Virus record (IMG/VR): IMGVR_UViG_3300035698_017726 | Coordinates: 1-64,000 of that record | Reading direction: 5' to 3' (one strand) | Origin: a virus | Length of the DNA: 64,000 nucleotides | Shown here: positions 1 to 64,000 of the stretch, piece after piece | How positions within the stretch are numbered: the first letter of the stretch is position 1 | How the letters are laid out: each line of letters opens with the position of its first letter | Translations under genes and position numbers: made by a program | Notes under the pieces: model-generated | Database searches by the model: none | What the model was told of the DNA's origin: nothing | Seen by the model: only the letters and a program-made list of their open reading frames with translations

Positions 1-1
1 C

Positions 2-2611
2 GAGGATGAGGGGGCTGCCGGTCAGAGCGGAGCCATGGATGTCTTCGGGTCAATCTACCAGTACCGAGCCATCAATGGCTTCTCTGGTGGAGGCCTCTAC
101 TCGGAGACCGCTATCGGGGCAGGTAAGTTCCTATACCCGATGTATCAGGGCAATACCGACCCAACGCTAGAGCCCTACTACGGCACGGGCACGTACACCA
201 GCTTCTTTGCTCCTACTCAGCTAGGCACCGCCGGTAAGGTCTACCCCGCAGATGAGGCGGACCCGGCCAATGCGATCAACCTTCGAGTTCCTGACTACGT
301 GAAGTTCAACTTCCAGCATACAGCGGTCTTCCAGACGTCGACGTCGCTGCTCCCGCTGGCTCAGTCTCTGGTGGGTCTGACGATTCACTGCGTCTCTGGT
401 TATGGCGCGCCCTACGATGACGAATACTTCCCCATCGTAGGGACATTCGTAGACGGTGGAGACATCTATCTGGCGGTAAACCGGCCAGGTATTGCTTCTC
501 CCGTAGGAGTTACCTCTACGCAGTCAGCCATCTACGGTCAGCGTTGGGTACGAAGCTATCTAGATATCGCGGACTGGTACCAGTTGGGAACTCGCTTCCA
601 TGGGGACGAGTTGTGGCTGGCTCCTGCTACTACCGTCGGGCCACTCATCTCGGATGAGTACCGTCGGGCCACTGGAATGTCTACGGCTACCTTAGATATC
701 GATACTGAAGGGATTCTGTCTTTCCTCGGACTTCAGGCAGTAGTAGACGGCGTAGGAGTTGGAGACTTCTTGCCATTGGCCTCTATGGGCAACGTGGATG
801 TAGAGTTAGGGGCATATACAGATGGATGGCAGCAGGACGCTAATGAACCTCGCTCTCCCTTCCCCAACGTAGGCTTGATCTCTGAAGACAATCCTGCTGC
901 TGCTCTGATGGGAGTAGAAGGAAACGTTCTATCAGATAGTGTTCCGGGTAACCTAATCTCTGATGAGTTTGCGTTGGAGCGGACAGTTTCGGTAACAGCT
1001 AATGGCGTAATAGCCGGGTACGAAGCAGCGTATGGAGGCTGTCTTCGTGTAGAGTCTCACTACTCGAACATCACACCCCTCCAGACAGATACTGCTCGTC
1101 TATGGACGCGTGGAGCCAATGGGTTCGTTACGTCCCTCTTCGCACTGAAGGCTACTGTCTTGGTGCAGTTCGCCAATAGTGTCAGGGATATCTACCTGAA
1201 GTTGGTCGACGATGCCGGGTTCGAGTGGGCTACCTCTGGAGCCATCTCCACGTCTATTGCTAATACCACTCCAGAGGAGATTTCCTACACATTCACAGAG
1301 CATGACCTGGCCGATGGTGCCTTCGACAAACTCGAGGAAGATAGGGTAACAGGCCGAGGCGTCCATTTGGTCATCGATTTCGATGTCGATGGCGGTCCGA
1401 CTGGGGCAAAGTTCTATAGGTTCCTGCGGATCGCACTGGAACAAGTCTCTCGTCCCAAGAGAATTCTTGGGCACCTAGAAGTCGCCGGAGCAGTTCGAGC
1501 GGCTAGCTTCCGTCACATCAGCCCCATCAGGGGATTCCAGCCAGTAGGTCCGGCCGAAGTGGACATGCTGAACTGTCATGAGTATTCCAGGTACCTCCGA
1601 GGCCCAGCAGGCTCTCCCTACGACACCTACGTACAAGAGGGGCACTCTGTAGGAAAAATCCTCCTGCCGTCAGATGGTAGGTGGTGGTCCCCCGTGTTCC
1701 ACGCTCCTTCCTTCTTCCTGAAGGGAATTCACTCTACGGCTCTTCGATTCTTCCATCCTTACTTCGACCCCCACTGGTATGCCTACGCGGCCAGTGGAGG
1801 AGCGGGCGGAACAATCCCCTCGCTTACTTTGGATCTTCCAGGAAGAACCGGAGTGATTGGTGCCCTTAGTCCTCCTCATGGAGCTAGTCTCTCTTCCTTC
1901 CATTGGAGCATGAGCTTCCAGCCCGCAATCTCTATATTTGCCGGTGGGTCTTCTTGGGGAGTCTGGCGAGACCGTCCAAGTGATACCGCCTACGATAATT
2001 GGGTGGTCGACTGGGCTGGGCGTGAAGGAGTGGTACTGAAGCTCTGGAGACAGAACATACTGGACTTCGGTACTGACATGGACGGTAGCGCCGGATTCCA
2101 GGCCGAAACTGGAGCGGCTACGGCAGCTGAGTTTGGTTATGCCGAGGAGATCTACGCTAGAGACATCGATCTCAGTGGAGACCCGATTCCTGTATGGTCG
2201 GACAATAATGCGTGGGGCACTGAGGCATTCAAGAATGGTGGAGTCGATCTGACTACCTCGGGCCTCGACGTAGACAAACTGATCGTTGATCGGCGACATT
2301 TTGCCTACTTCTTCACTATCGAGATGTTTGGTGGTCCTCGTCGCTGGGACGATAACTACGACCCGAACCTGTACTTCCACAGCGCGCCACTGGGCAATCG
2401 TTGGCTTCCGCAGAGAGCGGTGACTATGCCAGCGGCTCTGCATGAAGATATCTGGGCAGAGCTGGTGTCCCACAGGGATAGCGCTACGGGCTTGCCCCAG
2501 AACCCGATCCTTCCTGCTGTGGCCTTAGGCTGTCCATATCCCCCAGTGTTCAAGTTCCGTGGAGCGAGGCTAGGATGGGTAACCGACAGAAGCGGTCACG
2601 GCGGGTGGTAG
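2..2611 (+). CDS. Large virion structural protein (tail/baseplate/fibre-like), 5'-truncated
   Basis: Frame is open from position 2, upstream of the ATG at 35. At least 858 aa, G/T/S/aromatic-rich, beta-type composition. No diagnostic motif recognised. Confidence 0.5.
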   Translation, partial: EDEGAAGQSGAMDVFGSIYQYRAINGFSGGGLYSETAIGAGKFLYPMYQGNTDPTLEPYYGTGTYTSFFAPTQLGTAGKVYPADEADPANAINLRVPDYVKFNFQHTAVFQTSTSLLPLAQSLVGLTIHCVSGYGAPYDDEYFPIVGTFVDGGDIYLAVNRPGIASPVGVTSTQSAIYGQRWVRSYLDIADWYQLGTRFHGDELWLAPATTVGPLISDEYRRATGMSTATLDIDTEGILSFLGLQAVVDGVGVGDFLPLASMGNVDVELGAYTDGWQQDANEPRSPFPNVGLISEDNPAAALMGVEGNVLSDSVPGNLISDEFALERTVSVTANGVIAGYEAAYGGCLRVESHYSNITPLQTDTARLWTRGANGFVTSLFALKATVLVQFANSVRDIYLKLVDDAGFEWATSGAISTSIANTTPEEISYTFTEHDLADGAFDKLEEDRVTGRGVHLVIDFDVDGGPTGAKFYRFLRIALEQVSRPKRILGHLEVAGAVRAASFRHISPIRGFQPVGPAEVDMLNCHEYSRYLRGPAGSPYDTYVQEGHSVGKILLPSDGRWWSPVFHAPSFFLKGIHSTALRFFHPYFDPHWYAYAASGGAGGTIPSLTLDLPGRTGVIGALSPPHGASLSSFHWSMSFQPAISIFAGGSSWGVWRDRPSDTAYDNWVVDWAGREGVVLKLWRQNILDFGTDMDGSAGFQAETGAATAAEFGYAEEIYARDIDLSGDPIPVWSDNNAWGTEAFKNGGVDLTTSGLDVDKLIVDRRHFAYFFTIEMFGGPRRWDDNYDPNLYFHSAPLGNRWLPQRAVTMPAALHEDIWAELVSHRDSATGLPQNPILPAVALGCPYPPVFKFRGARLGWVTDRSGHGGW

Positions 2612-2668
2612 TTTCCGAGAGCACCCTTAGGGTGCTAGAGAACCGCTCCAAGCCTGTAGAAAAGAAGA

Positions 2669-2703
2669 AGCCGCAGACATCTCCGGAGAGGCTGTCTGCG
2701 GCT
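2669..2703 (-). terminator. Intrinsic terminator hairpin at the convergent junction
   Basis: Inverted repeat AGCCGCAGACA...TGTCTGCGGCT flanked by an A-rich run (U-tail on the minus strand). Confidence 0.65.
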
Positions 2704-2738
2704 ACTCGTAACCAGCTAAAAAAGCTAAAGAAGAAGCG

Positions 2739-2876
2739 CTAGGCTGAAGTACCCAGGCGGTACAGCTCTCCTAGCAGAGCTTCTTTCTCTGCGTTCGTAC
2801 TCAGATGGAGCCCGAGGCCTTCCGCAAAGGACAGTAGTTCTTTGCAGGTCATGGCCTCGAGCTCGTCGGAATCCAT
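2739..2876 (-). CDS. 45-aa HeH/Rho-N-like domain, possibly a readthrough extension of the upstream gene
   Basis: MDSDELEAMTCKELLSFAEGLGLHLSTNAEKEALLGELYRLGTSA. In frame with the upstream gene beyond its TGA, with no SD of its own. Confidence 0.5.
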   Translation of the reverse strand: MDSDELEAMTCKELLSFAEGLGLHLSTNAEKEALLGELYRLGTSA

Positions 2877-2918
2877 GAGGACACCAGGAGGGGCGCTCCC
2901 GGCGCCCTCAGGGACGCA

Positions 2919-3725
2919 TCACTCGCCGCTAAAGATCTCGGAGAAATCGGCTACGCTGCCGCACTCTTCCTCGTCTTCGGGAAGCTGCGCGTTGTAGTCG
3001 TACATGAGGTACTCGAGGATGGTAGCGATCTGGCCTTCCAGCTGGAAGACCTTGGGACCGATGTCATCCAGCCGTTCCACAGTGGTGGCCTGAAGGTCAG
3101 TGAGGCCGGCAAGCAGCTTGATCACTTCGTCCAGGGACACCAATCCCTCGGCCTTGGGCTCGACTTCTGGCTCGACCTTGGGCTTACGGGAAGCCCGCCG
3201 ACGGGTAGCTGGCTTCTTGGCCGCAGGCTTCTTGGGCTTCTCTTCGACCTCTTCGACCTCTTCCTCTTCGACCTCCGGTTCCGGGTCCTTCTTGGAGGCC
3301 CGACGACGCTTGGCCGCAGGCTTCTTGGGCTTCTCTTCTGCGGGCTCTTCGCCTGCGAGCATCTCTTCGATTTCCTGATCGCTCAGGTCCTTGATGCCCT
3401 CGATTTCCTCTTCGAGCTTGTTCTCGAGCGCTTCGGTTCCCAGTGCGAAGCTCTGGGGCTTCGGCTCGATGACGCCAAGCTTGATGGCGAGCTTACGCAG
3501 GTTGTGTCGACGACTTACTTCGGCCATGTTTTTCCCGTCCTTAGGTCTGTTCGGAGGTGATTGAATCGCAGCAGGGCCGAACTCCATGAGTACTCGAACC
3601 CGTGCTTCCGCTACACCTGGTTGGGAATGCTCCCAGAGGGCTCCGCACCCTCTTCCATCCAGGATCATCTGCTCGGTTGCCCTCTCGCAGTTGTTGAGCC
3701 GGCTGCAGGTAATGCACGCTCTCAC
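2919..3725 (-). CDS. Modular DNA-binding-like protein: Cys-rich N-terminus, histone-H1-like K/P/A/R repeats, acidic tracts, coiled coil
   Basis: GTG start overlaps the upstream TGA (GTGA). Contains CITC..C..C and KPKKPAAK twice. Alternative internal ATG at 3527. Confidence 0.6.
   Translation of the reverse strand: MRACITCSRLNNCERATEQMILDGRGCGALWEHSQPGVAEARVRVLMEFGPAAIQSPPNRPKDGKNMAEVSRRHNLRKLAIKLGVIEPKPQSFALGTEALENKLEEEIEGIKDLSDQEIEEMLAGEEPAEEKPKKPAAKRRRASKKDPEPEVEEEEVEEVEEKPKKPAAKKPATRRRASRKPKVEPEVEPKAEGLVSLDEVIKLLAGLTDLQATTVERLDDIGPKVFQLEGQIATILEYLMYDYNAQLPEDEEECGSVADFSEIFSGE
3216..3338. repeat. ~30-bp direct repeat encoding EEKPKKPAAK
   Basis: CTTGGCCGCAGGCTTCTTGGGCTTCTCTTC at about 3216 and 3309. 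Confidence 0.8.
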
Positions 3726-4021
3726 AGCATGTCGTCCTTGAAGCCAGCCCAGCACCGCTGAACGACAATTTCGGAACACCCATATTCAGTACATTTTCCC
3801 GTACACCCAGGGAGCTGCGTGCGTAGTCTCCGAAAGTGCTTGGCAATATGTTCCTCCATGAGGCGCCTTTTCTGTTCACTGAATCCTTCTGCAGGCGTTT
3901 TATCGTATTCCAGGGCCCTGTAAAGGACTCTTCTGTTTCTTTCCAGATTCCCGTGTCCAGCAAGACGCGCCATCTCTACAAGCTCGGTGAGATTCACGTT
4001 GTCCAGGAGGTGGTTACTCAT
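3722..4021 (-). CDS. Hypothetical protein with a C-terminal Cys cluster
   Basis: 99 aa, coupled to neighbours; CTGKCTEYGC...C. Confidence 0.65.
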   Translation of the reverse strand: MSNHLLDNVNLTELVEMARLAGHGNLERNRRVLYRALEYDKTPAEGFSEQKRRLMEEHIAKHFRRLRTQLPGCTGKCTEYGCSEIVVQRCWAGFKDDML

Positions 4022-4565
4022 CTAGATACTCCGACGGTATGCCGTACTGTGACGGACTTTCCTCGCGCACCACTATTTCGACTCCTCCAGGAGAATCAGG
4101 GCAGCAGGTCTTCACGAGGAATAGATCGAAGAAAAGCGAGTCATCAATTCCGATTGCGGCTGAAAGACAATCCTCCAGCAGCTTACGTCGATTACCCACG
4201 TCCATACGCTTGTAACAGGTTTTGGCTCCTCGTTTTCCTGCCTTCGTTTTCTTCAACCACCCGGCGTTGAGGACCTCGGCTGGGGGGAAGTTGAAGATAA
4301 ACGTGACAGAATAGACCGACGTATCCGTATGGCCTCTAGCAAACTTCTGAATATCCACGAAGTATTGCGTCCGCATATACTCCCTGAACGCCAGCTTGTA
4401 GCCGTCGGCCTCCTTGGTGTAGGTCATGCCAAGGGGCTTGGCTCTGCCGCCTCCGACACGACCCCAACGGATCTGACGAATCTTGTTTTCGGTAGGAGGA
4501 AGCTCCGGGTACTGAATCCGGAGCTCTCTACCTGCCTCGCTTGAGACGGTCGCGTCCGGTCCCAC
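4014..4565 (-). CDS. rusA: RusA-like Holliday junction resolvase
   Basis: PPTEN N-terminal motif and DxxNxxKxxxD...IDD catalytic pattern. GTG start with a GGAAGGAG SD. Confidence 0.75.
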   Translation of the reverse strand: MGPDATVSSEAGRELRIQYPELPPTENKIRQIRWGRVGGGRAKPLGMTYTKEADGYKLAFREYMRTQYFVDIQKFARGHTDTSVYSVTFIFNFPPAEVLNAGWLKKTKAGKRGAKTCYKRMDVGNRRKLLEDCLSAAIGIDDSLFFDLFLVKTCCPDSPGGVEIVVREESPSQYGIPSEYLDE

Positions 4566-5091
4566 GTTGACTCCTTCCCTGCGCTTGGCCCTGCTCGATC
4601 TCAATCTTCTTGGTCTCGATTAGGCGGCTCAGGACTCTGACACCTCTCTTGGATGACTCATGTAGTCCATTCATTAGGTCGAGGAACTCAGACGCTTCCA
4701 ACCATCTAGCCATTGCCTTGACGTATCTCTCGTCACAGACGGTGGAATCCTCCTTGCTCTTCTCCGACCCGGACTTGGACTTACGAATCTTGGCCTTGAC
4801 TAGTGCCAGCTGGGTGTCCGCGTTGGTCTTCTCTGCCTTCGACACAGTGACCAGCCCCGCTACGAAGTCAGCGTAGAGGGTCATCATATTGATGAGGTCA
4901 GCCAGGTCGTGCATGCTCAGCGAGTTCACATCAGCAGGAAGCCTGCCGTCGAAGTACTCTCCGTCACGCGTCTTCGGCTTCGGAGGAAACAGCTCCAGTC
5001 CTAGGTCGGCCATTCTGGTCGCCGCGTTGATTGAGGCCCGGTTGTAGTGGTCCAGACCCTCATCGATGTCAATGGTGTAGTCATGTCCCAT
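4528..5091 (-). CDS. Coiled-coil protein, possibly a UvsY-like recombination mediator
   Basis: Helical, with DERY..A and LSR near the C-terminus; located in the recombination cluster. Confidence 0.45.
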   Translation of the reverse strand: MGHDYTIDIDEGLDHYNRASINAATRMADLGLELFPPKPKTRDGEYFDGRLPADVNSLSMHDLADLINMMTLYADFVAGLVTVSKAEKTNADTQLALVKAKIRKSKSGSEKSKEDSTVCDERYVKAMARWLEASEFLDLMNGLHESSKRGVRVLSRLIETKKIEIEQGQAQGRSQRGTGRDRLKRGR

Positions 5092-5093
5092 TA

Positions 5094-5927
5094 TTACCTC
5101 GAGAACTTATCGCGGACCAAGGCCTGCGGGCAGTCGCGTTTGTAACAGCATTCTTTGCACTCGTACTTCGTAGCGTCAGGAATGGGAGGGACCCCATCCA
5201 TCAGTGCCTTTTCGATAGGCCGCCACTTTTCTCTAACCCATTGACTGAGAAGCCGTGGGTCGTACACTTCGACATACTGCTTAATGCTGTGGGGCCAGCC
5301 CTTCGAGACATATAGATAGCAGATAAACGGGCAGTCTAGGCCTGTGGCGTAGATACCGTTGGCCTGCAGCCTATGGTCCGGCTTCGGCTTGTTGAGCTTC
5401 TGAAACTCCTTCTCGCTCATGGTCTTGATTTCGAGAACGACTCGGGCCTTGGGCGCTTCCCAGAGACCGTCTGTTGAACTGCCGTAGATCAAGAAGTCAT
5501 CGATGTCGACCTTCACCTCGTCCCGGAACGTGTCTCCCAGAGCGGTGTTGAGGGCAGCTTGCACCACAGCATGGACTGCGTGGCCGATGGTGAACGTAAT
5601 CTGGAGCTCCGGGGGGATGTACTCCTCCGGTTGGAAGTCTCCGATGATGTCGTAGTACAGCCTCAGCTTGCAGCGAGCTGTCTGCGAAGCATGGATGGTT
5701 CCTACCGACCGTACAGTCGGCATGACCAGCCCTGTTCCGTCACAGGTTCCGCAAGGTAGCGGCTGGCGGGTCTTCAGGAAATTCTCCCACATGTCGTAGG
5801 AGAGTCCGATCTTCTTCCCGTCCTTCTCCATCTGCCGAGTCGCGATGAACTTCAGATTGATGGACTTACGAGCTTCCTCGATTTCCTCTTCAGTCGCGGA
5901 CTCGAGGTCAGCTATCGTTCTGATCAC
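5094..5927 (-). CDS. Cas4-like PD-(D/E)xK exonuclease with Fe-S Cys motif
   Basis: C..RLYY, GHAVH, DG, EIKT, Q...Y and terminal CKECCYKRDC. Confidence 0.8.
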   Translation of the reverse strand: MIRTIADLESATEEEIEEARKSINLKFIATRQMEKDGKKIGLSYDMWENFLKTRQPLPCGTCDGTGLVMPTVRSVGTIHASQTARCKLRLYYDIIGDFQPEEYIPPELQITFTIGHAVHAVVQAALNTALGDTFRDEVKVDIDDFLIYGSSTDGLWEAPKARVVLEIKTMSEKEFQKLNKPKPDHRLQANGIYATGLDCPFICYLYVSKGWPHSIKQYVEVYDPRLLSQWVREKWRPIEKALMDGVPPIPDATKYECKECCYKRDCPQALVRDKFSR

Positions 5928-6384
5928 GGTGAGTCTCCAGTAGTTGCCAGAACCACTCTGCCGGTATCACGGCGTATTGCCTGCGCTCAGGACCGAATCT
6001 ATCGAGCTCAACCATGAAGACAGGAATCTGATCCCCCCTACAGGTAGCCTCAATCTTCTTCAGTTCCTCTAGCTTCAGCGAATAAGAGCGGTGTTTTGTG
6101 TACTTGTCCTCTTCTCTAACGTCCGAGGACTTTACGTCTCCCTTGTCGATGGGAGTAGAGCCAGAAGCGATGGTGGTACGTCCGCCGATCATCTTGGCGT
6201 TGGCTGCTTCCTGTTTGCCCGAAATGCGGCGAGTCTGAGGACGACGTTTCTTGGGGACGTATTCTTTCTTTACGGCCTCATAAGTCCTACATGTCCTAAG
6301 GCACTCGCCACACTTATAGCGTCCAATCATCCAAGATTTCAGATTACGAGAACCACAGTGCGGGCAGGTAGGCTCTATTCCCAA
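5908..6384 (-). CDS. Zn-ribbon plus PD-(D/E)xK (Hjc-like) endonuclease
   Basis: CPHC...CGEC, then E...SGS...KGDV...E.K.T. Confidence 0.7.
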   Translation of the reverse strand: MGIEPTCPHCGSRNLKSWMIGRYKCGECLRTCRTYEAVKKEYVPKKRRPQTRRISGKQEAANAKMIGGRTTIASGSTPIDKGDVKSSDVREEDKYTKHRSYSLKLEELKKIEATCRGDQIPVFMVELDRFGPERRQYAVIPAEWFWQLLETHRDQNDS

Positions 6385-7595
6385 GGGGCCTTGAGTCTAC
6401 GGGCGATGCCGTGGTCCCGCATCACATCGTCTTCTAGGACAGGAAGCAGTCCCTCTCGACGGATGATCTTGGTTGCCGCAGTCTCTCCCTGTACTCGCTC
6501 TCCGGCGATGGTGTACCAGGAACCCGCTTTGTCGACAGTAGGTGACCCAGCTTCGGCCGCTGCGCGGAGCCATTCCTTCTCTTCGTCGATGCCACACAGG
6601 TCCCAGATGAAGTCGTACTGACCTGTGGCTCCTTCATGGCCGCCAGCCTTCTGCTTGGTGATACCCCAGTGGATGGTCTTACCGGTTACCAGCTTGCCGC
6701 TCTTCACCTTGCCGACAGGACGCAGCTCGATAGTGACAAACCGTCCATGCTTGAGGGCATGGCCGCCACCTTCTTGGGTCATCGGGCTGTACTTGTTGGC
6801 TCGGTTCATGTTGGCGCGAATCTGGTTGATGCCCAGGATGCTGGTCAGGTTGGGATATCCGGTCTCTGCGTTCTGGCCTAGGGCCGAGGTGATGCCGCGC
6901 ATGAACCGAGAGTTCACGAACGCCGCTCCACCGGGCTTCATGGAGTCCTCCATGGAGAGGTCACCTTCGAACGCGGTCAGCAGCGCGCCGAAAGAGTCGA
7001 CCATCACAACCTGGAACAGCCCTGACTTCACCATATCGATGGCAACATCGAAGACGCTTTCTGCGGTATCCGGAGGAACGGTCACGAAGGTGCCTACACT
7101 TCTCGTAGCCCGGTGCCTCATCTCTTCGGGGAGAGCCACACCCATGGTTTCCTTCCAGTCCTTCTCCAAAGCTTCGAGCTCGAGGTCGGACATGGGACAG
7201 GCTACGCCACAAGCATGTGCGAAGATCTTGTCGTACGGCATCTCGGTACAGATCACGCCGATGCAGGCCTCCTCTCCGTAGATTTCCTGCTGACGTCGAA
7301 TGGCCAGGTTGCAGAGGTAGTTCTTACCGACTCCTTCAGGTCCCGTAATCATGGACAGCCCTCCCGCAGGCAGGCCTCCATTCACAGCGATGTCGATTCC
7401 TGGGATACCGATAGGCAGGCGCTTCACCGCCCACGGCATGGTGTACTCCTCTCCCAGGAACACTCTGCCGGGGTAGCGGCTCTTCAGCTCAGCGACGAGA
7501 GCAGCAGTCTCCTCGACTCTGGTGAGGGGTGTGGCTCCTTTCTTCGGAGCCTTGGCGCCTTTCTTGGCTCTAGCGGCGGGTCTCTTTGCGGCCAT
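6375..7595 (-). CDS. recA: RecA/UvsX-like recombinase
   Basis: IDIAVNGGLPAG, Walker A GPEGVGKN, VMVDS, INQIR, GGHALKH, AGSWY. Start reassigned to MAAKR. Confidence 0.9.
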   Translation of the reverse strand: MAAKRPAARAKKGAKAPKKGATPLTRVEETAALVAELKSRYPGRVFLGEEYTMPWAVKRLPIGIPGIDIAVNGGLPAGGLSMITGPEGVGKNYLCNLAIRRQQEIYGEEACIGVICTEMPYDKIFAHACGVACPMSDLELEALEKDWKETMGVALPEEMRHRATRSVGTFVTVPPDTAESVFDVAIDMVKSGLFQVVMVDSFGALLTAFEGDLSMEDSMKPGGAAFVNSRFMRGITSALGQNAETGYPNLTSILGINQIRANMNRANKYSPMTQEGGGHALKHGRFVTIELRPVGKVKSGKLVTGKTIHWGITKQKAGGHEGATGQYDFIWDLCGIDEEKEWLRAAAEAGSPTVDKAGSWYTIAGERVQGETAATKIIRREGLLPVLEDDVMRDHGIARRLKAPWE

Positions 7596-7746
7596 CGGTC
7601 TCCCATGGTTGCGTCCCACAGCGGGGGCAGTGAGGAATTGTTCCTGTGTAGTCAACAAGGGCACCACCGCACTGGGGACAGGGGTCACCCTTCTTGGAAG
7701 CTACCTTCGTCGCGTGGTCGTCTGTTACGACACCGTACTTGTCCAT
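7570..7746 (-). CDS. 58-aa Zn-ribbon protein (absent from the ORF track)
   Basis: MDKYGVVTDDHATKVASKKGDPCPQCGG...CPRCGTQPW. GAGGAG SD; fills the gap between HU and RecA. Confidence 0.7.
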   Translation of the reverse strand: MDKYGVVTDDHATKVASKKGDPCPQCGGALVDYTGTIPHCPRCGTQPWETDGRKETRR

Positions 7747-8015
7747 CTGTTCATCTCCTCTCGGAAGGATCGCATTGGTCGAATGCCTAGAATGATCCTT
7801 ACCAGTTCTACTCTTATCCTGGTCTTGGGACTAATGACGGACCGTTTTTGGTCCCTGGGAGTAATCTTGAAGAGCCCAGAGAAGTGGACCTCTTCTCTGT
7901 GGATAATAGCCGCTTTTATTAGCTCTGATTGGTGATCGAGAATGTGGGCTACCACGCTGCGCGGGTAGCCCGTGTTCTTAACGATCCTCCGAATCATTTG
8001 AGAACGGTTTAGCAC
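7725..8015 (-). CDS. HU/IHF-family DNA-binding protein
   Basis: LNRSQMIRRI...EEVHFSGLFKI...ISPKT pattern. GTG start with a GGAGG SD. Confidence 0.75.
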   Translation of the reverse strand: MLNRSQMIRRIVKNTGYPRSVVAHILDHQSELIKAAIIHREEVHFSGLFKITPRDQKRSVISPKTRIRVELVRIILGIRPMRSFREEMNRWTSTVS

Positions 8016-8283
8016 TGTCCCTCCGAGACATTGCCAGCACGACACCAGGAGGATTCTCTCCGGCGTCATGTCGGCAAGGCTGAACATTGGGGCGCCCGAT
8101 AGGGCCCTGCTTCCACATCTTGACTTGAGTACCCTCTGGCAGAGTGGGCAGAACTATAGTGGACATGTCCGTCCCTCGGCTCTGTCCTGCCAGCTGAACG
8201 AAGTTCAGCTGGCACTCAATCAGGCCAGTGTAGACCTTCTTTTCGGGTCGGCACTTCTGTTCTTCTTCGTTCCTGTAGGTCAT
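7978..8283 (-). CDS. Hypothetical protein
   Basis: ATGA-coupled ORF filling a gap in the operon; no motif. Confidence 0.35.
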   Translation of the reverse strand: MTYRNEEEQKCRPEKKVYTGLIECQLNFVQLAGQSRGTDMSTIVLPTLPEGTQVKMWKQGPIGRPNVQPCRHDAGENPPGVVLAMSRRDSAKPFSNDSEDR

Positions 8284-8483
8284 CCAGTACGGAGAGACAT
8301 TTCCATGTCGTAGCCCTGGATTAGCGTGCCGGTGACGATGATGTCCTTGTACCAGCATCCTAGCTCTGGGCGGTACTCCCAGCCCTTCGGGAGCTGAGAG
8401 TTGTCCACCCCCATCTCCGCATCCAGCTGCATCTGGAGCCGGTCTGCTCTGCGCTCCTCAACCCATGCGTTTGGAGTGGGCAT
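8280..8483 (-). CDS. Small hypothetical protein
   Basis: 67 aa; starts immediately after the Tad1 stop. Confidence 0.55.
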   Translation of the reverse strand: MPTPNAWVEERRADRLQMQLDAEMGVDNSQLPKGWEYRPELGCWYKDIIVTGTLIQGYDMEMSLRTG

Positions 8484-8855
8484 CTACGCCTCGTTCAGGC
8501 CTTCGACGTTCCGGCGGATCCGGTCATCGGTACGGTGGTTGGACCAGTGCAAGGCCTCCTGCAGCTTGGTGAGCACGATGGCGTTCTCACGGCAGCTGAA
8601 GGGTCCAGCCTGGAAGCTCTCCATACGGTCGATGAGAACTGCGATGAGTTCGGCATGCTGGATGCCGTTGACTCCCACTTCCCCTACTGGGCCGTGCTGG
8701 AAGTTGATCTCCAGTAGGTTGGTATATTCGCAGACACCATCACCGTCTTGACCAATGTGGTACTTGTGACAGGCTCCGCCTCCGTTCTTGTGGTCGGGCT
8801 CGTCTGCTACTGTAACGCTCAGTGGGCTGTCATTGCGGGATTTGAATTGTCTCAT
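8484..8855 (-). CDS. tad1: Tad1-family anti-defence nucleotide sponge
   Basis: Recognised motifs FQHGP, GVNG, DRMESFQ, CRENA, KLQEA and RTxxRxxRxVEG; 123 aa; AGGAG SD. Confidence 0.85.
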   Translation of the reverse strand: MRQFKSRNDSPLSVTVADEPDHKNGGGACHKYHIGQDGDGVCEYTNLLEINFQHGPVGEVGVNGIQHAELIAVLIDRMESFQAGPFSCRENAIVLTKLQEALHWSNHRTDDRIRRNVEGLNEA

Positions 8856-8870
8856 TGTCGGCTCCTATGC

Positions 8871-11270
8871 CTATTTTGCGTCGCCCCATGACATCGCTAC
8901 CTCCATAGAGATGTTGATGGGAACTGCCATGTCGAAGGGGTCTTCCATGAGTTCGGGAATCAGCACCTTGGCTGCTTCGATGTACTCAGGAATGTTGGGG
9001 AACTCGAAGACGAGCTCATCGTGGATCTGGAGCAGCATTCTGCCGCCCAGAATCCTCAACTCTTCGCTGTGCTCGCAGATGAGCATGGCTTCGTTGCAGA
9101 TGTCTGCAGCAGAGCCCTGAATCTCACTGTTCACGGACTGACGTTCCGCCTGGCTACGCACTCCGCCATCCGAGGAAAGGATGTCTGGGAGCCTGCGCTT
9201 ACGGCCGAGGTAGGACCTAACGTAGAGGTTCTGCCGGCAGTATTCCCTCGTGTCTTCGATGTACTGCTTCACGTAGGGATAGACTTCGAAGTACTTGCGG
9301 ATGACTGCACCTGCCTCGGGGCACCGCTCTCTTCCGCGACGGTTGGTGATGATGGGGAGACCCAGCTGACGTCCTAGTTTGACCTCACCGATACCGTAGA
9401 TGATGCCGAAGCCTACAGCCTTGAAGTGGCTACGGATCCGGAGGAGCATCTTCTGGCGCTCTGTCGGGTTCTTAGCCTGCTTCGCAGCTAGAACTTCGTC
9501 GTAATCGTAGCCACCAGCGAGGGCACAGGTCATGCAGTGCAGGTCCTTGCCGTCGAGGATGGTATCGATCATCAGAGGGTCACCGCTCTTGTGAGCCATG
9601 ATCCGCATCTCTAGCTGCTCGTAGTCGGCAACCAGGAAGCTCATCGGAGTGTCTGGAGCCAGGTCAGGGACGGCTACCGTCCTCATGGACTCCATGCAGT
9701 GCATAGGGTCGCAGTCACTCCAGACTCCTGGGATGAACAGCTTACGAATCCGGGGGCCCCAGATCTTGTCCCTTACAGGGATGTTCTGGAGGTTAGGGTC
9801 CCCAGAAGCCAGTCTGTTGGTGACCGTACCGTGCTGCTTCAGGTCGGTGTGGATGCGGTCAAGGTGGTCCGCCCATTGTGGGAGGCCCATGATGTAGGTG
9901 TCGTGCATCTTTGTGAGTACACGGTATTCCTGCATGCTCTCCGACAGAGCGTGGCCCTTGTCCGCCCACTCTGTGATGGCTTCCTTGTTGGTAGAGGGCT
10001 TCTTGACGCCAGAGGCGCCACCCTTGGACCAGAACTTGGGCTCTTCTCCGAAGGGGTCCTTCCATCTACCCGCGCTGTCCTGTGAGTAGAAGAGCTCACG
10101 CATCTGCGTTGGGCTACGTAGGTTCACGTTCTGCCCAGCCAGAGCCACCATCTTGCGCTCCAGCTTGCCGATCTCCTTCTCCATGGGCTCGCAGTAGCTG
10201 ACAGCCTTCTCTACGTCAATTCGGATACCGCGACGCTCCATGTTCCAGAGGACTCTGGTGTAGGGGAGCATCCGCTGGTTGTAGTGGTCCAGCAGTGTCT
10301 CGTCCTCTTCATAGACCTCGCCCTCCAGATCCTCGCCCTCAAGGCTGTCCCTGAGGTAGTCGACCAGCATGTAGGAGCCCCACGCATCCAGAGACGCGTA
10401 GTCACTGACCAGGAGCTTCACCATGTCCAGTGGGTCCAGATCCACTTTGATGTGCTTTCTCAGCCCTGCGGACAGCCACTCATGAGCTTCCTTCAGGACC
10501 TCTTTATCTGTGAGCAGACACGTCCAGTCGGACCTGTCCGATAGGGCGACAGGTATCCCACCCATCATCACGGCGAAGTCGGACACGTAGGAGAGCTTTC
10601 CGGAGGAGCGAGGGGCTACTCCGTGCTTCCGGCCCATGGCCAGCAGCTTTCTAGCGTCCAGAACATAGCCGGCTCTCTTGGAGAGACTGAGCTTCTGCAG
10701 GTCCTTGAGGACGTCCGGGTCTCCCTCTGCCTTTCTGACGACTACTAGAAGGTCAGCGGCCTCTGCCTCATCGTTTGCCTCCAGGGCATCGTGCATGAGC
10801 CCGAGAGTGACGACCTCTTTGTCGATGGAGCCTACGTTACCGAAGACCTCCTTGAAGCTCGACATGCGCAGTCCGAGATAGTCCTTACAGGTGGGCTTGA
10901 GGCCGTGCTTGCCTCTTCGGTTCTCGTCTAAAGCCCAGTCCATAGGAACCGTATCGGGGGTGGCGCCACGGATGTGGATGTTGTGGCTGGCACACATATG
11001 CATATCGAACTTGGCGTTCGACATTCTCTTCTCGATGTTCGGGTCTTCCAGAATCGGGGTGAAGATCGAAAGCAGTCTGACGGGTCCGGCGATGCGGGTC
11101 TTTCCGTCACTGAACGAGAAGAACTTGATGCGGGCTCTGAACTTGTCCAGGCCTGTAGTTTCCGTATCGAAGCCGATTGCCTCGCATTCCATGTACCGTT
11201 CGGCCCACTTAATGGCCTCGCGTTCTGTCTCTACGTAGACCGGGTCCGGGGTACGAACGTACGAGTACAT
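8871..11270 (-). CDS. polA: Family A DNA polymerase with 3'-5' exonuclease and no 5'-3' exonuclease
   Basis: DTETTG, NAKFD, PNLQNIP, DYEQLEMR, KAVGFGIIYG, NSEIQGSAAD, QIHDEL. Confidence 0.95.
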   Translation of the reverse strand: MYSYVRTPDPVYVETEREAIKWAERYMECEAIGFDTETTGLDKFRARIKFFSFSDGKTRIAGPVRLLSIFTPILEDPNIEKRMSNAKFDMHMCASHNIHIRGATPDTVPMDWALDENRRGKHGLKPTCKDYLGLRMSSFKEVFGNVGSIDKEVVTLGLMHDALEANDEAEAADLLVVVRKAEGDPDVLKDLQKLSLSKRAGYVLDARKLLAMGRKHGVAPRSSGKLSYVSDFAVMMGGIPVALSDRSDWTCLLTDKEVLKEAHEWLSAGLRKHIKVDLDPLDMVKLLVSDYASLDAWGSYMLVDYLRDSLEGEDLEGEVYEEDETLLDHYNQRMLPYTRVLWNMERRGIRIDVEKAVSYCEPMEKEIGKLERKMVALAGQNVNLRSPTQMRELFYSQDSAGRWKDPFGEEPKFWSKGGASGVKKPSTNKEAITEWADKGHALSESMQEYRVLTKMHDTYIMGLPQWADHLDRIHTDLKQHGTVTNRLASGDPNLQNIPVRDKIWGPRIRKLFIPGVWSDCDPMHCMESMRTVAVPDLAPDTPMSFLVADYEQLEMRIMAHKSGDPLMIDTILDGKDLHCMTCALAGGYDYDEVLAAKQAKNPTERQKMLLRIRSHFKAVGFGIIYGIGEVKLGRQLGLPIITNRRGRERCPEAGAVIRKYFEVYPYVKQYIEDTREYCRQNLYVRSYLGRKRRLPDILSSDGGVRSQAERQSVNSEIQGSAADICNEAMLICEHSEELRILGGRMLLQIHDELVFEFPNIPEYIEAAKVLIPELMEDPFDMAVPINISMEVAMSWGDAK

Positions 11271-11289
11271 ACATAAATCCTAAGGAAGA

Positions 11290-11316
11290 GAGGGCGGGAC
11301 CGATGGTCCCGCCCTC
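11290..11316 (-). terminator. Perfect 12-bp hairpin between the SSB-like gene and polA (terminator/attenuator)
   Basis: GAGGGCGGGACC-gat-GGTCCCGCCCTC followed by TCTTCCTT on the minus strand. Confidence 0.7.
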
Positions 11317-11330
11317 AGTGTTGCTTCAGA

Positions 11331-12599
11331 CTATCTCTTGCGCCTCACTGGACGCCGGCGCTTGACTGGCGCCTCTTCTTCTTCCTCTTCCTTGGCCTTG
11401 GCCTTGTTCCCGTAGGTACGGGACTTCTTGGCCGGAGTCTTCTCATCCGAGCCCAGATCGTTGTCTACGTCGAGCAGGCGGCAGATGTAGTCGTTGGTCA
11501 TGGGAAGGTGGACCTGGTCGAAGTCGAACTGGTTGTCCGACAGCTTCTTGAGGTCCTCGACGAGGATGGGGTTTCCGTTGTCGTCTTCCTTGACGTAGTA
11601 CTCATCGTCTTCTTCTTCCATCTCTACGATGGGAGCACCGTTGAAGAGCTCGAACTCAGGCAGAGGGATGATCTTGTCGATCACGATGGTGGAGCTAGCT
11701 CCCTCACCGGACTTACGGACCTTGGCTACTACGTCGAAGCCAGTCAGAGGCTTGGCCTCACTGCATTCGTCGCACACCTTGACGATGTCCGTGAAGTCGA
11801 AGTGTCCGCAGTGAGGGCAGCGTTGCCGTTCTTCCGCGTACCTTGTGACATCCTCTGGGCCCATGTTGGCGTCCTCGACAGACACCAGCGAGGACTTGCA
11901 GGAAGCGCAGCTGAACTCCACCGGCTCCAGCTCGCCACCGCATGCGCAGTGGTTGCTGGCCATAGCGTCGATCTCCATCAGCGCCTGGAGGTGGCCCCAG
12001 CCTACCTCGACGTACTTCTTCCGGAAGAGACAGGCCATGCCCTCCTCGACCATGTCGTCCACTTCGTCACGCAGTTCCTTGATGTCGCGCGCCTTGGTGA
12101 CCTCTTCCCAAACCATGATGGGCTCGCCGCGCTTCTCACCCTTCTCGTACTTGACGATCTTGCCGTCACGCACGAGCTCCACTCTCTTGTAGGGGGCGAA
12201 GTGGATGGCGTTCAGACTGTAGACGTCCTTACGCTGGCTAGGGCGCTTGTCTCCGCCTTCACGGGAACGGCACGCCATGCAGAGCTCGCTGGGGTCCACA
12301 GTTTCCTGCTTCGAGAAGCAGACCCGGCAGCGTCCCTTACGGAACGAGTCCCGGCCCTTGATGATGACGCGGAAGCTGTGTGATGGGTGTACGTGATAGT
12401 GCTTCTCTGGGGGCTGTCCCTTGTTGTTCTCTACTTCTTCGGGTCTCAGGTCTGGGTACTCACCGGGGGTGAGCATCATGTATGCGGAAGTGGCCTTGGG
12501 AATGTCGAAACGGTCGGTCCAACCGCCTCTCCAGCCCTTACTTCCTCTCTGCTTTTTCTCGCCGAGCACGCTGCGTCGCAGCCCTAACGCTCTTGACAT
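11331..12599 (-). CDS. Probable ssDNA-binding protein with multiple Zn fingers
   Basis: Lies between primase and polymerase; several CxxC pairs, a gp32-like RKSGEG..ST segment and a charged tail. Confidence 0.55.
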   Translation of the reverse strand: MSRALGLRRSVLGEKKQRGSKGWRGGWTDRFDIPKATSAYMMLTPGEYPDLRPEEVENNKGQPPEKHYHVHPSHSFRVIIKGRDSFRKGRCRVCFSKQETVDPSELCMACRSREGGDKRPSQRKDVYSLNAIHFAPYKRVELVRDGKIVKYEKGEKRGEPIMVWEEVTKARDIKELRDEVDDMVEEGMACLFRKKYVEVGWGHLQALMEIDAMASNHCACGGELEPVEFSCASCKSSLVSVEDANMGPEDVTRYAEERQRCPHCGHFDFTDIVKVCDECSEAKPLTGFDVVAKVRKSGEGASSTIVIDKIIPLPEFELFNGAPIVEMEEEDDEYYVKEDDNGNPILVEDLKKLSDNQFDFDQVHLPMTNDYICRLLDVDNDLGSDEKTPAKKSRTYGNKAKAKEEEEEEAPVKRRRPVRRKR

Positions 12600-13563
12600 T
12601 TTGTCTTCTCCACTTGGAGTATGTTTGTGAGGTTTCTATCGCTCTGATCACGTCGTCATGAGACATGTCATCAGGCTGCAGGCCAATCTCTGGGTAATTC
12701 ATGACGAGGACGTTGCAGCCAGGTAGTTTATAACCGTTCTTCAGTGTTGCTTCACGTCCCCAGACGTCATTATCCAGACAGAAAATGACCGTCCCACCAA
12801 CTCGTTGGAAGAACCGCCTCTGCATGTCGCTGATGTTTGTGCCCATCGACGCTACAACATCTGGGAATCCGCTCTGCATCATCCACAGCCGTGCTTTGAA
12901 TCCCTCGGTAAGGAGCACCACGGCTGGATCTTCCGCCCCGTATACCTGCGGGTAGACTGTCTCCCAGCCCCACAGGTAGTTGTGATTATCGAAGGAGTAG
13001 TTCGGGTACCCTAGGTCCTGAATCTCCTTGCGATATACCTTGTACTTTCCTCCTGATTCATAGGACTCACATCTACCAGAGATGCCAGCCAATCGGCCTT
13101 TGATGTCTCGAACAGGGAAAGTTATTCTCTCGCGCTTCTGGTCGTACCCGACGTCCTGCTCCCATAGTAGGTACTCGTCGAACCCCGCATCTATCAGGGA
13201 TTCTGGACAGAACTCGAAGAGTCCTAGCAGTCTCTCTGGTAAAGGATTGGGTGTCTCGAACAGCCCTGTCCGGGTCAAGATGTTCTTCTTGCGTTCAGTC
13301 TTGACCAGCGATGGTCCGAGGCGGACCATGGCTTTGTCGACGTACTCTCTGCTTTTATTGAGCCTCTTCAGCAGCTGGGGCAGTCCACCTCCTCCGCAAC
13401 CGGAGAAGCAATACCACTGTCCCGTAGCAATGTTGAAGCTGAACGAGGGCTTCGACTTACCAGCCACTTCCCCATGAATGGGGCAGCAGCCGATGTAGTT
13501 GCTTCCTGCTGTGGGCTTCAGTCCATCGATGTACTTCTTGGCGAAGTCGAGAACTTGGCTCAC
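12538..13563 (-). CDS. dnaG: DnaG-type DNA primase
   Basis: CPIH...CFSGC Zn finger, RITFP, GR, TOPRIM LTEG and DND. Confidence 0.9.
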   Translation of the reverse strand: MSQVLDFAKKYIDGLKPTAGSNYIGCCPIHGEVAGKSKPSFSFNIATGQWYCFSGCGGGGLPQLLKRLNKSREYVDKAMVRLGPSLVKTERKKNILTRTGLFETPNPLPERLLGLFEFCPESLIDAGFDEYLLWEQDVGYDQKRERITFPVRDIKGRLAGISGRCESYESGGKYKVYRKEIQDLGYPNYSFDNHNYLWGWETVYPQVYGAEDPAVVLLTEGFKARLWMMQSGFPDVVASMGTNISDMQRRFFQRVGGTVIFCLDNDVWGREATLKNGYKLPGCNVLVMNYPEIGLQPDDMSHDDVIRAIETSQTYSKWRRQNVKSVRAATQRARREKAERK

Positions 13564-14963
13564 GAGTAGATTCGTTTCCTCTTGGCAGGTCTCTTCTTGG
13601 TGATGGCGCCCGGTCTCTTAGCTGGAGCAGCCGTCGGAGTCTGCTTCGGCTTTGATGCGGCCTTGGCGTCAAGGAAGGCGGTCACATCACACTCTTCTTG
13701 GACCACTTCGAAGGGCTCACCAGGGTTGGCGTTGATGAGCATGGGCTTCAGGTCGGCCTCTCTGGCGCCGGAGAAGTACATGCAGATCGCAGTCTTGTTC
13801 TCTCTGGTGGGATGGGGCCCCTTGAACACGCGTGCAGCAAAGTCGGCATCCTGGCCGATAGCATCAGCGTAGGACAGGTCGTCCATGTCGTCAGACGGAG
13901 CAGCGGCTTTGGCTCTGTTGGCCTGGGTGGTACCTAGAACAGGGACCTCCAGGAATTGGGCCATGCCCTTCAGGTCCTGACTAATATGAGCAATCTGTTT
14001 CCAGTCTGCTGTCCTGGTTCCAGACCTGCCGTCGGTCAGGAGGTAGAAGCCGTCTACCACCAGAAGCTCTGGCTCGAACTGCTCAGCTCTTGCCGTAATC
14101 TCGTCCACACTGGAGCTACGCCTACGTCCTTTATCGCTGTCGAAGGCGATAGACCGTTGGTGCGCTCCTACCCGAGTCATGTCCTCGAGATCCTTCAGGC
14201 TCTCCACGATGGCAAAGTACTTCTCCTTCTCCGTCAGAGGGAGGTTGGCGGCCTTCAGGAGGAAGTAGTCCACCTCTGCGATGAGCGCCGCGACTCGACG
14301 CCTCATATCCGATACACGCATCTCTTTGCTGAATGCGTATACCCTATGGTTACAGAGGTACGCGTGAGCGATGCAGGCGCAGGCTACCCAGGTCTTCATG
14401 TTCTTCGGTCGCCCGTAGAACACGATGAAGTCCTCGGGATGCATCCCTCCAGTCGCCTTGTTGACGTGAGGCCAAGGGAATGGGACTCCTGTGACTCCGC
14501 CAGCGATCTCTTTGGTGTCGTACTCCTGCCTCAAGTCGTCGTAACCGTCGGCCATCAGAGATACAGACGTCTCCGATGCGAGGAGGCTCACCTTACGCAG
14601 CCGAGGCATGTAGGCCTGAAGGACTAGCGCAGGGTCCTCTCCATCGTCCAAGTACTCGCCCATCTCTCCGATGAGCTTATCTGCCTCTCGTCGGCCTTTC
14701 TCCGTCATCATCTCGTCGATGAGAGCCGCTACGGAGTTTCTACTCGTCACCGACCGGAAGTTGGGGAAGTGCCTGCTGAACCTAGCTAGGTCGGGCACCT
14801 CACCGCGATGAGCTGGAGAGTGAAACTGGTCCCACAACCATTGGTAGTAGTCCCTAGCCTCTTCCGTCTCGAATGAAGAAGGCGTCAGCCCCCTCTTTCG
14901 AGCCGGACGAAGGTCACCAGTCTTGACAATATTGCTGATGATTTCCAGCTCGATGTTGGCCAT
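13560..14963 (-). CDS. dnaB: DnaB-like replicative helicase
   Basis: GVPFPW, GRPKNMKT, SKEM, VVDG, QANR, DAIGQDAD. Confidence 0.9.
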   Translation of the reverse strand: MANIELEIISNIVKTGDLRPARKRGLTPSSFETEEARDYYQWLWDQFHSPAHRGEVPDLARFSRHFPNFRSVTSRNSVAALIDEMMTEKGRREADKLIGEMGEYLDDGEDPALVLQAYMPRLRKVSLLASETSVSLMADGYDDLRQEYDTKEIAGGVTGVPFPWPHVNKATGGMHPEDFIVFYGRPKNMKTWVACACIAHAYLCNHRVYAFSKEMRVSDMRRRVAALIAEVDYFLLKAANLPLTEKEKYFAIVESLKDLEDMTRVGAHQRSIAFDSDKGRRRSSSVDEITARAEQFEPELLVVDGFYLLTDGRSGTRTADWKQIAHISQDLKGMAQFLEVPVLGTTQANRAKAAAPSDDMDDLSYADAIGQDADFAARVFKGPHPTRENKTAICMYFSGAREADLKPMLINANPGEPFEVVQEECDVTAFLDAKAASKPKQTPTAAPAKRPGAITKKRPAKRKRIYS

Positions 14964-15226
14964 TACAGTGGATCCTCGATATCTGCGTCAGGGTTATCGA
15001 GTACGCCTCCAATGTCCTCATCGTCAGGTACGTCCAGACCGTGGCCGATGTTGATTGCCTTCTCGATGGATGAGAAGACTCTCTGTACGGCGTCTCCGTC
15101 GATATCTTCGAGCGGGATGAACGTAGCTCCGGCAGCGATAGGTCCGTGCTCAATGACTACCGTGTAGTGAGCGCGAATCTTGTGCTCCATCAGCTCGACA
15201 GAGGTGACCTTGCAGTGAGCTCCCAT
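14963..15226 (-). CDS. Hypothetical protein
   Basis: TAATG-coupled on both sides. Confidence 0.65.
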   Translation of the reverse strand: MGAHCKVTSVELMEHKIRAHYTVVIEHGPIAAGATFIPLEDIDGDAVQRVFSSIEKAINIGHGLDVPDDEDIGGVLDNPDADIEDPL

Positions 15227-15564
15227 TAGTGGAGTCCCTCGAAGACTTGGTGGGCGCTCTTGAACGCCTGTTCAACGAACTCGTTGGAGAGCCCATCAGC
15301 AACTACGAATCCATCTCGTAGGCCATCTTCTGATTGGTCACAGGTCAGGGTGACGGTAACAAAGGCCCCAAAGCCTGTGCCGAAGTCGGAGTCCTTCATG
15401 TCCTTGGAAACAGTGACTCTGGCAGCCCTGTCCCCCATCAGATCTCTCACAATGTCTACTGGCATGTCTAGTTCCTCGGCGTAGATGGGGCGTTCTATCC
15501 GCTGTGATGGGCCAACCTTATCTCGGGTGGCCCATATGTTGCCGGATAGCTTTCCTACAATCAC
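15226..15564 (-). CDS. Hypothetical protein
   Basis: Coupled ORF within the operon. Confidence 0.65.
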   Translation of the reverse strand: MIVGKLSGNIWATRDKVGPSQRIERPIYAEELDMPVDIVRDLMGDRAARVTVSKDMKDSDFGTGFGAFVTVTLTCDQSEDGLRDGFVVADGLSNEFVEQAFKSAHQVFEGLH

Positions 15565-15989
15565 TGCAGAATCTTCGGGATAGACACGGCAGAGGTGGCA
15601 GCCTTCTTCTCTACGTACCCGGTGTAGATGGCCTTGAGGTCTCCAGGCAGCCTATCGAGCTGCTTGGCGATGACCGTGTGCTTTAGCACGCCGTACTCCA
15701 GGAGGACCTGCACGTCACCGCGCTCTTCGGCCTTGTCCAAGATACCAGCAGAGTCCACAACGGTGGTGGTACACTTACCTACATTGAAGTGGTGCCCGAA
15801 CAGGTCGGCAGACCCGGTCTTACGGAGAGCAGTCTTGGCCTGGTCTACGAGGTTGGGCTTGGCGGCCTTGAGCTCCAGGTAACGGTCCCAGGTCTCCTTG
15901 TGTTCATAGGCGAACCACTCTTCGATGATCTTGATCTCCTCTGCACATTCTACGAGAGAGGCTACTGCTTCTTTAGCGTCGCTTTTCAT
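15561..15989 (-). CDS. Hypothetical protein
   Basis: ATGA-coupled, 142 aa. Confidence 0.65.
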   Translation of the reverse strand: MKSDAKEAVASLVECAEEIKIIEEWFAYEHKETWDRYLELKAAKPNLVDQAKTALRKTGSADLFGHHFNVGKCTTTVVDSAGILDKAEERGDVQVLLEYGVLKHTVIAKQLDRLPGDLKAIYTGYVEKKAATSAVSIPKILQ

Positions 15990-16720
15990 TTTCGGCTCCT
16001 ATCAGGGAATGAATGCCCCTGATCGCTGTACTGTTTTGTCAGCAGAAGAATCGCGTACTTCAGCTGCTGAATGGTGTTGTAGGTGTCTCCCTGCTTTCTC
16101 TTGACCAGTTTCTGGTCTCCCCGCCTAAGGAGGTAAGCTGGACTGAGGATAGACATCACCGGATACCGAATATCCTGCCCCGTCACAGGGCTTGTAACCG
16201 TGATGTCCATAATGCTTCCCTGCTTGGCGGTGATCTGTACGCTCCGTCCGACTAGAGCTGTCGCGGCTACCTTTCCTGTGGTGATGATGAGCAACGGGTC
16301 TACAGCGTAAATCGTTTGGTGCAGACGATCACGACAGGTTTTGACCTCTACTGTAGATGGCGTACGGTCGTCCTCTGGACGGCAGAGAACCACGTTGGTC
16401 CAGAAGATGTACTGGTCCAGATACTCACGGAGCTGTTCGAAGAAGATCTCGTCATCCTCTACTGACCGGATGTTCGTGAGCTCATCCGTCTGAGGCCAGG
16501 CCGTAGCCAACAGGTCCATCAGCAGCTGACCCGCATCCCCCATGAAAGGAGACCCGTCTGTGTCCTCAATAGCCCCTGGGCTTTCTCCCACAATCATGAT
16601 GTCCGCACTGGCCGAGCCGCTCCCGAAGACCACCTGCAGCCTGCTCTCATAGAGGGCAGGGCACTTACCGCACTCATCGTACTCTTCCAGGAGCTCTACT
16701 AGGGAATCCAGTCCTGACAT
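15986..16720 (-). CDS. Uracil-DNA glycosylase family 4-like (Fe-S) protein
   Basis: CGKC, VFGSG, VGESPG, PFMG, NVVLCRP; motif B reads LSPAYLLR. Confidence 0.85.
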   Translation of the reverse strand: MSGLDSLVELLEEYDECGKCPALYESRLQVVFGSGSASADIMIVGESPGAIEDTDGSPFMGDAGQLLMDLLATAWPQTDELTNIRSVEDDEIFFEQLREYLDQYIFWTNVVLCRPEDDRTPSTVEVKTCRDRLHQTIYAVDPLLIITTGKVAATALVGRSVQITAKQGSIMDITVTSPVTGQDIRYPVMSILSPAYLLRRGDQKLVKRKQGDTYNTIQQLKYAILLLTKQYSDQGHSFPDRSRK

Positions 16721-16722
16721 AA

Positions 16723-17052
16723 CTACACTCCGATGAGAATACTGCTCGGAACAGTGGTGGCGATGCCTACAACGCCGGTGACTCCTGAGTAGAACTCACC
16801 CAGTTCTCGGTCCTTGGAGCAGTCGATGGCGATATCGGCTCGGATGTACAGATCGGTGGGGACCTGCAGTGGGAACACCGGTACTGGAATCGTCTCTGCG
16901 GCCATCTGGCCTCCCTGCATCTGCCTGTACCGTACGATGACCTCCACGCAGTCATGAACCAGTACGGTTCTACCTGCCTTCGCCGTCTCCTTTACCACTC
17001 CCAAATACATCTTCCCCCCGCTGTACACGGCGGTGAGGTTGCTGATTACCAT
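16723..17052 (-). CDS. Hypothetical small beta-rich protein
   Basis: Start reassigned to MVISN, which overlaps the helicase stop. Confidence 0.55.
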   Translation of the reverse strand: MVISNLTAVYSGGKMYLGVVKETAKAGRTVLVHDCVEVIVRYRQMQGGQMAAETIPVPVFPLQVPTDLYIRADIAIDCSKDRELGEFYSGVTGVVGIATTVPSSILIGV

Positions 17053-18461
17053 CCCTGTCGTTGGCGGCGGGGCTTGCTGTCTTTCCATGTGACATTCCAT
17101 CCTTGCGCTTTGGCATAGTTGACGAGCTTCCAGACCATGCCGGTACACTCGCCGATGTGTTCGTCCTTCCAGATTCTGACCAGAGGGGTCGGCTTTCCGT
17201 CTAGGTCACGCTGAATCCGTCCAGTCAGTTGTTGTAGTGCTGGGCCTACTTTCCGGTCCTTAGTAGAGAACGGAGTCAGAATGTGGAGCATGTCCAGGTC
17301 GGTTCTGTTGAGGGCTTCACGACCCACGCCGATGGTGATGAAGGTCAAAGAGTGCTCATGCAGTCTCCTCAACCTCTCTTTTGCCCCTATTACCTTCCCA
17401 TTTATGAATGTACTCACGCCTGGGAAGTACCACTCGCTCAGAAACTCCGCATGCTCTGGGTTATGGGTAGCTGCGTAGACGATCCTGCCGGCAGCTAAGT
17501 CCTCACGGATCTGGGCTACGATGAGCTCGTTACGGGGCATATTGTTGGCTAGAACTTTGCGGAGAAGACCGATGTGAGGCTCACCAGTAGTGGCCAGCGT
17601 CTCTTCGTACTCTTCTTCCGTGAGGACCGTACCTGTATCGTGAACGATGAACTCAGGGTCCATCTCCTGGGTAAGATCCTTGTAGAGGACTGGCCCGATG
17701 TTGTTCAGGAAGACGCCCTCTAGCCCATCGGTTCTCTCTACCGTAGCGGTCAGGCCCAGCCGTGGGCCTGCACTTACCGCCGCAGATCTGGCGAAGTGGT
17801 TGGCCGCCATGACGTGTGTCTCATCGTAGATGGTGAGCCCGAAGGTAGTGGAGAAGTCAGGCGGTAGGCCTCCGTCCCTAGCTCTGTTGGCTAAGGTACT
17901 AACGGTGGCCAACACGATGTCAGCCCCGTACTCCATCTTCTTGCCCCTCACCCAGCCAACGGTACCGTCGAAGTCGAAGTTTTCCCTCAGCTCATGCAGC
18001 CAGCTCTCCAGGTGAGCTGCCTGTGGTGCCACAATCAGAGCCGGGACCTTCTTCTGGGAGACGGCATACAGACCCAAGATGGTCTTGCCTGACCCACAGG
18101 CCAGGTTCAGGATGCCGCTCCCACTCTTCTTCAGCATCTCCCAAGCCGGGGCCTGCCTTTCTCGGAGGCTAAACCCAGGTTTGGGGGCTATACGAATGCT
18201 TCTGAACTCTGTCGGTCTTTGGTCTACTAGCTCTATGCCCAATTCAGCAAGCTGCTTAGCCGTCAGGAACGCCCTAGGGACTTCCAAGTGGTGCGGATGC
18301 TCCTTCACCAGGACACGAATGTCATCGGTCTCGTCGCCATCATCCAGCCCAAACGTGAGGGCGGAGAACACAGGCTCCTCCAGGATGTGGCGACGAGGAA
18401 GGAAGAGGGTAGTGCCGACGTAGGCCTTATCGGGGCCCAGCCGCCTAAACTTGAGCCTCAT
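17046..18461 (-). CDS. SF2 DExH helicase (UvsW/XPB-like)
   Basis: LRERQ, CGSGKT, DETH, TAT, QLTGRIQR. Confidence 0.9.
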   Translation of the reverse strand: MRLKFRRLGPDKAYVGTTLFLPRRHILEEPVFSALTFGLDDGDETDDIRVLVKEHPHHLEVPRAFLTAKQLAELGIELVDQRPTEFRSIRIAPKPGFSLRERQAPAWEMLKKSGSGILNLACGSGKTILGLYAVSQKKVPALIVAPQAAHLESWLHELRENFDFDGTVGWVRGKKMEYGADIVLATVSTLANRARDGGLPPDFSTTFGLTIYDETHVMAANHFARSAAVSAGPRLGLTATVERTDGLEGVFLNNIGPVLYKDLTQEMDPEFIVHDTGTVLTEEEYEETLATTGEPHIGLLRKVLANNMPRNELIVAQIREDLAAGRIVYAATHNPEHAEFLSEWYFPGVSTFINGKVIGAKERLRRLHEHSLTFITIGVGREALNRTDLDMLHILTPFSTKDRKVGPALQQLTGRIQRDLDGKPTPLVRIWKDEHIGECTGMVWKLVNYAKAQGWNVTWKDSKPRRQRQGW

Positions 18462-18853
18462 TCCGTATCTTCCTCAACATCTTCCCACTCTTCCAGGTCG
18501 AATGGGTCCGGGTATAGAATCTTGGGGATGCTCGCGATAGCGTAGACGAGCTCCCTAAAGATGGACTCTACCGATACCAACAAGGTATTGTGAACCAGAG
18601 CATGAAAGAACGAAGTAACCACCTGAGTCTCGACTCGCTCGCTCTCTTTCACGACCTTGCCTTTCTTCGTGGTAGTTACCTTGCCCTTGGACTTACGGCT
18701 GCCATCCTCATTGACTTTCTTTCGAACCACATGGCTACACAGGACCCGGAATTTGCACTTCTGACAGGCCTTGTCGTCAGTGTCATACTCGTCTACATCA
18801 CCAAAACATCCTGGCCTATTCTGCCCGTACTTACGGGTGTACGAATCAACCAC
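18458..18853 (-). CDS. Small Cys-rich protein, first gene of the replication operon
   Basis: GTG at 18853 with AGGAGG 8 nt upstream; CFG...CQKC...C. Confidence 0.65.
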   Translation of the reverse strand: MVDSYTRKYGQNRPGCFGDVDEYDTDDKACQKCKFRVLCSHVVRKKVNEDGSRKSKGKVTTTKKGKVVKESERVETQVVTSFFHALVHNTLLVSVESIFRELVYAIASIPKILYPDPFDLEEWEDVEEDTE

Positions 18854-18886
18854 AGGATAAACCTCCTGTTCTTTGGGGTCGTGGAA

Positions 18887-18892
18887 CTTATG
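18887..18892 (-). promoter_or_regulatory. Candidate phage-RNAP promoter element CATAAG
   Basis: Same hexamer is found ahead of five minus-strand units (see findings). Confidence 0.45.
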
Positions 18893-18900
18893 TCTGACTA

Positions 18901-18909
18901 TGTTAGGCT
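18901..18909 (+). promoter_or_regulatory. Candidate extended -10 sigma70 promoter
   Basis: TGtTAGGCT about 20 nt upstream of the AGGAG-preceded ATG at 18931. Confidence 0.4.
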
Positions 18910-18930
18910 TTATAGGCCCCAGGAGAAGTA

Positions 18931-19992
18931 ATGATTCCACTCGATTTCCATGACGACCTCGGTAAGTTCCTGCTGGATAGCGGGGTGAACCTAGACAACG
19001 AGAAGACCGCTTCTGCCTTGCAGGGAGCTCAGTTCAAGGAGAGAGCCGAACTTCAAGACCGAGACTTCGCGCTGATCATGGTGGACTATGCCGGAGAAGG
19101 TCATCCGAAGTTCGCGTGCTACGACTCGACCATGGCCGCTATCTCTGCCGAGTATCTGCTGAAGAGGGCATGCTCCCAGCTGCCCGCACCTGCAGTGAAG
19201 GTTGCTGCCGCCAATCTGGTAGCAGTTTTAGGAGAGGACTTCAGCCCAGAGCTGACAAAGATGGCCTCCGACGAGAACGAATACCGTACCGTCATCGATG
19301 AGCGTAGAGTCTACGTCTCAGAGAGTGAAATTGACGCCGGGACGAGTGAGTTCCTCAAGTCCGCCCAGGTTGACTTAGACAGCTCCGCGTACAACAAGGT
19401 GGCCAGCGCTGGGCGGCGCTGGGCGGACCTGGATGACTGGGCGCGTAGAGAACTGGCCCTGGACGTCGTGAAGATGGCTGACGCTGCTGGGGCGCCCTGT
19501 CCTTGGACGATTCGTCAGTACGCTGGAGAGGAGCTCAGTGAAAAGTTCTCTAGCCTCTGCCGCCATCGGATGCACTACACTGCTGACAAAGAGATTCTTG
19601 ACAACTACGACCGCCTGTCCAAGATGGCCGGAGTCATGAATACTGAGGACGTCTTGGAGGCGCTCTGCCTCATCGACGAGCAGGCACAGGTCATCCCCAA
19701 GTATGGAGCCGCCCTCCCTCACCCAGTCCTCTGTGTCTATGGCCAGGAGAAGCAGGCCGAATACTCCTGGATTGAAGGTGCGGACATGGTCAACGAGTCA
19801 CAGCTAAAGGCTCTCAGTGGGTCGGCCAAGCTCTATGACATTATGGGTGACGCGTTCACCAAGGATGTCTGTGACAAGTTCCGTAAGGATCCAATGGGTG
19901 TCTTCAAGAAGTCCCCCAAGGAACTGAAGATCATCTTGGCTCGCATGGCTACCCAGTCGGGTAAGCACAATGAGGGCGGAGGTCCTGCATGA
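18931..19992 (+). CDS. Putative internal head protein rich in K-x-A motifs
   Basis: EKTAS, VKVAA, TKMAS, LKSAQ, NKVAS, VKMAD, SKMAG, EKQAE. Confidence 0.6.
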   Translation: MIPLDFHDDLGKFLLDSGVNLDNEKTASALQGAQFKERAELQDRDFALIMVDYAGEGHPKFACYDSTMAAISAEYLLKRACSQLPAPAVKVAAANLVAVLGEDFSPELTKMASDENEYRTVIDERRVYVSESEIDAGTSEFLKSAQVDLDSSAYNKVASAGRRWADLDDWARRELALDVVKMADAAGAPCPWTIRQYAGEELSEKFSSLCRHRMHYTADKEILDNYDRLSKMAGVMNTEDVLEALCLIDEQAQVIPKYGAALPHPVLCVYGQEKQAEYSWIEGADMVNESQLKALSGSAKLYDIMGDAFTKDVCDKFRKDPMGVFKKSPKELKIILARMATQSGKHNEGGGPA

Positions 19993-20786
19993 GGCCGACG
20001 CTGACCGACGAACAGACTCACCCAATCATTCTACTCCGCATACTCACCAAGAAGTATGGAGTGGACTGGATGGAGTGGCCTCCGTCCGTCCTGAAGAAGA
20101 CGCTCAATGACGACTTCAAGGTCCCCATCGCTAGGATCAACGTAGCCAAGGCCATGGCTGTGGCTTCTATCGCTACCAGAGATGAGTTCTGGACCAAGTG
20201 GGAGACTTTCCACTACCTGACTCAGGCACTGAATAACAACATCCCGCATCTCACCGAGATGCAGGACCTCGGTGTGGGCCAGATGATGGTAGCTGTGGAC
20301 ATCGCTTCTACTATCCGTAAGGAACTGAAGGAGCTCAGCAGCGAGCCAGAGTTCGCTGAGGATGTAGCCAGGTTCATTGCGGCTCAAGCCAAACACGACG
20401 GCGTCTGGTACCTGCCGGAGCCTCTGGAATTCGCAGCGGCCTATGCGGCCGGAAAGTGGTTTAGTTGTCCAGACTGTGGGTCAGAGGGCGAGGTTATTCA
20501 CGACGATGGAGTCTGCGATATCTGCACTGACCGCCTCAGCACGGAGTCCTTGGGTAGTTGGGTAAGCCATCCAGAACTACTGAAGAAGAGCTGGGGCAAG
20601 AGCATCAAGACCTTTGAAAAGAATCCCACAGCCAAGGTAAAGTCTCGACTAGAGAAGGCCCTGGCCTCTCCTAATGTGACTCTGCACGAGAACTCTGCAG
20701 ATATTTGCGCTGTCAGGCTGATTGTAGCGCTCAACTACATGGGTAAGCGCAGAGAGCAGTTGAAGGAGCAAGAGAATGCCGACTGA
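19989..20786 (+). CDS. Hypothetical virion-module protein with Zn finger
   Basis: ATGA-coupled; CPDC...CDIC. Confidence 0.65.
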   Translation: MRPTLTDEQTHPIILLRILTKKYGVDWMEWPPSVLKKTLNDDFKVPIARINVAKAMAVASIATRDEFWTKWETFHYLTQALNNNIPHLTEMQDLGVGQMMVAVDIASTIRKELKELSSEPEFAEDVARFIAAQAKHDGVWYLPEPLEFAAAYAAGKWFSCPDCGSEGEVIHDDGVCDICTDRLSTESLGSWVSHPELLKKSWGKSIKTFEKNPTAKVKSRLEKALASPNVTLHENSADICAVRLIVALNYMGKRREQLKEQENAD

Positions 20787-21702
20787 TCCCACTGTCTATT
20801 ACTACTTCTCTGAAGAGATGCAGAAAGAAGCGCTCGAAGCTGGAGCCTTCAAGGACTTTGCTGGGAGCGTCGGTAGAGATGCCTTGAACGCGGCCAAGAA
20901 AGTCCCTGAGTTCTTGTCGAGTCAAGCGGGCAACCTTGCTGCCGCAGCTACTACTAACGACGCAGGCAAGTCTCTTCCCGTCGGCGAGCAGCTGAGGAAT
21001 GTGGGTGGCGCAGCTTGGAAAGGCATCAAGGCAATTCCAGGTGCTACACTCAACACCGCTGTGGATTCTGCCAAGAACGTGACCAAGCCGCTTCGAGACT
21101 TAGTTCGGCACCCAGTAGATACGGCGCAGGCGGGGTGGGGTAAGCTCAGCCCAGGGGTGATCAAGGCCCAAGCCGCTGCCCAAGCCGCAACGCAAAATAC
21201 AGGGCGAGCATATGGGTCCACGATAGGAGATACCAATAGTCTGTCGGATAGGTTGCGTAACAGCGGCTGGTTGGCCAATGTCGCTAAGTACCAGGGCGGC
21301 GCCGAGACTGAGATTGGGGATCACCTCTCTAGAGCGAGGAACACCATCGGACGTGCGCTGCCGGGTCAGAAGGCGATCTTTACAGGCACTACTGCCTTGA
21401 GCACCGCTAATGCTCTTCGGCAAAAGGAAGACAGTAGGACGGGTAGGCAGCTAGGACTAGGAGAACGCGTAGGACGCGCCGCCGGTAGTGTAGGTGGGGC
21501 CCTGGCCATGAATACTTTTGCCCCAGGAGGCAACTTCGCAGCCCGCATGATTGGAAAGAGGTATGCAGGTAGGATGATTGGAGGAGCTACCTCTAATGCA
21601 GGTCGCGTGGTAGATACTGCGGTGAACAAGGTACGCGGTAGACTACCCCAAGATGCCGCGCAGCGACGTCTGCAGTATCCTGCTGGGTACGGAGCCAGGT
21701 AA
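20776..21702 (+). CDS. Basic Gly/Ala-rich putative cargo protein with F-SEEMQKEA leader
   Basis: N-terminal YYYFSEEMQKEA and C-terminal GxxxG stretches. Confidence 0.55.
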   Translation: MPTDPTVYYYFSEEMQKEALEAGAFKDFAGSVGRDALNAAKKVPEFLSSQAGNLAAAATTNDAGKSLPVGEQLRNVGGAAWKGIKAIPGATLNTAVDSAKNVTKPLRDLVRHPVDTAQAGWGKLSPGVIKAQAAAQAATQNTGRAYGSTIGDTNSLSDRLRNSGWLANVAKYQGGAETEIGDHLSRARNTIGRALPGQKAIFTGTTALSTANALRQKEDSRTGRQLGLGERVGRAAGSVGGALAMNTFAPGGNFAARMIGKRYAGRMIGGATSNAGRVVDTAVNKVRGRLPQDAAQRRLQYPAGYGAR

Positions 21703-23672
21703 TGAACACTCTCTCTAGCGAATACAACAGGTTCAACCCCAGACCTACCTCTAGCGCAACAGGTGGTCGAGGGTTCGGTGTTCGCTACCCATCGCCCTTC
21801 TTCGACGTAGCTCAACAGTTCTTACCAGAAAACATACACCAGCTCCATGTCTGGTGTCGGTACTACTTCCTTACGAACCCCATCATCAACGTCGCCTGCC
21901 AGAAGATGGCGGAGTATCCAGTCACCAAGCTGGTGTATGAGACCGAAGATGAGAAGATCCAGAAGCTCTACTCCACGCTGGAGAGGAACCTACACCTCCG
22001 CCAGTTCCAAGTAGAGGTAGGCCTCGATTACTTCGTCTATGGCAATGCCTTCGTAAGCATCTGGTATCCGCTGGAGAAATACCTCCTCTGTACCAAGTGC
22101 AACAAGCGACACAGAGCCTCCAAGTCTCGTGAGTTCTATAAGTGGAAGGACTCCAAGTTTCAGCTGAAGTGCCCTGACTGTGGCCATGAAGGCTGGGCCA
22201 AGGAAATCGACCACTATCCCCGGAAGTTCAGAGAGATCCGTCTCATCAGATGGAACACCGAGAACATTTACCTCAAGCATAATGAGGTCACGGGTGCGAC
22301 CAAGTACTACTACAAGATCCCGAAGAGCATCATCAATGACGTGAAGATGGGAGACCGGGAGACCGTAGAGACAATGCCGTCGGCGTTCCTGGAAGCTATC
22401 CGTAAGGGCCGCTCTCTCCTCTTCAAGAACGACAACTTCTTTCACCTGAAGCGGCCGACTATCGCGCAGAAGGACCAGGGCTGGGGAGCTCCCCTCATCT
22501 TTCCTCTGCTCAAGGACGCGTTCTACCTGCAGGTGATGAAGAAGGCCCAAGAGACGCTGCTCATGGAGCACGTCGTACCTCTCAGGGTCATCTTCCCTGG
22601 AGCTTCTCAGGACGGAAACGCCGGCGCGTACAGTACGTACAACCTCCAGAACTGGAAGGAGAAGATCAATACTGAGCTCAGCCTCTGGAAGAGGGACAAC
22701 AACTACATCCCAATTCTTCCGGTCAACGTAGGCTTCCAGCAGTGGGGCGGTACAGCTAAGGCTCTGATTCTCCACCAGGAATTTAGGTTCACGGCGGAGC
22801 AGATGCTGGCCGGTGCCGGTATCCCGGTCGAGTTCGTATTCGGTGGCCTTCAGTGGAGCGGTACGAACACATCTCTTCGCGCACTGGAGAACATGTTCGT
22901 TGGGTACAACCTCCAGCGGCACGAGCTGATCAACGACTTTATTATCGGTAGCATCGCCGAGTGGATGGAATGGCCCAAGGTCAAGTCCAAGTTCGACCGC
23001 TTCAAGATGGCCGACGACCTGCAGAGGTCGATGTTCTACCTTCAGCTCAACCAAGCACAGAAGATCTCCGACCGTAGGCTTCTCGAAGAGATCGGTGAGG
23101 ACTTTGACGCTGAGAACGGAAGGATGGACGAAGAGCTCAAGCGTCAGCTCCAGACTCAGCGCAAGATGCAGGTGGCCTCCGCCGATATCCAGGGCGAGTC
23201 CATGCTTCGTCAGTCACGGTACCAGGCCAAGGCTACTGCTCTGCAGACCGAAGCACAGATGGAGGCCCAGTTCGCTACCCAGGCAAAGGCAGAAGCTCAG
23301 GCGCAGGGACAGCCTCCTGCGCCAGAACCTCCTACCACGGCTTTCGATCAACAGGGCCAGCCTGGAAGTGGGCCTCCTGGCACAGAACTTCCCCCCGGTA
23401 TGCAGGGCATGGGTTCCCCTCTTCAAGAAGGGCAAGGCGGCGTAGATCTGGCGTACATGGCCAAGAGGGCTGCTTCATATCTGAAGACCGTTCAGAAGGA
23501 GTCCGGTGACGACGCCATGTATCAGGAGCTCCAGAAGATGCAGATGGATAATCCTCCTCTGTACAAGCTAGTCATTCAGGTCCTGAACGACGGCGGCTCT
23601 AAGGATAACCCCATGAGCGCCCTAGAGAATCCGAACCCATCTGGTCAGGCTGCTCCTGCTAGAACCGTATAG
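21702..23672 (+). CDS. Portal protein with Zn-ribbon insertion
   Basis: W.RYY...NPII, DYFVYGNAF, FHLKRP...GWG.P, coiled-coil crown and Q/P-rich tail. Confidence 0.8.
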   Translation: MNTLSSEYNRFNPRPTSSATGGRGFGVRYPSPFFDVAQQFLPENIHQLHVWCRYYFLTNPIINVACQKMAEYPVTKLVYETEDEKIQKLYSTLERNLHLRQFQVEVGLDYFVYGNAFVSIWYPLEKYLLCTKCNKRHRASKSREFYKWKDSKFQLKCPDCGHEGWAKEIDHYPRKFREIRLIRWNTENIYLKHNEVTGATKYYYKIPKSIINDVKMGDRETVETMPSAFLEAIRKGRSLLFKNDNFFHLKRPTIAQKDQGWGAPLIFPLLKDAFYLQVMKKAQETLLMEHVVPLRVIFPGASQDGNAGAYSTYNLQNWKEKINTELSLWKRDNNYIPILPVNVGFQQWGGTAKALILHQEFRFTAEQMLAGAGIPVEFVFGGLQWSGTNTSLRALENMFVGYNLQRHELINDFIIGSIAEWMEWPKVKSKFDRFKMADDLQRSMFYLQLNQAQKISDRRLLEEIGEDFDAENGRMDEELKRQLQTQRKMQVASADIQGESMLRQSRYQAKATALQTEAQMEAQFATQAKAEAQAQGQPPAPEPPTTAFDQQGQPGSGPPGTELPPGMQGMGSPLQEGQGGVDLAYMAKRAASYLKTVQKESGDDAMYQELQKMQMDNPPLYKLVIQVLNDGGSKDNPMSALENPNPSGQAAPARTV

Positions 23673-23681
23673 GACGTCTCC

Positions 23682-24011
23682 ATGCACTACACTCTCGATA
23701 AGATCGGCTCCGCCTACTCACTAGCCGCAGAGAAGCTTGCTGCTGACATGCCGGGCAGTAAGCCCCAAGTGCCGCTAAAGGTACAGCATGGTCCTGCTTT
23801 CGGGGGAGTAGGGTCGAACATCCGAAGGATGGCTACTAGTGACGTCCCGAAAAGAGGGGTCACTGGCGCGCTAAAGAATGTGGCTAGCAAGGTCGCCCCC
23901 GCTACTAAGGCCTTGGGTCCTGTGACCCAGAGTGCCGCAGCTACGGGCACCAAGGTACTGCCGAACCTAATCGGCAAAGCCGTAAAGCCTTTGGTACGGG
24001 CAGCAGCCTAG
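23682..24011 (+). CDS. Small basic protein with EKLAA leader
   Basis: MHYTLDKIGSAY...EKLAA; the N-terminus resembles that of 36699. Confidence 0.55.
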   Translation: MHYTLDKIGSAYSLAAEKLAADMPGSKPQVPLKVQHGPAFGGVGSNIRRMATSDVPKRGVTGALKNVASKVAPATKALGPVTQSAAATGTKVLPNLIGKAVKPLVRAAA

Positions 24012-24030
24012 TGGCTAAAGAGACGGCCAC

Positions 24031-24351
24031 CTAAATGGCCAGCAGCAAACACGGGGATTCGTACCCGCACTGCTGGCAGCAGCCGTCAGCCCAGTATCCT
24101 AGTGACATCATGCCCTCGGAGCACCGAGAGCAGAGCCACTTCGCCTGAGCCGCTTCAATGAGTTCCTCTACGAGCGGACAGCTGCCGCAGTCAACCCTTC
24201 CACAGAATGCTTTCTCTTCATCCACTAGGAGTAGAGGACAGTAAACTGAGATGGACGGTTCTGTACTGCCGGGCATGCTGGTAGGGAGGTCTGCCGGTTC
24301 CAGTAAGTCCCTTGCCGCTTCTCTAAGTAGTTTTTGGTATGGACTCGACAT
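24031..24351 (-). CDS. Cys-rich hypothetical protein
   Basis: Multiple CxxC motifs; last gene of a small minus-strand unit. Confidence 0.55.
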   Translation of the reverse strand: MSSPYQKLLREAARDLLEPADLPTSMPGSTEPSISVYCPLLLVDEEKAFCGRVDCGSCPLVEELIEAAQAKWLCSRCSEGMMSLGYWADGCCQQCGYESPCLLLAI

Positions 24352-24433
24352 CTAGGCCATCTATCACATCTTTTAGGCCTAGAACGAATCCACACGCAAA
24401 CCCGAATACTATAATCCAGAGAGGGAAGTTCAC
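24323..24433 (-). CDS. Possible 36-aa single-TM membrane peptide
   Basis: MNFPLWIIVFGFACGFVLGLKD. GTGA-coupled to a 59-aa ORF starting at 24609. Confidence 0.35.
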   Translation of the reverse strand: MNFPLWIIVFGFACGFVLGLKDVIDGLDVESIPKTT

Positions 24434-24678
24434 TTCTTCCTTGTACTCGCCGTTCCTTGGCTGGGCTCTTGCCCGCTTTTCTCTGTCCTCTGTTCCCCGT
24501 ATACTGCAGAACGGACCAGGTCTGCGAACTTCGCGCATGTACTGGGCCTGCTACTGCCTCCACTGCCTGTAGAAACTCCTGGAGGAGCGATTGGCTGTAG
24601 TGGTTTCATGATAAAGACAGAAAGGGGTTAGAACCTCTCCTGCCACAGAACTTATGCCTAAAACCAGTGAGCTATTGA

Positions 24679-27600
24679 ATGGCCAACCTAAATCCAGAGG
24701 GCGCATTCGCCTCCCTCAAAGAAAGAACCAAGGATGCCATCAAAGCCCAGTTCCCCTACGTCGGAAAGAAGCATCGACTAGAGCTGGACAATCTCGAGGT
24801 AGTAGACTCCGGAGATAACCCTTCTTCGCTCTACCATGTCGACAACATTCAGTCTCAATATGATGCCAAGACCAAGGGTAGAACGTGGGCTGTCCCCATC
24901 AAGGCCGACCTTCGGCTAGTGAATGTGGATACCGGAAAGGTGATGGACAGATCCTCCATCACCCTCGGCAGACTTCCCAAGCTCACTCGTAGGTACACCT
25001 ACATCATCGATGGACAGGAGCGTCAGCACGACTCCGTCTTCCTTCTTCGAGCTCGGCCGTACCACATCAAGACCGATAGTGGCGCCATTCAGGCAAAATG
25101 GAACCTGGCCAAGGGCCATGGCTTTGACCTAACCATCGACCCATCGACGGGTGTGATGAAGATGAAGGTCGGCACCACCAATATCGCTCTGTACCCCGTA
25201 CTCAAGGCCATGGGGCTATCCGACTCGGATCTGGAGGCTAAGTGGGGACGCAGGGTCCTTGAGACCAATAAGGCCAAGGGTAAGCCAGAAGAGCTGCTGA
25301 AGTTCCACAGGTTCTTCAGCCGGCGCTACAAGGGGTACTCGACTCCGAACGTAGATGAAGCCGCAGCCTTCGTCCGAACCACCTTCGAGGCCACAGAGCT
25401 CCGCCCCGACGCCATGAAGACGGCCTTCGGAAAGGAGTTCACCAAGGTAGATGGAGAGAATCTTCTCCTGTCTTCAGCCAGAATCCTCAACATCAGTAGA
25501 GGTAAGGAAGAGGAAGACGATAGGCAGTCCCTAGCCTCCAAGGACCTGACCGGAACAGAGGACTTCATCGTCAAGTTCATTGCGCGCGGCACCAGAGACA
25601 TGAGCCGTAAGGTCAAGAACAACCTGGACCGGGCCGATAAGATCTCCGACATCATCTCGCCGAATATGTACACGCGCACCATCCTGAGCACCTTCCAGGA
25701 AGCGCAGCGCCCAGACCAGACAAATCCGCTCAACTTCATCTCTGGCTACCAGAGAACCACTATCCGTGGCGCCTCCTACGGCGGCATCAAGGGAGAGCGC
25801 GTCAACCTGGACAGGGACAAGCAGATCAACCCATCCCACCTAGGCTTCTTGGATCCTGTGCAGACGCCTGAGTCTCAGGACACTGGCGTAGTCCTTCATC
25901 TGCCCCTGGGTGTACGGAAAGAAGGAACCCAGCTCAAGATTGACGTCTACGATGTCAAGAAGAAGGCCTGGGTGGCTGTCACTCCGGGAGACCTAGAGTT
26001 CGAGGTTGTTGCCTACCCGGACCAGGTCAAGTGGGTAGATGGAAAGCCTAAGCCCATCGCCAAGAACGTAGCTGTCTACGATAAGGACCGCCAGACGGCT
26101 AAGCGTCCTTGGACCTCAGTCAGGTACATCTTGGCCTCCACCAAGGGACTCTTCTCCTTCGGCGCCAACCTGATTCCCTTCCTAGGAAACAACAACGGAA
26201 ACCGCGCCATGATGGGCGTGAAGCAGATGGAGCAGGCTGTCTCACTGGTGAACCGGGAGCAGCCCTTGGTCCAGACCAAGGCCAGCAAGAACATGTCCTT
26301 CGAGGAAGCGGTCGGCTCGTTCAGTGCCCACTTCTCTCCCATAGACGGGACAGTTACCTCTGTCACCAAGGATGAGATCGTCATTCAGGGCGCCAACAGG
26401 AAGGTCTCACGCGTCCAGATCTACAACAACTTCCCCCTCAACGGAGGAAAGGGTGTCCTCAACGCTATCGCCAAGGTGAAGCGCGGAGAGAAGGTAAAGA
26501 AGGGACAGCTCATAGCGGACACCAACTTCACTGAGAACGGGCATCTTGCTCTTGGGGCTAACATCAGAGTGGCGTACATCCCCTACAAGGGGCTGAACTT
26601 CGAGGACGGTATCGTTGTCGCTGAGTCGGCAGCGAAGAAGCTGTCCTCTATGCACATGCACCAGAACTCGGTCACTATCTTCCCCGGCATGGTGGTCAAC
26701 AAGCAGAGATGGGCTGACTACGCTCTCCCAGAACTGGCCACCCAAGAGCGGATGGCCAAGCTGGACAATGATGGTGTGGTCAAGGAAGGAGAAAAGGTCA
26801 AGGAAGGGGACATCCTCGTTGCGCTACTAGCTCCCAGTGAGAGAACCAAAGACGACGAAGACGTAGCGTCTATCCGTAAGTCTCTGGTCAAGGACTACAA
26901 AGATCGGTCATTGTCATGGGACCACTCGTACCCAGGTGAGGTCGTCAAGGTCATCAGAAGCGGCAAGAAGATCATGGTCCATGTGAAGACCGAGGAGTCT
27001 CTAGCCGTAGGAGACAAGCTCACTGCTCGTCACGGCAACAAGGGCATCGTCAGCCGCATTCTTCCTGACCATGAGATGCCTCACACCAAGGACGGCAACG
27101 CTGTCCAGGTTCTGTTGAACCCAGCAGGTGTGCCTTCTCGTATGAACGCTGGGCAGATCCTAGAGACCGCTGCCTCCAAGATTGCCAAGAAGACCGGCAA
27201 GCCCTATGTCGTGGAGAACTTTGAGCACGGTAAGGACTACACGCAACAGGTCAAGGACGACCTGAAGAAGCACGGGCTGACCGACACCGAGGAGCTAATC
27301 GATGCCAAGACCGGTAGGTCACTAGGACAGGTCCTAGTAGGTGACCAGTATCTGCTGAAGCTTCACCATATGGTAGAGAAGAAGATGACGGCTAGGTCCT
27401 TTGGTGGATCCTACAACGTCCACGGGACTCCTCCAGGTGGGGCCGGTATCCCTGGTGGAGGCCAGCGTTTTGATCAGCTGTTGACCTACGCCATGCTAGC
27501 TCATGGCGCCAAGCACAACCTACGTGAGGCCTACACCTTCAAGAGCGACGCGGACCAAGACGAGGTCTGGTACGCCGTGATGACAGGCAGACCCCTACCC

Positions 27601-30600
27601 GACCCACAGCCCACTAGAGGTATGAAGAACTTCACTACCTATCTGAAGGCGATGGGCATCAATACAGAGAAGGAGGGAGACAAGTACGTCCTATCTCCCA
27701 TGACCGATAAGCAGACCACTGCCATCTCCAATGGCTCGTTGGAGTTCCCAGAGAAGGCACTGAAGGCAAAGGGCCTACGAACCATGGAGGAGGCCGGAGG
27801 TCTCTTCGACCCACGTAAGACCGGCGGCCTAAGTGGTCAGTTCTGGACACACATGGAGCTCGAGGAGAGGATCCCCAATCCCATCTTCGAAACGGCTATT
27901 CAGTCTCTACTCGGCATGAAGAAGAAAGAGTTCGAGCATATGGTTTCCGCCAGTGGTGGAGACGGAAAGCGCTCTGGCTTCGAGATCCTAGCAGAGCAGC
28001 TGCGAGTCATTGACGTTCCCTCTGAGCTGAAGAAGACGGAAGAGTCTCTTCCCAAGCTCAAGGGTCCGCAGCTAGCCAAGGCGTACAGAAAGGTACGGTA
28101 TCTCCGCGCGCTGAAGAGCAACAACGTCTCTCCTGTGGACGCGTACACCAACAAGGTGCTGCCGGTAGTTCCGCCATCGGTGCGCAGAGTAAGCATCGGC
28201 TTGGATGGGAGTCAGATCTTCGATAGCCTCAACGGGCTGTACAGGTCCGTAGGTCAGATCAATGGACAGCTAAAGAATGCTGACCCATCTACCCCATATA
28301 GTGAGATGCAGGCCCAGCGAGCTCACCTGTACGATGCTGTTAGGGCTCTTCGCATGACCGGCATGGATATGGGCGAGGGTACCAAGTCGCGACACCACTT
28401 CGGCCTGATGGAGAAGATGAAGGGCCAGGCGCCCAAGCATTCTTTCTTCCAGGACGGAGTACTGAAGCGTCGGCAGGACCTGTCAGGTAGGTCAACCATC
28501 ATTCCCGAGCCCGACATGGGACTGGATGAGGTGGGCATTCCTCTGCCAATGGCCTTGGAGCTGTATCGTCCCTTCGTACGTAGAGAGCTCTTCCTCAACC
28601 GAGGCTACGCGCCCAACCAAACTGGGCAGCTCGTTGATAAGAAGGACCCTGCAGCTATTGAGGCGCTCCACAGAGTCATCAATGAGCGTCCGGTTCTGCT
28701 GAAGAGAGACCCAGTACTCCACAAGTTCGGAGTCATGGCCTTCAAGCCGAAGATCATCTCCGGTAAGGCCATCGCCATTCACCCGCTGGTGACTGGCGGG
28801 TTCAACGCTGACTTCGATGGGGATGCCATGAGCATCTTCGTTCCGGTCTCTCAGGAAGCCGTTGATGAGGCCAAGACTAAGCTACTGCCGTCCAAGAACC
28901 TGTTCTCCCCTACCCACGGCGGCATCATGCCGGTGCCGGGTCAGGGGTCTCTACTTGGGCTGTACCAGGCTACCAAGTGGGGAACAGTCACTGCTGTCCC
29001 TACTGGCATCACTCCAACGAAGGCTATCTCGATGCTCCGAGGAGGGAAGCTCAAGCCCTCTGACGTCATCACCATTGGCGGAAAGACGACTACTCCCGGA
29101 CGACTACTCCTGGATTCGGAGCTCCCCAAGGACATGCGAGGGAACAAGACTCTTCTGTACGACCAGACCTTCCGTCTGGACAAGAGAGGACTGAAGAGAC
29201 TGCTGACCGAGGTCGGAAAGAAGCATCCTAAGAGCTTCCCAAGGGTAGTGGATGCATGGAAGGACCACGGCAACACGCTCGCCTACATGAACGGCAGCTC
29301 CATCACGCTGAACGACATCCATGACGGCAAGGAGATTAGGGACCAGGTCCTAAAGAAGTACAAGCTCGAAGAGGACTCCATCCGGTCCAGTACATTGGAC
29401 CGGAAAACCAAAGACAAGAAGGTAGTGGCCCTGTATAGCAAGGCTATGGGTGAGCTGGAGACAGTAGGCAACGTTGCGTATACTCGTAGAGGGGACAACA
29501 ACCTTCATGAGTGGGCCGCATCCGGAGCTCGTGGAGGCTGGTCCCAGTTCAGTCAGCTAGTCATGGGGCCAATGCTGGTTCAGGATTCCAAGGGTAAGCC
29601 TGTTCCTGTTCCCATCACCAAGTCCTTCGGCGAGGGACTATCCGTTCCTGAGTACTGGGCCTCTCTACACGGTGCCAGAAAGGGGACCCTCGATAGGGCT
29701 ACTGAGACTGAGAAGCCTGGCTCGCTGACCAAGGACATTATCAACACCGTCATCAATCACCACGTCACTGCGGATGACTGCGGTACCGATAAGGGCGCCG
29801 CCATGAACCCCATGGACGCGGATTGTACGGACAGGTACTTGGCCAAGGATGTGAAGCTCAAGGGTGGAGACATCATCGCGGCCCGAACCTTGCTGACTCC
29901 TCCGTCTCTTACCCGGATTCGGAACTCCAACATCCAGAAGATCGTAGTGCGGTCTCCTCTTCACTGCCGTCAGGCCTCCGGTATCTGCGCAAAGTGCTAC
30001 GGACTCAACGAGAACGGTAAGCTCTACTCGGTAGGCACCAACGTTGGTGTCATCTCAGGGAACGCCTTGGGAGAGCCTGTCACTCAGCTCACCATGAAGA
30101 CCTTCCACACCGGAGGTACCGTCACTGGGGGCGGTGAGGATGGCGATGTAATCGATAAGTTCAAGAGGGTTCAGCAGCTTTTCTTCGTACCAAAGAAGCT
30201 TCCAGGAGCCGCAACGTTGGCCACAAAGAGCGGTACCATCACTAAGGTGGTGGCCAACAGGTCACTTGGCGGCATGGATGTCTATATCGACGCTAAGCGT
30301 CACTATGTTCCTGCTGGCCTGACGCTACTGCCTAGCGTCTCCAAGGGACTGACAGTCAAGAGAGGAGATCCCCTGTCTTCTGGTCCAATCAATCCCCATT
30401 CTCTGCTGAAAGAGACCGGGAACGTCAACGCGGTACGCGCGTACATGACCGATGAACTACAGAAGACCTACCCTTCCGGGATTAGAAGGCGTAATATTGA
30501 GACCGTCGTTCAGGCAATGACCAACCTGACACAGATTGAGGCGGCAACTGACCACCCAGAATACGATAGAGGCCAGATGCTTCCGCTGTCTCAAGTAGAG

Positions 30601-30852
30601 GCGGCCAACAGACAGGCAAAGATGACTGGAGCCACTCCGATTCTACACAAGCCTATGCTCAAGCCAATGACAGAGATGCCGTTGGCGGGGCAGGAAGACT
30701 GGTTGGCCCGTCTTAACTACCGTCGCCTAGAGAACACGTATACTGAGGGGGCCGCCCAAGGCTGGTCCTCAGACATCCATGGGCACCCAATCGCTGGCCT
30801 CGCTCACGGCGCCGAGTTTGGGACGAAGCCATTTAAGGAGATCAAGTCATGA
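24679..30852 (+). CDS. rpoBC: Single-chain beta-beta' fused DNA-directed RNA polymerase
   Basis: Beta motifs DQTNPL, QTPE, NFEDG, GDKLTARHGNKG, GVPSRMN, KLHHMV, GGQRF. Beta' motifs SGRSTI, NADFDGD, GARKG, RSPLHC..C..CYG, GEPVTQLTMKTFHTGG. Confidence 0.97.
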   Translation: MANLNPEGAFASLKERTKDAIKAQFPYVGKKHRLELDNLEVVDSGDNPSSLYHVDNIQSQYDAKTKGRTWAVPIKADLRLVNVDTGKVMDRSSITLGRLPKLTRRYTYIIDGQERQHDSVFLLRARPYHIKTDSGAIQAKWNLAKGHGFDLTIDPSTGVMKMKVGTTNIALYPVLKAMGLSDSDLEAKWGRRVLETNKAKGKPEELLKFHRFFSRRYKGYSTPNVDEAAAFVRTTFEATELRPDAMKTAFGKEFTKVDGENLLLSSARILNISRGKEEEDDRQSLASKDLTGTEDFIVKFIARGTRDMSRKVKNNLDRADKISDIISPNMYTRTILSTFQEAQRPDQTNPLNFISGYQRTTIRGASYGGIKGERVNLDRDKQINPSHLGFLDPVQTPESQDTGVVLHLPLGVRKEGTQLKIDVYDVKKKAWVAVTPGDLEFEVVAYPDQVKWVDGKPKPIAKNVAVYDKDRQTAKRPWTSVRYILASTKGLFSFGANLIPFLGNNNGNRAMMGVKQMEQAVSLVNREQPLVQTKASKNMSFEEAVGSFSAHFSPIDGTVTSVTKDEIVIQGANRKVSRVQIYNNFPLNGGKGVLNAIAKVKRGEKVKKGQLIADTNFTENGHLALGANIRVAYIPYKGLNFEDGIVVAESAAKKLSSMHMHQNSVTIFPGMVVNKQRWADYALPELATQERMAKLDNDGVVKEGEKVKEGDILVALLAPSERTKDDEDVASIRKSLVKDYKDRSLSWDHSYPGEVVKVIRSGKKIMVHVKTEESLAVGDKLTARHGNKGIVSRILPDHEMPHTKDGNAVQVLLNPAGVPSRMNAGQILETAASKIAKKTGKPYVVENFEHGKDYTQQVKDDLKKHGLTDTEELIDAKTGRSLGQVLVGDQYLLKLHHMVEKKMTARSFGGSYNVHGTPPGGAGIPGGGQRFDQLLTYAMLAHGAKHNLREAYTFKSDADQDEVWYAVMTGRPLPDPQPTRGMKNFTTYLKAMGINTEKEGDKYVLSPMTDKQTTAISNGSLEFPEKALKAKGLRTMEEAGGLFDPRKTGGLSGQFWTHMELEERIPNPIFETAIQSLLGMKKKEFEHMVSASGGDGKRSGFEILAEQLRVIDVPSELKKTEESLPKLKGPQLAKAYRKVRYLRALKSNNVSPVDAYTNKVLPVVPPSVRRVSIGLDGSQIFDSLNGLYRSVGQINGQLKNADPSTPYSEMQAQRAHLYDAVRALRMTGMDMGEGTKSRHHFGLMEKMKGQAPKHSFFQDGVLKRRQDLSGRSTIIPEPDMGLDEVGIPLPMALELYRPFVRRELFLNRGYAPNQTGQLVDKKDPAAIEALHRVINERPVLLKRDPVLHKFGVMAFKPKIISGKAIAIHPLVTGGFNADFDGDAMSIFVPVSQEAVDEAKTKLLPSKNLFSPTHGGIMPVPGQGSLLGLYQATKWGTVTAVPTGITPTKAISMLRGGKLKPSDVITIGGKTTTPGRLLLDSELPKDMRGNKTLLYDQTFRLDKRGLKRLLTEVGKKHPKSFPRVVDAWKDHGNTLAYMNGSSITLNDIHDGKEIRDQVLKKYKLEEDSIRSSTLDRKTKDKKVVALYSKAMGELETVGNVAYTRRGDNNLHEWAASGARGGWSQFSQLVMGPMLVQDSKGKPVPVPITKSFGEGLSVPEYWASLHGARKGTLDRATETEKPGSLTKDIINTVINHHVTADDCGTDKGAAMNPMDADCTDRYLAKDVKLKGGDIIAARTLLTPPSLTRIRNSNIQKIVVRSPLHCRQASGICAKCYGLNENGKLYSVGTNVGVISGNALGEPVTQLTMKTFHTGGTVTGGGEDGDVIDKFKRVQQLFFVPKKLPGAATLATKSGTITKVVANRSLGGMDVYIDAKRHYVPAGLTLLPSVSKGLTVKRGDPLSSGPINPHSLLKETGNVNAVRAYMTDELQKTYPSGIRRRNIETVVQAMTNLTQIEAATDHPEYDRGQMLPLSQVEAANRQAKMTGATPILHKPMLKPMTEMPLAGQEDWLARLNYRRLENTYTEGAAQGWSSDIHGHPIAGLAHGAEFGTKPFKEIKS

Positions 30853-31517
30853 AGGCAGAGAAAGTAGCCTCCGCATACGCCATTGCGCTCCGAGTCAGAT
30901 CTGAGCTCGACTTCGAGAAGGCAGCGTCGTACCGCGCCAACGGACTCTCCGCCTATCAGGCGCTCTTCACTTCGATGGAGAAGGGCGCTAGCCTAGAGAA
31001 GGCGGCCATGGGGGGCATGGGCATCGGTATGGGAGGGCAGGACTGGGTAGAGCGCTTCATGGATACACCCTTCTACCAGGACGCCCTGGCGTTCGAAGCG
31101 CAGCAGGCAGAGCAGGGCGTTCAGCGTGCTCAGCGACGCGCAGAAGATCGGCAGGCCTGGGCCGAAGAGTCCCATATGGACGTCCAGCGTGCTCAGCTCG
31201 AGTCCCAGCTTGCTGGGTGGAAGCTGCAGGAAGCACAGCAGCAGGCCGCAGAGCCCGTGCCTGTAGCGTCCGGCGGTCCTCCTCCTCCAGGAGCCGAAGG
31301 TGAGCTACCTCCCGTAGAGCCCCCGGCCCCAGAAATGAACGCTCCTGCTCCTGCTGCAGCTATGCAGCAGGCACCTCCCGAAGCAGGTCCTCCTGCAGGA
31401 GGGCCACCCAAGATGGCCGGAGTCCTCGGTATTTTGGACAAAGAGCGGGAGAAGAAGGCTAAGAAGGCTAAAGGTAAAGACGGTAAGCTCAGCGAGTTCC
31501 TGAACTCCAGGAAGTAA
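30849..31517 (+). CDS. K-x-A-rich, Pro/Gln-rich putative internal protein
   Basis: ATGA-coupled to the RNAP gene; EKVAS, EKAAS, EKGAS, EKAAM, PKMAG. Confidence 0.6.
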   Translation: MKAEKVASAYAIALRVRSELDFEKAASYRANGLSAYQALFTSMEKGASLEKAAMGGMGIGMGGQDWVERFMDTPFYQDALAFEAQQAEQGVQRAQRRAEDRQAWAEESHMDVQRAQLESQLAGWKLQEAQQQAAEPVPVASGGPPPPGAEGELPPVEPPAPEMNAPAPAAAMQQAPPEAGPPAGGPPKMAGVLGILDKEREKKAKKAKGKDGKLSEFLNSRK

Positions 31518-32507
31518 ATGCGTCGATTTGGATCAAGAGGTTCCGCACGTCGGAACCTTACTCCTGCGTCCGTGACGGAGGCCCAGATTCTGGATGTCAA
31601 TCCGGACGCCTGGACTATGACGTTACGGACTGTAGCTAACGATGAGATCTTTACCCACGTTCCCATCGTCTCGACATACCTGCATCATTTCGCCGGTGAG
31701 GGCATTCATTACATGCCTGAGGCCGGCACTATGTGCTGGATATGTAAGCCTAGTGAGGGCGATACCAAGCCCTTCATCGTGGCCTTCAGGCCTCCCGCTG
31801 ACGAGAAAGGAACCTTCAGAGCCAACAGACCTGTTCTGAACCCAGGGGACGTCCACATCTCTACTAGAGACGGCAACGCTATCAAGATTCGTAGAGGCGG
31901 CGTCATCGAGATTGAGGCTAGCCCCCTGGCTAGGACCTTCTGGCTTCCAGTGGCGAACAAGATCATGTCCTTTGCGGCCAACCACGAGATTGTAACTCTT
32001 GGTGGGTCACAGAAGTGGAGGACCGCTCGTCCAGAAGAAGACGAGGACGGGAATCACGCCACCAAGTACACGCTCAAGGCCAAAGAGTTCTCCGAGCACA
32101 AGCAGCAGGTGGTTCAGCTGGACGCCGGCGGGCAAATAGATGGTGGAGTCTTCAAGCTCCAAGTCTTTGCCGATGGAAACATTGGCAGCGAAGACGCCCT
32201 AGATGCTCAGTTCTCTGCGACTATCGATAAAGAAGGTAAGGTCGCCATAGAAGCTGACGATGTGGACATCCACCTACATGAAGGAAAGACTGTCAGAATC
32301 TTCGACTCAGATGGCTCTGCGACAGAGGGAGTTGTCCTCGGGAAGACTTTTCTCACCGACCTTCTGACGTTCTTTACGGGTCTTCAGACTATACTTGGTA
32401 CGATAGGGCTCACTGTTCCGGGCCTCTCCGATATGATCACGAAAACTACCACTACTCTCGGTGTCGAGGGTGCCCCCTACCTCTCTACCAGAACGAAGAC
32501 AGAATAG
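31518..32507 (+). CDS. Probable baseplate spike (gp5/gpV-like OB fold)
   Basis: OB-fold-like N-terminus (YMPEAGT, LNPGD...RDGN), beta-repeat body, VVLG..F near the C-terminus. Confidence 0.6.
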   Translation: MRRFGSRGSARRNLTPASVTEAQILDVNPDAWTMTLRTVANDEIFTHVPIVSTYLHHFAGEGIHYMPEAGTMCWICKPSEGDTKPFIVAFRPPADEKGTFRANRPVLNPGDVHISTRDGNAIKIRRGGVIEIEASPLARTFWLPVANKIMSFAANHEIVTLGGSQKWRTARPEEDEDGNHATKYTLKAKEFSEHKQQVVQLDAGGQIDGGVFKLQVFADGNIGSEDALDAQFSATIDKEGKVAIEADDVDIHLHEGKTVRIFDSDGSATEGVVLGKTFLTDLLTFFTGLQTILGTIGLTVPGLSDMITKTTTTLGVEGAPYLSTRTKTE

Positions 32508-32729
32508 ATGCCGATGTCCGCTACGATATGCAGTCCCTTGGCCGTAGAACAGGTCAAGCTCAAGCTCCGTGAGAAGAATCCGGAGCTAGCTACGCTGATT
32601 GACTCGGACAACGTCGACTTTGACTACTTGGTAGAGGCCATCGTAGAAGGCGTGGTAGAACAACTCATACTGCACATCGTTTCGTTCGGAGTACCCACAG
32701 TAGGCGGTACTCCGGGAACTATTCTATAG
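32508..32729 (+). CDS. Small spike-associated protein
   Basis: 73 aa directly after the spike gene; ends in GTIL. Confidence 0.5.
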   Translation: MPMSATICSPLAVEQVKLKLREKNPELATLIDSDNVDFDYLVEAIVEGVVEQLILHIVSFGVPTVGGTPGTIL

Positions 32730-32737
32730 AGGAATCC

Positions 32738-35149
32738 ATGTTCCACACAGCCACCAATGAGTCCCTCTTCGTAGAGCCCGTGGATACCGACAACCTGTTG
32801 GAGAAGCAAGCAGACTCTATCGCCAGGATGCCTGACGATGAAGAGAAGTGGCCTGCCCACGCTCTCTCGGAAGTCCACAAGCAGATGCCATATCTGAGCG
32901 ACTTCGATGTGGACATCAATCTCGATAGGGTTGAGCCCGAATCAGGCTACGCGCTGGGCTCTGCGTCTCTGCGGAACAAGACTCGTGCGGACGTCCCTCC
33001 TGGGGATACCAAGCCCACGAACCTCATCAGGATCCCACTCATCATCAAGGACCGGCACCTGCAGCCGTTCCATGTCTTCGAGCTTGGGGGTAGCACATAT
33101 CCGCTCAACCAAGAGCGCGTGCGCCAGGCAATGCTGGACCCCGAAGTCTTCGAGGCCCAGCCCACTAAGCTTCCAGGAAGCAGCTCTCTCACTGACCAGC
33201 TTTTCCCTCCATACCAGCAGCGTCAGGGCTTCGGCCGCGTGTCCGAGCCTTCTGCCATGGGCATCAGCAAGATCTCCTCGTCTCCTGAGAAGATCGCTAA
33301 CATCTTCCTCAACTTCTCCATGGGGAACATGATTCCGGCGATGACTATTCTCGACAAGATCGAGGGTATGAAGCTGCGACCAGGTGTAGTCCCGCAGAAC
33401 CTGGTCTTCCACAAGATCCAAGGCACCAGCTACGTAGTCGGCTTCCCCAAGACCTTCGCCAAGAAGCTCTACGGCGTACAGGATCAGGCTCAACTTCGTA
33501 AGCTGCTGTCGACTCCTATGTACGACGAGGCCATGACGGCTCGCTCAGGTCGTCCTAGCCCCGGTAAGTTCGTTCTCCTGGAGAAGAAGGGCGACAAGTA
33601 TATCTACCAGAAGCCCAAGATGACCCCATCTCTGATGAACAAGGGACAGGGCGGCGGAGATGCTGTCCGTGAGTCCACCATGAAGATGGGCGGAGCCCGA
33701 GGCGCGGCCTTGGGTGCGGCGCTAGGACAGCTTCCGGGCCACATCTTGGAGACTCAGCAGCTCTATGGACCTGGAAACGTCGAAGGCCTTCGGGATGTCG
33801 GTGCCTTTGCGCAACCTGTAGGAGCCGCCATCGGTGCAGCCCTAGGTGCCGACTCGGGACACAGGCTGAGCTCTGCCGCTGGCGCCACTATTGGTGGCGG
33901 TCTGGGAGCTCTTGGAGGAGCTCTTGGAGGAGCGGTTCCAAGTGTCCTGGCCAACCCGGAACAGGAGGGATGGGACAATCCGATTCCTACGAAACTTACC
34001 CACGGAGGAGCTCTAGGCGGCTCCCTGCTCGGTGCAAGCCTAGGCGCCAGCCTCGCCCACGGGAAGCCTCAGCTTCCTCCAGTAGAGAAAGCAGCATCTG
34101 TACGGATGCGTGACTTCCTGAAGCTCGGCTTCGACGGCGCCTTCAACAACGTAGGCTATCAGGAAGGAGTAGCTCCTGGTGGAGACGACCTCGGTGATCC
34201 GCAAGGCGACATGCCGCAGCAGAACCCACAGGATCAAGCGCCCCCACAGGTGGGTCCTGAGGCACAGCAACGGCCTCCAGTCCCAGGACAGGACCCAGCC
34301 ATGCAGCAGGCTGCTGCAGCTCCCCAGCATCCTCCTGCTGAGCCTGCGCAACAGATGGATGAGGAGCAGGCAGCTTACCAAGAGAAGATGCAGGCAGTAA
34401 GTGACGCTCTTCAGACCCATCCTCAGGCAGCAGGACTTATTGAACTGCAGGCGCAGCTGATGTCGACCACTGACCCAGAGCAGGGCCAGAAGATGCTGAT
34501 GACCCATCCTATTGTGAAGGGTCTCGAGCAGGCGTACGGCGTCAAGTTCACCCACGTCGGCCCAGATGAGTCTGGCCAGTCTCTCACCTTCGACATCGAG
34601 AAGCCGTGGGAGAAGCGTGAGCAGGAAGGGCTCAAAGAGCAGCTCCAGCAGTCCCAGCAGGGTGGTGCCCCACAGCCAGGCAGTGAAGAGCCTAAGATGG
34701 CGAGCTTGCGGGATTTTTTCTCAAGGGCTGACCGAGGCGTCCCACAGGGCACGCACGCACGCTATACGCCCGGTCTCCTTGGCGAGGCTCAAGGAAAGAA
34801 GGGCAAGGTTTGGAAGCTGGGCAAGAAAGAGCCTGTCAAAGCAGAAGAGCCTAAGGCTGAGCCCAAGAAGGAAGAGCCCAAAGAGGCCAACGTGGCCGCA
34901 GCTCTTGCTCCTATCGCCAAAGCCATAGGTGGTCGTGCTCTCGGTGGGGCAGTAATTGGTGGAGGCCTCGGGGCCGCTACTGGGGCCGCTACTGCAGGTG
35001 AGGGCAACAGATTGAAGGGCGCACTGAAGGGTGGAGTAGTAGGTGGAGCGGCTGGTGGAGCTGTAGGCGCGGGCAGCGGTGCCTACAAAGGTATCGGGCA
35101 ACATATGGCCGGCGGCAGTATCTGGGATTCCGTAAAAGGGAACAACTAA
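32738..35149 (+). CDS. Modular virion polyprotein-like protein with glycine zippers
   Basis: Globular N-domain, then modules bounded by EKIA, EKAAS, PKMAS and PKEAN; two Gly-zipper clusters. Confidence 0.65.
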   Translation: MFHTATNESLFVEPVDTDNLLEKQADSIARMPDDEEKWPAHALSEVHKQMPYLSDFDVDINLDRVEPESGYALGSASLRNKTRADVPPGDTKPTNLIRIPLIIKDRHLQPFHVFELGGSTYPLNQERVRQAMLDPEVFEAQPTKLPGSSSLTDQLFPPYQQRQGFGRVSEPSAMGISKISSSPEKIANIFLNFSMGNMIPAMTILDKIEGMKLRPGVVPQNLVFHKIQGTSYVVGFPKTFAKKLYGVQDQAQLRKLLSTPMYDEAMTARSGRPSPGKFVLLEKKGDKYIYQKPKMTPSLMNKGQGGGDAVRESTMKMGGARGAALGAALGQLPGHILETQQLYGPGNVEGLRDVGAFAQPVGAAIGAALGADSGHRLSSAAGATIGGGLGALGGALGGAVPSVLANPEQEGWDNPIPTKLTHGGALGGSLLGASLGASLAHGKPQLPPVEKAASVRMRDFLKLGFDGAFNNVGYQEGVAPGGDDLGDPQGDMPQQNPQDQAPPQVGPEAQQRPPVPGQDPAMQQAAAAPQHPPAEPAQQMDEEQAAYQEKMQAVSDALQTHPQAAGLIELQAQLMSTTDPEQGQKMLMTHPIVKGLEQAYGVKFTHVGPDESGQSLTFDIEKPWEKREQEGLKEQLQQSQQGGAPQPGSEEPKMASLRDFFSRADRGVPQGTHARYTPGLLGEAQGKKGKVWKLGKKEPVKAEEPKAEPKKEEPKEANVAAALAPIAKAIGGRALGGAVIGGGLGAATGAATAGEGNRLKGALKGGVVGGAAGGAVGAGSGAYKGIGQHMAGGSIWDSVKGNN

Positions 35150-35209
35150 CCTTTCCAGTGGCTTGACCGGTAAAGGTAGCCTAGCTGGCGATATGCTTGG
35201 GAGAACGAA

Positions 35210-36697
35210 ATGAGCTTGTGTGAAAAGATTGCTGGGACCGTTAACCGCGATGACTTCGCTAGGTTTGACGATGTCTTTGAGGATCGGAATTTCCGACCTC
35301 TCCTCCACAATAACGAGGCGGTTTGGGGCTGCTTGAATAAGCTGGCCTCCAAGCCTATCTTGACGGGGAAGGAGCTACTCAAGGTGGCGATGGGCTCAGC
35401 ACCTACACGTACAGACGTTGTACAGATCCGTCCACACGGCTACGGCTATCGAGTCAAGGTCTCTGCTGCTCCTGACATGGTCGCTCCCCAAGAGACCGAC
35501 ATGAGCCAGCAGCAGGCTCAGCAGACCATGCCACAGGAGGCCCTTGATGCGGCCGATCATCAGGGTGTGGCCACAATGACTGGCGTCGACGCCCAGCCTG
35601 ACCCTCTGGTAGAGAAGTCGCAGCCCATTACCGGCTTTGGTGTCTACAAGGTCTACCAAGCCGACACAGGTAAGCAGATTCTTGGCTATGTCATTCCTGG
35701 ACTGTTCGACCCCACTACGGGCGCGGCCAGCCAGATGACCCTGTTCACCAACGGTGGGCAGTACGCTATGATTCCAGGTCAGGTCTCCGGTGTGCTAGCA
35801 GGAATCAACTTCAACCTGCCTGAGAGTAACAACGTCAGGGGCATGGGTATCTTCTGGAAGACCAACGGTAAGGCGCTTCTAGCTACGGTTCCCTACACCA
35901 TCGTCTCTCAGATCACTACACCGGCCGGCGAGTACTTCGCGGCGCAGGACATGAACGGTCAGGAGATTCAGGTACGCCTCTCCCCAGGCCTGGTCCGTCC
36001 CATCGCTTCCCGACCAGGTGAGGTCATCATCCCCGATGACTTTAGCTTCCTACCTCTCGACAACCCCATTGAGATTGAGCAGGGCGACCCCATGGGCGGA
36101 GAGAAGGCAGCTTCCCTTCCCACCATGATGGAGATCCGTGCCTGGTCCACCGGCTGCCGGCTGGACGGCCCCGTGCTGGAGAAGGTCGGTTCCGGTGAAC
36201 ACTCTCTGTCCGATGGTCTCTTCTGGATGGCAGCCACAGGTATCCCACAGAATCTCGGCATGGCTCTGCTAGAGAAGGCTGCTGCCGCCAATGAAGCTAT
36301 CCGTGTCTACGGACTGCAGCCCCTCTCCACCATCGACGATGCTGTCGCCGAAGCCAGAGAGGACGCCAAAGAGGCGATGGTCAACAGCCAGTGCCCACAG
36401 AGAGTCAACCTCCTTAGGGAGATGGCTATCATCACTAGCGACAAGATGGCTTCGGCCATGGTCGATGTGAGTTCCGTGGATTCTGTGTTGGCCCTCAACT
36501 TCCTGAACCCAGAGAACCTCGAGTCCTTCGTAGACGAGATTCCCGCTCTGGAAGAGGCTGCGTCCAAGATTGCTGAGTTGGTCCTGGCGTCACAGATTGG
36601 TCTCCAGTCCGTGTCCAAGACCGCAGCAGTTAGTGCTATGAAGGGACTGGAGCAGGTCATTCAGGGCCTCAAGGCGCTGAAGAACTACGAGGTCTAG
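35210..36697 (+). CDS. K-x-A-rich internal head/core protein
   Basis: EKIAG, NKLAS, LKVAM, EKAAS, EKAAA, DKMAS, SKIAE, SKTAA. Confidence 0.65.
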   Translation: MSLCEKIAGTVNRDDFARFDDVFEDRNFRPLLHNNEAVWGCLNKLASKPILTGKELLKVAMGSAPTRTDVVQIRPHGYGYRVKVSAAPDMVAPQETDMSQQQAQQTMPQEALDAADHQGVATMTGVDAQPDPLVEKSQPITGFGVYKVYQADTGKQILGYVIPGLFDPTTGAASQMTLFTNGGQYAMIPGQVSGVLAGINFNLPESNNVRGMGIFWKTNGKALLATVPYTIVSQITTPAGEYFAAQDMNGQEIQVRLSPGLVRPIASRPGEVIIPDDFSFLPLDNPIEIEQGDPMGGEKAASLPTMMEIRAWSTGCRLDGPVLEKVGSGEHSLSDGLFWMAATGIPQNLGMALLEKAAAANEAIRVYGLQPLSTIDDAVAEAREDAKEAMVNSQCPQRVNLLREMAIITSDKMASAMVDVSSVDSVLALNFLNPENLESFVDEIPALEEAASKIAELVLASQIGLQSVSKTAAVSAMKGLEQVIQGLKALKNYEV

Positions 36698-36698
36698 C

Positions 36699-37013
36699 AT
36701 GGAATATACTCTGGCCAAAGTGGCCGACGCGTATAAGCGTGCTGGCGGTGGGTCAGATGGCGCCGGCGGTATCGGTGAGGGTCAGACCGACCCAGTTACT
36801 GAGCTCGGTGACGCTGCGGCCCGTGGCATCGGCCAAGAGGGCAAAGAGAAGCAGCATGCCTTGGGTGAAGCTCTCCATGAGCGGCACGGCCTCAAGAAAC
36901 GCGAAAAGCCTACGCTAATCGATGCATTCAAGAAGGTGTGGGAACAGCCAGACGAAGAAAAGAACGAGAAAGGCAACAAGAACATGCCCGTCGGCGGAGG
37001 AGAAGACCGCTAA
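36699..37013 (+). CDS. Small charged protein with AKVAD/YKRAG leader
   Basis: 104 aa, tightly packed with its neighbours. Confidence 0.6.
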   Translation: MEYTLAKVADAYKRAGGGSDGAGGIGEGQTDPVTELGDAAARGIGQEGKEKQHALGEALHERHGLKKREKPTLIDAFKKVWEQPDEEKNEKGNKNMPVGGGEDR

Positions 37014-37892
37014 GTGAGCCAGCATCCCGCCAGATTCTTCATCAAGTATCTGCTAGTCACGCAGGACAGGATCGGTTTAGCCAACATCAACAGTACTCTC
37101 CGTCTCTATGGGCTCTGCTCTACAGATGCGGAGCTACTGACTGAGCTGAGGGGCGAGGTCGACGAGGTCCCAGACGACTTCAGGCCTTGGTCCAAGTCCC
37201 ATACTCCTAGTTCTAGATGGCTAAGAAAGCATCGGGTATTTGGTCTGGTCCACGCAGACGACTCGGTGAAGGGGATGAAGGAGAGGATCCTAGAGGACCC
37301 TCGTCTTCGTGCCGACATCGATACGCTGCTCTTAGGTAATGTCTCCTGTAGGGAGGCCGCCTATCGCCTACAGAAGATGCGCTGTCCGGTAGATGAAGCA
37401 GAAGTAGCTGCGTACATGCATTACTTCTGGAATACCGAGCTGATGGGGCTCTCTGACTGGACTACCTACTTCGCAGAGGACGCTAAGACGCTGAAGGGGT
37501 CCGGCAGAACTACATCTGACCATCGGATGTTGGCTGCTCTGAGCGCTGGACCGGACGTAGCGCTACACAAGGTGGGAGTACGCAAGGAGATCGACACCAA
37601 GATCATCTTGGACAAGATCCAACGGGAGCTCTACCATTCCTTTCTAGAAGTCAGCGCCCTACCTATCAGCTCCAAGAAGGTAGAGATGATGCTCGGCCTT
37701 ACAGCAGGGCTATTGAAGGTGGACGAGCGCCTAGCTGCTGGAGATGCCGCACTACATGAGGTACTCAAGCGCTTCGAGAAGTTCCGCGTACTGAACGATC
37801 AAACTATGGTCCCTTCGTTAGTGGACCTTGCGCCCACAGGAACAGTGAGTGATAGAGATCGTGCGGACATTCTCGCTATGAAGGAGTCTTGA
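37014..37892 (+). CDS. Helical hypothetical protein (possible terminase small subunit)
   Basis: 292 aa; no diagnostic motif, function is a guess. Confidence 0.4.
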   Translation: MSQHPARFFIKYLLVTQDRIGLANINSTLRLYGLCSTDAELLTELRGEVDEVPDDFRPWSKSHTPSSRWLRKHRVFGLVHADDSVKGMKERILEDPRLRADIDTLLLGNVSCREAAYRLQKMRCPVDEAEVAAYMHYFWNTELMGLSDWTTYFAEDAKTLKGSGRTTSDHRMLAALSAGPDVALHKVGVRKEIDTKIILDKIQRELYHSFLEVSALPISSKKVEMMLGLTAGLLKVDERLAAGDAALHEVLKRFEKFRVLNDQTMVPSLVDLAPTGTVSDRDRADILAMKES

Positions 37893-38341
37893 TGAGCATC
37901 CCGCAGGATCAGGTTCAAACTGTAGACGGTAGTGTATCCCCTCGCCCAGACTGGGCATACGATGAGCGCTTGGTGATGTCCAAGGCTGACGTAGAGAAGT
38001 TCGGGAACACCGACCTAGCGGGCTGGCCAAGACTGGAGTTCGAGCCGGAGCACTTCAAGGGTGCCGCCGTTATCCTCCGTCCCCCTGGCGACATCATCTA
38101 CCAGTTCTTCGGAGTCTCTCTCCCAAAGGGGCACGAGTTTCAAGAGCTTCTGGCAGAGGCAGTGGACTCTCACTTCGGCAGCACGGATGACTTCCGTGTA
38201 GACTACGTCGAAGAAGTTGGCGCCTGGGGCCTTCTAGCCAAGGCCGTGAGAGACCGACCGTTGTACAATGAGGACCACTACATCCTCCAATTCCTCCGTC
38301 TGGTCGACGCGGCCATAGAAGGGGTAAAGAATGCCAGTTAG
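37889..38341 (+). CDS. Hypothetical protein
   Basis: Coupled ORF. Confidence 0.6.
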   Translation: MMSIPQDQVQTVDGSVSPRPDWAYDERLVMSKADVEKFGNTDLAGWPRLEFEPEHFKGAAVILRPPGDIIYQFFGVSLPKGHEFQELLAEAVDSHFGSTDDFRVDYVEEVGAWGLLAKAVRDRPLYNEDHYILQFLRLVDAAIEGVKNAS

Positions 38342-39167
38342 AGTTCGTACCTTCCCTACAGCCAGAGAAGCCGCCTCCTTCATGAACCAGAAGGGGCTGG
38401 CCCTGGATGAGATCGAGGGGCTGCATCCCAACGGCTCAAACCACATTATGGTCTTCTACGAAGAGGATGATGCGGTCATTACCGACACGACTAGAGGTAT
38501 GGCTGGAGTTTCCTACGGGGTCTCTACCAACATTCCTACGCCTGCTGGGTTCTACATTCCTCTGGGTGATGGTCGTACTACGATAGCTGGCGAGAACATC
38601 GGGCCTGTAGCTGCCGACGGCACAGCGACCGGTGTTCTGGCTCAGACAGAGACCATCCCCGGCACTGTAGAGATCACAGATGCTGGTGGTGCCGGAGAAG
38701 ATCTGGTCGATGATGGCTACGGCTTCTTGGTATTGAAGGCCCGTCCAGACCAGAAGCGCGGAACTATCGTCTACTCGACGAGTACGTTCACCGTACAGTT
38801 CCACAGAGACGAGCGGCCCACAGGTAACATGCTCTGTGACTATGACTGGTCCCTGTTCCCTGACATTACCGATGTGCCCACCAAGGCCCGACTCTCTCTT
38901 ATCTTGCTCCGCTGTGTGTCTGGAGCGGCCGTCACGGTAGTAGATTGGGAGCTCCATGAGACCAGTGCGGGCGGTACTCCTCCCCTCCACTTGGGAAGCG
39001 CCGTTCCTATCGTTGCGGGAGAGACTGTCCGTATCGAGCTGGACCTGGTGAGCATCATTATGGACCGTACAGTACGGAATGCTCGTTGGCTGTACGTGGT
39101 CCCTGACCACGCAACCAACCAGTTTGACTGCTACCTGTACTGGGAAGCCCTAGACAGAGCAGACTAG
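38331..39167 (+). CDS. Beta-rich structural protein
   Basis: IPGTVEIT..LVDDGYG...GTIVYST pattern typical of sheath/baseplate insertion domains. Confidence 0.55.
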   Translation: MPVRVRTFPTAREAASFMNQKGLALDEIEGLHPNGSNHIMVFYEEDDAVITDTTRGMAGVSYGVSTNIPTPAGFYIPLGDGRTTIAGENIGPVAADGTATGVLAQTETIPGTVEITDAGGAGEDLVDDGYGFLVLKARPDQKRGTIVYSTSTFTVQFHRDERPTGNMLCDYDWSLFPDITDVPTKARLSLILLRCVSGAAVTVVDWELHETSAGGTPPLHLGSAVPIVAGETVRIELDLVSIIMDRTVRNARWLYVVPDHATNQFDCYLYWEALDRAD

Positions 39168-39824
39168 TCACCAGCCGCTGGGCTTTCTGACCCCGCCTCT
39201 CTTCTTGAGTGCGGTCTTACATGGCAGGGATCTATGGGCCTCGGTGAGGCCCAGTCTTTCCAGTGCCTCCATGTGTTCTCTGGTTCCGTACCCAGAGTTC
39301 CTCTCCCAGCCGTAACCTGGGTACTCCAGCGCCAATTTATTCATGATGTCATCACGAATCTGCTTGGCAACTATGGACGCAGCGGCGACGACGAAGTAAT
39401 CGTTGTCCGCCTTTGGCACAATCTTCTGCGGGTATGCGTACCCGGAGATGCCTTTGTTGCCGTCGACGATGGTGAGGTTGGGCACTAAGCCTGCATCTCT
39501 CGTTGCGTCCCTAGCCGCTCTCCGCATCGCCAGACTGAGAGCCTCGGAATACCCTTGCTCATCGATGTCGCCAACGGACACAAGTCCGACGCCGATTGCG
39601 CCCGTCGCCTGCGCGAGCTCTACGATCTGTTCTTCGAGGGCTCGGCGGGAGTTCCTAGTCATCTTCTTGGAGTCCTTGACCCCAGTGATGGGCCACCATC
39701 TCCGAAGAGCTGTAGTAAGCGATCTACTAGGTGGGACGTTTGCCTCGAGAGTAATAGCCACGGCCACCAGGGGTCCTGCTAGGGCCCCCAAGCCTACCTC
39801 GTCTACGCCTGTAATCAGCAACAT
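39168..39824 (-). CDS. rnhB: Ribonuclease HII
   Basis: GVDEVGLGALAGP, DSKK, VDG, KAD, AAASIVAK, GYGT, HR. Start at MLLITG with a GAGGA SD. Confidence 0.92.
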   Translation of the reverse strand: MLLITGVDEVGLGALAGPLVAVAITLEANVPPSRSLTTALRRWWPITGVKDSKKMTRNSRRALEEQIVELAQATGAIGVGLVSVGDIDEQGYSEALSLAMRRAARDATRDAGLVPNLTIVDGNKGISGYAYPQKIVPKADNDYFVVAAASIVAKQIRDDIMNKLALEYPGYGWERNSGYGTREHMEALERLGLTEAHRSLPCKTALKKRGGVRKPSGW

Positions 39825-40131
39825 GATCCTCGTTATAGGGATTGAAGTCCATCTCTGGACCGAGTCCTCTAAGGTAAATAGTTGCCCAGAAATCGATGCC
39901 TTTCCATTCTGATTTCTTGTAGGCACTATCGTTTATGTCGGCCCACTGGATAAGAAGAGCTCGCACGAATGGCAGCTCTTTCCCCATGAAGGGACGGTGT
40001 AGTTGAAGGTGGAGGACCCGCTTCAGCGGGTCCCCCGTCTCCAGCAACTCCCAGCCGTAGACGTCACCATCGAGAGCCCGATTTACGGACTCCGCGAAGG
40101 ATTTCGCCCACTTTAAGGCTGGTGTTTCCAT
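39727..40131 (-). CDS. Hypothetical protein
   Basis: Within the minus-strand unit; 3' end overlaps rnhB. Confidence 0.55.
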   Translation of the reverse strand: METPALKWAKSFAESVNRALDGDVYGWELLETGDPLKRVLHLQLHRPFMGKELPFVRALLIQWADINDSAYKKSEWKGIDFWATIYLRGLGPEMDFNPYNEDHVADYRRRRGRLGGPSRTPGGRGYYSRGKRPT

Positions 40132-40142
40132 GTACTCACACT

Positions 40143-40973
40143 CTAGCGGGCAGCGAACTTTTGTGCCAGATCTTCGAGAGAATCCGGCGAGGCAGCTACC
40201 ACGGGGCGATTCTTGGGTACCTCTACCTTGTAGAATCCCATGCGTGGCTGCAAAAGTACGTTATCTCCTAGAGAGAACAGGTGAGTCATATCTGCTACTT
40301 CGCTGAAGATGGCCTCATGAACGTTGGCCTCTTTCGGAAGGAGCTTTTCCCCTGGTGGTCGAATTCTGGCGTGGACTACTCTAGGCCCCTTGACCCCTTG
40401 AATCCTCACCCCGATGAGTGGCACTATCTGGGGCCCGAATACGGCTACTGGATTCCTGTAGTTTCCTACTGTCTCCCTAGGAATATACAGGGCACAGAAT
40501 CCGCACACGAACCCAGGTTTGTCCTTTTCGTGCCGTCCTGGGGTCCAAATACGGTCCTTCCGCAGCTTGAGTGGATCATTTCTGTGCTCCATTGGCTCCC
40601 CGCAGCAGGGAACCCCCTTCCGGGATCTTCTGCCGTCCTCGAAGTCGATCTTGGTCGGCCTCGGTGCTACCAGTTTCTCCAAGGTCTTGTCGCAGTCGCG
40701 ACAGTGGAGGAGCGGTATCTCCACGCGTGCCGTTGCCCCCGGCGGGCTCTGGTCTAACGAGTCCTCCAGTGCGTCGAAGGCGGCTTCTCCCGGATCCAAG
40801 AGATGCCCCAGGACAGATCCGGTGATCAGTCCCCAAGTTCCCTCCACGAATCCCTGAAAGTGAGCCTCCAGCAGCTCCTTTTCGGGATAACTAACCACTT
40901 CTCCACTGCTCGTTCTGTCTGTCTTCTCCGGAATGTGCTTGAGCACAAAGCCGGTAATCGTCAGTTCCAGCAT
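40143..40973 (-). CDS. Hypothetical protein with Zn-ribbon insert
   Basis: GGAGG SD; CRDC...CCG.PM. Confidence 0.65.
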   Translation of the reverse strand: MLELTITGFVLKHIPEKTDRTSSGEVVSYPEKELLEAHFQGFVEGTWGLITGSVLGHLLDPGEAAFDALEDSLDQSPPGATARVEIPLLHCRDCDKTLEKLVAPRPTKIDFEDGRRSRKGVPCCGEPMEHRNDPLKLRKDRIWTPGRHEKDKPGFVCGFCALYIPRETVGNYRNPVAVFGPQIVPLIGVRIQGVKGPRVVHARIRPPGEKLLPKEANVHEAIFSEVADMTHLFSLGDNVLLQPRMGFYKVEVPKNRPVVAASPDSLEDLAQKFAAR

Positions 40974-41042
40974 GACACCTCCCTATTTTAGCGTAAAATT
41001 GAGGTTCAGTCTTTCGACCATCCTTCTTATGTCGGAGAAATC

Positions 41043-42839
41043 ATGTCTGTTGTTTCGAAAGAGTGGCACGGAGAGACCATCAGTAGATGGGTCACTCCTG
41101 GCTACGTATACGAAGATTACGACGAACAATGGGACTATGAGGACCCCGCACCAGAGATTGAGGACTGGGAAAGAGAGGCCGCATTAGAAGAAGTAGCGGA
41201 CAAAATCAACATGACGTGTTCTCAGTTCGTAGAGAACACCATCAAGGTGCCCAACGCAGACACGCGCACCATGGAGTACTTCTCCTACGCAGAGCGCGGC
41301 TATTTGAGGCGGGTCTACGACACCTCGTCGCGAAGAACTCTGCTCATGTGTGGCCGTCAGGTCGAGAAGAGTACGTCCCTAGGGAACAGAGCTCTAGCCG
41401 TCTCGTGCCTGATCCCTCACTTCAAGGTGCTGTATGTCTCTCCCTCCAGTACGCAGACCAAGGAGTTCTCGAAGACACGGCTAAAGGAGGTCTCTGAGAC
41501 GTCCCCGGACATCAAGGTGTGGTTCCCTTCCCACCTCACGGACAACGTCTTCGAAAAGAAGGCAATCAACAGAAGCCAGATTACTCTGCGCTACGCATTC
41601 CTCAATGCTGACCGTTGTCGAGGCCTGAGCTCCGACCTGATCTGTCTAGACGAGTTCCAGGACATCCTCCTGGACAACATTCCCGTTATCGAAGAGTCCG
41701 CCTCTCACTCTCCCTTCAAATGGTTTACCTATTCCGGTACTCCAAAGTCGCTGGACAACCCCATTGAGGTGTTCTGGCAGACTCGGTCCACGCAGAATGA
41801 GTGGGCAGTTCCTTGTGAGCGTCACGGCCACCCCAAGCAGCCCGGTACGTGGCACTGGAACATCCTCAGTGAGAAAAACATCGGTATTCAGGGCCTCATC
41901 TGCGATAAGTGCGGAAAGAGGATTTACCCCGACCACCCGATGTCTCAGTGGGTGCGTACAGCTACTCCTGACCCCAAGTTCGAAACCTTCGAAGGGTTCA
42001 GAATTCCTCAGCTTATGGTCCCCTGGATTGAGTGGACCAACATCCTCACGAAGTACAACGACTACTCCAGAGCTCGGTTCTTCAACGAGGTTCTGGGCCA
42101 GTCATTCGATTCCGGCCAGAGACCACTGACTCAGAAGGACGTCCAGGACAACTGCGACGTGAACTTCAAGATTTCGCCTGAATTCATCAAGGAGCTACAG
42201 GCGACCAGAATGTCCGGCAACAAGATCTATGCTGGCATCGACTGGGGACAGGACTCCAGCAATTCCTATACGGTCCTTTCTCTCGGCACCTACATTGAGG
42301 GACGGTTCACGATCTTCTTCATCCATAAGTTCATTGGCGCTGAGTCCGGGGCCAAAGAGCAGATGATCAAAATTAAGAAGATCATCAATGGCTTCGGAGT
42401 AGATAGAATCGGCGTTGACTACGGTGGAGGCTTCTGGCCAAACGATGAGCTCCTGCGCGCCTACGGCTCTAGTCGTGTCTTTAGGTACCAGTATTCGTCT
42501 CCGAAGCACCACCTGCAATGGGACACCAAGCTAGGCAGATACCTCGTCCATCGCTCAGAAGTAATGAGTGCGGTCTTCAACTCGATTAAGCGTCGTACCG
42601 TATTCAGGTTCCCCATGTGGACCGACTTCCAGCCCTTCGCCAAGGATATGTTGGCTATCTTCTCTGAGTACAATGAGCGCACCAGAATGACTGAGTATAA
42701 GAAGTCGCCGAACACCACGGATGACTCCTTCCACTCCATCCTGTTCTGCTTCCTTGCCTCGATGATTGACTATCCCCGTCCAGAGATCCTGGTCCCCAGT
42801 GTCCAGACAGACATGGAGATAAATAGACGACACAGCTAA
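41043..42839 (+). CDS. terL: Terminase large subunit (GpA-like)
   Basis: GRQVEKST, DEFQD, SGTP, FFNEVLG, GIDWG, DDSFHS. Confidence 0.92.
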   Translation: MSVVSKEWHGETISRWVTPGYVYEDYDEQWDYEDPAPEIEDWEREAALEEVADKINMTCSQFVENTIKVPNADTRTMEYFSYAERGYLRRVYDTSSRRTLLMCGRQVEKSTSLGNRALAVSCLIPHFKVLYVSPSSTQTKEFSKTRLKEVSETSPDIKVWFPSHLTDNVFEKKAINRSQITLRYAFLNADRCRGLSSDLICLDEFQDILLDNIPVIEESASHSPFKWFTYSGTPKSLDNPIEVFWQTRSTQNEWAVPCERHGHPKQPGTWHWNILSEKNIGIQGLICDKCGKRIYPDHPMSQWVRTATPDPKFETFEGFRIPQLMVPWIEWTNILTKYNDYSRARFFNEVLGQSFDSGQRPLTQKDVQDNCDVNFKISPEFIKELQATRMSGNKIYAGIDWGQDSSNSYTVLSLGTYIEGRFTIFFIHKFIGAESGAKEQMIKIKKIINGFGVDRIGVDYGGGFWPNDELLRAYGSSRVFRYQYSSPKHHLQWDTKLGRYLVHRSEVMSAVFNSIKRRTVFRFPMWTDFQPFAKDMLAIFSEYNERTRMTEYKKSPNTTDDSFHSILFCFLASMIDYPRPEILVPSVQTDMEINRRHS

Positions 42840-42847
42840 AAGGGGAT

Positions 42848-42884
42848 TCTCCGAGGACCGCCCAATGGCGGCGGTCCTCGGAGA
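42848..42884. terminator. 14-bp stem terminator at the convergent junction
   Basis: TCTCCGAGGACCGC...GCGGTCCTCGGAGA; minus-strand tail CCCCTTTTAGC. Confidence 0.75.
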
Positions 42885-42899
42885 TGCTGTCTGGAAGTT

Positions 42900-43343
42900 C
42901 TAGGCCTCGGCAGCCACGACTTTCGGCTTGGCTGCCGAGGCCTTGGCGGCGGCGCTGTCCTTGGCGATGCCCTTGTTGATCGCTGCCTCGAGCACGGGCT
43001 CGAGCACGATTTCACGCTCGGCGGCGCTGTCCACGAACGCCTGCTGGGCAGCGGCGCCCTTGCTGGCCCAGCGCCGGTGGGCGCGGGCCTGCAGGTTCGT
43101 GCTGCGGACTGCATCCGCCTTCGGCGTCACCGCCAAGATGCGGAAGCCGATGCCGGTGATGGCGCCGATGGCGCCGCTGGTGATGACCGCCCAGAGGGGG
43201 ATCGTGCGCCCAGCGAGCCGGGCGATACCGAAGCTGGTGCCGATTGCGGCGCCGGCGCCAGTGGCGGGGGCGACGAGTTCAGCCGCCACGACTTGCATGG
43301 GTCGCAAGACCCAGAGAGCGAGGAGGGTACGGATGGTGAGCAT
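42900..43343 (-). CDS. Putative membrane protein (early-type, GC-rich)
   Basis: Hydrophobic Gly/Ala segments; GGGAG SD. Confidence 0.6.
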   Translation of the reverse strand: MLTIRTLLALWVLRPMQVVAAELVAPATGAGAAIGTSFGIARLAGRTIPLWAVITSGAIGAITGIGFRILAVTPKADAVRSTNLQARAHRRWASKGAAAQQAFVDSAAEREIVLEPVLEAAINKGIAKDSAAAKASAAKPKVVAAEA

Positions 43344-43493
43344 AGTAGACAGTCTCCCTAGGGGGTGAATGCATCTAGAGAAAGAGGTTCATCAACTCTG
43401 GATACATAGATCTTATGCAGGAAACTGCAGGTTTTTTATCCATTTATGGGGCTATTTGGACGCCCCTCAGAGAGGGGGTCCATGGCCAAAGGC

Positions 43494-44060
43494 CTAGTTG
43501 TGCATGGTCGGCCGAGGCGGCCGAAGTCTGCGACTCTTCGGCTTCGGCGCGGGCTCGTCGGCTTGTTCCACCTCGGCAGCGGCCGTCTCGATGGTAACCA
43601 CACGGCGGCTGATGCGCCCGATGGCCTCGCTGTTGCTCTCTGCGGCGTCCTCGATCCCTTGGACACGGACGGACAACTCCGAGATGGCTCCAATAGCGGT
43701 GGCTACGTCCGCCAACTCGCCGGTGAGGCGGGCCACATCCTTACCGAGAGCGGCGACCTTGGCCTTGGCCTTGGCCTTGTCCTTGCTCTGGACTTTGAGC
43801 TCCTCGGTCTGGCCGGTGAGCTGGTCCTTGAGTCCCTGGACCTGGACGGCGAGATCGGCACGGGCCTTCTCACTCGCAGCCAGCGCGGCGGTGGTGACGT
43901 TGGGCTTCGGCACGGGCTTGCGCGCGGGCTTGGCCTTCGGCTTCGTTGCCTCGACGGCAGCGTCAGAGGCTTGCTCGTGCAGCTCCTGCACGGCTGCCTC
44001 GTGGCCGTCTCCGATGGGCTCTGGCGTAGGGACGTCCTTCTTGCTTTCTGGGGTAGGCAC
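43494..44060 (-). CDS. Coiled-coil protein (early-type, GC-rich)
   Basis: Heptad region flanked by K/P-rich ends. Confidence 0.6.
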   Translation of the reverse strand: MPTPESKKDVPTPEPIGDGHEAAVQELHEQASDAAVEATKPKAKPARKPVPKPNVTTAALAASEKARADLAVQVQGLKDQLTGQTEELKVQSKDKAKAKAKVAALGKDVARLTGELADVATAIGAISELSVRVQGIEDAAESNSEAIGRISRRVVTIETAAAEVEQADEPAPKPKSRRLRPPRPTMHN

Positions 44061-44091
44061 AGATCACTCTCTCTGTTGGGGTTCACTATGC

Positions 44092-44799
44092 TTATGACCT
44101 CCTACGGAGAGCCTTTGTAACTGCGTCTTGGATAGAGCCAGGAACTTGGTCTATGGCTAGACGGGTTACTTCTGGGTCCAGAGAGGTGTAGCCCTCGGCG
44201 TAGATGACTGCGGAGACCCTGAGACGTCTACGCCCTTCGGCAAGTTGCTTATGTAGTGCTTGCAGTTCCAGAGACTGGGCGTACTCTTTCATGTCCACTA
44301 CGTGCAAGGTCATCTGCCTACATAGCAGCAGAAAAGGCTTCCATGGTTTCCTATCCTCAGTTGCCTTGGAGATTGTCCGGAAATCGTCTTCATCCATCCT
44401 GAAGAAGACCTCTACCCAAGGCTGAATCTCGTCTACGACCCAATCTCCTCTCCCTAGCTGCTGGATACATACTGTATGGAGCTGCTTGGCGTATTCTGGA
44501 GCCATACTCAAAGGATTGGACTTAGTGTCCAGTACCCGCAGAACAGTCTCCATTTGCGCCTCTAGCCGACGCATCCGCATCTTCATCTGGAGTACCTCTT
44601 TACGGGAGACTAGAGATTGCTTACCCAATTCCTCCTTCTCTCTCCGGAACTCTTCCAGTTCTGTGGCATCCAGCCACTTTCTGTTGTCGCCCTTACGTTT
44701 ACGGCCGTATAGGAGGCCCTGACTCAGGTAGCCACGGATAGTTCTGGTAGAAACCCCTAGTCTTTTGGCTGCATCTTCTATGGTAAGGTCGTTTTTCAA
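44092..44799 (-). CDS. MerR/HTH_17-type DNA-binding regulator
   Basis: LTIEDAAKRLGVSTRTIRGYLSQGLL followed by a coiled coil. Confidence 0.8.
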   Translation of the reverse strand: MKNDLTIEDAAKRLGVSTRTIRGYLSQGLLYGRKRKGDNRKWLDATELEEFRREKEELGKQSLVSRKEVLQMKMRMRRLEAQMETVLRVLDTKSNPLSMAPEYAKQLHTVCIQQLGRGDWVVDEIQPWVEVFFRMDEDDFRTISKATEDRKPWKPFLLLCRQMTLHVVDMKEYAQSLELQALHKQLAEGRRRLRVSAVIYAEGYTSLDPEVTRLAIDQVPGSIQDAVTKALRRRS

Positions 44800-44861
44800 G
44801 GTGATTCTCCTTTGATTCTAGTAAAAGCCTTGCTACCCTTCAGATAGGATAGAGGTAAGTA

Positions 44862-45740
44862 ATGAGCTGGAACAGGTCCATCACAGAGAGTGACCTCAGA
44901 AGCATGGCTTCCGAGGCTACCTCCCTACACCTAAACGATGGCATCCCACTCACTGATTCAGTGGTAAAGGTCGCCAGTGATAAGAACAATCTCACGTCTG
45001 AGCACCTGCGCAGAGTTTGTGAAATGACCTATCACGATACGTATGAGCGCATGTTCCGAGACGGAGAAGGCAGCGATAGATACGTGAGCTTCGACCCTCC
45101 TGATGCTGATGCGGTGATCCAGTCCGTAAATGGTGATGAAGCCAAAACAGCATCCGTTCCTTGGAGAGCTACCGGTATGACTCCTACTCCTTATGCAGAA
45201 AAGACCGCCTCAGTTGGTGTCCGCCGCTTTGTTCCAACTAACGCCTTCGACGCGTTGGTAAAGTCTGCTGAGGCTCCCGAGTCCAGCTGGGCTGACCCGA
45301 CTGGCGAATTACGTAGGCTTCGGAACCACATGAAGGAGGCCATGCTCGAGCTAGACTCGCGGGTAGGTAGAACTACCGCTGCGGTCAAGATTGCCGAGTA
45401 CGAGCTCTTCTCCCATGCGGACCAGGCCTGTAAGCAGGGCCATCCAGTGGACCGAGTTCTGTCTGTCTGCCTTGGTGGGCTAGAGAAGGAAGGTCACGCT
45501 ACCTCTCCCTCGGGCCAAGACGTACTTCACACTCTGGCAGAGAACCTACTCCAGAGCGGTTGGTCGCATGAAAAGACTGCTGCTGTTGAAGGAGAGGTGA
45601 ACACTTCTCACCCCATCGCGGTGACCAGTGTTAAACTGGCGGAGTTGAAGAGCCAGAGAGAGCACCTCGAGCTTTCTCTCGGTTTCATCCGTGAAGACTT
45701 CGACCGTGCCAACGAGGAACTCCTTGCCCTGCTCACATGA
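44862..45740 (+). CDS. K-x-A-rich head core protein
   Basis: VKVAS, AKTAS, EKTAS, VKSAE, VKIAE, EKTAA, VKLAE. Confidence 0.65.
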   Translation: MSWNRSITESDLRSMASEATSLHLNDGIPLTDSVVKVASDKNNLTSEHLRRVCEMTYHDTYERMFRDGEGSDRYVSFDPPDADAVIQSVNGDEAKTASVPWRATGMTPTPYAEKTASVGVRRFVPTNAFDALVKSAEAPESSWADPTGELRRLRNHMKEAMLELDSRVGRTTAAVKIAEYELFSHADQACKQGHPVDRVLSVCLGGLEKEGHATSPSGQDVLHTLAENLLQSGWSHEKTAAVEGEVNTSHPIAVTSVKLAELKSQREHLELSLGFIREDFDRANEELLALLT

Positions 45741-45756
45741 GACAGAACGTGAGAGA

Positions 45757-45954
45757 ATGGCCCGTCTCAGGAAGGTGGCCAACGTCGCTAAACTGACTGA
45801 TGCGGTCGCTGGCGCGGCTAAAACTGTCGGCGGCGCCGTAATGAAGAATCCCCTTACTACTGGCGTCGCCCTAGCATTAGGGCCTGCGTCCATAGCTTCC
45901 GGGATCGGGCAGACTCTAGGCACCGCCAAGAGAAACTACAACGCTCTCAGGTAA
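45757..45954 (+). CDS. Small Gly/Ala-rich putative cargo peptide
   Basis: MARLRKVA leader and a hydrophobic C-terminal half. Confidence 0.5.
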   Translation: MARLRKVANVAKLTDAVAGAAKTVGGAVMKNPLTTGVALALGPASIASGIGQTLGTAKRNYNALR

Positions 45955-45960
45955 TGAACT

Positions 45961-46986
45961 ATGATTTCTGCTGATGTATACCAGGACCAAGCGAAAGGGA
46001 TTCTGACCGAGGACGATGTTAGTGAGGTGGAGCAGTTCTCCGCCATGCTCAAGTCTGCGGGAGTTCCTCCTCCGATCCCCACTCCAATCGAGGCCGCTCC
46101 TCCGGCGGCCTTCCACGGAGGCGAGGCCCAGCAGCAGGGGAACAACGCGCAGACAGCCATGATGACCGGACTGCTGCAAGGAGTTGGAGCGGCTGGAGCT
46201 GGCCTCATCGGTCATGGCGCCACTAAGGGTATTCGCGCTGCTGGAGAGAAGCTGACCAGGGGCCGGGACCTGAAGAAGGCCCTCGACGTCTATCCGCACC
46301 TCAACGACCAGTACTCTCCTGAAGATGTGAAGCTAGTCTGGAACTCTCTACGACATCTGAATCCTTGGCTGACCAAGGACCCTCTGACTGCTGGGACTCT
46401 TCTAGGACAAACTCTTCGCAATAGAGACGTTCAGAACCCATCTGCTGCTCCTCGTATGGACCTAGGTATCGCTAAGGAACTTGTCCGTACCGAGCCCGCT
46501 AGGCAGGACCCAATGTCCCAGGCCGTGGTCGGCGGACTCCAGACCGGAGTCTCCGAAGGTGTACGTACTTACGGCAACCTCCAAGCAGGGAAGGCTCAGG
46601 CACAGCAGCGCGTTGAAGACCATTTCAACCGTCAAAGCATCTCGGATAGGGACCTTGACCTTAGAGGTCAGCAGCAGATGGAGATGGAGGGCTTCAAGGA
46701 TCGGCTCGGAGCTTACGGAGATAGAGCCACCCAGGGACAGAAAGACCAGATGGCTATGGAGGCGGAGAAGTCGCGCCTCAAGCGCCAAGGTGTTGAGACA
46801 GGGCTCGACGATCCTATGTCCAGAAGCGATACGGACTCCGTTCTTCTCCAAGCAGCTCTACGGGGGGATGCTCCTCTTGTTGAGCCTACTGCCAATGCTG
46901 GGGGAGAGGTTACTGGACAGCGTCGAGCCTGGCCGCCCCCTCCAAGAGTTCAAATGCCTCCTCCAGGAGGCAGAGGAACTTCGTAA
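45961..46986 (+). CDS. Putative internal virion protein with GxxxG helix
   Basis: FSAMLKSA leader; GLLQGVGAAGAGLIG. Confidence 0.6.
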   Translation: MISADVYQDQAKGILTEDDVSEVEQFSAMLKSAGVPPPIPTPIEAAPPAAFHGGEAQQQGNNAQTAMMTGLLQGVGAAGAGLIGHGATKGIRAAGEKLTRGRDLKKALDVYPHLNDQYSPEDVKLVWNSLRHLNPWLTKDPLTAGTLLGQTLRNRDVQNPSAAPRMDLGIAKELVRTEPARQDPMSQAVVGGLQTGVSEGVRTYGNLQAGKAQAQQRVEDHFNRQSISDRDLDLRGQQQMEMEGFKDRLGAYGDRATQGQKDQMAMEAEKSRLKRQGVETGLDDPMSRSDTDSVLLQAALRGDAPLVEPTANAGGEVTGQRRAWPPPPRVQMPPPGGRGTS

Positions 46987-48867
46987 ATGGAAAAGTACTT
47001 CACCTGTCCAGGCTCGGTAGCCGGTGGGTTTCCACTCATCCATAGGATTGAGCCGGGAACCCGCTACGGGATGGGTGAAACTAATGGCCTGTGCAAGACC
47101 GCTTCCGAAGAGCATCTCCCTGAGGTGATGGAGCTGGTCGAGTCCATCAAAGCCAAGCCCGATAGGCTGTACCTTCTCAACAGTGCCCTCGGTGCAGGTG
47201 AGAAGGTTGGCTTCAACCTCCGGGGTGACTGGTTCACAGAAGAGGGACTGACCCACGAGCCTGAGGGCTGGAAAGAAACCCCTGTTTGGGATATCGACGG
47301 CCGTAGACAGCTGGCCAACTCTGCCGAGAAAACAGCTAGTGGGGGGAAGTTGGCCTGGGGATATCCCACTTTCTACAACGCACATAAGTTCCGCCATCAT
47401 GTAAACAAAGACCCAGACAGAGCTTACGGTTTTGTCCTAGGTGCCTTCTGGGACCCCAGAATGCGTCGGGTTATCTTGGTGTCCGAGCTCATCAAGGGAA
47501 TGTGTGACCGTCTTGGCGCTAGCGATCTATACAGTCGCATCGCTGACGGTGAGTTCCCGGATACATCCATGGGGGCCAAGGTACCCTGTGACCGCTGTGC
47601 GATTTGTGGCCACACCGCTAAGACCCCAGCTCAATACTGTAAGCATGTAAAGAAGAACGCCGAGCATCCTTATGGAATGGGAAACCTTCTGGACGATGGC
47701 CGTCGGTGTGGCGTCTACAACGACCATCCTCGCTTCTTTGACGATTCTTACGTGTTTATTGGAGCTGAGCGCTCGGCCAAGAACATGACGAACCTTACGG
47801 ACAAGGTGAAGGGAGAGAAGCCTTACAGCCGCAAGGTCTACAAGTACACCTCCTCCAAGAGCAAGAAGGCATCGGCCGAAGAAGAGCACGGTCTTCCCGA
47901 GACCAAGAGGCCTGACCTCAACCTCGAGACGAAACTCAATGAGGTCATCAAACAGCTCCCAGTTACTTCCCCCAGAGAGCGGGCCATCCTCAACTACCTA
48001 GTTGAGATGCGCCTAGCAGACAATGCAGTGGCTAAGGGAGTGATGAGTCAGGGAGAACGCACTCTCATGGAGCTCATCAGTAGCCGTAGAATCGAGCGGG
48101 AGCATGGAGCACCCAAGCAGTCGATGGAGCATCTAGAGAAGATCCTAGATACCAAATTCAACGCTATCTACGGTGACCACCATAAGCGGGCCTCGGCTAA
48201 ATGGGCCGAAATGATGAAAGAGATCCCCGCTCCGGCTATTGGGGTGGCCACTGACATAGAGTCCCTGGGTAAGCAGCTTCCTTCTCTGACAGAGGAACAG
48301 CTGGATTACATGTCTCAGAACCCTATCGGAACGCTAAAGGCCGCCGCTGCACTGGGAGTAGTGCTGCGTCCGGAAGAGTTCCAGCACGTTGTACTGAAGC
48401 AAGCCAACGCCGAACTTCTCCAAGGAATGGAAGATAAGGGCGAGGTCTTTGCACCCGAACGACTGGATCCCGACAAGGATTCAAGTTTTGACTACCGCGA
48501 CGGCATCACCAAACAGATGGTATCTGGTATGCAGGAGATGCTCGAAGACGTCACAACCAACGGCCTTCCATTCCTCCTAGAGCGGTCATTTTCCCCGCAG
48601 GCTTGCCGAATCCGCATGGTGAAGACCATAGATGTGGATGAGAAGCCAAAGTGTGCGGAGGTCAGGACCCCAGCTCTAGATAAGGTCGCTCATCTTTACA
48701 ACGAATATCGTTGTGGGTTAGTCGCAAACAAGCCAGATTGGAGGGCAATAGATGCGCCCCATTCCGGCGGCGACCTACTATATGAGGAGAAGCTGGCTGT
48801 GGCTGCTCACGAGACTTCAGATCTTCTTCTTTGCCTTGCCTATTGGCCGGCCATGCGCGTAGGATAA
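46987..48867 (+). CDS. Prohead (capsid maturation) protease, assemblin-like, with Zn finger
   Basis: N.RGD.F, F.HH, SMG, CAICG..YC.H, N..P.FFD.S.V..GA; lies upstream of the scaffold and MCP genes. Confidence 0.75.
   Translation: MEKYFTCPGSVAGGFPLIHRIEPGTRYGMGETNGLCKTASEEHLPEVMELVESIKAKPDRLYLLNSALGAGEKVGFNLRGDWFTEEGLTHEPEGWKETPVWDIDGRRQLANSAEKTASGGKLAWGYPTFYNAHKFRHHVNKDPDRAYGFVLGAFWDPRMRRVILVSELIKGMCDRLGASDLYSRIADGEFPDTSMGAKVPCDRCAICGHTAKTPAQYCKHVKKNAEHPYGMGNLLDDGRRCGVYNDHPRFFDDSYVFIGAERSAKNMTNLTDKVKGEKPYSRKVYKYTSSKSKKASAEEEHGLPETKRPDLNLETKLNEVIKQLPVTSPRERAILNYLVEMRLADNAVAKGVMSQGERTLMELISSRRIEREHGAPKQSMEHLEKILDTKFNAIYGDHHKRASAKWAEMMKEIPAPAIGVATDIESLGKQLPSLTEEQLDYMSQNPIGTLKAAAALGVVLRPEEFQHVVLKQANAELLQGMEDKGEVFAPERLDPDKDSSFDYRDGITKQMVSGMQEMLEDVTTNGLPFLLERSFSPQACRIRMVKTIDVDEKPKCAEVRTPALDKVAHLYNEYRCGLVANKPDWRAIDAPHSGGDLLYEEKLAVAAHETSDLLLCLAYWPAMRVG
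48836..48865 (+). promoter_or_regulatory. Candidate sigma70 promoter
   Basis: TTGCCT-N18-TAGGAT ahead of the scaffold-like gene. Confidence 0.4.
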
Positions 48868-48949
48868 ACACTGACTCGCTGTGGCCGAGGGGCCTGCCTG
48901 TCCCTGTAGACGCCCTGACTACAAATCATCCATTCCCCGAGAGACCAAA

Positions 48950-49924
48950 ATGTCCCTGATGGAAACCCTAAGAGAGCAAGGCGTCACTGCTGAAGATCTC
49001 GAGAAGGCCGCCTCTGTGCGCCTGTTCGAGAAGGTAGCTGCGTCGGAAAGCGTAGACCTCAACTCCCTCAACGAAGCCCAAGTGAACGAGCTGTACGCTC
49101 ACTTCACAGAGAACGTCCTTCCCGGTATGGGCGGAGACGAAGCCCCAGCTGCCGCAGCCGAAGAGGCTCCCGCTGCTGATGCAAAGACCGCAGCGTATCA
49201 GACAGCTGCTACCACAGTTCTGTTCCTCAAGCAGGCTAGTGACGAAAAGATCGATGTCGCTAAGATGGACCAAAGCGAGCTGGACGGCCTCTACGCTCAC
49301 TTCACAGAGAACGTTCTCCCTGGCATGCTCCAGGAAGATGCGCCTACTGGCGAGAAGGATGCAGGAATGCGTCCCCCCACCGTCTACCTCTTCGAGAAGA
49401 TGGCAGCCGCCGAAAAGATCGATTTGGGAGCAATGTCCGATGACGACCTTGGTGGTCTCTACGGTCACTTCCTGAACGACGTTCTTCCTGGAATGCTTCC
49501 TTCTGAAGAAGCTGCTGCTCCAGAAGCTGCTGCTCCAGAGAGCAAGACTGCTTCTGCTGAAGACGTAGAAGAGGCCGCAGCCAAGCTGGCCGAAGCCGAT
49601 ATCCTTGGACGTCAGATGGCCGGTAGCTTCATGGCCGAGCTCAACAAGCAGGCCTCCGGCCTTCCTCCCTTCATGAAGAAGGATGAGGACAAGGATGAGG
49701 ACAAGGACGAGAAGGACAGCAAGGACAAGAAGGAAGACAAGGACGAGAAATGCGCGTCCTCTCCTCTCTTCGAGAAGCTGGCCGACGACCGCGCTGCTGA
49801 GATTCTTCAGGCCAATGGCGTAGACGCTGCAGCTGCTCCGGCAGATGAGCCCCAGTTCGACGACCTAGTCACTGCTCGAGCAGTAGAGAAGCTCAAGGGC
49901 CTCGGCTACCAGTTTGAGGAGTAG
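48950..49924 (+). CDS. Acidic scaffold-like protein with three internal repeats
   Basis: Three copies of LF.K.A..E.[VI]D...LY.HF...VLPGM; 11 K-x-A sites. Confidence 0.65.
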   Translation: MSLMETLREQGVTAEDLEKAASVRLFEKVAASESVDLNSLNEAQVNELYAHFTENVLPGMGGDEAPAAAAEEAPAADAKTAAYQTAATTVLFLKQASDEKIDVAKMDQSELDGLYAHFTENVLPGMLQEDAPTGEKDAGMRPPTVYLFEKMAAAEKIDLGAMSDDDLGGLYGHFLNDVLPGMLPSEEAAAPEAAAPESKTASAEDVEEAAAKLAEADILGRQMAGSFMAELNKQASGLPPFMKKDEDKDEDKDEKDSKDKKEDKDEKCASSPLFEKLADDRAAEILQANGVDAAAAPADEPQFDDLVTARAVEKLKGLGYQFEE

Positions 49925-50167
49925 GTGATGGTTAGGAGCAGCCCTCTTTGGTCTGCCTTCTTCGAGGAAACCTCGAAGCTGGCAGCTACGCCTGGAATGG
50001 CTGCTCCTGGCTCAGCCGTAGCTACGCCCAACGTAGCTACTACTGGTCAAGGTGGAACGAGCTTTATGGGTACTGGACGGACCGGTTCTGGACCTAACGC
50101 CCTGGCGCTTCCCTCCCCTTCTGTGACGACTATCTCTCCTACCCCTTTTCCACGATTCAGACCGTAA
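49925..50167 (+). CDS. Small protein with FFEETSKLA leader
   Basis: 80 aa, with a low-complexity tail after the leader. Confidence 0.55.
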   Translation: MMVRSSPLWSAFFEETSKLAATPGMAAPGSAVATPNVATTGQGGTSFMGTGRTGSGPNALALPSPSVTTISPTPFPRFRP

Positions 50168-50178
50168 GGATCCCAATC

Positions 50179-51039
50179 ATGAGCCGGAATCAATCAATGA
50201 TCGACGAAGCTCTGGAGCACGCCAAGCAGAGACTAGGCGCCGCCGGCTCCAGGGACTCCGAAAAGACCGCTTCTTCTACCCCGGACTTCGTTAAAGAAGC
50301 CACAGAAGTAGCCAATGCTCTAGAGTTCGTAGCCCGTAGCACCGTCGACGACGGTACTCCGCAAGCTCCCCACAACCAGAGCATCCTAGACGACTTCTTC
50401 AAGGGCGCCGCAGGCAAGAAGGGGCCCGCAGCTGGGTCCACTGATGCCGGTGGCACTCAGCAGCAGCCTCCAGTAGCCGGTAAGACCAAGATGCCCATTG
50501 GCAACACCGGAGCTACCAATCCAGAGAACAGTGAGTCTCCCGAAGGCGTGATGGGCCGCGATAAGTTCAAGCAGGAGCCCCCTGCCGTCAAGAAGCCTCC
50601 CCTGGATGGCGGCGGTAAGCAGGCCGGTCTCTCCATGTTCGACATTCTGATGTCGCAGCAAACAGAGAAGGAAGCTGCTGGTGGCGGACCCAAGGAGTTC
50701 TCATCTACTGATGCGGCTCCAGGCATTCCAAGCAAGAACGAGAACTCCAATCGTGATGCTCTCCTAGGCAGCAATGAAGCTCCGGTCAGCGCAACCAAGC
50801 GCGAAGCCAAGAAGCCCACCCGTGCTCGCCTTGCCGAAGTCTTTGCGCACACCCACGACACCGTTGGTGACGCTACGGCCAAGGCTGTGTGGCCCAATGC
50901 CGCTCAGAAGGGCGACATGAAGATCGCCGGTGCCAAGGAAGGATCCCTCTACGAGTTCAGTGAGCTCTTCGACCTCGCCTCAAAGGGTGAGCTTGGTAAG
51001 GAAGCTCAGGTCTGGGCCGCGCAAGTAGAGAGTATGTAA
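50179..51039 (+). CDS. K-x-A-rich disordered internal protein
   Basis: EKTAS, VKEAT, GKQAG, EKEAA, MKIAG; AAGGA SD. Confidence 0.65.
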   Translation: MSRNQSMIDEALEHAKQRLGAAGSRDSEKTASSTPDFVKEATEVANALEFVARSTVDDGTPQAPHNQSILDDFFKGAAGKKGPAAGSTDAGGTQQQPPVAGKTKMPIGNTGATNPENSESPEGVMGRDKFKQEPPAVKKPPLDGGGKQAGLSMFDILMSQQTEKEAAGGGPKEFSSTDAAPGIPSKNENSNRDALLGSNEAPVSATKREAKKPTRARLAEVFAHTHDTVGDATAKAVWPNAAQKGDMKIAGAKEGSLYEFSELFDLASKGELGKEAQVWAAQVESM

Positions 51040-51042
51040 GAG

Positions 51043-52797
51043 ATGGCTGCTCCAACCCTTTCAGTTGCCCTACAGCGGGGGAAGAAGACTTTGTTCAAGA
51101 AGCCTTCTCCTCAGCAGGGTGAGGTACCTGGAAAGGTTGCGGACATGGCCAATCCGACTACGTCCCAGTTGGACCTGCTGAACACCGTTCCGTCCGCAAG
51201 GATGGATCGGTATAAGCAGTACCTTCAGGGACACGCAGAGGCTCCGCCTATCGATGTTGTAGAGAAGGCTAGTCCAATTGCCCAAGCCGGAAGAGGCATA
51301 GGCACGGTAGCCGGGTCGGTGATTGGGGCCCCCGTCTCTGCCGTTGCTCGTTTGGGTGGTAGAGAGAGAGCACTCAGCGCGTTTAAGTCCACTCAAGGCC
51401 TAGGCGCGGATATAGGTGGTCGTCTTGGTGGGTTCGTAGGAACTGAGGCGCTAAAGGCCCAGGAAGCGAAGAGATCTCTTCGTGCCCAAGAAGCTGAGAG
51501 AGCTCTAGGGTCAGACGACCTACAAGCGAATATGGAAAACGCGGTCTGGAGTCAGCAGCTAGGCCAGAACAACACTCGTGGTGCGGCGCAAGACAAGGCT
51601 GACCTCGAAAAGGCCCGGATGAGGACCAAGCTTCTCAGCCAGGGGATGAACCTGTATGGTAAGTCTGTAGCCGGCGGTGGCCTACCTTCAGCACCTATAG
51701 ATTCCGGCCCAGGGATCGGAGAGCAGCTTAAAGACGCATTCAACTCCGTGAGGGGCTCCGTGACTGGAAAAACTGCTGGAATCGGCGAACCTAGTCAAGA
51801 TCAGTTGGATCTTCTGAATACGCATCCATCCATGCGCGCAGATAAGTACAAGCAGCATCTGCAGGGATACGTAGACCGCCCTCAGATTGACCCGGAGTCA
51901 GGGGTTGGAACGGGTAGAGTGACCGGCGGTGTTACCGGTGGGCTACTCGGAGCAGGACTTGGAAGTATTGTTGCTAGCGGCAACCCTTTGGCTGGCGCAG
52001 CTGTTGGTGGCGTCGCCGGTGCGGGTCTTGGTGCTTGGGGCGGCGGGTCTCTGGCGCGCAGTAATGCCCAGAGCACCAATGAAGATAACGCCATGTGGTC
52101 CGAGCACGCCAAGGAGCTCCTTGGTAACGAGGACCTCACTCCTCACATGGAGAACGCCGTCTGGAGACAACAGCAGCACCAAACCCAGATGCGAGAAGAG
52201 CAGGAAGCTGAAGAGCGGCAACGTCGCCAGGAGATGACGGCTAAGCTAGTCGGCCAGGCCATCGATGCCTATAAGGACCGGGGAACCCCACAGCCCGCTC
52301 TGCTACAAGAAGCTGCTCCTGCGCAAGAGCCAATGCACGTTGACCCTAGGTCGAGCTTTGGTTCTCCTCCCCCTGATGAACGTGCTCCCAAACTCAAAGA
52401 ACGAGCACCTAAGCTCAAGGCTAAGGACTCAAATCGCCCACTAGGCGATGAGGACATTCCTTCCTGGGCAGAAGACAAAGACGCGTTCCGCGCCGCACAG
52501 AAAGAAGTAGAGGGGTACAAGGCTGCGTCTCTACGTGACTACGCACAACTTTATGAATTTGCATCTACCGGTGAGCTAGGTAAAGAAGCTCAAGCGTATA
52601 TCACTGGCTTCGCCCAGCTAGTTGATGGTAAGCTTGGCAAACCATATCTCACTAAAGTCGCCGATGAAGCTTCAGTCCAAGAGTCTGCAGAGGATGCGAA
52701 AAAGCGTAGGCTTTCTTCGCTTCTGAAGAAGCAGGCACCTTCTGGGACTGTGACAGGATCGGCATCCCCGAACCCACCAATGGGATACCTACAATGA
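51043..52797 (+). CDS. Tandem glycine-zipper polyprotein-like protein
   Basis: Two homologous modules (QLDLLNT...MENAVW) separated by GKTAG. Confidence 0.65.
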   Translation: MAAPTLSVALQRGKKTLFKKPSPQQGEVPGKVADMANPTTSQLDLLNTVPSARMDRYKQYLQGHAEAPPIDVVEKASPIAQAGRGIGTVAGSVIGAPVSAVARLGGRERALSAFKSTQGLGADIGGRLGGFVGTEALKAQEAKRSLRAQEAERALGSDDLQANMENAVWSQQLGQNNTRGAAQDKADLEKARMRTKLLSQGMNLYGKSVAGGGLPSAPIDSGPGIGEQLKDAFNSVRGSVTGKTAGIGEPSQDQLDLLNTHPSMRADKYKQHLQGYVDRPQIDPESGVGTGRVTGGVTGGLLGAGLGSIVASGNPLAGAAVGGVAGAGLGAWGGGSLARSNAQSTNEDNAMWSEHAKELLGNEDLTPHMENAVWRQQQHQTQMREEQEAEERQRRQEMTAKLVGQAIDAYKDRGTPQPALLQEAAPAQEPMHVDPRSSFGSPPPDERAPKLKERAPKLKAKDSNRPLGDEDIPSWAEDKDAFRAAQKEVEGYKAASLRDYAQLYEFASTGELGKEAQAYITGFAQLVDGKLGKPYLTKVADEASVQESAEDAKKRRLSSLLKKQAPSGTVTGSASPNPPMGYLQ

Positions 52798-53162
52798 CTG
52801 TAAAGCTAGGATCGACACAGATCTCTGCAGTAGCTGCTCGGGGTGCCCAGACTATTCGCTCTCTGACAGAGAAGGCAGCTTCTTTGGATTCTGAGAACGA
52901 CGGTCTGCGTCAGGAACTGGCCGATCTGAGGCGTGATGCTCGCATCAGCAAGATCGCGTCGGAGATGGACGACAAGGGCCTTCAAGCAGACATGACCTTC
53001 GAAGAGAAGGTTGCAGCTCTCCGTGAACATGACAATCTCGACCTTGCAGAAGAGGCCGTGAAGTTTGCTTCTTTCGCCGTTCCGCTGGCTACCGTCTCTG
53101 AAGATGGGCCTACGGAGAATCAGGGCGGAAGTCTTCATGGCTATCTTGTGACAGGCGGATAG
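52794..53162 (+). CDS. Small coiled-coil scaffold-like protein
   Basis: EKAAS, SKIAS, EKVAA, VKFAS; precedes the capsid genes. Confidence 0.6.
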   Translation: MTVKLGSTQISAVAARGAQTIRSLTEKAASLDSENDGLRQELADLRRDARISKIASEMDDKGLQADMTFEEKVAALREHDNLDLAEEAVKFASFAVPLATVSEDGPTENQGGSLHGYLVTGG

Positions 53163-53172
53163 CAATCCGGCC

Positions 53173-53201
53173 TTGCATACATGCATCATAGGCCATACCA
53201 T
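53173..53201 (+). promoter_or_regulatory. Sigma70-type promoter of the capsid operon
   Basis: TTGCAT-N17-TACCAT followed by a TAAGGAGG SD. Confidence 0.6.
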
Positions 53202-53228
53202 TCAGGAAGTTAAGGAGGCCCACTTACC

Positions 53229-53792
53229 ATGGCCGGAACCTATATCTCAATCCTGCAGCCAGGTTACTCCACTCTGTGGACGCGTGACCTGCTGTACACG
53301 CCAGGCACCAATGAAAGTGCCTCCATCAACCCCTTCGATCCCAACGATGATCGACCCCTCGTAGAGGGTGAGTGGCTAGAGCATTCGTCTACGGTACAAA
53401 ACCGCGTCTCACGCGGCGGCGCCAATGGTGCCGGTGCTGGAGCATGTACTGCTCCAGGTATCAAAGAAAACGAAGGCATGAACCCCTCGTATATGTACTT
53501 CATGGAACAGGGACGGTACGACGCGCAAGCAACTAAGCGCGTTCACATGATCTTGGGCCCCTACGGATACGAGTTCCGTACCAAGCTCTGTGACGATACC
53601 GTGGCTATTCCGGTGAACACCGCTCTTACCGTCTGGGACTGGGATGGCCCGGCAGGCGCATGGGGCTTGGTACGTCGTGTTCTTGGAGCTCGCGTAGATG
53701 CGGCTTCTTGGACCGTTGGTCGCGTTGTTCGTGTCTTTGGCACAAACGACGTTAGCGTCATCTTCATGCCTGGTTCCGGCCACGCGGCCTAA
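53229..53792 (+). CDS. Probable head decoration/cement protein
   Basis: Immediately upstream of the MCP gene with a perfect SD; beta-rich. Confidence 0.55.
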   Translation: MAGTYISILQPGYSTLWTRDLLYTPGTNESASINPFDPNDDRPLVEGEWLEHSSTVQNRVSRGGANGAGAGACTAPGIKENEGMNPSYMYFMEQGRYDAQATKRVHMILGPYGYEFRTKLCDDTVAIPVNTALTVWDWDGPAGAWGLVRRVLGARVDAASWTVGRVVRVFGTNDVSVIFMPGSGHAA

Positions 53793-53802
53793 GGAGTACA
53801 CC

Positions 53803-54960
53803 ATGGATTACACTGCTGAAATGGTCAACTCCGGCTTCCTAGAGAGACTGGACACCGATGGCCCCACTAAGGTGGCCGCCAACACCCTCAACTACATCAA
53901 GGACAGGTTGCGTGAAGCGAGCTTCGCCGACATGATCGTCCCCGCTCAACGTGTTGTGCGTGGCGATCTACAGCGTAGTACCGAGCACGACACCATGGTC
54001 AAGATCGTGGACATCGAGCCCGGCTCACGCGCCATGAGCTTGAACTTCCGTGGCCAGCCCGAGGCCGTGTACATCACCGGTAAGCGCTATGCGATCACCT
54101 TCTGGACCATCTCGTCCATGAAGTTCGAGATCGTCGAGCAGGAGCTGATGGCGTACGAGATGCCTGTGACCAAGATCATTGAGGAGAACAGCCTCAAGGA
54201 TATGGTTGAGGTAAAGGACCGCGAGTTCCTGTACCACGTCGAGGCCTGCATCGAAGCTATGCAGAGTGAGGGTAATGCTGGCGCCACCGCGTTCAACACC
54301 ACGAACGTGAACCTCGGTCCCGCGACCGTGGTTGGTGTTTCCAAGCTGAAGGGCGAGCTCGCTCTCCAGCAGGTGACTGACGACTTCGTGTCGTACGCCA
54401 TCTCCCGTCCTGACATCGTCAAGATCAAGAAGCTGCTCAAGCGTCAGATTCTGGATGCCGCCGGTAACGTCGTGCGCCAGGGACGTCTCAAGCCAGCTCT
54501 GATGCTGATGACTGAGTCGGACACCGATGACTTCGACCAGTGGACCCATGAGGACTTTGGTGACAGGCTCCAGTCTGACACCACTACCGACGGGTACACC
54601 TACAACAAGGTCCTAGGTCTGCGCATCATCCGCACGATCAAGAACGACATCCTTCGTGAAGGCAACGTCTACATCTTCACCAGCCCTGAGTTCTTCGGTA
54701 GGAACTACATCCTCAACGATGTGAAGTTCTATATCGACAAGATCGCTAACCGGATCTTCTGGCAGGCCTGGATGGACATTGGTATGGGCTTCGGAAACAT
54801 CGCTTCCGTAGTCAAGCTTGAGCTCTACTCTGGCTCCACCATCACTGGTGCTACCGATACCGGCTTTGCGGCTGCCATCCCGGTTGAGGAAGAGGAAATC
54901 GGAGCTCAGAACAACAAGGCTGCAGACGGTCTGACCTTCCCCAGCATCACCGTCTACTAG
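53803..54960 (+). CDS. Major capsid protein (HK97 fold)
   Basis: 385 aa, AAGGAG SD, strongly C-ending codons and a downstream terminator; position after protease and scaffold; DRLRE.SF...E.KDREFL. Confidence 0.8.
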   Translation: MDYTAEMVNSGFLERLDTDGPTKVAANTLNYIKDRLREASFADMIVPAQRVVRGDLQRSTEHDTMVKIVDIEPGSRAMSLNFRGQPEAVYITGKRYAITFWTISSMKFEIVEQELMAYEMPVTKIIEENSLKDMVEVKDREFLYHVEACIEAMQSEGNAGATAFNTTNVNLGPATVVGVSKLKGELALQQVTDDFVSYAISRPDIVKIKKLLKRQILDAAGNVVRQGRLKPALMLMTESDTDDFDQWTHEDFGDRLQSDTTTDGYTYNKVLGLRIIRTIKNDILREGNVYIFTSPEFFGRNYILNDVKFYIDKIANRIFWQAWMDIGMGFGNIASVVKLELYSGSTITGATDTGFAAAIPVEEEEIGAQNNKAADGLTFPSITVY

Positions 54961-55020
54961 TAGCCGCAAGGCTACCAGAGGCAAAAGCGGCCTCGGTCCC
55001 TGTGGGGCCGGGGCCGTTTC
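54961..55020 (+). terminator. Tandem hairpins after the MCP gene
   Basis: TAGCC-GCAA-GGCTA, then GCGGCCTCGGTCCC-tgt-GGGGCCGGGGCCGT-TTC. Confidence 0.7.
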
Positions 55021-55034
55021 GCCATGGAGCTCCG

Positions 55035-55757
55035 ATGAGATACCTACTCAGAAACACCATTCGAGACACGCAGTACAAGACGAAGCGTGCTGCGCACCCA
55101 GGAAAGGCGAATAGACGGCCGATTATCGGCGGAAAGCCTCTTCCACCCAGCTCTACCAGAATTCTCCGTCTCCCGCAATTCACCAAGAAGATGCTGGATG
55201 AGATCGAGTACCATCAGGAGGTAGGTAACGTCGTCCTGCTCAGCGTAGGAAAGGCGGGACCCTGTGTAGACATCAACGCACTTAGGAAGCGTCTGGGATT
55301 CCCGATTCCAGTGACGCCCGGCCCAGTAGTGAAGACCGTCAGTGAGCCCGCTCCTGCAGTCTCCATCTCTGAGCCTGTAGAAGAGATTCAGATTCCAGAA
55401 GTAGCCCCGGTAGAAGAGGCACCTCTTCCAGTTCCTGAGCCAGAACCCGAGCCAGAACCCGAGCCCCAGATCGAAGTTCAAGTAGGCGTCGTTACGGCTG
55501 TGGTCACCCCCGGAGAAGATGGGGAGTTCGGAACTGAGGACGATGTAGTACAGCTAGGCGGCAGCATCATAGATGAGATCACCGAGCCTGATACTCCTGT
55601 AGAGGAAGAAGACGCCAAGCCGGTCTATACTGAGTCTGAGCTCAAGAAGATGAAGAACGACAAGCTCAGAGCAATTCTGTTGATGGAGCACGGAGTGAAG
55701 CTCCACGCCAAGAAGGCTGAGCTCGTTTCCACGATCCTCGAACTTCAGGAGGACTAA
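55035..55757 (+). CDS. Protein with Pro/Glu linker and C-terminal HeH/Rho-N-like domain
   Basis: (PE)n tract; YTESELKKM...KKAELVSTIL. Confidence 0.65.
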   Translation: MRYLLRNTIRDTQYKTKRAAHPGKANRRPIIGGKPLPPSSTRILRLPQFTKKMLDEIEYHQEVGNVVLLSVGKAGPCVDINALRKRLGFPIPVTPGPVVKTVSEPAPAVSISEPVEEIQIPEVAPVEEAPLPVPEPEPEPEPEPQIEVQVGVVTAVVTPGEDGEFGTEDDVVQLGGSIIDEITEPDTPVEEEDAKPVYTESELKKMKNDKLRAILLMEHGVKLHAKKAELVSTILELQED

Positions 55758-55762
55758 AGAGC

Positions 55763-56245
55763 ATGGCTCTCGTCCAAGTCCACAACATCTCAGACCGGAA
55801 TAGCACTAAGTCTCTACCAAAGGCGTTTCGCGTAGGCGGCATCAAAATCCGTCCTGGCAGCGCCGAGCTGGTAGATGACACTAACATCAACTCAAAGGTT
55901 CGTAGACTTCACGGCACACACCTGTGGATCGGTGCCCTTCCTCCTGCTCTCCTGAAGACCGCCAAGTCGCTCGTCAGAGAAAAGGAAGCTGCCCTCTCCT
56001 TGAAGACAGATCCCATGACCATTCAGGAAGCCAGAGAGTATCTCGGCAGTCTGACGGCCAAGGACATCAGGGTATTGGCAGACGGAATGGTTCCCCCACT
56101 GACGTTCAAGCGTGAGCCTCCTGTCCGTCAACTAGTCGCCAGAGTAAGCAGAGCCATGTTCAGTGGTACTCGTATCCTGGACCCGTCTGTTTTCTTCTGG
56201 TCTCGTAGATGGACTAAGTCAGGATCCGAATACGTAGAGAAGTAG
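55763..56245 (+). CDS. Hypothetical basic protein
   Basis: 160 aa in the head-neck region. Confidence 0.6.
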   Translation: MALVQVHNISDRNSTKSLPKAFRVGGIKIRPGSAELVDDTNINSKVRRLHGTHLWIGALPPALLKTAKSLVREKEAALSLKTDPMTIQEAREYLGSLTAKDIRVLADGMVPPLTFKREPPVRQLVARVSRAMFSGTRILDPSVFFWSRRWTKSGSEYVEK

Positions 56246-56246
56246 A

Positions 56247-56753
56247 ATGCTAGGCTTAGGTCCCACTATTGCGGTTCCTACGGCAAGCGCCCGCATGAAC
56301 GAGCTGATTGCACGCATTCGGCTCTTCACGCGGGACTTCCCCGAACTGAACCGACTCATCAAGGGTGAAGAGTCCAGCGACCGTATGATCGCTTGGGCGA
56401 TCATCGACACCCTTGATGATTGGAACTCCACCCCTCCATTTCTAAGCATGGCCGCATCCATTTCCAACTTCCCCTCGGAGCACTTGTTGGTCCGAGGGGC
56501 AGTCTGCTGTCTCCTAGAGAGTGTCGGTCTTCTTCAGACCCGGAACCACCTTCAGTTCTCTGATGGTGGCCTGTCTGTGTCGATCTCCGACAAGGCTCCG
56601 CTCATCATGAACTGGATTCAGCTCTTCAGAACGCAGTACGAGCAGAAGAAGCTCCGCATGAAGACGGCTATCAACATTGAGATGGCCTTCGATGGATCAG
56701 GAACCTTCTCAGAGTACTTCGCCGTCAACGGAATCTATATGGGAGCGTTCTAA
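56247..56753 (+). CDS. Head-tail adaptor (neck protein 1)
   Basis: IRLFTRD...FSDGGLSVS...W helical pattern; synteny. Confidence 0.65.
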   Translation: MLGLGPTIAVPTASARMNELIARIRLFTRDFPELNRLIKGEESSDRMIAWAIIDTLDDWNSTPPFLSMAASISNFPSEHLLVRGAVCCLLESVGLLQTRNHLQFSDGGLSVSISDKAPLIMNWIQLFRTQYEQKKLRMKTAINIEMAFDGSGTFSEYFAVNGIYMGAF

Positions 56754-57322
56754 TGCCCAAAGACATCCCGAACACCATCTGGAAGGCTGATGACCCTCTA
56801 GAGCGTAAAGTCCATGCTGCCGAGTATTGGTCCGAGCTCACAGGTAGAGATGAGTCCGCTAAGCGTGAAGCTGAGAGAGTTCCCTCTCCGCACGATGACG
56901 CTGAGGTGGAGTACGAGGATGGAGGGCACACCTTCGAAGATGAGAAGGATGCCTCTGTCCCTGAGGACCTGAAGGCACCGCTAGTTGGTGGAGCTATTGG
57001 GGGCACACTCGGTGCTGCTTCTGGGGCTGCTCTCGGCTACCACAATAGCCGTCCCGGTGCCGACGGTAAGAGCCGCTCCGAGATAGGAAGAGAGCGGAAG
57101 CTCAGGGATCATCTCGAAGACAAAGAGCGGGCCGGTAAGGCTCCAGGGCTTCGGGCCAAGTATCACCAGATGATGCTGAACGAGGCCGTCAAGAACAGGA
57201 AGTCTCCTCTTCGCGGAGCTCTAGGCACTGCCGTAGGAGTAGGAACTGTAGGAGCACTCAGCGGAGCTGGAGTCGGCGCTGAGTATCAAGGGGCTAAGAG
57301 TGATCACGCTTCGGAACTGTAG
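56753..57322 (+). CDS. Glycine-zipper protein with EKDAS site
   Basis: Acidic N-terminal part, EKDAS, then two Gly zippers. Confidence 0.6.
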   Translation: MPKDIPNTIWKADDPLERKVHAAEYWSELTGRDESAKREAERVPSPHDDAEVEYEDGGHTFEDEKDASVPEDLKAPLVGGAIGGTLGAASGAALGYHNSRPGADGKSRSEIGRERKLRDHLEDKERAGKAPGLRAKYHQMMLNEAVKNRKSPLRGALGTAVGVGTVGALSGAGVGAEYQGAKSDHASEL

Positions 57323-58169
57323 GGTCGTCTCCTTTAGCAGGGAGTACATGGATATCTTCTGGGAGGTTGAACCTACCAACGAGGATATCCAGGCCTTCGA
57401 GTTTTACGTGGAGCGGTCAGAAGCGGAAGCCGGACCTTGGCAGCAGATTGCGGGTCCCCTTATCGACAGGTACTACGTCAGAGACGACAGCGCGCCACAG
57501 CTCTACGTCGCTAGAAGGATGTTCTACCGAGTAAAGGTACGGAATACGCTACAGGGTTGGGAGTCTTACTCCGACGTCCTCATTCGTGAGGGAGAACGTG
57601 ACCTTATCTCTGAAGAGATTGTGCGCGCTGAAGCCGTCCTCTTCAGAGAGTTCGTAGGCCGCAAGTGTTGGATGTTCCCCGTACGCACCTTCGGCCAGAG
57701 ATGCCCTCAGTGCTACGACAAGGTGATGCAGAAGGCTACTGACGACAGATGCCCCACATGTTGGGGTACTGGCTACTCCGGAGGCTATCACTACCCTATC
57801 GCCTTCTGGGCGCAGCTGGATGAGGGAGAGGAGTCCATCTCGGCTGCCTCCGACCATCACAGCATGATACTGAACTTTACCATCAGAACTGGACCGTCTC
57901 CTGGGATGAAGCCAGGGGACCTGATCATCGATAATCTCAATAGACGGTCTAGAGTGCTTTCTTACTCCAGTACTCGCCGTTTAGGAGTACCTGTTAGGCA
58001 GGAATGCCGTATGGTTATGGTTCAGCCCAACAGCGTAGAAGACGCCATTCCTCTGCGCGTAGACCACGAAGACGAGGTGTTGGTGCCGCCTAGGAACTTT
58101 ACGAATCCCCAGTGTCTAGAAAGCGCTGACTCAAGCGTAGACGATATACTCGATAAGTATGGGTACTGA
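57300..58169 (+). CDS. Head closure/neck protein 2 with Ig-like N-domain and Zn finger
   Basis: W...FYVERS..YRVK, CPQC..CPTCWGTG, KPGDLII. Confidence 0.65.
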   Translation: MITLRNCRVVSFSREYMDIFWEVEPTNEDIQAFEFYVERSEAEAGPWQQIAGPLIDRYYVRDDSAPQLYVARRMFYRVKVRNTLQGWESYSDVLIREGERDLISEEIVRAEAVLFREFVGRKCWMFPVRTFGQRCPQCYDKVMQKATDDRCPTCWGTGYSGGYHYPIAFWAQLDEGEESISAASDHHSMILNFTIRTGPSPGMKPGDLIIDNLNRRSRVLSYSSTRRLGVPVRQECRMVMVQPNSVEDAIPLRVDHEDEVLVPPRNFTNPQCLESADSSVDDILDKYGY

Positions 58170-58887
58170 GATGTCTGAAGAGCCTAAGACCAAGATTCAG
58201 ATTCCATGGAAGACTCATCTGACCAACGCCGGTTTGGTGGGCCTCAGCATGGGTGGTGGCTATGCTGCCGGATCCTTGGCTGGGTACGGACTGGCTAAGA
58301 TTCCTGCGGTTCGTGACCAGTGGCACAGCATGACGCCCAAGGAAAGAGCGACGTTCAAGGGAGTAGCTCTAGCGGGTCTTTCTACTGCAGCAGGTACCGC
58401 TGCAGGTTTAAGGCGTATGGGCACCAATGCTCGCATCAAGAAGTCCATGCTGGAGATGGAGAAGGCTGACAGGGAAAAGGATAGCCTCCAGAAGGAAGCT
58501 GGGGCCGTCTTCACTCAGGCATTCATCTCTGAAGTAGAGAAGATCGCAGAGCGCGAGCTCTCTGAGATGGAGAAAGAGGCCATTGTCCAGGCCGTCAAAG
58601 ACATAGCAAGTAGGGGCAAGCCCCTCTTAGCGGCAGGCATGAAGGCTGTAACAAAGGCCGCTCCAAACCTAGTCCAAGGAAGCGCCTCCAGTCCTGCCGA
58701 GGCCATATCAGGCGGGATAAAGGACGTAGCCTCTCGACTTACCCATACTGCTCCCCGTCCTCATGGAGGAGTAACCCAGTTAGCCTCTCGTCAGCTAGCT
58801 AAGAAGGGCCCAGTAGCTGGAATCGGCAAGGCCCTGAATTGGAGTGCTCCCGCATTCGGGCGCTTTGCGATGGAAGCCGCTACATGA
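58159..58887 (+). CDS. Two-module Gly/Ala-rich cargo-like protein
   Basis: Internal QKEAG-AFISEVEKIA-EKEA junction. Confidence 0.6.
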   Translation: MGTEMSEEPKTKIQIPWKTHLTNAGLVGLSMGGGYAAGSLAGYGLAKIPAVRDQWHSMTPKERATFKGVALAGLSTAAGTAAGLRRMGTNARIKKSMLEMEKADREKDSLQKEAGAVFTQAFISEVEKIAERELSEMEKEAIVQAVKDIASRGKPLLAAGMKAVTKAAPNLVQGSASSPAEAISGGIKDVASRLTHTAPRPHGGVTQLASRQLAKKGPVAGIGKALNWSAPAFGRFAMEAAT

Positions 58888-59696
58888 CTCAAGTTCCCGC
58901 CAGACACTCGAGTATTGATCAAGGAGTAGGAGAGGACCCCTCATTCTATATCCTTAGGCTCTACACTCAGTTTCTGCAGGGACTCTTCAACTTCATGCCC
59001 ACTGGGCACTTCCACTGGGAGCCTAGTCAGGAGCACAGTGAGATCCTTATTCGTGCAGAGGCTCCCACAGACCCAGAAGTTCTAGGTAAGCTCCCAGCCA
59101 TCGCAGTGACTATGGGTCCGTACCAGTCCTCGGGTTTGGGCATCGACAACATGCTCAGTTTCAATATGTGGACCAATGAGCGCACGAGATCTGATCTGAT
59201 GAATGGGCATCTGGTGGTATACTGCCTCGCGTCTAACGACAGAGTAGCAATGCGCCTGGCCCACATAGTTTCCCATTACACCCGAGTGCATCAGAGATTG
59301 CTGGAGTCCCCAGGGGGATTCCATGCTATTGCTCGACCCTCTCCAATGGTGAACTCTCCTAGTCCTCCAGGGGCCTTGGTTCCTGGTGACCAGAGAGGCA
59401 CAGTAATGGTACAAGTAAATGTCCCATTCGCCTTTCAGTGGACGTGGTCTACAATTCCATTGCGGCAGTCCCCACAAGACCGTTCTTTGGATATGATTAC
59501 GCAAGAAGATAGAGCATCAGACTACCCTTACACTTCCCCTTCCAGGCTTGAAAAGGTAAGGTTAGCTATGTCGACTTCTGACGTCACCGTTAGAAGAATC
59601 CGAGGTAGCTACGCTGTCCGCCCTGAGTTCGTAGAAATCGCCGTAGGACAGGATCCATTCCAGGAGTCCTGGGTGAGTTCCAGCGAGGAGTCATAA
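58884..59696 (+). CDS. Tail completion/terminator-like protein
   Basis: Directly upstream of the sheath gene; LPAIAV and YCLA...A pattern. Confidence 0.55.
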   Translation: MTQVPARHSSIDQGVGEDPSFYILRLYTQFLQGLFNFMPTGHFHWEPSQEHSEILIRAEAPTDPEVLGKLPAIAVTMGPYQSSGLGIDNMLSFNMWTNERTRSDLMNGHLVVYCLASNDRVAMRLAHIVSHYTRVHQRLLESPGGFHAIARPSPMVNSPSPPGALVPGDQRGTVMVQVNVPFAFQWTWSTIPLRQSPQDRSLDMITQEDRASDYPYTSPSRLEKVRLAMSTSDVTVRRIRGSYAVRPEFVEIAVGQDPFQESWVSSSEES

Positions 59697-59699
59697 TCA

Positions 59700-62600
59700 A
59701 TGTCCGATACCCGCCCCGGCGTAACCGTCGTCCAAGCACTTACCGAAACTCCGGTAGTTGCCTCGTCTCCTACGCTCGTTCCTTGCATCGTCGGCGTATG
59801 CCGTCAGATCATTGAAGAGACCGAGGATGATGGGACCCCCAATTCGGACGCTCTCTACTCAGAGGACTCGTACCAGCAGTCCGAGATGTACATCCCACAG
59901 GCGTCCTTCCCGGACCCACGGGACAACATCGACGAGTTGGACATCGAAGAAGCAGAAATCGAAGTATTCCTGCGTCCAGTAGGCGGTTCGCAGGTGGAGC
60001 TTCCCCGAGGCTCTGGCGGCTCCTACGGAACCAGCTTCCTGAAGCTGATGAACCGAAGCCGTGCGACGGCTATCCGGTCCACCATTGGCGCGAACGGTAT
60101 CGCAGCCACTCTGACGTTCAGTAATGACGTCCTGCTCATCGCCTTCGACCTGATCAACTCGGCGATCACCACTAGCGATATCACTGTGTCCCTAGACGGG
60201 GCCCTGACCATCACCGAAATCGCCACTGCGATCAACACGGCTGCGGGCACCACTGTCGCCACCGCATGGCTGGATGCAGACGACGAGATGGGCGCCGGCG
60301 CTACGTTCTACTACCTGCAGATTCAGTCCACTGCTTATGGGGCTACTTCCAGCCTCACTCTCAGAAGCTGCAGCGCCATCCCTGTCCTCTGGGGTACGCT
60401 GACTGAGACCAGTGAGTACCGGGTAGATGGTTCTGGGTTCTGGGGCCAGGACGATGTAGACAGTGACCTCGTCACCCCATGGATCGAATTCTCCAGGGGC
60501 TCCGCGACCGTTACCACCGTTCTTGGGGTAACTACGGACATCACACTGGCGCCACATGTTGTCAATGAGTTGTGGGTAGGTTGGCTAGATGTCGATGACA
60601 CCTGGATTGAGTCTGTAGCCGCCGCCGTTACTTTCACCGGAACCAGTCCAACTATCCCTCTGGTGGCCGCAACTTCTACGGTGCCTGGTGACCAGTTCTG
60701 GGCCACTGGCGTACAGGTAGGTAGCGGAGAAATCACTAAGGTCGAGACCTCCCGCTTCAAGATTGGAGTTCTCAGTACATCCCTCTCTACCTACGATGAT
60801 GACGGTGAGCCCACTACACGCGTATACACCACCTACGAAGTCAACACTCCAAGCCACCAGACTCCTTTTGCTCCTAAGTATGCTTACTTTGTCGCTGACG
60901 GCCTGGTGTACGGCGAGGTCATTCCGGCTGGTGAGCAGGCCACTATTACCGGTACTACGGCGGGCCTCCCGGCTAGGCCTGCGTACGTACAGGCACCTAT
61001 CGACGTAGTCTTCCCGGCTGCTCCAGGACTGAACCTGGCGGGTATGACGCTCATCTACCAGATCACCACTGATGGTGTTGCTGCTGCGGAAGTGACCTAC
61101 ACCTTCCCCGGTGGGTCCACCGCTGTGGATATCGCAGCGCTGCTCGTACTGATGACTGCTGTCGGTATCACTGGAGTCACCGTCACCAATACCGGTGACC
61201 GGCTGCTTCTCACTACCACAGCTACTGGCGCAGACCAGACCATCAGCATCAAGAGCACCGGTACGGTAAACGCTGAGCTCGGCTTCTCCGCTGTTGCAGC
61301 CACCACTGGCAGCGGCAAGGACGTCGAGTTTGCTACCCAGGCCGCATTCGAGACTCAAGCGTTCACTCTGCCTCTGACCTACCTAAATCCCGTCACGCTA
61401 GACATGACGGTCGTCGACTCCATGGGTACCCATGACCTGTCAGCTACAGGTATTGACCTTTCCGCAGACGCTACTCTCACCGACCTAATCGCGGCTATCT
61501 CCACCGCATTCGATGGCGACGGTGTCTCTACCATCAACGACGTCGGGATCCCGGTAGCTACGTTGAGCGCGACTGCTTTCGACGCCAATGACATCTCCGG
61601 TACGATTACCTTCACCACCGTTGAAGGCGGATCTGCGGTCTCTGTTGCGCTCCAGGCTATCGATGAAACGGACGGTTTCAGATACTTCGGTACTTACGAT
61701 GACCAGGTAGGCGCGTACGCTTTCGTGCCAGCCATCAACATCATGGCGGACTTCATCTGGCTACGCGGTAGGCTAGCTGTTGATGCTGGTCCAGATGGTT
61801 TCGACATTACCATCACCAACTTTGCCAATGCGCTAGCGGTCACCAACCTCATTCTGACGGTATCTGCTGGGGCCAGTGTAGACGAACTGGCTATAGATAT
61901 TGCTGCAGCAATCAACACCGCTATCGGTGGACCACCTGCAAATCCGGTCACCTGTGTCTTCAACAGAACCACCGGCGTCTTTGACCTCGTAGACCCTGAG
62001 GGCGGTACCATCCTCATTGCGGCACGTACGGGCGGTACCGACCTATCTACTGAGCTGTTTGGCATTGCTTTCACTGCCTCTCAGATTGGCGCATGGTCCG
62101 GTAACGCTCCCGACCTCGCCAATGGCGGAATTGGCGGATCTGGTTGGGACACCATCACCCTTACCGTGGATGACGGCACCGGTCCTCTGGCTGTCTCCAA
62201 GGATGCGGATCTCACCTTCTTGCTGACTGACCCCGAAGAGCTGGTGCAGCTCTTGAACGCAGACACCGAGTTCAATGGGTTTACTGACTTCGGCTACGAA
62301 GCAGTGCAGTGGTACATGGTGGATGCGGCCGGACATATCGGCGTGCGTACCGTTCCTGGCGGAGTTGTCGCGGCCATCACCATCGGTGCGGCGCAGCAGG
62401 GCATGGTAGATATTGGCTTCGACCCAGCAGGAAACGCGGTTATCGGAACCATTGTGGGCCGTTACGACGATGACGGAGCCAACTTGCTGCTAGGTACCGC
62501 CCTTCAGTTCATGTTGGACGACAACCCTTACGTCTACACCGTCACGGCTTCCGAGAACTCTCTGGCTACCTTCATCGCGGAAATCAACACCGAGGTGGAC

Positions 62601-64000
62601 GGTTCCTCTGATGTAGCGTCCGAGACCGCAGCCAAGATGACCTTGACGTCCATGCTGTATGGCGCGGCCTCCAAGGTCGAAATCGACGACACCGGTACCG
62701 CTGACGACATCCTAGGCCTGACGGGTCTGTCGGATGAGGGCGCTGGTCGCCCCAACCCTGACTTCTACCTCGATGCCGTCGGTGCCATCACCATTGGCCC
62801 CAGCGTTCTGCGTAACGGCAGCTCCGGAATCCCTTACACGATTTCATCTGCCTATGCCGAGGTCTACATCGCCTACACGGCTATCCGTGAGGACGTGACC
62901 GCTTCCGCTGAAGAGCCGGCTCTGCTCACCTTCGACAATGTCACGGACATGGAAGCGGCTATCGGCCCCATCAGTACCAACAACCCGTTGGCGCTCGGAG
63001 TCTACCTGGCTCTCCTCAACAGCCCGACACAGAGTGTCTCCGCCCTAGGTGTTGATGAGGTCAATGCGGCTGCCCCCGAAGGTACGTTGGACGGCTGGGC
63101 CAGAGCTATCGAGTATCTCGAGGCCAAGGAAGTCTACGCCATCGCGCCTATGACCGAGGACGAGTACGTACAGCAAGTACTGTCCACTCACGTCCAGGCC
63201 ATGAGTGAGCCCGCAGAGCGTGGAGAGCGTATCGCCGTCATGTGGCGTTCTCTCCCCGATAGGGCATCGGCCATTACGGTCGGCTCCGGCGAAGACGCAG
63301 AGAGCACGGGTACTGATGACACTATCGACCTGGGTACCAACCTCGAGCCCAACCTCATTGCCTACGGCATCGATCCTACAGATCCAATCGACTACGACGA
63401 GGAGCTCTACGTCGAGGTCCTCATCACCGAAGTCGGTTCTTCTACGCTCCGCAAGTACAGTGTCTCTGAGGTCAACGGAGTCATCCTGACCTTCAGGACC
63501 ACTTTCTTGGCCACTGAGAACACCGATGGGTTCTACACCACATCTACTCTGGATGAGGACGTCACCGGACAGAGCTGGGCGCTGAAGATCCGTGGCGCCG
63601 AGTTGGTCATCACCGGTACTACCCGGCCGGACCTAGGCTCCATCGCTGACGCGGCTGCTGATGCTGGCGAAGGCTTTGCCCATCGTCGTGTCTTCCTTCT
63701 TGCCTGCAACAACGTGAATACTTCTATCGATGGCCTCACCGCCAATGTAGAGGGCTTCTACGCTGCTGCTGCTGTTGCCGGAATGGTAGGCGAGCAGCTT
63801 CCCCAGCAGTCCTTCACCAATGTAGGCATCACTGGCTTCAGCAAGGTCTACGGAACCGATGACACCTTCAGCGAGGACCAGCTCGATACGGTAGCTGACG
63901 GTGGACGTTACCTCCTGATCAATAACGGAAGTCTGGTCATGTCCAGGCATTCGAGATCCACAGCCGTTCTTACCATCGAAAGCCGCGAGCTCTCGATCAC
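59700..64000 (+). CDS. Contractile tail sheath protein, more than 1430 aa, 3'-truncated (absent from the ORF track)
   Basis: MSDTRPGVTVVQ...PCIVG start with a GAGGAG SD. Sheath core near the end (AAAAVAG...PQQSFTN...FSEDQLD...RELSI). No stop reported in this frame. Confidence 0.85.
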   Translation, partial: MSDTRPGVTVVQALTETPVVASSPTLVPCIVGVCRQIIEETEDDGTPNSDALYSEDSYQQSEMYIPQASFPDPRDNIDELDIEEAEIEVFLRPVGGSQVELPRGSGGSYGTSFLKLMNRSRATAIRSTIGANGIAATLTFSNDVLLIAFDLINSAITTSDITVSLDGALTITEIATAINTAAGTTVATAWLDADDEMGAGATFYYLQIQSTAYGATSSLTLRSCSAIPVLWGTLTETSEYRVDGSGFWGQDDVDSDLVTPWIEFSRGSATVTTVLGVTTDITLAPHVVNELWVGWLDVDDTWIESVAAAVTFTGTSPTIPLVAATSTVPGDQFWATGVQVGSGEITKVETSRFKIGVLSTSLSTYDDDGEPTTRVYTTYEVNTPSHQTPFAPKYAYFVADGLVYGEVIPAGEQATITGTTAGLPARPAYVQAPIDVVFPAAPGLNLAGMTLIYQITTDGVAAAEVTYTFPGGSTAVDIAALLVLMTAVGITGVTVTNTGDRLLLTTTATGADQTISIKSTGTVNAELGFSAVAATTGSGKDVEFATQAAFETQAFTLPLTYLNPVTLDMTVVDSMGTHDLSATGIDLSADATLTDLIAAISTAFDGDGVSTINDVGIPVATLSATAFDANDISGTITFTTVEGGSAVSVALQAIDETDGFRYFGTYDDQVGAYAFVPAINIMADFIWLRGRLAVDAGPDGFDITITNFANALAVTNLILTVSAGASVDELAIDIAAAINTAIGGPPANPVTCVFNRTTGVFDLVDPEGGTILIAARTGGTDLSTELFGIAFTASQIGAWSGNAPDLANGGIGGSGWDTITLTVDDGTGPLAVSKDADLTFLLTDPEELVQLLNADTEFNGFTDFGYEAVQWYMVDAAGHIGVRTVPGGVVAAITIGAAQQGMVDIGFDPAGNAVIGTIVGRYDDDGANLLLGTALQFMLDDNPYVYTVTASENSLATFIAEINTEVDGSSDVASETAAKMTLTSMLYGAASKVEIDDTGTADDILGLTGLSDEGAGRPNPDFYLDAVGAITIGPSVLRNGSSGIPYTISSAYAEVYIAYTAIREDVTASAEEPALLTFDNVTDMEAAIGPISTNNPLALGVYLALLNSPTQSVSALGVDEVNAAAPEGTLDGWARAIEYLEAKEVYAIAPMTEDEYVQQVLSTHVQAMSEPAERGERIAVMWRSLPDRASAITVGSGEDAESTGTDDTIDLGTNLEPNLIAYGIDPTDPIDYDEELYVEVLITEVGSSTLRKYSVSEVNGVILTFRTTFLATENTDGFYTTSTLDEDVTGQSWALKIRGAELVITGTTRPDLGSIADAAADAGEGFAHRRVFLLACNNVNTSIDGLTANVEGFYAAAAVAGMVGEQLPQQSFTNVGITGFSKVYGTDDTFSEDQLDTVADGGRYLLINNGSLVMSRHSRSTAVLTIESRELSI

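Follow-up and report, generated by a model that had tools for sequence, protein, structure and literature searches.

The 64,000-nucleotide stretch analysed here (positions 1 to 64,000 of virus record IMGVR_UViG_3300035698_017726; hereafter the window) carries a head module on its plus strand, with the gene order terminase 41043, 44862, 45961, protease 46987, scaffold-like 48881 and 50179, and capsid protein 53803 (genes are named by their start positions). The predicted prohead protease gene thus sits beside scaffold and major capsid genes. An initial annotation had described a dense K-x-A motif in these proteins and proposed it as a protease code. The features are listed below, with the number of K-x-A sites, the hand counts of the initial annotation in brackets, and z scores for K-x-A (unless stated otherwise) against 1000 within-protein shuffles that keep composition.

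18931..19992, + strand: 353-aa protein; 10 sites (8), the first at residue 25; z 4.3
24679..30852, + strand: RNA polymerase, single-chain beta-beta' (PHROG RNAP hits); context, not a substrate; K-x-A under-represented
30849..31517, + strand: Ala-rich protein, 222 aa; 7 sites (5); z 2.7, K-x-A-[SAG] z 3.3
32738..35149, + strand: 803-aa protein; N-terminal site at residue 23, no overall enrichment
35210..36697, + strand: internal protein, 495 aa; 9 sites (about 8); z 4.5
44862..45740, + strand: substrate-like protein, 292 aa; 8 sites (7); z 6.9
45961..46986, + strand: 341-aa protein; N-terminal site at residue 31, 100% conserved with flanks of 21% identity
46987..48867, + strand: predicted prohead protease, 626 aa (phrog_18299 head maturation protease, E 1.6e-6); 12 sites (about 10); z 4.3
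47095..47103, + strand: K37-T-A39 site preceding the catalytic domain; unchanged in 19/19 homologues aligned
47395..47568, + strand: candidate catalytic H137/H138 and S194; invariant columns in 19 homologues
47863..47871, + strand: K293-K-A295(-S) site in the linker right after the catalytic domain; 60–67% conserved, flanks of 12% identity
48881..49924, + strand (48950 in the initial annotation): Ala/Glu-rich scaffold-like protein; 11 sites (11), 9 followed by S/A/G; z 3.4, K-x-A-[SAG] z 7.2
50179..51039, + strand: second scaffold-like or internal protein; 7 sites (7); z 2.0, K-x-A-[SAG] z 3.6
51043..52797, + strand: 584-aa protein (phrog_1047 tail-associated lysin, E 3.7e-4); first site at residue 31
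52794..53162, + strand: 122-aa protein; 4 sites (4), all followed by S or A; z 3.8, K-x-A-[SAG] z 8.1
53803..54960, + strand: major capsid protein, 385 aa from its corrected start (phrog_2522, E 3.2e-5)
53869..53877, + strand: K23-V-A25 of the capsid protein, predicted end of a 25-aa leader; kept in 10/10 non-redundant orthologues

K-x-A enrichment in head-module proteins

In about ten plus-strand head-module proteins, K-x-A occurs 2- to 7-fold more often than in the shuffles (z mostly 3–7), with z values for K-x-A-[SAG] as high as 3.3–8.1. The earlier hand counts were borne out, ours being equal or slightly higher, and the proteins they singled out exceeded their shuffled controls. We also performed an unbiased scan of 1600 dipeptides with gaps of 0–3 residues across all plus-strand genes in 18931–58887, genes chosen purely by position. 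In it, K-x-A was the top non-trivial gapped dipeptide (119 observed versus 74.3 expected, z 5.7), with only CxxC and GxxxG above it and no x-E pair among the top pairs. The same scan gave no K-x-A enrichment in the remaining genes outside this set, and K-x-A was at expectation over the rest of the 114.8-kb record. Within the span originally assigned to the motif, 18931–54960 carries the signal and 55002–58887 shows nothing special. The motif had also been described as sparse in the RNA polymerase, terminase and neck proteins; indeed, the polymerase has 6 sites versus 13.1 expected (z −2.1), the terminase is unenriched (1 versus 1.4), and neck and tail genes past 55002 are at expectation. A DNA motif as the source was rejected: K-x-A is a protein-level signal, with 84 occurrences in frame versus 2–3 out of frame and 34 different codons at the middle position. 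No tandem repeats accounting for it were found.

The full motif is roughly L-E-K-x-A-[S/A/G]. Glu precedes Lys 33 times against 8.1 expected, Ser follows Ala 30 times against 7.3, and S/A/G comes next after 56% of sites in substrate-like proteins versus 29% elsewhere (Fisher p 0.001). In a protein set chosen partly by the motif, so that only contrasts count, K-x-A had z 9.1, with K-x-A-S at 28 versus 2.2 and E-K-x-A at 27 versus 2.7. In the same proteins, R-x-A, K-A, K-xx-A, K-x-S and K-x-G were not enriched. Nor were motifs of the T4, phiKZ or herpes type: the Glu-type motifs gave z 2.9 for [LI]-x-E, −0.3 for [SAG]-x-E and 0.6 for A-x-E, values that describe enrichment and not enzymology, and [VL]-x-A gave z −1.4, with [VL]-x-A-S at 5 versus 4.7 expected. 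K-x-A also turns up 69 times in non-substrate proteins, a chance frequency, so these three residues are not enough to specify a cut.

Sites also cluster near N termini. Among 31 head-block proteins, 17 have one at residues 18–60 (7.8 ± 2.3 expected), and in eleven proteins, the protease and the major capsid protein among them, the first K-x-A falls at residues 23–42. The 803-aa protein 32738 has strong-form sites at 451 (E-K-A-A-S) and 653 (P-K-M-A-S). In 48881, the repeated unit is K-x-A-S...L-F-E-K-x-A and the predicted fragments are 9–51 aa. A confident beta-rich core of 35210 (residues 69–292) is free of K-x-A, with conserved sites 58 and 299 on either side and six more in the C-terminal helical part; 5 of its 9 sites fall in the 24% of residues with pLDDT < 50 (AF2). 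In 51043, the lysin-like segment (287–392) lies within a 236-aa site-free fragment.

Conservation of the motif and the predicted protease at 46987

K-x-A headed the x-gapped dipeptides in 26 of 34 related metagenomic loci; it also ranked first in both Salmonella phage Arash (46 versus 21.3, z 6.1) and Vibrio phage D69 (51 versus 22.4, z 6.6). Lys and Ala of K-x-A had a joint conservation of 0.51, second in rank among 128, whereas a-x-b pairs as a whole gave 0.165. Conservation of 65–100% amid flanks of 12–30% identity is seen at many sites, which form islands in divergent linkers, and site-level conservation persists across orthologues that are 27–50% identical. Lys was retained in 287 and Ala in 284 of 320 cells at conserved sites, with Lys replaced by Arg in 7/320. 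Individual examples include site 29 of 50179 and site 238 of 44862 (both 100% conserved, with flanks of 18% and 26% identity), sites 27 and 72 of 52794 (88–100%), and the motif Lys residues of 48881 (77%, versus 8% for other Lys). In most relatives the orthologue of 44862 is the ORF with the strongest enrichment, as is gp220 in Arash. Genes gp220–226 of Arash stand in matching order, and first sites in that phage have the same N-terminal placement, at 21–32. The paper on the Arash virion proteome gives 100% peptide coverage for gp221 and gp223, with processing unmentioned (PMC10585845); this speaks for some uncleaved protein in the sample, although 116 proteins were present in it, ribonucleotide reductases included. 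This relative has a virion-associated RNA polymerase (PMC10585845).

The major capsid protein matched the Vibrio phage D69 capsid gene by tblastn, and ortholog alignment placed its true start at 53803, M36 of the longest ORF. From that start the T-K-V-A-A reported near its N terminus occupies residues 22–26, in agreement with the initial annotation; the equivalent site in Arash gp226 and Vibrio D69 is K27-E-A. Both flanks of K23-V-A25 are conserved, and the residue following Ala is E or Q in a distant subclade, so a structural role is possible for this site.

That 46987 encodes a prohead protease, as first annotated, is supported by its predicted gp21 fold and by conserved K-x-A at its own domain borders. 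In the AF2 model (mean pLDDT 62), an N-terminal gp21-fold catalytic domain (approximately residues 40–292) precedes a C-terminal helical scaffold-like domain. The top VIA match among 48,161 chains was T4 gp21 (5jbl_A; Z 7.4, rmsd 3.9), with 139/165 residues aligned to model residues 16–258. Foldseek gave gp21 a probability of 0.72–0.82 (TM 0.46–0.50 on the target), and BFVD matches included phage G gp19, phiRSL1, PaBG and many 'prohead protease' models. With moderate confidence, the modelled catalytic domain has a herpesvirus-protease-like fold, that of the gp21/assemblin group of prohead serine proteases (MEROPS clan SH: S77, S78, S80, S21). Pfam returned no family at E ≤ 0.01 for 46987, nor at E ≤ 1 for 19 homologues, and no protease model (Peptidase_U9/S77, S78 or S80); aligning the profile of the family to that of T4 gp21 with hhalign gave no significant match (probability 0.1), which leaves phrog_18299 as the only sequence-profile hit. 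S194 lies in an invariant block, P-D-x-S-M-G-x-K-V-P, and with H137/H138 it forms a putative catalytic pair whose spacing of 56–57 residues resembles the His85–Ser140 spacing of gp21. Many homologues have an intein inserted at C204, 10 residues past S194; the protein carries a Cys/His cluster (C204, C207, C218 and H220). The family is very large and unannotated, with over 3,600 clusters at 50% identity, and K-x-A co-occurs with it in very divergent loci.

Every conserved protease site (37, 293, 400/405 and 602) falls in a linker of low pLDDT. K37-T-A39, in a segment with pLDDT < 50, is present in 27/27 N-complete library representatives versus 4.8 expected. K293-K-A295 lies in the low-pLDDT segment 257–307, and in one relative, L035, the protease gene is naturally split at this position.

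Proposed role of the motif and rival explanations

K-x-A is frequent and conserved in head-assembly proteins beyond chance. The analysis showed enrichment, pattern specificity, conservation by clade and by site, N-terminal bias, linker location and the protease fold, and the comparative evidence makes a strong case for a short functional motif that is under selection and linked to head assembly. K-x-A is probably what the predicted maturation protease 46987 recognizes in its substrates. We infer that this enzyme cuts the sites, most likely just after Ala (K as P3, A as P1, S/A/G as P1'), by analogy with the P3-x-P1 reading of this protease fold; an a-x-b motif with a small residue on either side of the presumed cut (P1 and P1') fits substrate reading by the gp21/assemblin fold. 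The protease would first be built into the procapsid and then act, cutting itself at K37-x-A39 and K293-x-A295 around the catalytic domain and at its tail sites. Leaders of 23–42 residues would be trimmed from the capsid protein and internal head proteins, and scaffold-like 48881, 50179 and 44862 chopped into peptides of ~10–60 aa able to exit the shell. Folded cores that lack sites would be spared, for example residues 61–298 in 35210 and the lysin-like one in 51043.

The motif might instead remain uncut and serve to dock or target scaffold and internal proteins during procapsid assembly. It could, for example, be a contact that brings these proteins to the portal, to the capsid protein or to one another. 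Such a role would suit the longer conserved context that is common around the sites (L-F-E-K-x-A, and F-x-[DE]-x-L...K-x-A in the capsid leader), the N-terminal bias, which is also expected of a capsid-targeting sequence, and the full peptide coverage of the Arash scaffold-like proteins. We consider it unlikely, however, as 8–12 copies per protein in low-order linkers typify cut sites and not a single docking helix, conserved copies flank the protease's own catalytic domain, and two small central residues with Ser next suit a scissile bond. In T4 the two functions go together, so a targeting role would be compatible with cleavage by the 46987 protease. Far less credible is that the enrichment has no specific function and simply follows from composition or secondary structure (helices rich in Lys, Ala and Glu, or diverged internal repeats). 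Several carriers are Ala- and Glu-rich and largely helical, and 48881 has internal repeats, but the shuffles preserve composition, DNA tandem repeats are absent, and helix periodicity predicts i+3/i+4 pairs, yet K-xx-A and K-A are unenriched. Further arguments against it are the conservation of sites in divergent linkers of 27–50% identical orthologues and the recurrence of the pattern at top rank, in 26/34 loci as well as in two cultured phage groups.

Cleavage itself could also be read differently, with a cut after Lys (K↓x-A-S, trypsin- or HK97-like) or with another host or phage protease at work. Lys is conserved just as strictly as Ala, P1 is where many proteases show their greatest selectivity, the link between enzyme and substrate drawn here is a computational one, and the core of 35210 has a faintly trypsin-like fold (probability 0.1–0.35). 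This version seems improbable, since in the gp21/assemblin fold it is P3 and P1 that are read, P2 being free, and this is exactly the a-x-b spacing seen. Moreover, R-x-A is unenriched and Lys-to-Arg changes are rare, unlike what trypsin-type pockets would give; 35210 lacks an invariant His, Ser or Cys; and the motif accompanies the 46987 family across very divergent loci.

The initial annotation had gone further, to a polyprotein releasing many modular cargo peptides. A motif tied to head assembly and a protease at 46987 are supported, but the polyprotein picture exceeds the evidence. The carriers are individual proteins, with leaders at the N terminus and linkers bearing several sites, the pattern of T4 and phiKZ with a different code. 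A more ambitious proposal, tentative and on balance doubtful, is that the family represents an assemblin/gp21-fold phage lineage with Lys-x-Ala↓Ser specificity and a UL26-like protease–scaffold fusion, whose code governs programmed release of a whole set of cargo proteins and peptides inside the head, including a lysin-like enzyme and partners of a virion RNA polymerase. If true, substrates and mature ends would be predictable from sequence alone in thousands of uncultured large phages.

Comparison with known systems

Known proteases of this fold recognize a-x-b motifs ([L/I]-x-E for T4 gp21, [S/A/G]-x-E for phiKZ gp175 and A-x-E for SPN3US gp245); their targets are scaffolds, leaders at protein N termini and the protease itself (PMC5694885, PMC10052503). 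The system described here shares with these three the predicted protease fold, a gene beside scaffold and capsid genes, and a three-residue a-x-b motif with many sites in scaffold and internal head proteins; leader removal and protease self-processing occur there, and leaders and self-sites are predicted here. The virion-associated RNA polymerase of the relative Arash is a further parallel. The three enzymes cut after Glu, as do all characterized gp21-family phage proteases found in the literature, whereas the conserved residues here are Lys and Ala and Glu motifs are unenriched; the literature search turned up no K-x-A specificity among phage proteases. The 46987 protein also differs from gp21 in having no detectable sequence similarity to it, three times its length, a C-terminal helical domain and the Cys/His cluster.

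Birnavirus VP4-type capsid-maturation proteases cut [S/T]-x-A↓[S/A], and the peptides stay in the particle. The Ala/Ser scissile-bond chemistry and serial trimming to small peptides, as proposed here, are alike, but VP4 has an unrelated Lon-like fold with a Ser–Lys dyad and acts on a true polyprotein of an RNA virus. Herpesvirus assemblin (UL26/UL80a) has the consensus [V/L]-x-A↓S and is fused to a scaffold-like C terminus, from which it is freed at an R site after the catalytic domain, with an M site near the C terminus. KSHV protease ranked only 47th in the Foldseek search with 46987, P3 would be Lys here and is Val or Leu there, so that only the A-S half of the consensus is common, and sites and substrate proteins are far more numerous here. 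The predicted superfamily fold is nonetheless alike, a cut following Ala would give the same P1 Ala and P1' Ser, and 46987 likewise has a scaffold-like C-terminal fusion, a K-x-A site just past the catalytic domain and others near the C terminus.

K-x-A enrichment in the head module

The window (about 56% GC) covers the opening 64 kb of an IMG/VR viral record 114.8 kb long, for which CheckV estimates 62% completeness. Its plus strand carries the head module, a block running from 18931 to about 55000. Searching phage records with the head module by megablast gave no match, and most of its proteins other than the following have no PHROG or Pfam match (genes are named here by their start coordinates).

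Head-module genes with PHROG matches
24679–30852, plus strand: single-chain beta-beta' RNA polymerase, 2057 aa, lying inside the head module
41043–42839, plus strand: large terminase (phrog_675, E 2e-60)
46987–48867, plus strand: head maturation protease (phrog_18299, E 1.6e-6)
start 53803, plus strand: major capsid protein (phrog_2522, E 3.2e-5)

The capsid gene start was set by ortholog alignment; the longest open reading frame begins 35 codons too early (53698–53802) and in this over-long form overlaps 53229–53792.

The initial annotation, counting by hand, had described the head-module proteins as dense in the motif K-x-A (Lys, any residue, Ala). Comparison of each protein with 1,000 composition-preserving within-protein shuffles confirmed the excess, the hand counts being slightly low but right in substance. 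Values of z rose to as much as 3.3–8.1 once Ser, Ala or Gly was demanded after the Ala.

K-x-A in head-module proteins (gene; observed; expected; z)
18931; 10; 3.2; 4.3
30849; 7; 2.9; 2.7
35210; 9; 2.4; 4.5
44862; 8; 1.2; 6.9
46987 (protease); 12; 4.0; 4.3
48881; 11; 4.5; 3.4
50179; 7; 3.6; 2.0
52794; 4; 0.8; 3.8

The terminase, the tail genes and the 50 kb of the record outside the window show no excess, all lying at expectation. The RNA polymerase (24679–30852), initially described along with the terminase as apparently sparse in the motif, is if anything depleted, with 6 sites where 13.1 were expected (z −2.1). This depletion is suggestive; it fails multiple testing and is absent in gp216 of the cultured relative Arash. 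The two polymerase halves of Arash are separate genes and give the top virion mass spectrometry signals by abundance (PMC10585845).

Because proteins were not to be chosen by the motif itself, we took every plus-strand gene from 18931 to 58887 by location and scanned all 1,600 residue pairs at gaps of 0–3. K-x-A (119 observed versus 74.3 expected, z 5.7) was exceeded only by CxxC and GxxxG, and the next ranks, E-K, K-xx-S and E-xx-A, are pieces of E-K-x-A-S; the remaining genes of the record gave no comparable K-x-A signal. Around the sites there is a preference for Glu directly before Lys (33 versus 8.1), for Leu at the position before that, and for Ser directly after Ala (30 versus 7.3), then Ala or Val. 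Other proteins carry 69 sites, a chance frequency, so the motif alone is insufficient; Ser, Ala or Gly follows it in 56% of cases in substrate-like proteins versus 29% in other proteins.

A cause at the DNA level was ruled out: AAR-NNN-GCN occurs 84 times in frame and 2–3 times out of frame, synonymous codons are used normally, and the middle position takes 34 different codons; TRF found no tandem DNA repeats beneath the sites. The K-x-A signal lies at the protein level. It is also specific, for these proteins show no enrichment of R-x-A, K-A, K-xx-A, K-x-S or K-x-G, and the lack of any excess of K-A and K-xx-A rules out a helical or compositional artefact. Motifs of the T4, phiKZ, SPN3US and herpes types are not enriched and were rejected as the code, as was the signal-peptidase motif A-x-A on the same ground.

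Several other sequence features were seen alongside. CxxC pairs are strongly over-represented on both strands of the whole window (11 versus 0.9 and 16 versus 1.9), so small zinc-ribbon-type motifs are many across the genome. With 0.9% and 1.6% Lys, the large proteins 59700–63998 and 35–2611 are very poor in this residue and probably belong to the tail or fibres; in the former, a segment weakly resembles a tail sheath (phrog_279, E 4e-5). The proteins of 23682–24011 (109 aa) and 36699–37013 (104 aa) have in common an N-terminus M-x-Y-T-L-x-K followed by an early K-x-A, and may be paralogous small head proteins.

Conservation and placement of the sites

A protease-based search recovered 40 related IMG/VR loci, with protease identities of 26–64%. 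Almost every one carries about twice the expected K-x-A in its plus-strand genes, with the excess in the same orthologous proteins. K-x-A headed the over-represented x-gapped pairs in 26 of the 34 loci of sufficient size to test, and stood among the first three in 31. L-x-K ranks first in the most distant subgroup, which indicates L-x-K-x-A. By tblastn the only cultured relatives were Salmonella phage Arash, Vibrio phages D69, D148 and D181 and, distantly, phage G. K-x-A again ranks first in Arash gp218–226 (46 versus 21.3, z 6.1) and in D69 (51 versus 22.4, z 6.6), where K-xx-S is second. Enrichment in phage G, whose gp19 is a distant relative of the protease, is weak (z 2.8, rank 14), which gives no ground for extending the code to that phage.

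In non-redundant orthologues, Lys and Ala of K-x-A are jointly conserved at 0.51, versus 0.165 for all a-x-b pairs in the same proteins; K-x-A thereby ranks second of 128 behind only F-x-K, which is part of L-F-E-K-x-A. Many sites form conserved islands in poorly conserved surroundings, among them, at 100% conservation, site 238 of 44862 (flanks 26%), sites 102 and 159 of 48881 (12–15%), site 29 of 50179 (18%) and site 31 of 45961 (21%). Where sites are conserved, 287 of 320 cells retain Lys and just 7 have Arg, while 284 of 320 retain Ala, the others having Ser or Gly. The middle position is unconstrained, and the residue after Ala is Ser, Ala or Gly in 62% of cells.

The sites are also placed non-randomly. 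The first K-x-A falls at residues 23–42 in the capsid protein, the protease, 18931, 32738, 44862, 45961, 48881, 50179, 51043 and 52794, and residues 18–60 contain a site in 17 of the 31 head-block proteins, against 7.8 ± 2.3 in shuffles, a number attained in none of 2,000 shuffles; other genes lack this bias. Arash follows the same pattern, with first sites at residues 21–32 of gp220, 221, 222, 223 and 226. The N-terminal site proposed for the capsid protein is indeed there, as K23-V-A25 counted from start 53803, and is invariant in 10 of 10 orthologues.

Predicted fragments of the scaffold-like proteins are 9–60 aa long, and larger site-free pieces are predicted in 35210 (241 aa) and 51043 (236 aa). 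The 35210 model has a confident beta-rich core (residues 69–292, pLDDT 76–91) that lacks K-x-A and is flanked by conserved sites 58 and 299. We rejected 35210 as an alternative, trypsin-like protease, since its BFVD matches are faint (probability 0.1–0.35) and no His, Ser or Cys is invariant in its family; VIA-align on this model was dominated by a C-terminal helical hairpin and did not cover the beta core. Distant orthologues of 35210–36697 have an additional N-terminal region of about 170 aa. In 51043–52797 (584 aa), a lysin-like segment (residues 287–392; phrog_1047 and relatives) has K-x-A sites on both sides and is contained in the site-free piece; the protein could be a cell-wall hydrolase of the internal or ejected kind, like Arash gp8.

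The 46987 protease

Residues about 16–258 of the protease (626 aa in all) matched T4 gp21 best among 48,161 PDB representatives (Z 7.4, rmsd 3.9, 139 residues). Foldseek concurs on gp21 (probability 0.72–0.82), with the KSHV protease further down the list, and BFVD matches include, besides phage G gp19, phiRSL1 and PaBG, many models bearing the name prohead protease. Sequence comparison gave no Pfam match for the family, no significant hhalign alignment to T4 gp21 and no match in a profile search of PDB sequences. H137, H138 and S194 are invariant in homologues, as is a Cys/His cluster. Many homologues of 900–1400 aa carry a Hint/LAGLIDADG intein at the equivalent of C204, ten residues past S194, a kind of position that inteins usually occupy. 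Examples are L040:9893–13207, from a related metagenomic locus, and proteins P0021 and P0035, the last of which has an inorganic pyrophosphatase domain too.

At E <= 1e-3 the family numbers 3607 cluster representatives (clustered at 50% identity), a figure that falls to 1291 at E <= 1e-30. An N-terminal K-x-A, in the context G-L-x-K-T-A-S, is present in all 27 anchorable N-complete representatives versus 4.8 expected. In the AF2 model, conserved sites 37, 293, 400/405 and 602 lie in segments of pLDDT <50 between structured parts. At locus L035 (9959–11772) two genes of 302 and 298 aa encode the protease between them, with AGGAGG-N4-ATG where they meet; the break falls in the linker past the catalytic domain, where K-x-A is conserved elsewhere. 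The second gene begins M-A-E-C-K-K-A.

K-x-A as a candidate cleavage code

We consider it likely that K-x-A is the cleavage code of the 46987 protease. If so, the a-x-b spacing would make Lys P3 and Ala P1, and a cut after Ala, K-x-A↓S, is the somewhat favoured prediction. The label 'polyprotein' in the initial annotation is a misnomer, since the putative substrates are encoded by separate genes. To our knowledge, a handful of models account for what is known of tailed-phage capsid maturation proteases, and the codes mapped in large phages all end in Glu.

In a limited literature search we found no published description of the motif. The Arash virion study, supplement included, gives neither cleavage nor peptide-level data; it reports 100% coverage of two scaffold-like proteins and 116 proteins in its preparation, processing being outside its aims (PMC10585845); the PaBG paper notes virion protein processing without a motif, and the jumbo-capsid paper of Hua et al. 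gives no cleavage sites. If confirmed, a Lys-x-Ala(-Ser) code would be a new specificity class in the same fold, and the mature forms of capsid, scaffold and internal or ejected proteins would become predictable from sequence. The clade concerned is large and barely annotated: it takes in 40 IMG/VR loci, >3,600 protein clusters and, as orphan phages, Arash and Vibrio D69, D148 and D181. As the protease family lacks a Pfam model, the annotation gain would be direct, and the existence of cultured members makes the cleavage reading easy to test.

In T4, phiKZ and SPN3US, a short a-x-b motif directs removal of N-terminal leaders from head proteins, scaffold proteins are cut at multiple sites and the protease processes itself (PMC5694885, PMC10052503). 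The K-x-A pattern seen in sequences and models resembles this paradigm point for point. The candidate code itself differs: those enzymes cut after Glu, whereas Glu-type motifs are not enriched here. The predicted K-x-A↓S bond is instead that of herpesvirus assemblin, which cuts Ala↓Ser, is fused to its own scaffold and is freed at a site past its catalytic domain.

Follow-up and report, generated by a model that had tools for sequence, protein, structure and literature searches.

Several otherwise unrelated proteins encoded in the head gene block of an uncultured phage begin with, or contain at a module junction, similar short segments, which raises the question of whether these segments are a portable tag for packaging proteins into the head, or belong to another step of head maturation. 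The precedent for such a tag is the capsid-targeting sequence (CTS) of phage T4, an N-terminal leader of the internal proteins IPI-III and Alt that is removed by the prohead protease gp21 (PMC3012670). An original prediction on one stretch of DNA (the window, 64,000 nucleotides, positions 1 to 64,000 of IMG/VR record IMGVR_UViG_3300035698_017726) had described the segments as a helix of consensus F-x-[DE]-E-hydrophobic-x-K-x-A that loads arbitrary cargo and later releases it. All nine strings that it quoted are present in the sequence; four of the seven helices had been given the position of their gene start rather than that of the motif, and the helices lie at 20800-20832, 49955-49984, 58519-58548, 49625-49654, 46036-46059, 45243-45269 and 30966-30989. 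Placement at the N-terminus holds only for ORFs 20776 and 49925 (and loosely 45961), the remaining helices being internal. The answer that we consider likely is that Lys-x-Ala(-Ser) serves as the motif that the clade's own prohead protease recognizes and cuts, marking the ends of propeptides, linkers and scaffold repeats, and that the leaders are propeptides.

The Lys-x-Ala(-Ser) core and its distribution

An unbiased count over 48,000 three-residue patterns in the head block of the window placed E-K-x-A (33 occurrences versus 5.3 expected, p 6e-16) and K-x-A-S (30 versus 4.6, p 3e-15) at the head of the list. The accessory ORFs between 18931 and 53162 hold 26 copies of K-x-A-S versus 2.8 expected and the other 123 ORFs hold 4 versus 5.4, while in the remainder of the 115-kb contig the motif is not in excess. 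Across 13 related loci the count is 189 versus 30.3 (p 2e-83), and a 5-6-fold excess is found in 47 related uncultured loci as well as in the cultured phages Arash, D69 and G. The following genes of the head block place the motif.

18931-19992, + strand: head-block protein, 353 aa; K-x-A-S at nt 19003-19014, 19258-19269 and 19396-19407
21702-23672, + strand: portal protein candidate (phrog_2833, E 1.1e-4; gene order as for Arash gp204); no K-x-A-S
24679-30852, + strand: fused beta-beta' RNA polymerase, 2057 aa (Pfam Rpb2_6 5e-68, Rpb1_2 3e-27, Rpb1_5 1e-24); no K-x-A-S
32738-35149, + strand: 803-aa protein with a Gly-zipper match near its C-terminus; K-x-A-S at nt 34088-34099 and 34694-34705
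35210-36697, + strand: 495-aa protein; K-x-A-S at nt 35339-35350, 36104-36115 and 36443-36454
41043-42839, + strand: large terminase (phrog_675, E 2e-60); no site
44862-45740, + strand: 292-aa head protein, homologue of Arash gp220; K-x-A-S at nt 44967-44978, 45144-45155 and 45201-45212
50179-51039, + strand: 286-aa protein; E-K-T-A-S at residues 28-32 (nt 50263-50274)
51043-52797, + strand: 584-aa protein with a lysin-like domain; K-A-A-S at nt 52519-52530
52794-53162, + strand: 122-aa coiled-coil-like protein; K-x-A-S at nt 52872-52883, 52950-52961 and 53061-53072
53698-54960, + strand: major capsid protein, probable start 53803 (phrog_2522, E 3e-5; tblastn match to Vibrio phage D69); no K-x-A-S
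56753-57322, + strand: 189-aa protein; E-K-D-A-S at nt 56945-56956, unconserved in its three homologues

The RNA polymerase, portal, terminase and capsid protein of the window thus have a K-x-A-S count of zero. Since tagged proteins are confined to the head block throughout the 115 kb, the notion of a tag for arbitrary cargo found no support, and the RNA polymerase, presumably packaged, carries no K-x-A-S site.

Lys, Ala and Ser are each specific, with substitutes at those positions scoring about 1x, and K-x-A-A and K-x-A-E are enriched as well, by about 2x. Because the excess vanishes once K or A is swapped, we take K-x-A(-S) to be the core, in a context of a hydrophobic residue at -2, Glu at -1 and Thr/Val/Ile at +1; Phe at -6 is not a general feature of K-x-A sites. 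The helix consensus had therefore been centered on the wrong residues, although its strict form, F..E..K.A, has 6 matches versus 0.25 in shuffles and, conditional on K.A, accounts for 6 of the 118 K-x-A sites versus 0.68 expected (0 of 2000 resamples reach 6). Its looser form, F....K.A, does not rise above chance alone (8 versus 4.7), and the three loose examples fall on K-x-A columns that are conserved in homologues. A chance likeness among a few Ala/Glu/Lys-rich sequences could draw on that loose count, and on the full consensus being fitted by only two of the seven quoted examples, but it is already rejected by the strict counts just given, by the conservation of the helix among orthologues in five families, and by 28 N-terminal instances clade-wide versus 1.6 expected, so that we give it hardly any credence.

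The second site of ORF 18931 is preceded by F..EL.K.AS, as in the predicted helix, and aligns with K-[ML]-A-S in three homologues; homologues of ORF 35210 carry E-K-N-A-S eight residues upstream of its first site; and in ORF 44862 the quoted helix (45243-45269) reads K-S-A-E, with E-K-T-A-A at residues 237-241. An orthologue of ORF 35210 that starts with M-K-K-V-A-S just before the start of the window protein was considered as a natural experiment and rejected, other orthologues being unrelated there, and a second such case was rejected as an ORF cut by the edge of its locus.

Two leader families

The aromatic-x-x-Glu-hydrophobic-x-Lys-x-Ala helix is a genuine subclass of K-x-A sites. As a leader (type 1, aromatic-x-[DE]-E-hydrophobic-x-K-[IL]-A) it opens the 28 distinct proteins counted clade-wide, which fall into 16 BLAST families after removal of the leader; just two to three of these N-terminal leaders are in the window, and the type is absent at N-termini in the examined loci of Arash, D69 and phage G. 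A hydrophobic face is visible in the type-1 sequences. The second leader type that had been predicted also recurs across the clade: in the form M-x-K-[IVL]-A-A-Y...K-x-A it heads 10 proteins versus 0.12 expected, three of them in the window. All listed leaders of both types end in K-x-A. These leaders, together with two further copies of the helix, are located as follows.

20800-20832, + strand: type-1 leader, residues 9-19 of ORF 20776-21702, with K-x-A ending at residue 19
49955-49984, + strand: type-1 leader, heading a small Pro/Gly-rich protein (ORF 49925-50167)
46036-46059, + strand: loose example of the helix, residues 26-33 of ORF 45961-46986, ending in K-S-A ahead of a Pro-rich stretch
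58519-58548, + strand: internal copy of the helix, residues 121-130 of ORF 58159-58887, at a module junction
23682-23741, + strand: type-2 leader, residues 1-20 of ORF 23682-24011 (K-I-G-S-A-Y ... E-K-L-A)
36699-36743, + strand: type-2 leader, residues 1-15 of ORF 36699-37013 (K-V-A-D-A-Y-K-R-A, then a Gly-rich stretch)
30849-31517, + strand: 222-aa protein with the type-2-like start K-V-A-S-A-Y and three K-x-A-S in its first 48 residues

The N-terminal Y..F..E-[LMI]-x-K-x-A of ORF 20776, a member of the clade-wide leader set, is kept in three homologues at 34-47% identity, and in the 49925 family W-x-x-F-F-x-E-hydrophobic-x-K-hydrophobic-A is the sole conserved element among seven homologues, three of which have K-x-A-S just upstream of it. 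The helix of ORF 58159 sits between an N-terminal module, which occurs in relatives as separate proteins of ~100 aa, and a C-terminal module. ORFs 36699 and 23682 are unrelated past their first 15 residues, and the relatives' gene in the same post-portal position as ORF 23682 starts with M-F-K-T-A-S. In ORF 30849 the K-x-A-S copies lie at nt 30861-30872, 30918-30929 and 30981-30992, with the quoted loose helix at 30966-30989. An early K-x-A-S (within the first 45 residues) is found in 8 of the 34 block proteins versus 0.58 expected, and the sequences upstream of it in these eight have nothing else in common. The 30 K-x-A-S of the window are located mostly in linkers and scaffold repeats, not in leaders.

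The T4-like logic of the original prediction holds in that short leaders head BLAST-unrelated proteins, stay conserved while their flanks do not, and end in a putative cut motif, and needs revising in that the shared element is mainly K-x-A(-S). Each of the two types would be a family of short N-terminal propeptides with the site at their end, type 1 being amphipathic, and they may also bring their proteins into the assembling core, as the T4 CTS does. A stronger version, in which both types are an independent second kind of CTS that docks on the scaffold-protease core, carries fused cargo, and is then clipped at Lys-x-Ala by a protease whose specificity (after Ala, with Lys at P3) is unlike that of any phage protease of this fold studied to date, is in our view possible but doubtful. 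Should the leaders also target, nature would offer a second tag for packaging proteins beside that of T4.

Conservation, accessibility and scaffold repeats

In homologues, K-x-A sites stand out as conserved islands amid variable linkers, with K and A at 0.85-1.0 and flanks at 0.16-0.3. In ORF 44862, the site at residue 134 has K 0.85 and A 0.90 versus flanks of 0.24, and at residue 238 both K and A are 1.0; the ORF 45961 site has K 1.0 and A 0.92 versus a flank identity of 0.16, and the ORF 50179 site K 1.0, A 1.0 and S 0.75 versus 0.29 (12 homologues each). Several other sites of the window are not conserved in position among homologues. Predicted structure places the sites in accessible segments: in an AlphaFold model of the ORF 44862 protein (pLDDT 77), sites 95, 114 and 134 fall within the disordered stretch 97-142 and site 238 within the loop 232-250; one site lies at the end of a confident helix. 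The helical nature of the segment came through weakly, the one site modeled being a 4-residue, low-confidence helix within a disordered linker.

Repeated sites also occur in the gene upstream of the 49925 leader.

48881-49924, + strand: scaffold-like protein, probable start 48950, with three to four tandem repeats of ~45 aa and five K-x-A-S

Each repeat opens with hydrophobic-F-E-K-x-A-[AS], and K-x-A-S occurs at nt 49004-49015, 49229-49240, 49544-49555, 49646-49657 and 49748-49759, with the quoted helix at 49625-49654. At the first site, conservation among 14 homologues is 1.0 for K, 1.0 for A and 0.86 for S, and K in the helix site is at 0.93. Read-through of the ORF 48881 stop codon into the in-frame ORF 49925 was considered and rejected, since in relatives these genes are separated or differ in frame.

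Because the motif opens a structural repeat in this protein, part of the excess could be structural. Carried further, the motif might be an artefact of structure or ancestry, i.e., a motif that starts helices in alanine-rich coiled-coil head proteins or the remnant of a paralogous domain, with no signaling role, and both the repeats of ORF 48881 and the 2x enrichment of K-x-A-A and K-x-A-E, which suits Ala/Glu/Lys-rich helices, would agree with this. Composition-preserving shuffles within each protein nevertheless leave a 6-9x excess, the motif occurs in mutually dissimilar proteins (a polymerase N-terminus, portal, protease and small Pro-rich proteins) out to phage G, it is conserved where its flanks are unalignable, and without their leader the leader-bearing proteins split into 16 BLAST families, all of which makes a purely structural origin improbable.

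The same repeats bear on a reading in which the segment is an uncleaved docking element, an amphipathic peptide that retains proteins in the head by binding to the scaffold, the portal or the inside of the shell. C-terminal helices of scaffold proteins would be one parallel, and its model is the cargo-loading peptides of encapsulins, compared here by description only, which are short, conserved, found on unrelated cargo and address the interior of an HK97-fold shell; they are mostly C-terminal, uncleaved and of other consensus. Docking would suit the hydrophobic face of type 1, the lack of any other conserved element in the 49925 family, the motif at the opening of every scaffold-like repeat, and leaders of only 4-6 residues, which seem too short to merit removal. 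It is at odds with the strict Ala-Ser and the Lys at -2 from Ala, a single-residue specificity typical of protease subsites, and with most sites being in disordered linkers without helix; moreover, up to seven sites per scaffold-like protein and the sites in the tail of the phage G protease fit degradation or self-processing, and the capsid protein, portal and polymerase do without such an element. We regard docking as unlikely, somewhat less so than a structural origin.

The candidate protease and known head-maturation systems

One gene in the middle of the head block, between the terminase and capsid genes, is a candidate for a head protease of the T4/herpesvirus type.

46987-48867, + strand: head-maturation protease candidate, 626 aa (phrog_18299, E 1.6e-6), with K-x-A-S at four places

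The phrog_18299 match is shared by 5 of 14 homologues, and ORF 46987 is homologous to Arash gp222, D69 0270 and phage G gp19, the last of which is listed as a head maturation protease (PMC12484599). Its nearest named Atlas clusters, as language-model neighbors, are Peptidase_S77 and S80. Its AlphaFold model is poor (pLDDT 60), too low for a firm fold call, and with it Foldseek ranked T4 gp21 (5jbl) third and seventh, weakly (E 1.7); hhalign of the protease family against T4 gp21 was not significant, and a PDB profile search with the family returned nothing relevant. The four sites (nt 47095-47106, 47329-47340, 47863-47874 and 48184-48195) are in, or at most two residues from, low-pLDDT segments, and all 14 homologues keep K37 and A39. 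The putative protease domain covers about residues 118-295.

We infer that this candidate protease cuts at a preferred site of hydrophobic-Glu-Lys-[Thr/Val/Ile]-Ala-Ser, and by analogy the scissile bond is probably that between Ala and Ser. The motif would then mark where N-terminal propeptides end, where domains of internal or accessory head proteins are linked, and where each scaffold-like repeat begins, and during capsid maturation the proteins that bear it would be trimmed or chopped. The locus is probably best read as using a new code for cleavage, likely Lys-x-Ala / Ser, together with leaders that resemble the T4 CTS.

The T4 protease gp21 cuts at (Leu/Ile)-x-Glu. As with the T4 CTS, short N-terminal leaders on unrelated proteins end here in the (putative) motif of the head protease, and as in T4 the motif is repeated in scaffold or core proteins and in the protease itself. 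Unlike T4, the code is Lys-x-Ala(-Ser) instead of aliphatic-x-Glu, there are two leader families instead of one, most sites are in internal linkers, and the tagged genes, known here from sequence alone, are all within the head block and not scattered. To our knowledge, the tailed-phage head proteases of this fold family characterized so far cut after glutamate; if the reading is true, a Lys-x-Ala / Ser rule, nearer to that of herpesviruses, would extend the range of specificities known.

The proteases of phiKZ and SPN3US (gp175 and gp245) cut after (Ala/Ser/Gly)-x-Glu with Ser preferred at P1', and in SPN3US A-x-E sites are repeated inside propeptides (PMC10052503). Likenesses to these phages include a three-position motif followed by Ser, an RNA polymerase in the virion (here presumed), N-terminal propeptides of varied length on numerous head proteins, long as well as short (here predicted), several copies of the motif per propeptide, and self-cleavage of the protease tail (here by predicted sites). 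Here, unlike there, the cut would follow an Ala that has Lys at -2, neither capsid protein nor portal has a site, and the likeness to S80 is one of language-model neighbors only. Herpesvirus assemblin, a Ser-His-His protease whose fold is shared with T4 gp21, has release and maturation sites (e.g., Y-L-Q-A / T and V-Q-A / S in pseudorabies virus) that free the protease and detach the scaffold (PMC4498786). The predicted cut after Ala and before Ser/Thr is common to both systems; the predicted preference for Lys at P3 and Glu at P4 sets the phage, whose enzyme has a putative fold and triad, apart from herpesviruses.

If the cleavage code is true, mature protein ends become predictable across a large, mostly uncultured phage group with its own RNA polymerase, and cut-site prediction is testable in three cultured members (Arash, D69 and G). 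A megablast search of 20 kb against cultured phages gave no match, and no description of K-x-A-S as a prohead protease motif turned up in the literature searched, though the cleavage motif of phage G may already be published. The 40-kb locus of Arash holds 16 K-x-A-S sites, with E-K-x-A at 18 versus 3.2 expected, and sites are in excess in phage G (13 versus 2.6) and D69 (21 versus 4.3). The protease gp19 of phage G has two sites in its C-terminal tail, the scaffold-like D69 gene 0271 has seven, and a site at residues 3-6 is found in Arash gp206 (a large RNA polymerase protein, annotated as subunit beta) and its D69 counterpart, gene 0261. All three cultured phages encode a homologous protease candidate and show an excess of the motif. 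Arash gp220, gp222, gp223, gp225 and gp206 were detected in particles, in a proteome reported as coverage values whose list of 116 proteins also has primase and ribonucleotide reductase (PMC10585845).

Head module and motif enrichment

The parent IMG/VR phage contig is 114,832 bases long (estimated 62% complete), the window being its first 64 kb, and a megablast search with 20 kb returned no near relative among cultured phages. The head module is a plus-strand block from 18931 to about 59700, with a gene order resembling that of Salmonella phage Arash:

21702-23672, plus strand, portal candidate
24679-30852, plus strand, fused beta-beta' RNA polymerase (2057 aa), a single ORF directly 3' of the portal
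41043-42839, plus strand, large terminase (phrog_675, 2e-60)
46987-48867, plus strand, head-maturation protease candidate (phrog_18299, 1.6e-6)
48881-49924, plus strand, scaffold-like repeat protein
53698-54960, plus strand, major capsid protein
from 59700, plus strand, tail sheath (weak match)

The original prediction was that an F-x-[DE]-E-hydrophobic-x-K-x-A helix, leading otherwise unrelated proteins, serves as a capsid-targeting signal. All of the quoted strings are present in the sequence, although four of the seven coordinates given for them are gene starts rather than motif positions, and the helix lies close to the protein start only in ORFs 20776 and 49925 (loosely in 45961). Counted over all 156 ORFs of the contig and set against composition-preserving shuffles, F..E..K.A in its strict form exceeded expectation (6 vs 0.25) and the looser F....K.A did not rise above chance (8 vs 4.7); E-K-x-A-S, which overlaps the predicted pattern, was stronger (14 vs 0.72). 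When all 48,000 gapped three-residue patterns were counted without bias in the head block, E-K-x-A (33 vs 5.3 expected, p 6e-16) and K-x-A-S (30 vs 4.6, p 3e-15) ranked at the top, and K-x-A-S reached 189 vs 30.3 expected (p 2e-83) in 13 representative related loci. K, A and S are individually specific, with substitutes at those positions occurring at about 1x, and 273 non-redundant sites yield the logo hydrophobic-Glu-Lys-[Thr/Val/Ile]-Ala-Ser-[Ala/Leu/Val]. The proposed consensus was thus centred on the wrong residues: pattern count and logo place K-x-A(-S) at the core, with no general Phe at -6.

Only genes of head assembly show the signal. There are 26 K-x-A-S sites (2.8 expected) in the accessory ORFs of the interval 18931-53162 vs 4 in the other 123 ORFs (5.4 expected), and the motif is absent from the RNA polymerase, portal, terminase and capsid protein. 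Since the RNA polymerase of this phage lacks a site, the tag is not a general packaging requirement; in Arash particles few proteins are as abundant as the RNA polymerase subunits, according to a list that gives coverage values for 116 proteins and includes replication enzymes (PMC10585845). Relatives carry the polymerase either fused (2091-2472 aa) or split (1074 + 1069 aa in the uncultured locus L046; gp206 + gp216 in Arash).

Also in the block, a 584-aa protein (51043-52797, plus strand) with a lysin-like middle domain at residues ~280-390 (phrog_1047 'tail associated lysin' and relatives) has a single K-x-A-S near its C-terminus, and is possibly an ejected cell-wall hydrolase. An 803-aa protein (32738-35149, plus strand), with two K-x-A-S and a glycine-zipper match at residues 733-778 slightly below the Pfam cut-off, is a candidate membrane-active ejection protein. 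Where ORFs overlap on opposite strands (52794-53162, plus; 52806-53201, minus), a length-based gene caller chooses the minus-strand ORF, and the plus-strand one is coiled-coil-like, has three K-x-A-S and fits the operon.

Two leader types ending in K-x-A

The predicted helix is a real subclass of K-x-A sites. An aromatic residue at -6 with Glu at -3 occurs at 6 of the 118 K-x-A sites in the block (0.68 expected; none of 2000 resamples reached 6), and replacing K or A in the pattern abolishes its excess. Homologues preserve the motif where flanking sequence varies: right at the N-terminus, the ORF 20776 family retains Y..F..E-[LMI]-x-K-x-A, the motif is the sole conserved element of the 49925 family, and at the sites in 44862, 45961 and 48881 the K/A columns are 0.85-1.0 conserved (0.64 for the A of the 48881 site) vs a flank identity of 0.16-0.29. 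This runs counter to the refutation envisaged with the original prediction, under which the motif would be conserved no better than its flanks. Across 47 related loci, hydrophobic-x-x-[DE]-hydrophobic-x-K-x-[AG] lies within the first 45 residues of 28 distinct proteins (1.6 expected), which without this type-1 leader form 16 separate families by BLAST, some perhaps distantly related to one another.

A second leader type had also been proposed and proved real (10 proteins vs 0.12 expected across relatives). Likeness between the two type-2 proteins of the window is limited to the first 15 residues; the form in relatives spans 20-25 N-terminal residues, M-[DN]-K-[IVL]-A-A-Y...P-L-W-x-K-[TS]-A. 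K-x-A thus forms the end of type-1 and type-2 leaders alike. Within the first 45 residues, K-x-A-S occurs in 8 of 34 block proteins (0.58 expected), and in some related loci (L045-L047) the gene 3' of the portal begins M-F-K-T-A-S. Apart from the two leader families, no sequence common to the leaders was found upstream of early sites, so that what most of the proteins have in common would be the putative cut site rather than an address.

Candidate protease and proposed processing

ORF 46987 is a candidate head-maturation protease on weak similarity. Its four sites all lie in, or at most 2 residues from, low-confidence model segments, and 14 homologues all share K37 and A39. Also invariant are H137/H138, S194 and H220, which follow the His-Ser-His order of the herpesvirus assemblin fold. 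C204, C207, C218 and H220, within residues 204-220 of the protease domain, are invariant in all 14 aligned homologues and look like a small zinc-binding cluster, in which H220 might bind metal instead of taking the His-Ser-His role. Some homologues are longer (1046-1105 aa; L021 10001-13141, L040 9893-13210), and Atlas structural neighbours of the protease carry domains of the LAGLIDADG/Hint type, so inteins may have entered the head protease gene.

The protease would recognize roughly P5-P1' (hydrophobic, Glu, Lys, x, Ala↓Ser), strip N-terminal leaders, split domains of internal head proteins apart, and chop the scaffold-like protein into repeat-sized pieces. That protein has five K-x-A-S and consists of repeats of ~45 residues, three to four in tandem, in which K-x-A comes first and a conserved segment of the N-V-L-P-G-M type last, so part of its excess may be structural. 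Its true start is probably the ATG at 48950; read-through into ORF 49925 (in frame, with one stop codon between, 49922-49927) is unlikely, as the two genes of relatives are separated or differ in frame. For the 44862 protein, AlphaFold modelling (pLDDT 77) places three sites within the disordered stretch 97-142, another in a loop and a further one where a helix ends. Given its hydrophobic face, the type-1 segment may strengthen binding to the protease, or may dock on the core as conceived for the T4 capsid-targeting sequence (CTS).

Known systems and cultured relatives

We infer the Ala↓Ser bond from two analogies: phage SPN3US, whose A-x-E↓S has the same spacing as K-x-A↓S here (PMC10052503), and herpesvirus assemblin, which cuts Ala↓Ser or Ala↓Thr (PMC4498786). 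The site distribution also equals that of T4 and phiKZ-like phages, in which the protease motif is repeated in propeptides, scaffold proteins are cut repeatedly and the protease trims itself (PMC10052503; PMC3012670). Protease-cut propeptides and CTS-like leaders are of a known kind; the present analysis adds two N-terminal leader families ending in the K-x-A site. We found no description of a Lys-x-Ala(-Ser) head-protease motif in the literature within our search's reach, beyond which lay structural and proteomic work on phage G.

The type-1 leader was not found at N-termini in the loci of the cultured relatives Arash, D69 and phage G, so only the core motif can be tested there. K-x-A(-S) is in excess in head modules of cultured phages with a homologous protease: a 40-kb locus of Arash has 16 sites (E-K-x-A 18 vs 3.2 expected), the phage G head module 13 (2.6 expected) and that of Vibrio phage D69 21 (4.3 expected). 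Phage G gp19 has two sites in its C-terminal tail and one scaffold-like protein of D69 has seven, while Arash gp206 (the large RNA polymerase protein, annotated subunit beta) and its D69 counterpart, gene 0261, each carry a site at residues 3-6.

What the first reader, a model, noticed from the sequence alone, without database searches (positions are those of the whole stretch)
24679..30852. Phage-encoded, single-chain, cellular-type beta-beta' RNA polymerase inside the structural module
Seen: the end of beta (YLKAMGIN) joins directly to the start of beta' (YVLSPMTDKQTTAISNG) near 27630-27740. NADFDGD is intact at 28804-28824. At 2057 aa it is much shorter than bacterial beta plus beta'. No alpha, omega or sigma gene is recognisable in the window. 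The gene is ATGA-coupled to a K-x-A protein and followed by the spike gene. Known: phiKZ RNAPs are split into subunits, crAss virion RNAP is highly divergent, and rpoBC fusions occur in Helicobacter and Wolbachia. Inference: a minimal, probably virion-packaged RNAP that transcribes early genes.
Basis: partly seen in the sequence, partly recalled or inferred. Interest (0 to 1): 0.85.

Follow-up and report, generated by a model that had tools for sequence, protein, structure and literature searches.

The report
Single-chain beta-beta' phage RNA polymerase
One 2057-codon gene of an uncultured large phage, sitting between the portal and tail-spike genes, encodes both large subunits of a bacterial-type RNA polymerase as a single slimmed-down chain; it belongs to a big, mostly uncultured phage family whose cultured cousin carries the enzyme in its virus particle.

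Summary
It carries beta domains (Rpb2_3/6/7), then beta' domains (Rpb1_2/5), an intact NADFDGD at 28804-28824, and an ATGA overlap with the next ORF.

It is not a one-off or an assembly artefact. At least 120 protein clusters and 246 IMG/VR contigs encode the same fused ~2050-2130-aa protein, on phage genomes of about 180-210 kb. Gene order is conserved: portal, RNAP, central spike, then terminase.

In my trees the phage enzymes form one group, cleanly separated from 24 bacteria of about ten phyla.

The size reduction comes from loss of four gammaproteobacterial inserts, the beta' N-terminal zinc ribbon and a few smaller pieces. The catalytic motifs, second zinc site, flap, lid, rudder and clamp helices remain.

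No alpha or omega gene was found in this record, and no alpha gene in five complete relatives. A sigma-70-family gene does exist in this genome, outside the window.

Virion packaging is inferred only. It rests on the conserved position among virion genes and on mass spectrometry of the distant relative Salmonella phage Arash.

This scan has already met the family on two other genomes. I found no paper describing the fused architecture. Verdict: a new variant of a known kind, interest about 0.6.

The parts
24679..30852 (+). Fused beta-beta' RNA polymerase gene, 2057 aa
   Evidence: One open frame. Pfam beta and beta' domains in order. Full-length fused homologues in at least 120 clusters and most of the 79 IMG/VR loci kept.
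24679..27660 (+). Beta module (residues 1 to about 994). Lacks the Salmonella beta segments 1-26, 228-349 (SI1), 934-1043 (SI2) and 1125-1178. Flap and flap tip lie at residues 690-760.
   Evidence: Family HMM against Salmonella beta. 41-row MAFFT alignment.
27028..27045 (+). Beta active-site motif RHGNKG (residues 784-789)
   Evidence: Conserved in alignment A1: five positions invariant, H785 at 90% or more.
27640..27708 (+). Beta to beta' junction: beta C-end, 5-residue link KEGDK, then beta' from about residue 17
   Evidence: Alignment to Salmonella and H. pylori. The junction is conserved across 20 family members and is not a variable linker.
27823..27849 (+). Place where the beta' N-terminal zinc ribbon (E. 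coli numbering C70-C88) is missing
   Evidence: Salmonella beta' 64-88 has no counterpart in any phage row, and there is no cysteine there.
28225..28359 (+). Beta' clamp helices (coiled coil), the usual docking site of sigma region 2. Retained but divergent.
   Evidence: Aligned without a length change to Salmonella beta' 260-310. AF2 model of residues 990-1460 shows a helical hairpin with pLDDT around 90. The model matches bacterial beta' at E about 1e-27.
28804..28824 (+). Catalytic NADFDGD
   Evidence: Residues 1376-1382. Conserved in A1: five positions invariant, N1376 and F1379 at 90% or more.
29779..29997 (+). Second beta' zinc site. It holds all five cysteines of the protein (1701, 1716, 1763, 1770, 1773).
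   Evidence: Cysteine count. C1701, C1763, C1770 and C1773 are invariant in A1.
21702..23672 (+). Portal protein gene
   Evidence: 31% identical to the Arash portal gp204 and to the Vibrio phage D69 homologue. Weak PHROG portal hit. Found upstream of the RNAP gene in 64 of 79 related loci.
30849..31517 (+). 222-aa ORF overlapping the RNAP stop by ATGA. Not conserved in relatives.
   Evidence: Sequence. Only 1 of 79 loci has a homologue. No Pfam or PHROG hit.
31518..32507 (+). Central baseplate spike (gpV/VgrG-like). In most relatives it is the gene directly after the RNAP gene.
   Evidence: AF2 model with pLDDT 84. Foldseek matches include the phi812 baseplate, R2 pyocin spike, P2 gpV and VgrG. 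Present in 72 of 79 loci.
32738..36697 (+). Two conserved paralogous ORFs (803 and 495 aa) of unknown function between spike and terminase
   Evidence: Both match the same ORF of about 670 aa in relatives. Present in 69 and 67 of 79 loci. The only Pfam match is a Gly-zipper, just under the curated cut-off.
41043..42839 (+). Large terminase subunit
   Evidence: Pfam GpA_ATPase. 31% identical to Arash gp1.
53698..54960 (+). Major capsid protein
   Evidence: 26% identical over 355 aa to the Arash major capsid protein gp226. No Pfam hit.

Best explanation
**What it is.** The gene encodes a complete bacterial-type RNA polymerase catalytic core as one polypeptide. The C-end of beta is joined to about residue 17 of beta' by a short, conserved link.

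**What is kept and lost.**
- Kept: both double-psi-barrel active-site motifs, the bridge-helix/trigger-loop module, the second zinc site, and the flap, lid, rudder and clamp helices.
- Lost: the beta' N-terminal zinc ribbon and the lineage-specific inserts.

**Where it occurs.** It is the only RNAP gene of its phage type. These are uncultured phages of about 180-210 kb, distantly related to Salmonella phage Arash. No alpha or omega gene was found with it.

**Proposed mechanism (inferred).**
1. The covalent link replaces the alpha-dimer scaffold in holding beta and beta' together.
2. Promoter recognition is supplied by phage-encoded sigma-70-family factors.
3. The gene is expressed with the virion genes, between portal and spike. 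Copies are packed into the capsid and delivered with the DNA, so the first phage genes are transcribed without host RNAP.
4. Newly made enzyme, with another sigma, carries out later transcription.

**Shown:** gene, fusion, motifs, family, synteny, phylogenetic separation, presence of a sigma gene.
**Inferred:** alpha-independence, the sigma partnership, packaging and timing.
For: **Gene and motifs**
- Single ORF with ordered beta and beta' domains.
- Catalytic motifs and Zn2 cysteines invariant or nearly so.

**Retained and lost elements**
- Junction, zinc-ribbon loss and retained flap and clamp helices are seen in alignments and in a model.

**Family and synteny**
- At least 120 clusters at 41-65% identity.
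- 246 IMG/VR contigs.
- Portal upstream in 64 of 79 loci and spike downstream in 72 of 79.

**One RNAP gene, no alpha**
- Five complete relatives have one RNAP gene each and no alpha NTD.
- No alpha or omega in this record.

**Sigma**
- A sigma-70-family gene lies at 85380-86180(-) of this genome: Sigma70_r4 at 29-31 bits, and its only database relatives are RpoD-like.
- Arash sigma gp10 carries Sigma70_r3 and gp196 carries Sigma70_r2.

**Virion evidence from a relative**
- In Arash particle MS, gp206 had the most spectra (3516), gp216 had 1210 and sigma gp10 had 467 (PMC10585845).

**Phylogeny**
- Phage and bacterial sequences are separated with SH-aLRT 100 under both LG+G4 and LG+C20.
Against: - There are no proteomic or expression data for this phage or any fully fused member.
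- Arash is only about 30% identical. Its particle preparation gave 116 proteins, including RNR, primase and helicases, so carry-over of abundant infected-cell proteins is possible.
- Sigma genes are detectable by Pfam in only some relatives. The sigma of this genome has no detectable orthologue in 14 related records.
- This record is only 62% complete, so a second RNAP, an alpha-like gene or a virion sigma could lie in the missing part.
- Use of host alpha cannot be excluded from sequence.
- I found no shared promoter motif.
Confidence: 0.7

Rival explanations
1. It is a real phage RNAP but not a virion enzyme. It is made after infection and transcribes middle and late genes only, while host RNAP reads the early genes (perhaps redirected by the phage sigma).
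For: There is no direct evidence of packaging for this phage. The Arash particle preparation also contained many non-structural enzymes. The sigma gene of this genome lies far from the virion block, and its only pairwise match in Arash is gp196, the sigma I did not see in the particle-list excerpts.
Against: The position between portal and central spike is conserved in most of 79 loci. The Arash RNAP pieces rank first and fifth in spectral counts, above or close to the major capsid protein, and sigma gp10 was found with them. With one RNAP gene per complete genome, there is no separate early enzyme.
Confidence: 0.2
2. The fused enzyme does not use sigma at all. It recognises promoters through another phage factor or by itself, as phiKZ/AR9-type phage RNAPs do, and the phage sigma factors act on host RNAP.
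For: The flap tip and clamp helices are strongly divergent from bacterial ones. The zinc ribbon, which contributes to sigma and promoter contacts in bacteria (my recollection of the field), is deleted. A sibling first-reader note (e1-5983585) reads this as loss of the sigma docking surfaces. Sigma detection across relatives is patchy.
Against: The flap, flap tip, lid, rudder and clamp coiled coil are all retained in length and predicted structure. In Arash a sigma-family protein is found in particles together with the RNAP. Patchy detection is expected for fast-evolving sigmas: the six-frame Sigma70_r4 search misses the two annotated Arash sigmas.
Confidence: 0.15
3. It is bacterial DNA (an rpoBC fusion like that of Helicobacter) mis-assembled or mis-binned into a viral contig, or a recent capture of a host gene.
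For: Natural rpoBC fusions exist: Helicobacter ORFs of 2891-2903 aa. Several 'phage' database records with RNAP hits are plainly bacterial contamination.
Against: All bacteria are only 28-34% identical. Phage sequences form one group apart from 24 bacteria, including Campylobacterota. The same gene sits in the same phage gene order in dozens of contigs, some with terminal repeats and rated 100% complete. The Helicobacter fusion keeps the zinc ribbon and a long linker.
Confidence: 0.02

Closest known systems
RNA polymerase of Salmonella phage Arash (gp206 + gp216; PMC10585845) and of Vibrio phages D69/D148/D181
   Same: - Same phage-specific RNAP lineage; they are the sister group in the tree.
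- Same beta to beta' junction and the same loss of the zinc ribbon.
- Same portal, small ORF, RNAP gene order.
- Sigma-family genes are present in the genome.
   Different: - Only about 30% identical.
- In Arash and the Vibrio phages, beta' is cut after about family position 1460 into a second gene of about 606 aa. The two pieces are separated by other genes, or by a homing endonuclease in D148/D181.
- Here, and in hundreds of uncultured relatives, the whole enzyme is one chain.
- As far as my searches of the Arash paper showed, it calls gp206 'beta' and does not discuss the fusion.
mReC: multisubunit-RNAP-encoding Caudovirales (Weinheimer & Aylward 2020, PMC7481178)
   Same: Uncultured tailed phages from IMG/VR with recognisable beta and beta' homologues that branch apart from cellular RNAPs.
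   Different: - Every mReC row I read lists separate beta and beta' genes, and some contigs carry two sets.
- mReC have T4-type structural genes: MCP PF07068 and TerL PF03237.
- Here TerL matches PF05876 and the MCP has no Pfam hit.
Natural rpoBC fusions of Helicobacter (and Wolbachia)
   Same: Beta C-end covalently joined to beta' N-end in one ORF.
   Different: - They are cellular enzymes of about 2890 aa.
- They keep the zinc ribbon, the lineage inserts and a long linker.
- They group with Campylobacterota, not with the phage clade.
- They work with alpha2 and omega (established knowledge).
phiKZ/AR9-type jumbo-phage multisubunit RNAPs (PMC7598289, PMC7824862)
   Same: Phage-encoded two-barrel RNAPs without alpha or omega, one set of which is packed in the virion.
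   Different: - Those are split into 4-5 polypeptides and are very divergent.
- They come as two sets, virion and non-virion.
- No sigma is found in those phages.
- Here there is one chain, one gene per genome, close enough to bacteria for Pfam matches as strong as E = 5e-68, and a sigma gene is present.
Single-chain two-barrel phage RNAPs (crAss-like gp66, YonO)
   Same: Both barrels lie in one polypeptide. The crAss enzyme is a virion protein (my own recollection, not checked here).
   Different: Those are so divergent that beta/beta' HMMs do not detect them (PMC7481178). This protein is a full-length, readily alignable beta + beta'.

Membership tests
Bacterial-type multisubunit RNAP core (beta + beta') | Beta double-psi barrel with the conserved RHGNKG lysine motif, and Rpb2_6 domain | tested here: met
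   PF00562 at E = 5e-68. R784-G789 conserved, five of six positions invariant.
Bacterial-type multisubunit RNAP core (beta + beta') | Beta' NADFDGD Mg-binding loop, bridge helix and trigger loop (Rpb1_2, Rpb1_5) | tested here: met
   PF00623 and PF04998. In N1376-D1382 and the trigger-loop FHTGG stretch, most positions are invariant and the rest conserved.
Bacterial-type multisubunit RNAP core (beta + beta') | Beta' N-terminal zinc ribbon (four Cys, E. coli 70-88) | tested here: not met
   The segment is deleted in all phage rows. The protein has no cysteine before residue 1701.
Bacterial-type multisubunit RNAP core (beta + beta') | Second beta' zinc site | tested here: met
   C1701, C1763, C1770 and C1773 are invariant.
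Bacterial-type multisubunit RNAP core (beta + beta') | Alpha dimer and omega as partner subunits | tested here: inconclusive
   No PF01000 or PF01192 match in this record. No PF01000 match in five complete relatives. Host alpha or a divergent analogue cannot be excluded.
Bacterial-type multisubunit RNAP core (beta + beta') | Sigma-docking elements (beta flap tip, beta' clamp helices) and a sigma factor | tested here: inconclusive
   The elements are present but divergent. A sigma-70-family gene is in the genome. Binding was not tested.
Arash-type phage RNAP | Phage-specific clade with the beta to beta' N-part fusion and no zinc ribbon | tested here: met
   Tree support is 100. The junction is shared.
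Arash-type phage RNAP | Gene follows the portal gene | tested here: met
Arash-type phage RNAP | Beta' split into a second gene after about position 1460 | tested here: not met
   One uninterrupted ORF here and in most of the 79 loci kept.
Arash-type phage RNAP | Protein present in purified virions | not testable with these tools
   Known only for Arash itself.
mReC RNAP (PMC7481178) | Separate beta and beta' genes in phages with a T4-type capsid (PF07068) and terminase (PF03237) | tested here: not met
   The gene is fused. TerL matches PF05876 and the MCP has no Pfam hit.
Helicobacter-type cellular rpoBC fusion | Groups with its bacterial lineage and retains full-length beta' N-terminus | tested here: not met
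phiKZ/AR9-type jumbo phage RNAP | Core split into 4-5 polypeptides, two paralogous sets, no sigma | tested here: not met
   One gene per complete genome. A sigma gene is present.

The most novel reading that the evidence does not exclude
This is a natural, alpha-independent, single-chain bacterial-type RNA polymerase. It folds and works without any assembly scaffold, pairs with its own highly divergent sigma factors, and is threaded through the phage tail as one 228-kDa chain to start infection. That would make it a separate, ancient branch of the bacterial RNAP lineage maintained only in viruses, and a minimal model (and orthogonal tool) for sigma-dependent transcription.
Probability: 0.4. 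Interest if true: 0.8.

Novelty: new variant of a known kind. Interest (0 to 1): 0.6.

Why it matters
- **Assembly.** Bacterial RNAP is thought to need the alpha dimer to assemble beta and beta'. A widespread natural enzyme that makes do with a covalent link, and without the beta' zinc ribbon, would show what the minimal sigma-dependent core is.
- **Virion delivery.** It would be a third solution to virion-delivered transcription, alongside N4-type single-subunit enzymes and phiKZ-type split enzymes.
- **Practical use.** A one-gene bacterial-type RNAP with its own sigma could serve as an orthogonal expression system.
- **Phylogenetics.** The family is large (hundreds of contigs) and long enough to be a good marker for an otherwise unannotatable phage group.
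- **Caveat.** The family has already been met twice in this scan on other genomes, so this window adds another member rather than a first sighting.

Tried and rejected
- **Near-identical phage search.** Megablast of 20 kb against phage records found nothing.
- **First IMG/VR scan.** The single-protein query failed because its patterns were too specific. The alignment query worked.
- **Neighbour annotation.** PHROG and Pfam on ten neighbours gave almost nothing.
- **Sigma in the window.** ORF 44092-44799(-) gave a weak Sigma70_r4 hit, but it is a MerR/HTH_17 protein, not a sigma.
- **Sigma orthologues.** The sigma of this genome found no match in 14 related records. Arash gp10 and gp196 find nothing else in this genome.
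- **Promoter motif.** K-mer enrichment in 53 upstream regions gave no convincing shared motif; the top words are tRNA-derived or occur only 3-4 times. The sigma-70 consensus scan upstream of the gene found nothing.
- **The 803-aa neighbour.** The ESM Atlas gave no usable lead.
- **Split intein in Arash.** Rejected, because gp206 and gp216 match the family HMM end to end with no extra intein halves.
- **mReC membership.** Rejected after reading the paper's supplement.
- **Literature.** Searches for a fused phage rpoBC found no such paper.
- **SNF2 helicase.** The SF2 helicase at 17046-18461 is not a clear orthologue of the Arash virion SNF2 helicase gp217; only the Walker A region aligns.


Full report
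**1. The observation**

The window carries one uninterrupted ORF at 24679-30852(+), 2057 aa.
- Pfam places Rpb2_3, Rpb2_6 (E = 5e-68) and Rpb2_7 at residues 346-960. Rpb1_2 and Rpb1_5 follow at 1331-1959.
- NADFDGD is residues 1376-1382, which is nt 28804-28824.
- The stop overlaps the next start as ATGA at 30849-30852.

**2. What the record is**

The window is the first 64 kb of an IMG/VR virus record of 114,832 bp. CheckV rates it 62% complete.
- The left arm (minus strand) holds replication genes: family A DNA polymerase, DnaB-type helicase, an SF2 helicase, a UDG and a RecA-like ATPase.
- From 18.9 kb onwards the plus strand holds virion genes:
  - portal at 21702-23672 (31% identical to the Arash portal);
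  - the RNAP gene;
  - a central spike at 31518-32507 (AF2 pLDDT 84; Foldseek matches to the phi812 baseplate, R2 pyocin spike, P2 gpV and VgrG);
  - the large terminase at 41043-42839;
  - the major capsid protein at 53698-54960.

**3. It is a family, not an accident**

- A protein search found 998 hits. The best 120 clusters (41-65% identity) are nearly all 2040-2130 aa and cover the whole query. They lie on contigs of up to 199 kb.
- IMG/VR holds 246 contigs with relatives. Most of the best 79 loci match residues 1 to about 2050 in one stretch. Some contigs have terminal repeats and are rated 100% complete at 177-210 kb.
- Longer relatives (2400-2990 aa) carry inteins or LAGLIDADG inserts at seven or more sites. 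One site is directly after NADFDGD.
- Gene order is conserved across the 79 loci:

| Gene | Loci with it (of 79) |
|---|---|
| Portal, upstream | 64 |
| Spike | 72 |
| 803-aa / 495-aa paralogues | 69 / 67 |
| 292-aa ORF | 60 |
| Terminase, within 10 kb | 49 |

- The ATGA-coupled 222-aa ORF is peculiar to this phage. Only 1 of 79 loci has a homologue. In most relatives the spike gene follows the RNAP gene directly.

**4. Anatomy of the protein**

I compared a family HMM and a 41-row alignment with Salmonella beta and beta', which share E. coli numbering.
- The beta C-end ('MGINTE' against 'LGINIE') runs through a 5-residue link into beta' at about residue 17.
- The junction is conserved across the family, so it is not a loose linker.
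- Segments missing relative to Salmonella:

| Subunit | Missing segments |
|---|---|
| beta | 1-26; 228-349 (SI1); 934-1043 (SI2); 1125-1178 |
| beta' | 1-14; 64-88 (zinc ribbon with its four cysteines); 130-159; 703-716; 947-1130 (SI3); C-terminal tail after about 1370 |

- Most of the roughly 690-residue difference is therefore lineage-specific gammaproteobacterial inserts. The zinc-ribbon loss is the notable core deletion.
- Retained elements:
  - RHGNKG, NADFDGD and the trigger-loop FHTGG stretch;
  - the second zinc site, which holds all five cysteines of the protein;
  - the flap with its tip (residues 690-760);
  - the lid, clamp helices and rudder (residues 1159-1254).
- The flap tip and clamp helices are divergent in sequence.
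- An AF2 model of residues 990-1460 (pLDDT 79) shows the clamp coiled coil at high confidence. It matches bacterial beta', including the cyanobacterial gamma subunit, at E about 1e-27.
- This contradicts the stronger reading, in a sibling note (e1-5983585), that the sigma-docking surfaces are lost. They are remodelled, not removed.

**5. Relationship to cells and to other phages**

- The best PDB sequence matches are bacterial beta' chains (E = 1e-108). No structure of this family exists.
- In GTDB genomes the only fused phage-type hit is a 162-kb contig binned with a Leptolyngbyaceae MAG (42% identity). All true bacterial rpoB/rpoC are 28-34% identical.
- I built trees of 41 sequences: 15 fully fused phage proteins, Arash, Vibrio phage D69 and 24 bacteria of about ten phyla.
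  - Phage and bacterial sequences fall on either side of one long branch. SH-aLRT is 100 under LG+G4 (1874 columns) and under LG+C20+F+G4 (1547 columns).
  - Arash plus Vibrio are sister to the fully fused family.
  - The trees are unrooted, because I had no archaeal sequences. The phage branch joins near the fast-evolving CPR bacteria. A deep origin and an accelerated offshoot therefore remain open.
- Because Arash gp206 (1525 aa) already contains the same beta to beta' junction, the fusion predates the whole phage clade.
- Arash and the Vibrio phages differ by a break in beta' after family position ~1460. Other genes, or a homing endonuclease in D148/D181, lie in between. That break is close to the cyanobacterial gamma/beta' split at positions 1476-1490.
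- The mReC phages of Weinheimer & Aylward are a different group. All rows I read have separate beta and beta' genes, and mReC have T4-type capsid and terminase families.

**6. Partner subunits**

- Six-frame Pfam searches of this record find no alpha NTD and no omega.
- Five complete relatives have no alpha NTD and exactly one RNAP gene each.
- This genome does encode a sigma-70-family protein at 85380-86180(-), outside the window.
  - Sigma70_r4 scores 29-31 bits and r2 18-20 bits.
  - Its only database relatives are RpoD-like proteins at 35-36% identity.
  - Its region 2 aligns to Arash gp196.
- Arash gp10 (Sigma70_r3, 35.7 bits) and gp196 (Sigma70_r2, 39.2 bits) are also sigma-family proteins.
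- Sigma detection in other relatives is patchy. The six-frame Sigma70_r4 search also finds neither annotated Arash sigma, so absence of a hit means little.

**7. Virion packaging**

The only experimental evidence is from Arash (PMC10585845).
- gp206 gave the most spectra of all proteins (3516).
- gp216 gave 1210, sigma gp10 gave 467, and the adjacent SNF2 helicase gp217 gave 1148.
- The authors themselves note that abundant infection-phase enzymes might contaminate particles. Among 116 proteins they list RNR, primase and helicases.
- Supporting points: the strictly conserved position between portal and spike, and a single RNAP gene per genome. Together these favour packaging, but it is not shown for this phage.

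**8. Mechanism proposed**

This is a single-chain core whose covalent junction substitutes for alpha-mediated assembly.
- Phage sigma factors give promoter specificity.
- Capsid-packed copies start transcription on entry.
- New copies continue it later.

Rival readings (a non-virion enzyme, a sigma-independent enzyme, a bacterial contaminant) are weighed in their own sections.

**9. Novelty**

- Full-text searches found no description of a fully fused, bacterial-type phage RNAP.
- As far as my searches of the Arash paper showed, it annotates 'beta' and 'beta'' without noting the fusion.
- This scan has already reported the same family on two other genomes, with the same reading (e1-5344837, e1-5341331, e1-5362260/64).
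- One of those members has no cysteine at all. This one keeps the second zinc site.

I therefore rate it a new variant of a known kind. It is real, widespread and biologically attractive. In this window it is another member, not a first sighting.

Noticed in passing
relatives P0006-P0130; L031 (IMG/VR 188-kb genome, 2986-aa ORF): Inteins or LAGLIDADG inserts of 340-513 aa interrupt the fused RNAP in many relatives. There are at least seven sites (window-protein numbering ~385-399, ~782-794, ~820-830, ~956, ~1256-1276, 1382 directly after NADFDGD, ~1806-1816 in the trigger loop). Some proteins carry two.
   Followed up: partly
window 24679-30852: The 2057-aa protein has only five cysteines, all in the second beta' zinc site (1701, 1716, 1763, 1770, 1773). 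An earlier report of this scan describes a relative with none at all.
   Followed up: partly
L002 (Arash) and L001 (Vibrio phage D69) versus L104/L118/L150: The break that splits beta' in Arash and the Vibrio phages (family position ~1458-1465) lies within about 20-30 residues of the cyanobacterial/melainabacterial gamma/beta' split (1476-1490). This looks like a recurrent permissive site.
   Followed up: no
window 32738-35149 and 35210-36697: The 803-aa and 495-aa ORFs both match the same single ORF of about 670 aa in relatives, so they are paralogues from a duplication. The 803-aa one has a Gly-zipper-like stretch near its C-end (score just under Pfam's cut-off). They are conserved next to the spike but have no known fold or family.
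   Followed up: partly
window 24012-24678: A 667-bp gap lies between the portal block and the RNAP start. It holds one or two small minus-strand ORFs (24031-24351, 24225-24563) and two minus-strand terminator-like hairpins (24041-24024, 24640-24619). In Arash the RNAP gene follows the small ORF without a gap.
   Followed up: no
window 24679-24730 (residues 1-17): A conserved N-terminal extension ('MANLNPExAFExLK...') precedes the part that aligns to bacterial beta. It loosely resembles the 'leader helix' that another first-reader note (e1-5983583) proposes as a capsid-targeting signal. It could be the packaging tag.
   Followed up: no
L089 (GTDB contig CBDHHL010000046.1, 162 kb) and L045 (IMG/VR record flagged provirus): One fused-RNAP phage contig is binned in a Leptolyngbyaceae cyanobacterium MAG, and IMG/VR calls one 177-kb relative a provirus. 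These are possible host or lifestyle hints, or binning artefacts.
   Followed up: no
L002:21088-22506 (Arash gp217); window 17046-18461(-): In Arash an SNF2-family helicase is encoded right after the RNAP C-part and is abundant in particles. This recalls the Swi2/Snf2 helicase linked to phiKZ-type RNAP genes. The window has a conserved SF2 helicase (ResIII/DEAD) just upstream of the virion block, found in 42 of 79 loci, but orthology is not shown.
   Followed up: partly
window 39168-39926(-) and 15986-16720(-): An RNase HII gene sits inside the virion-gene arm, and a UDG-superfamily gene sits in the replication arm.
   Followed up: no
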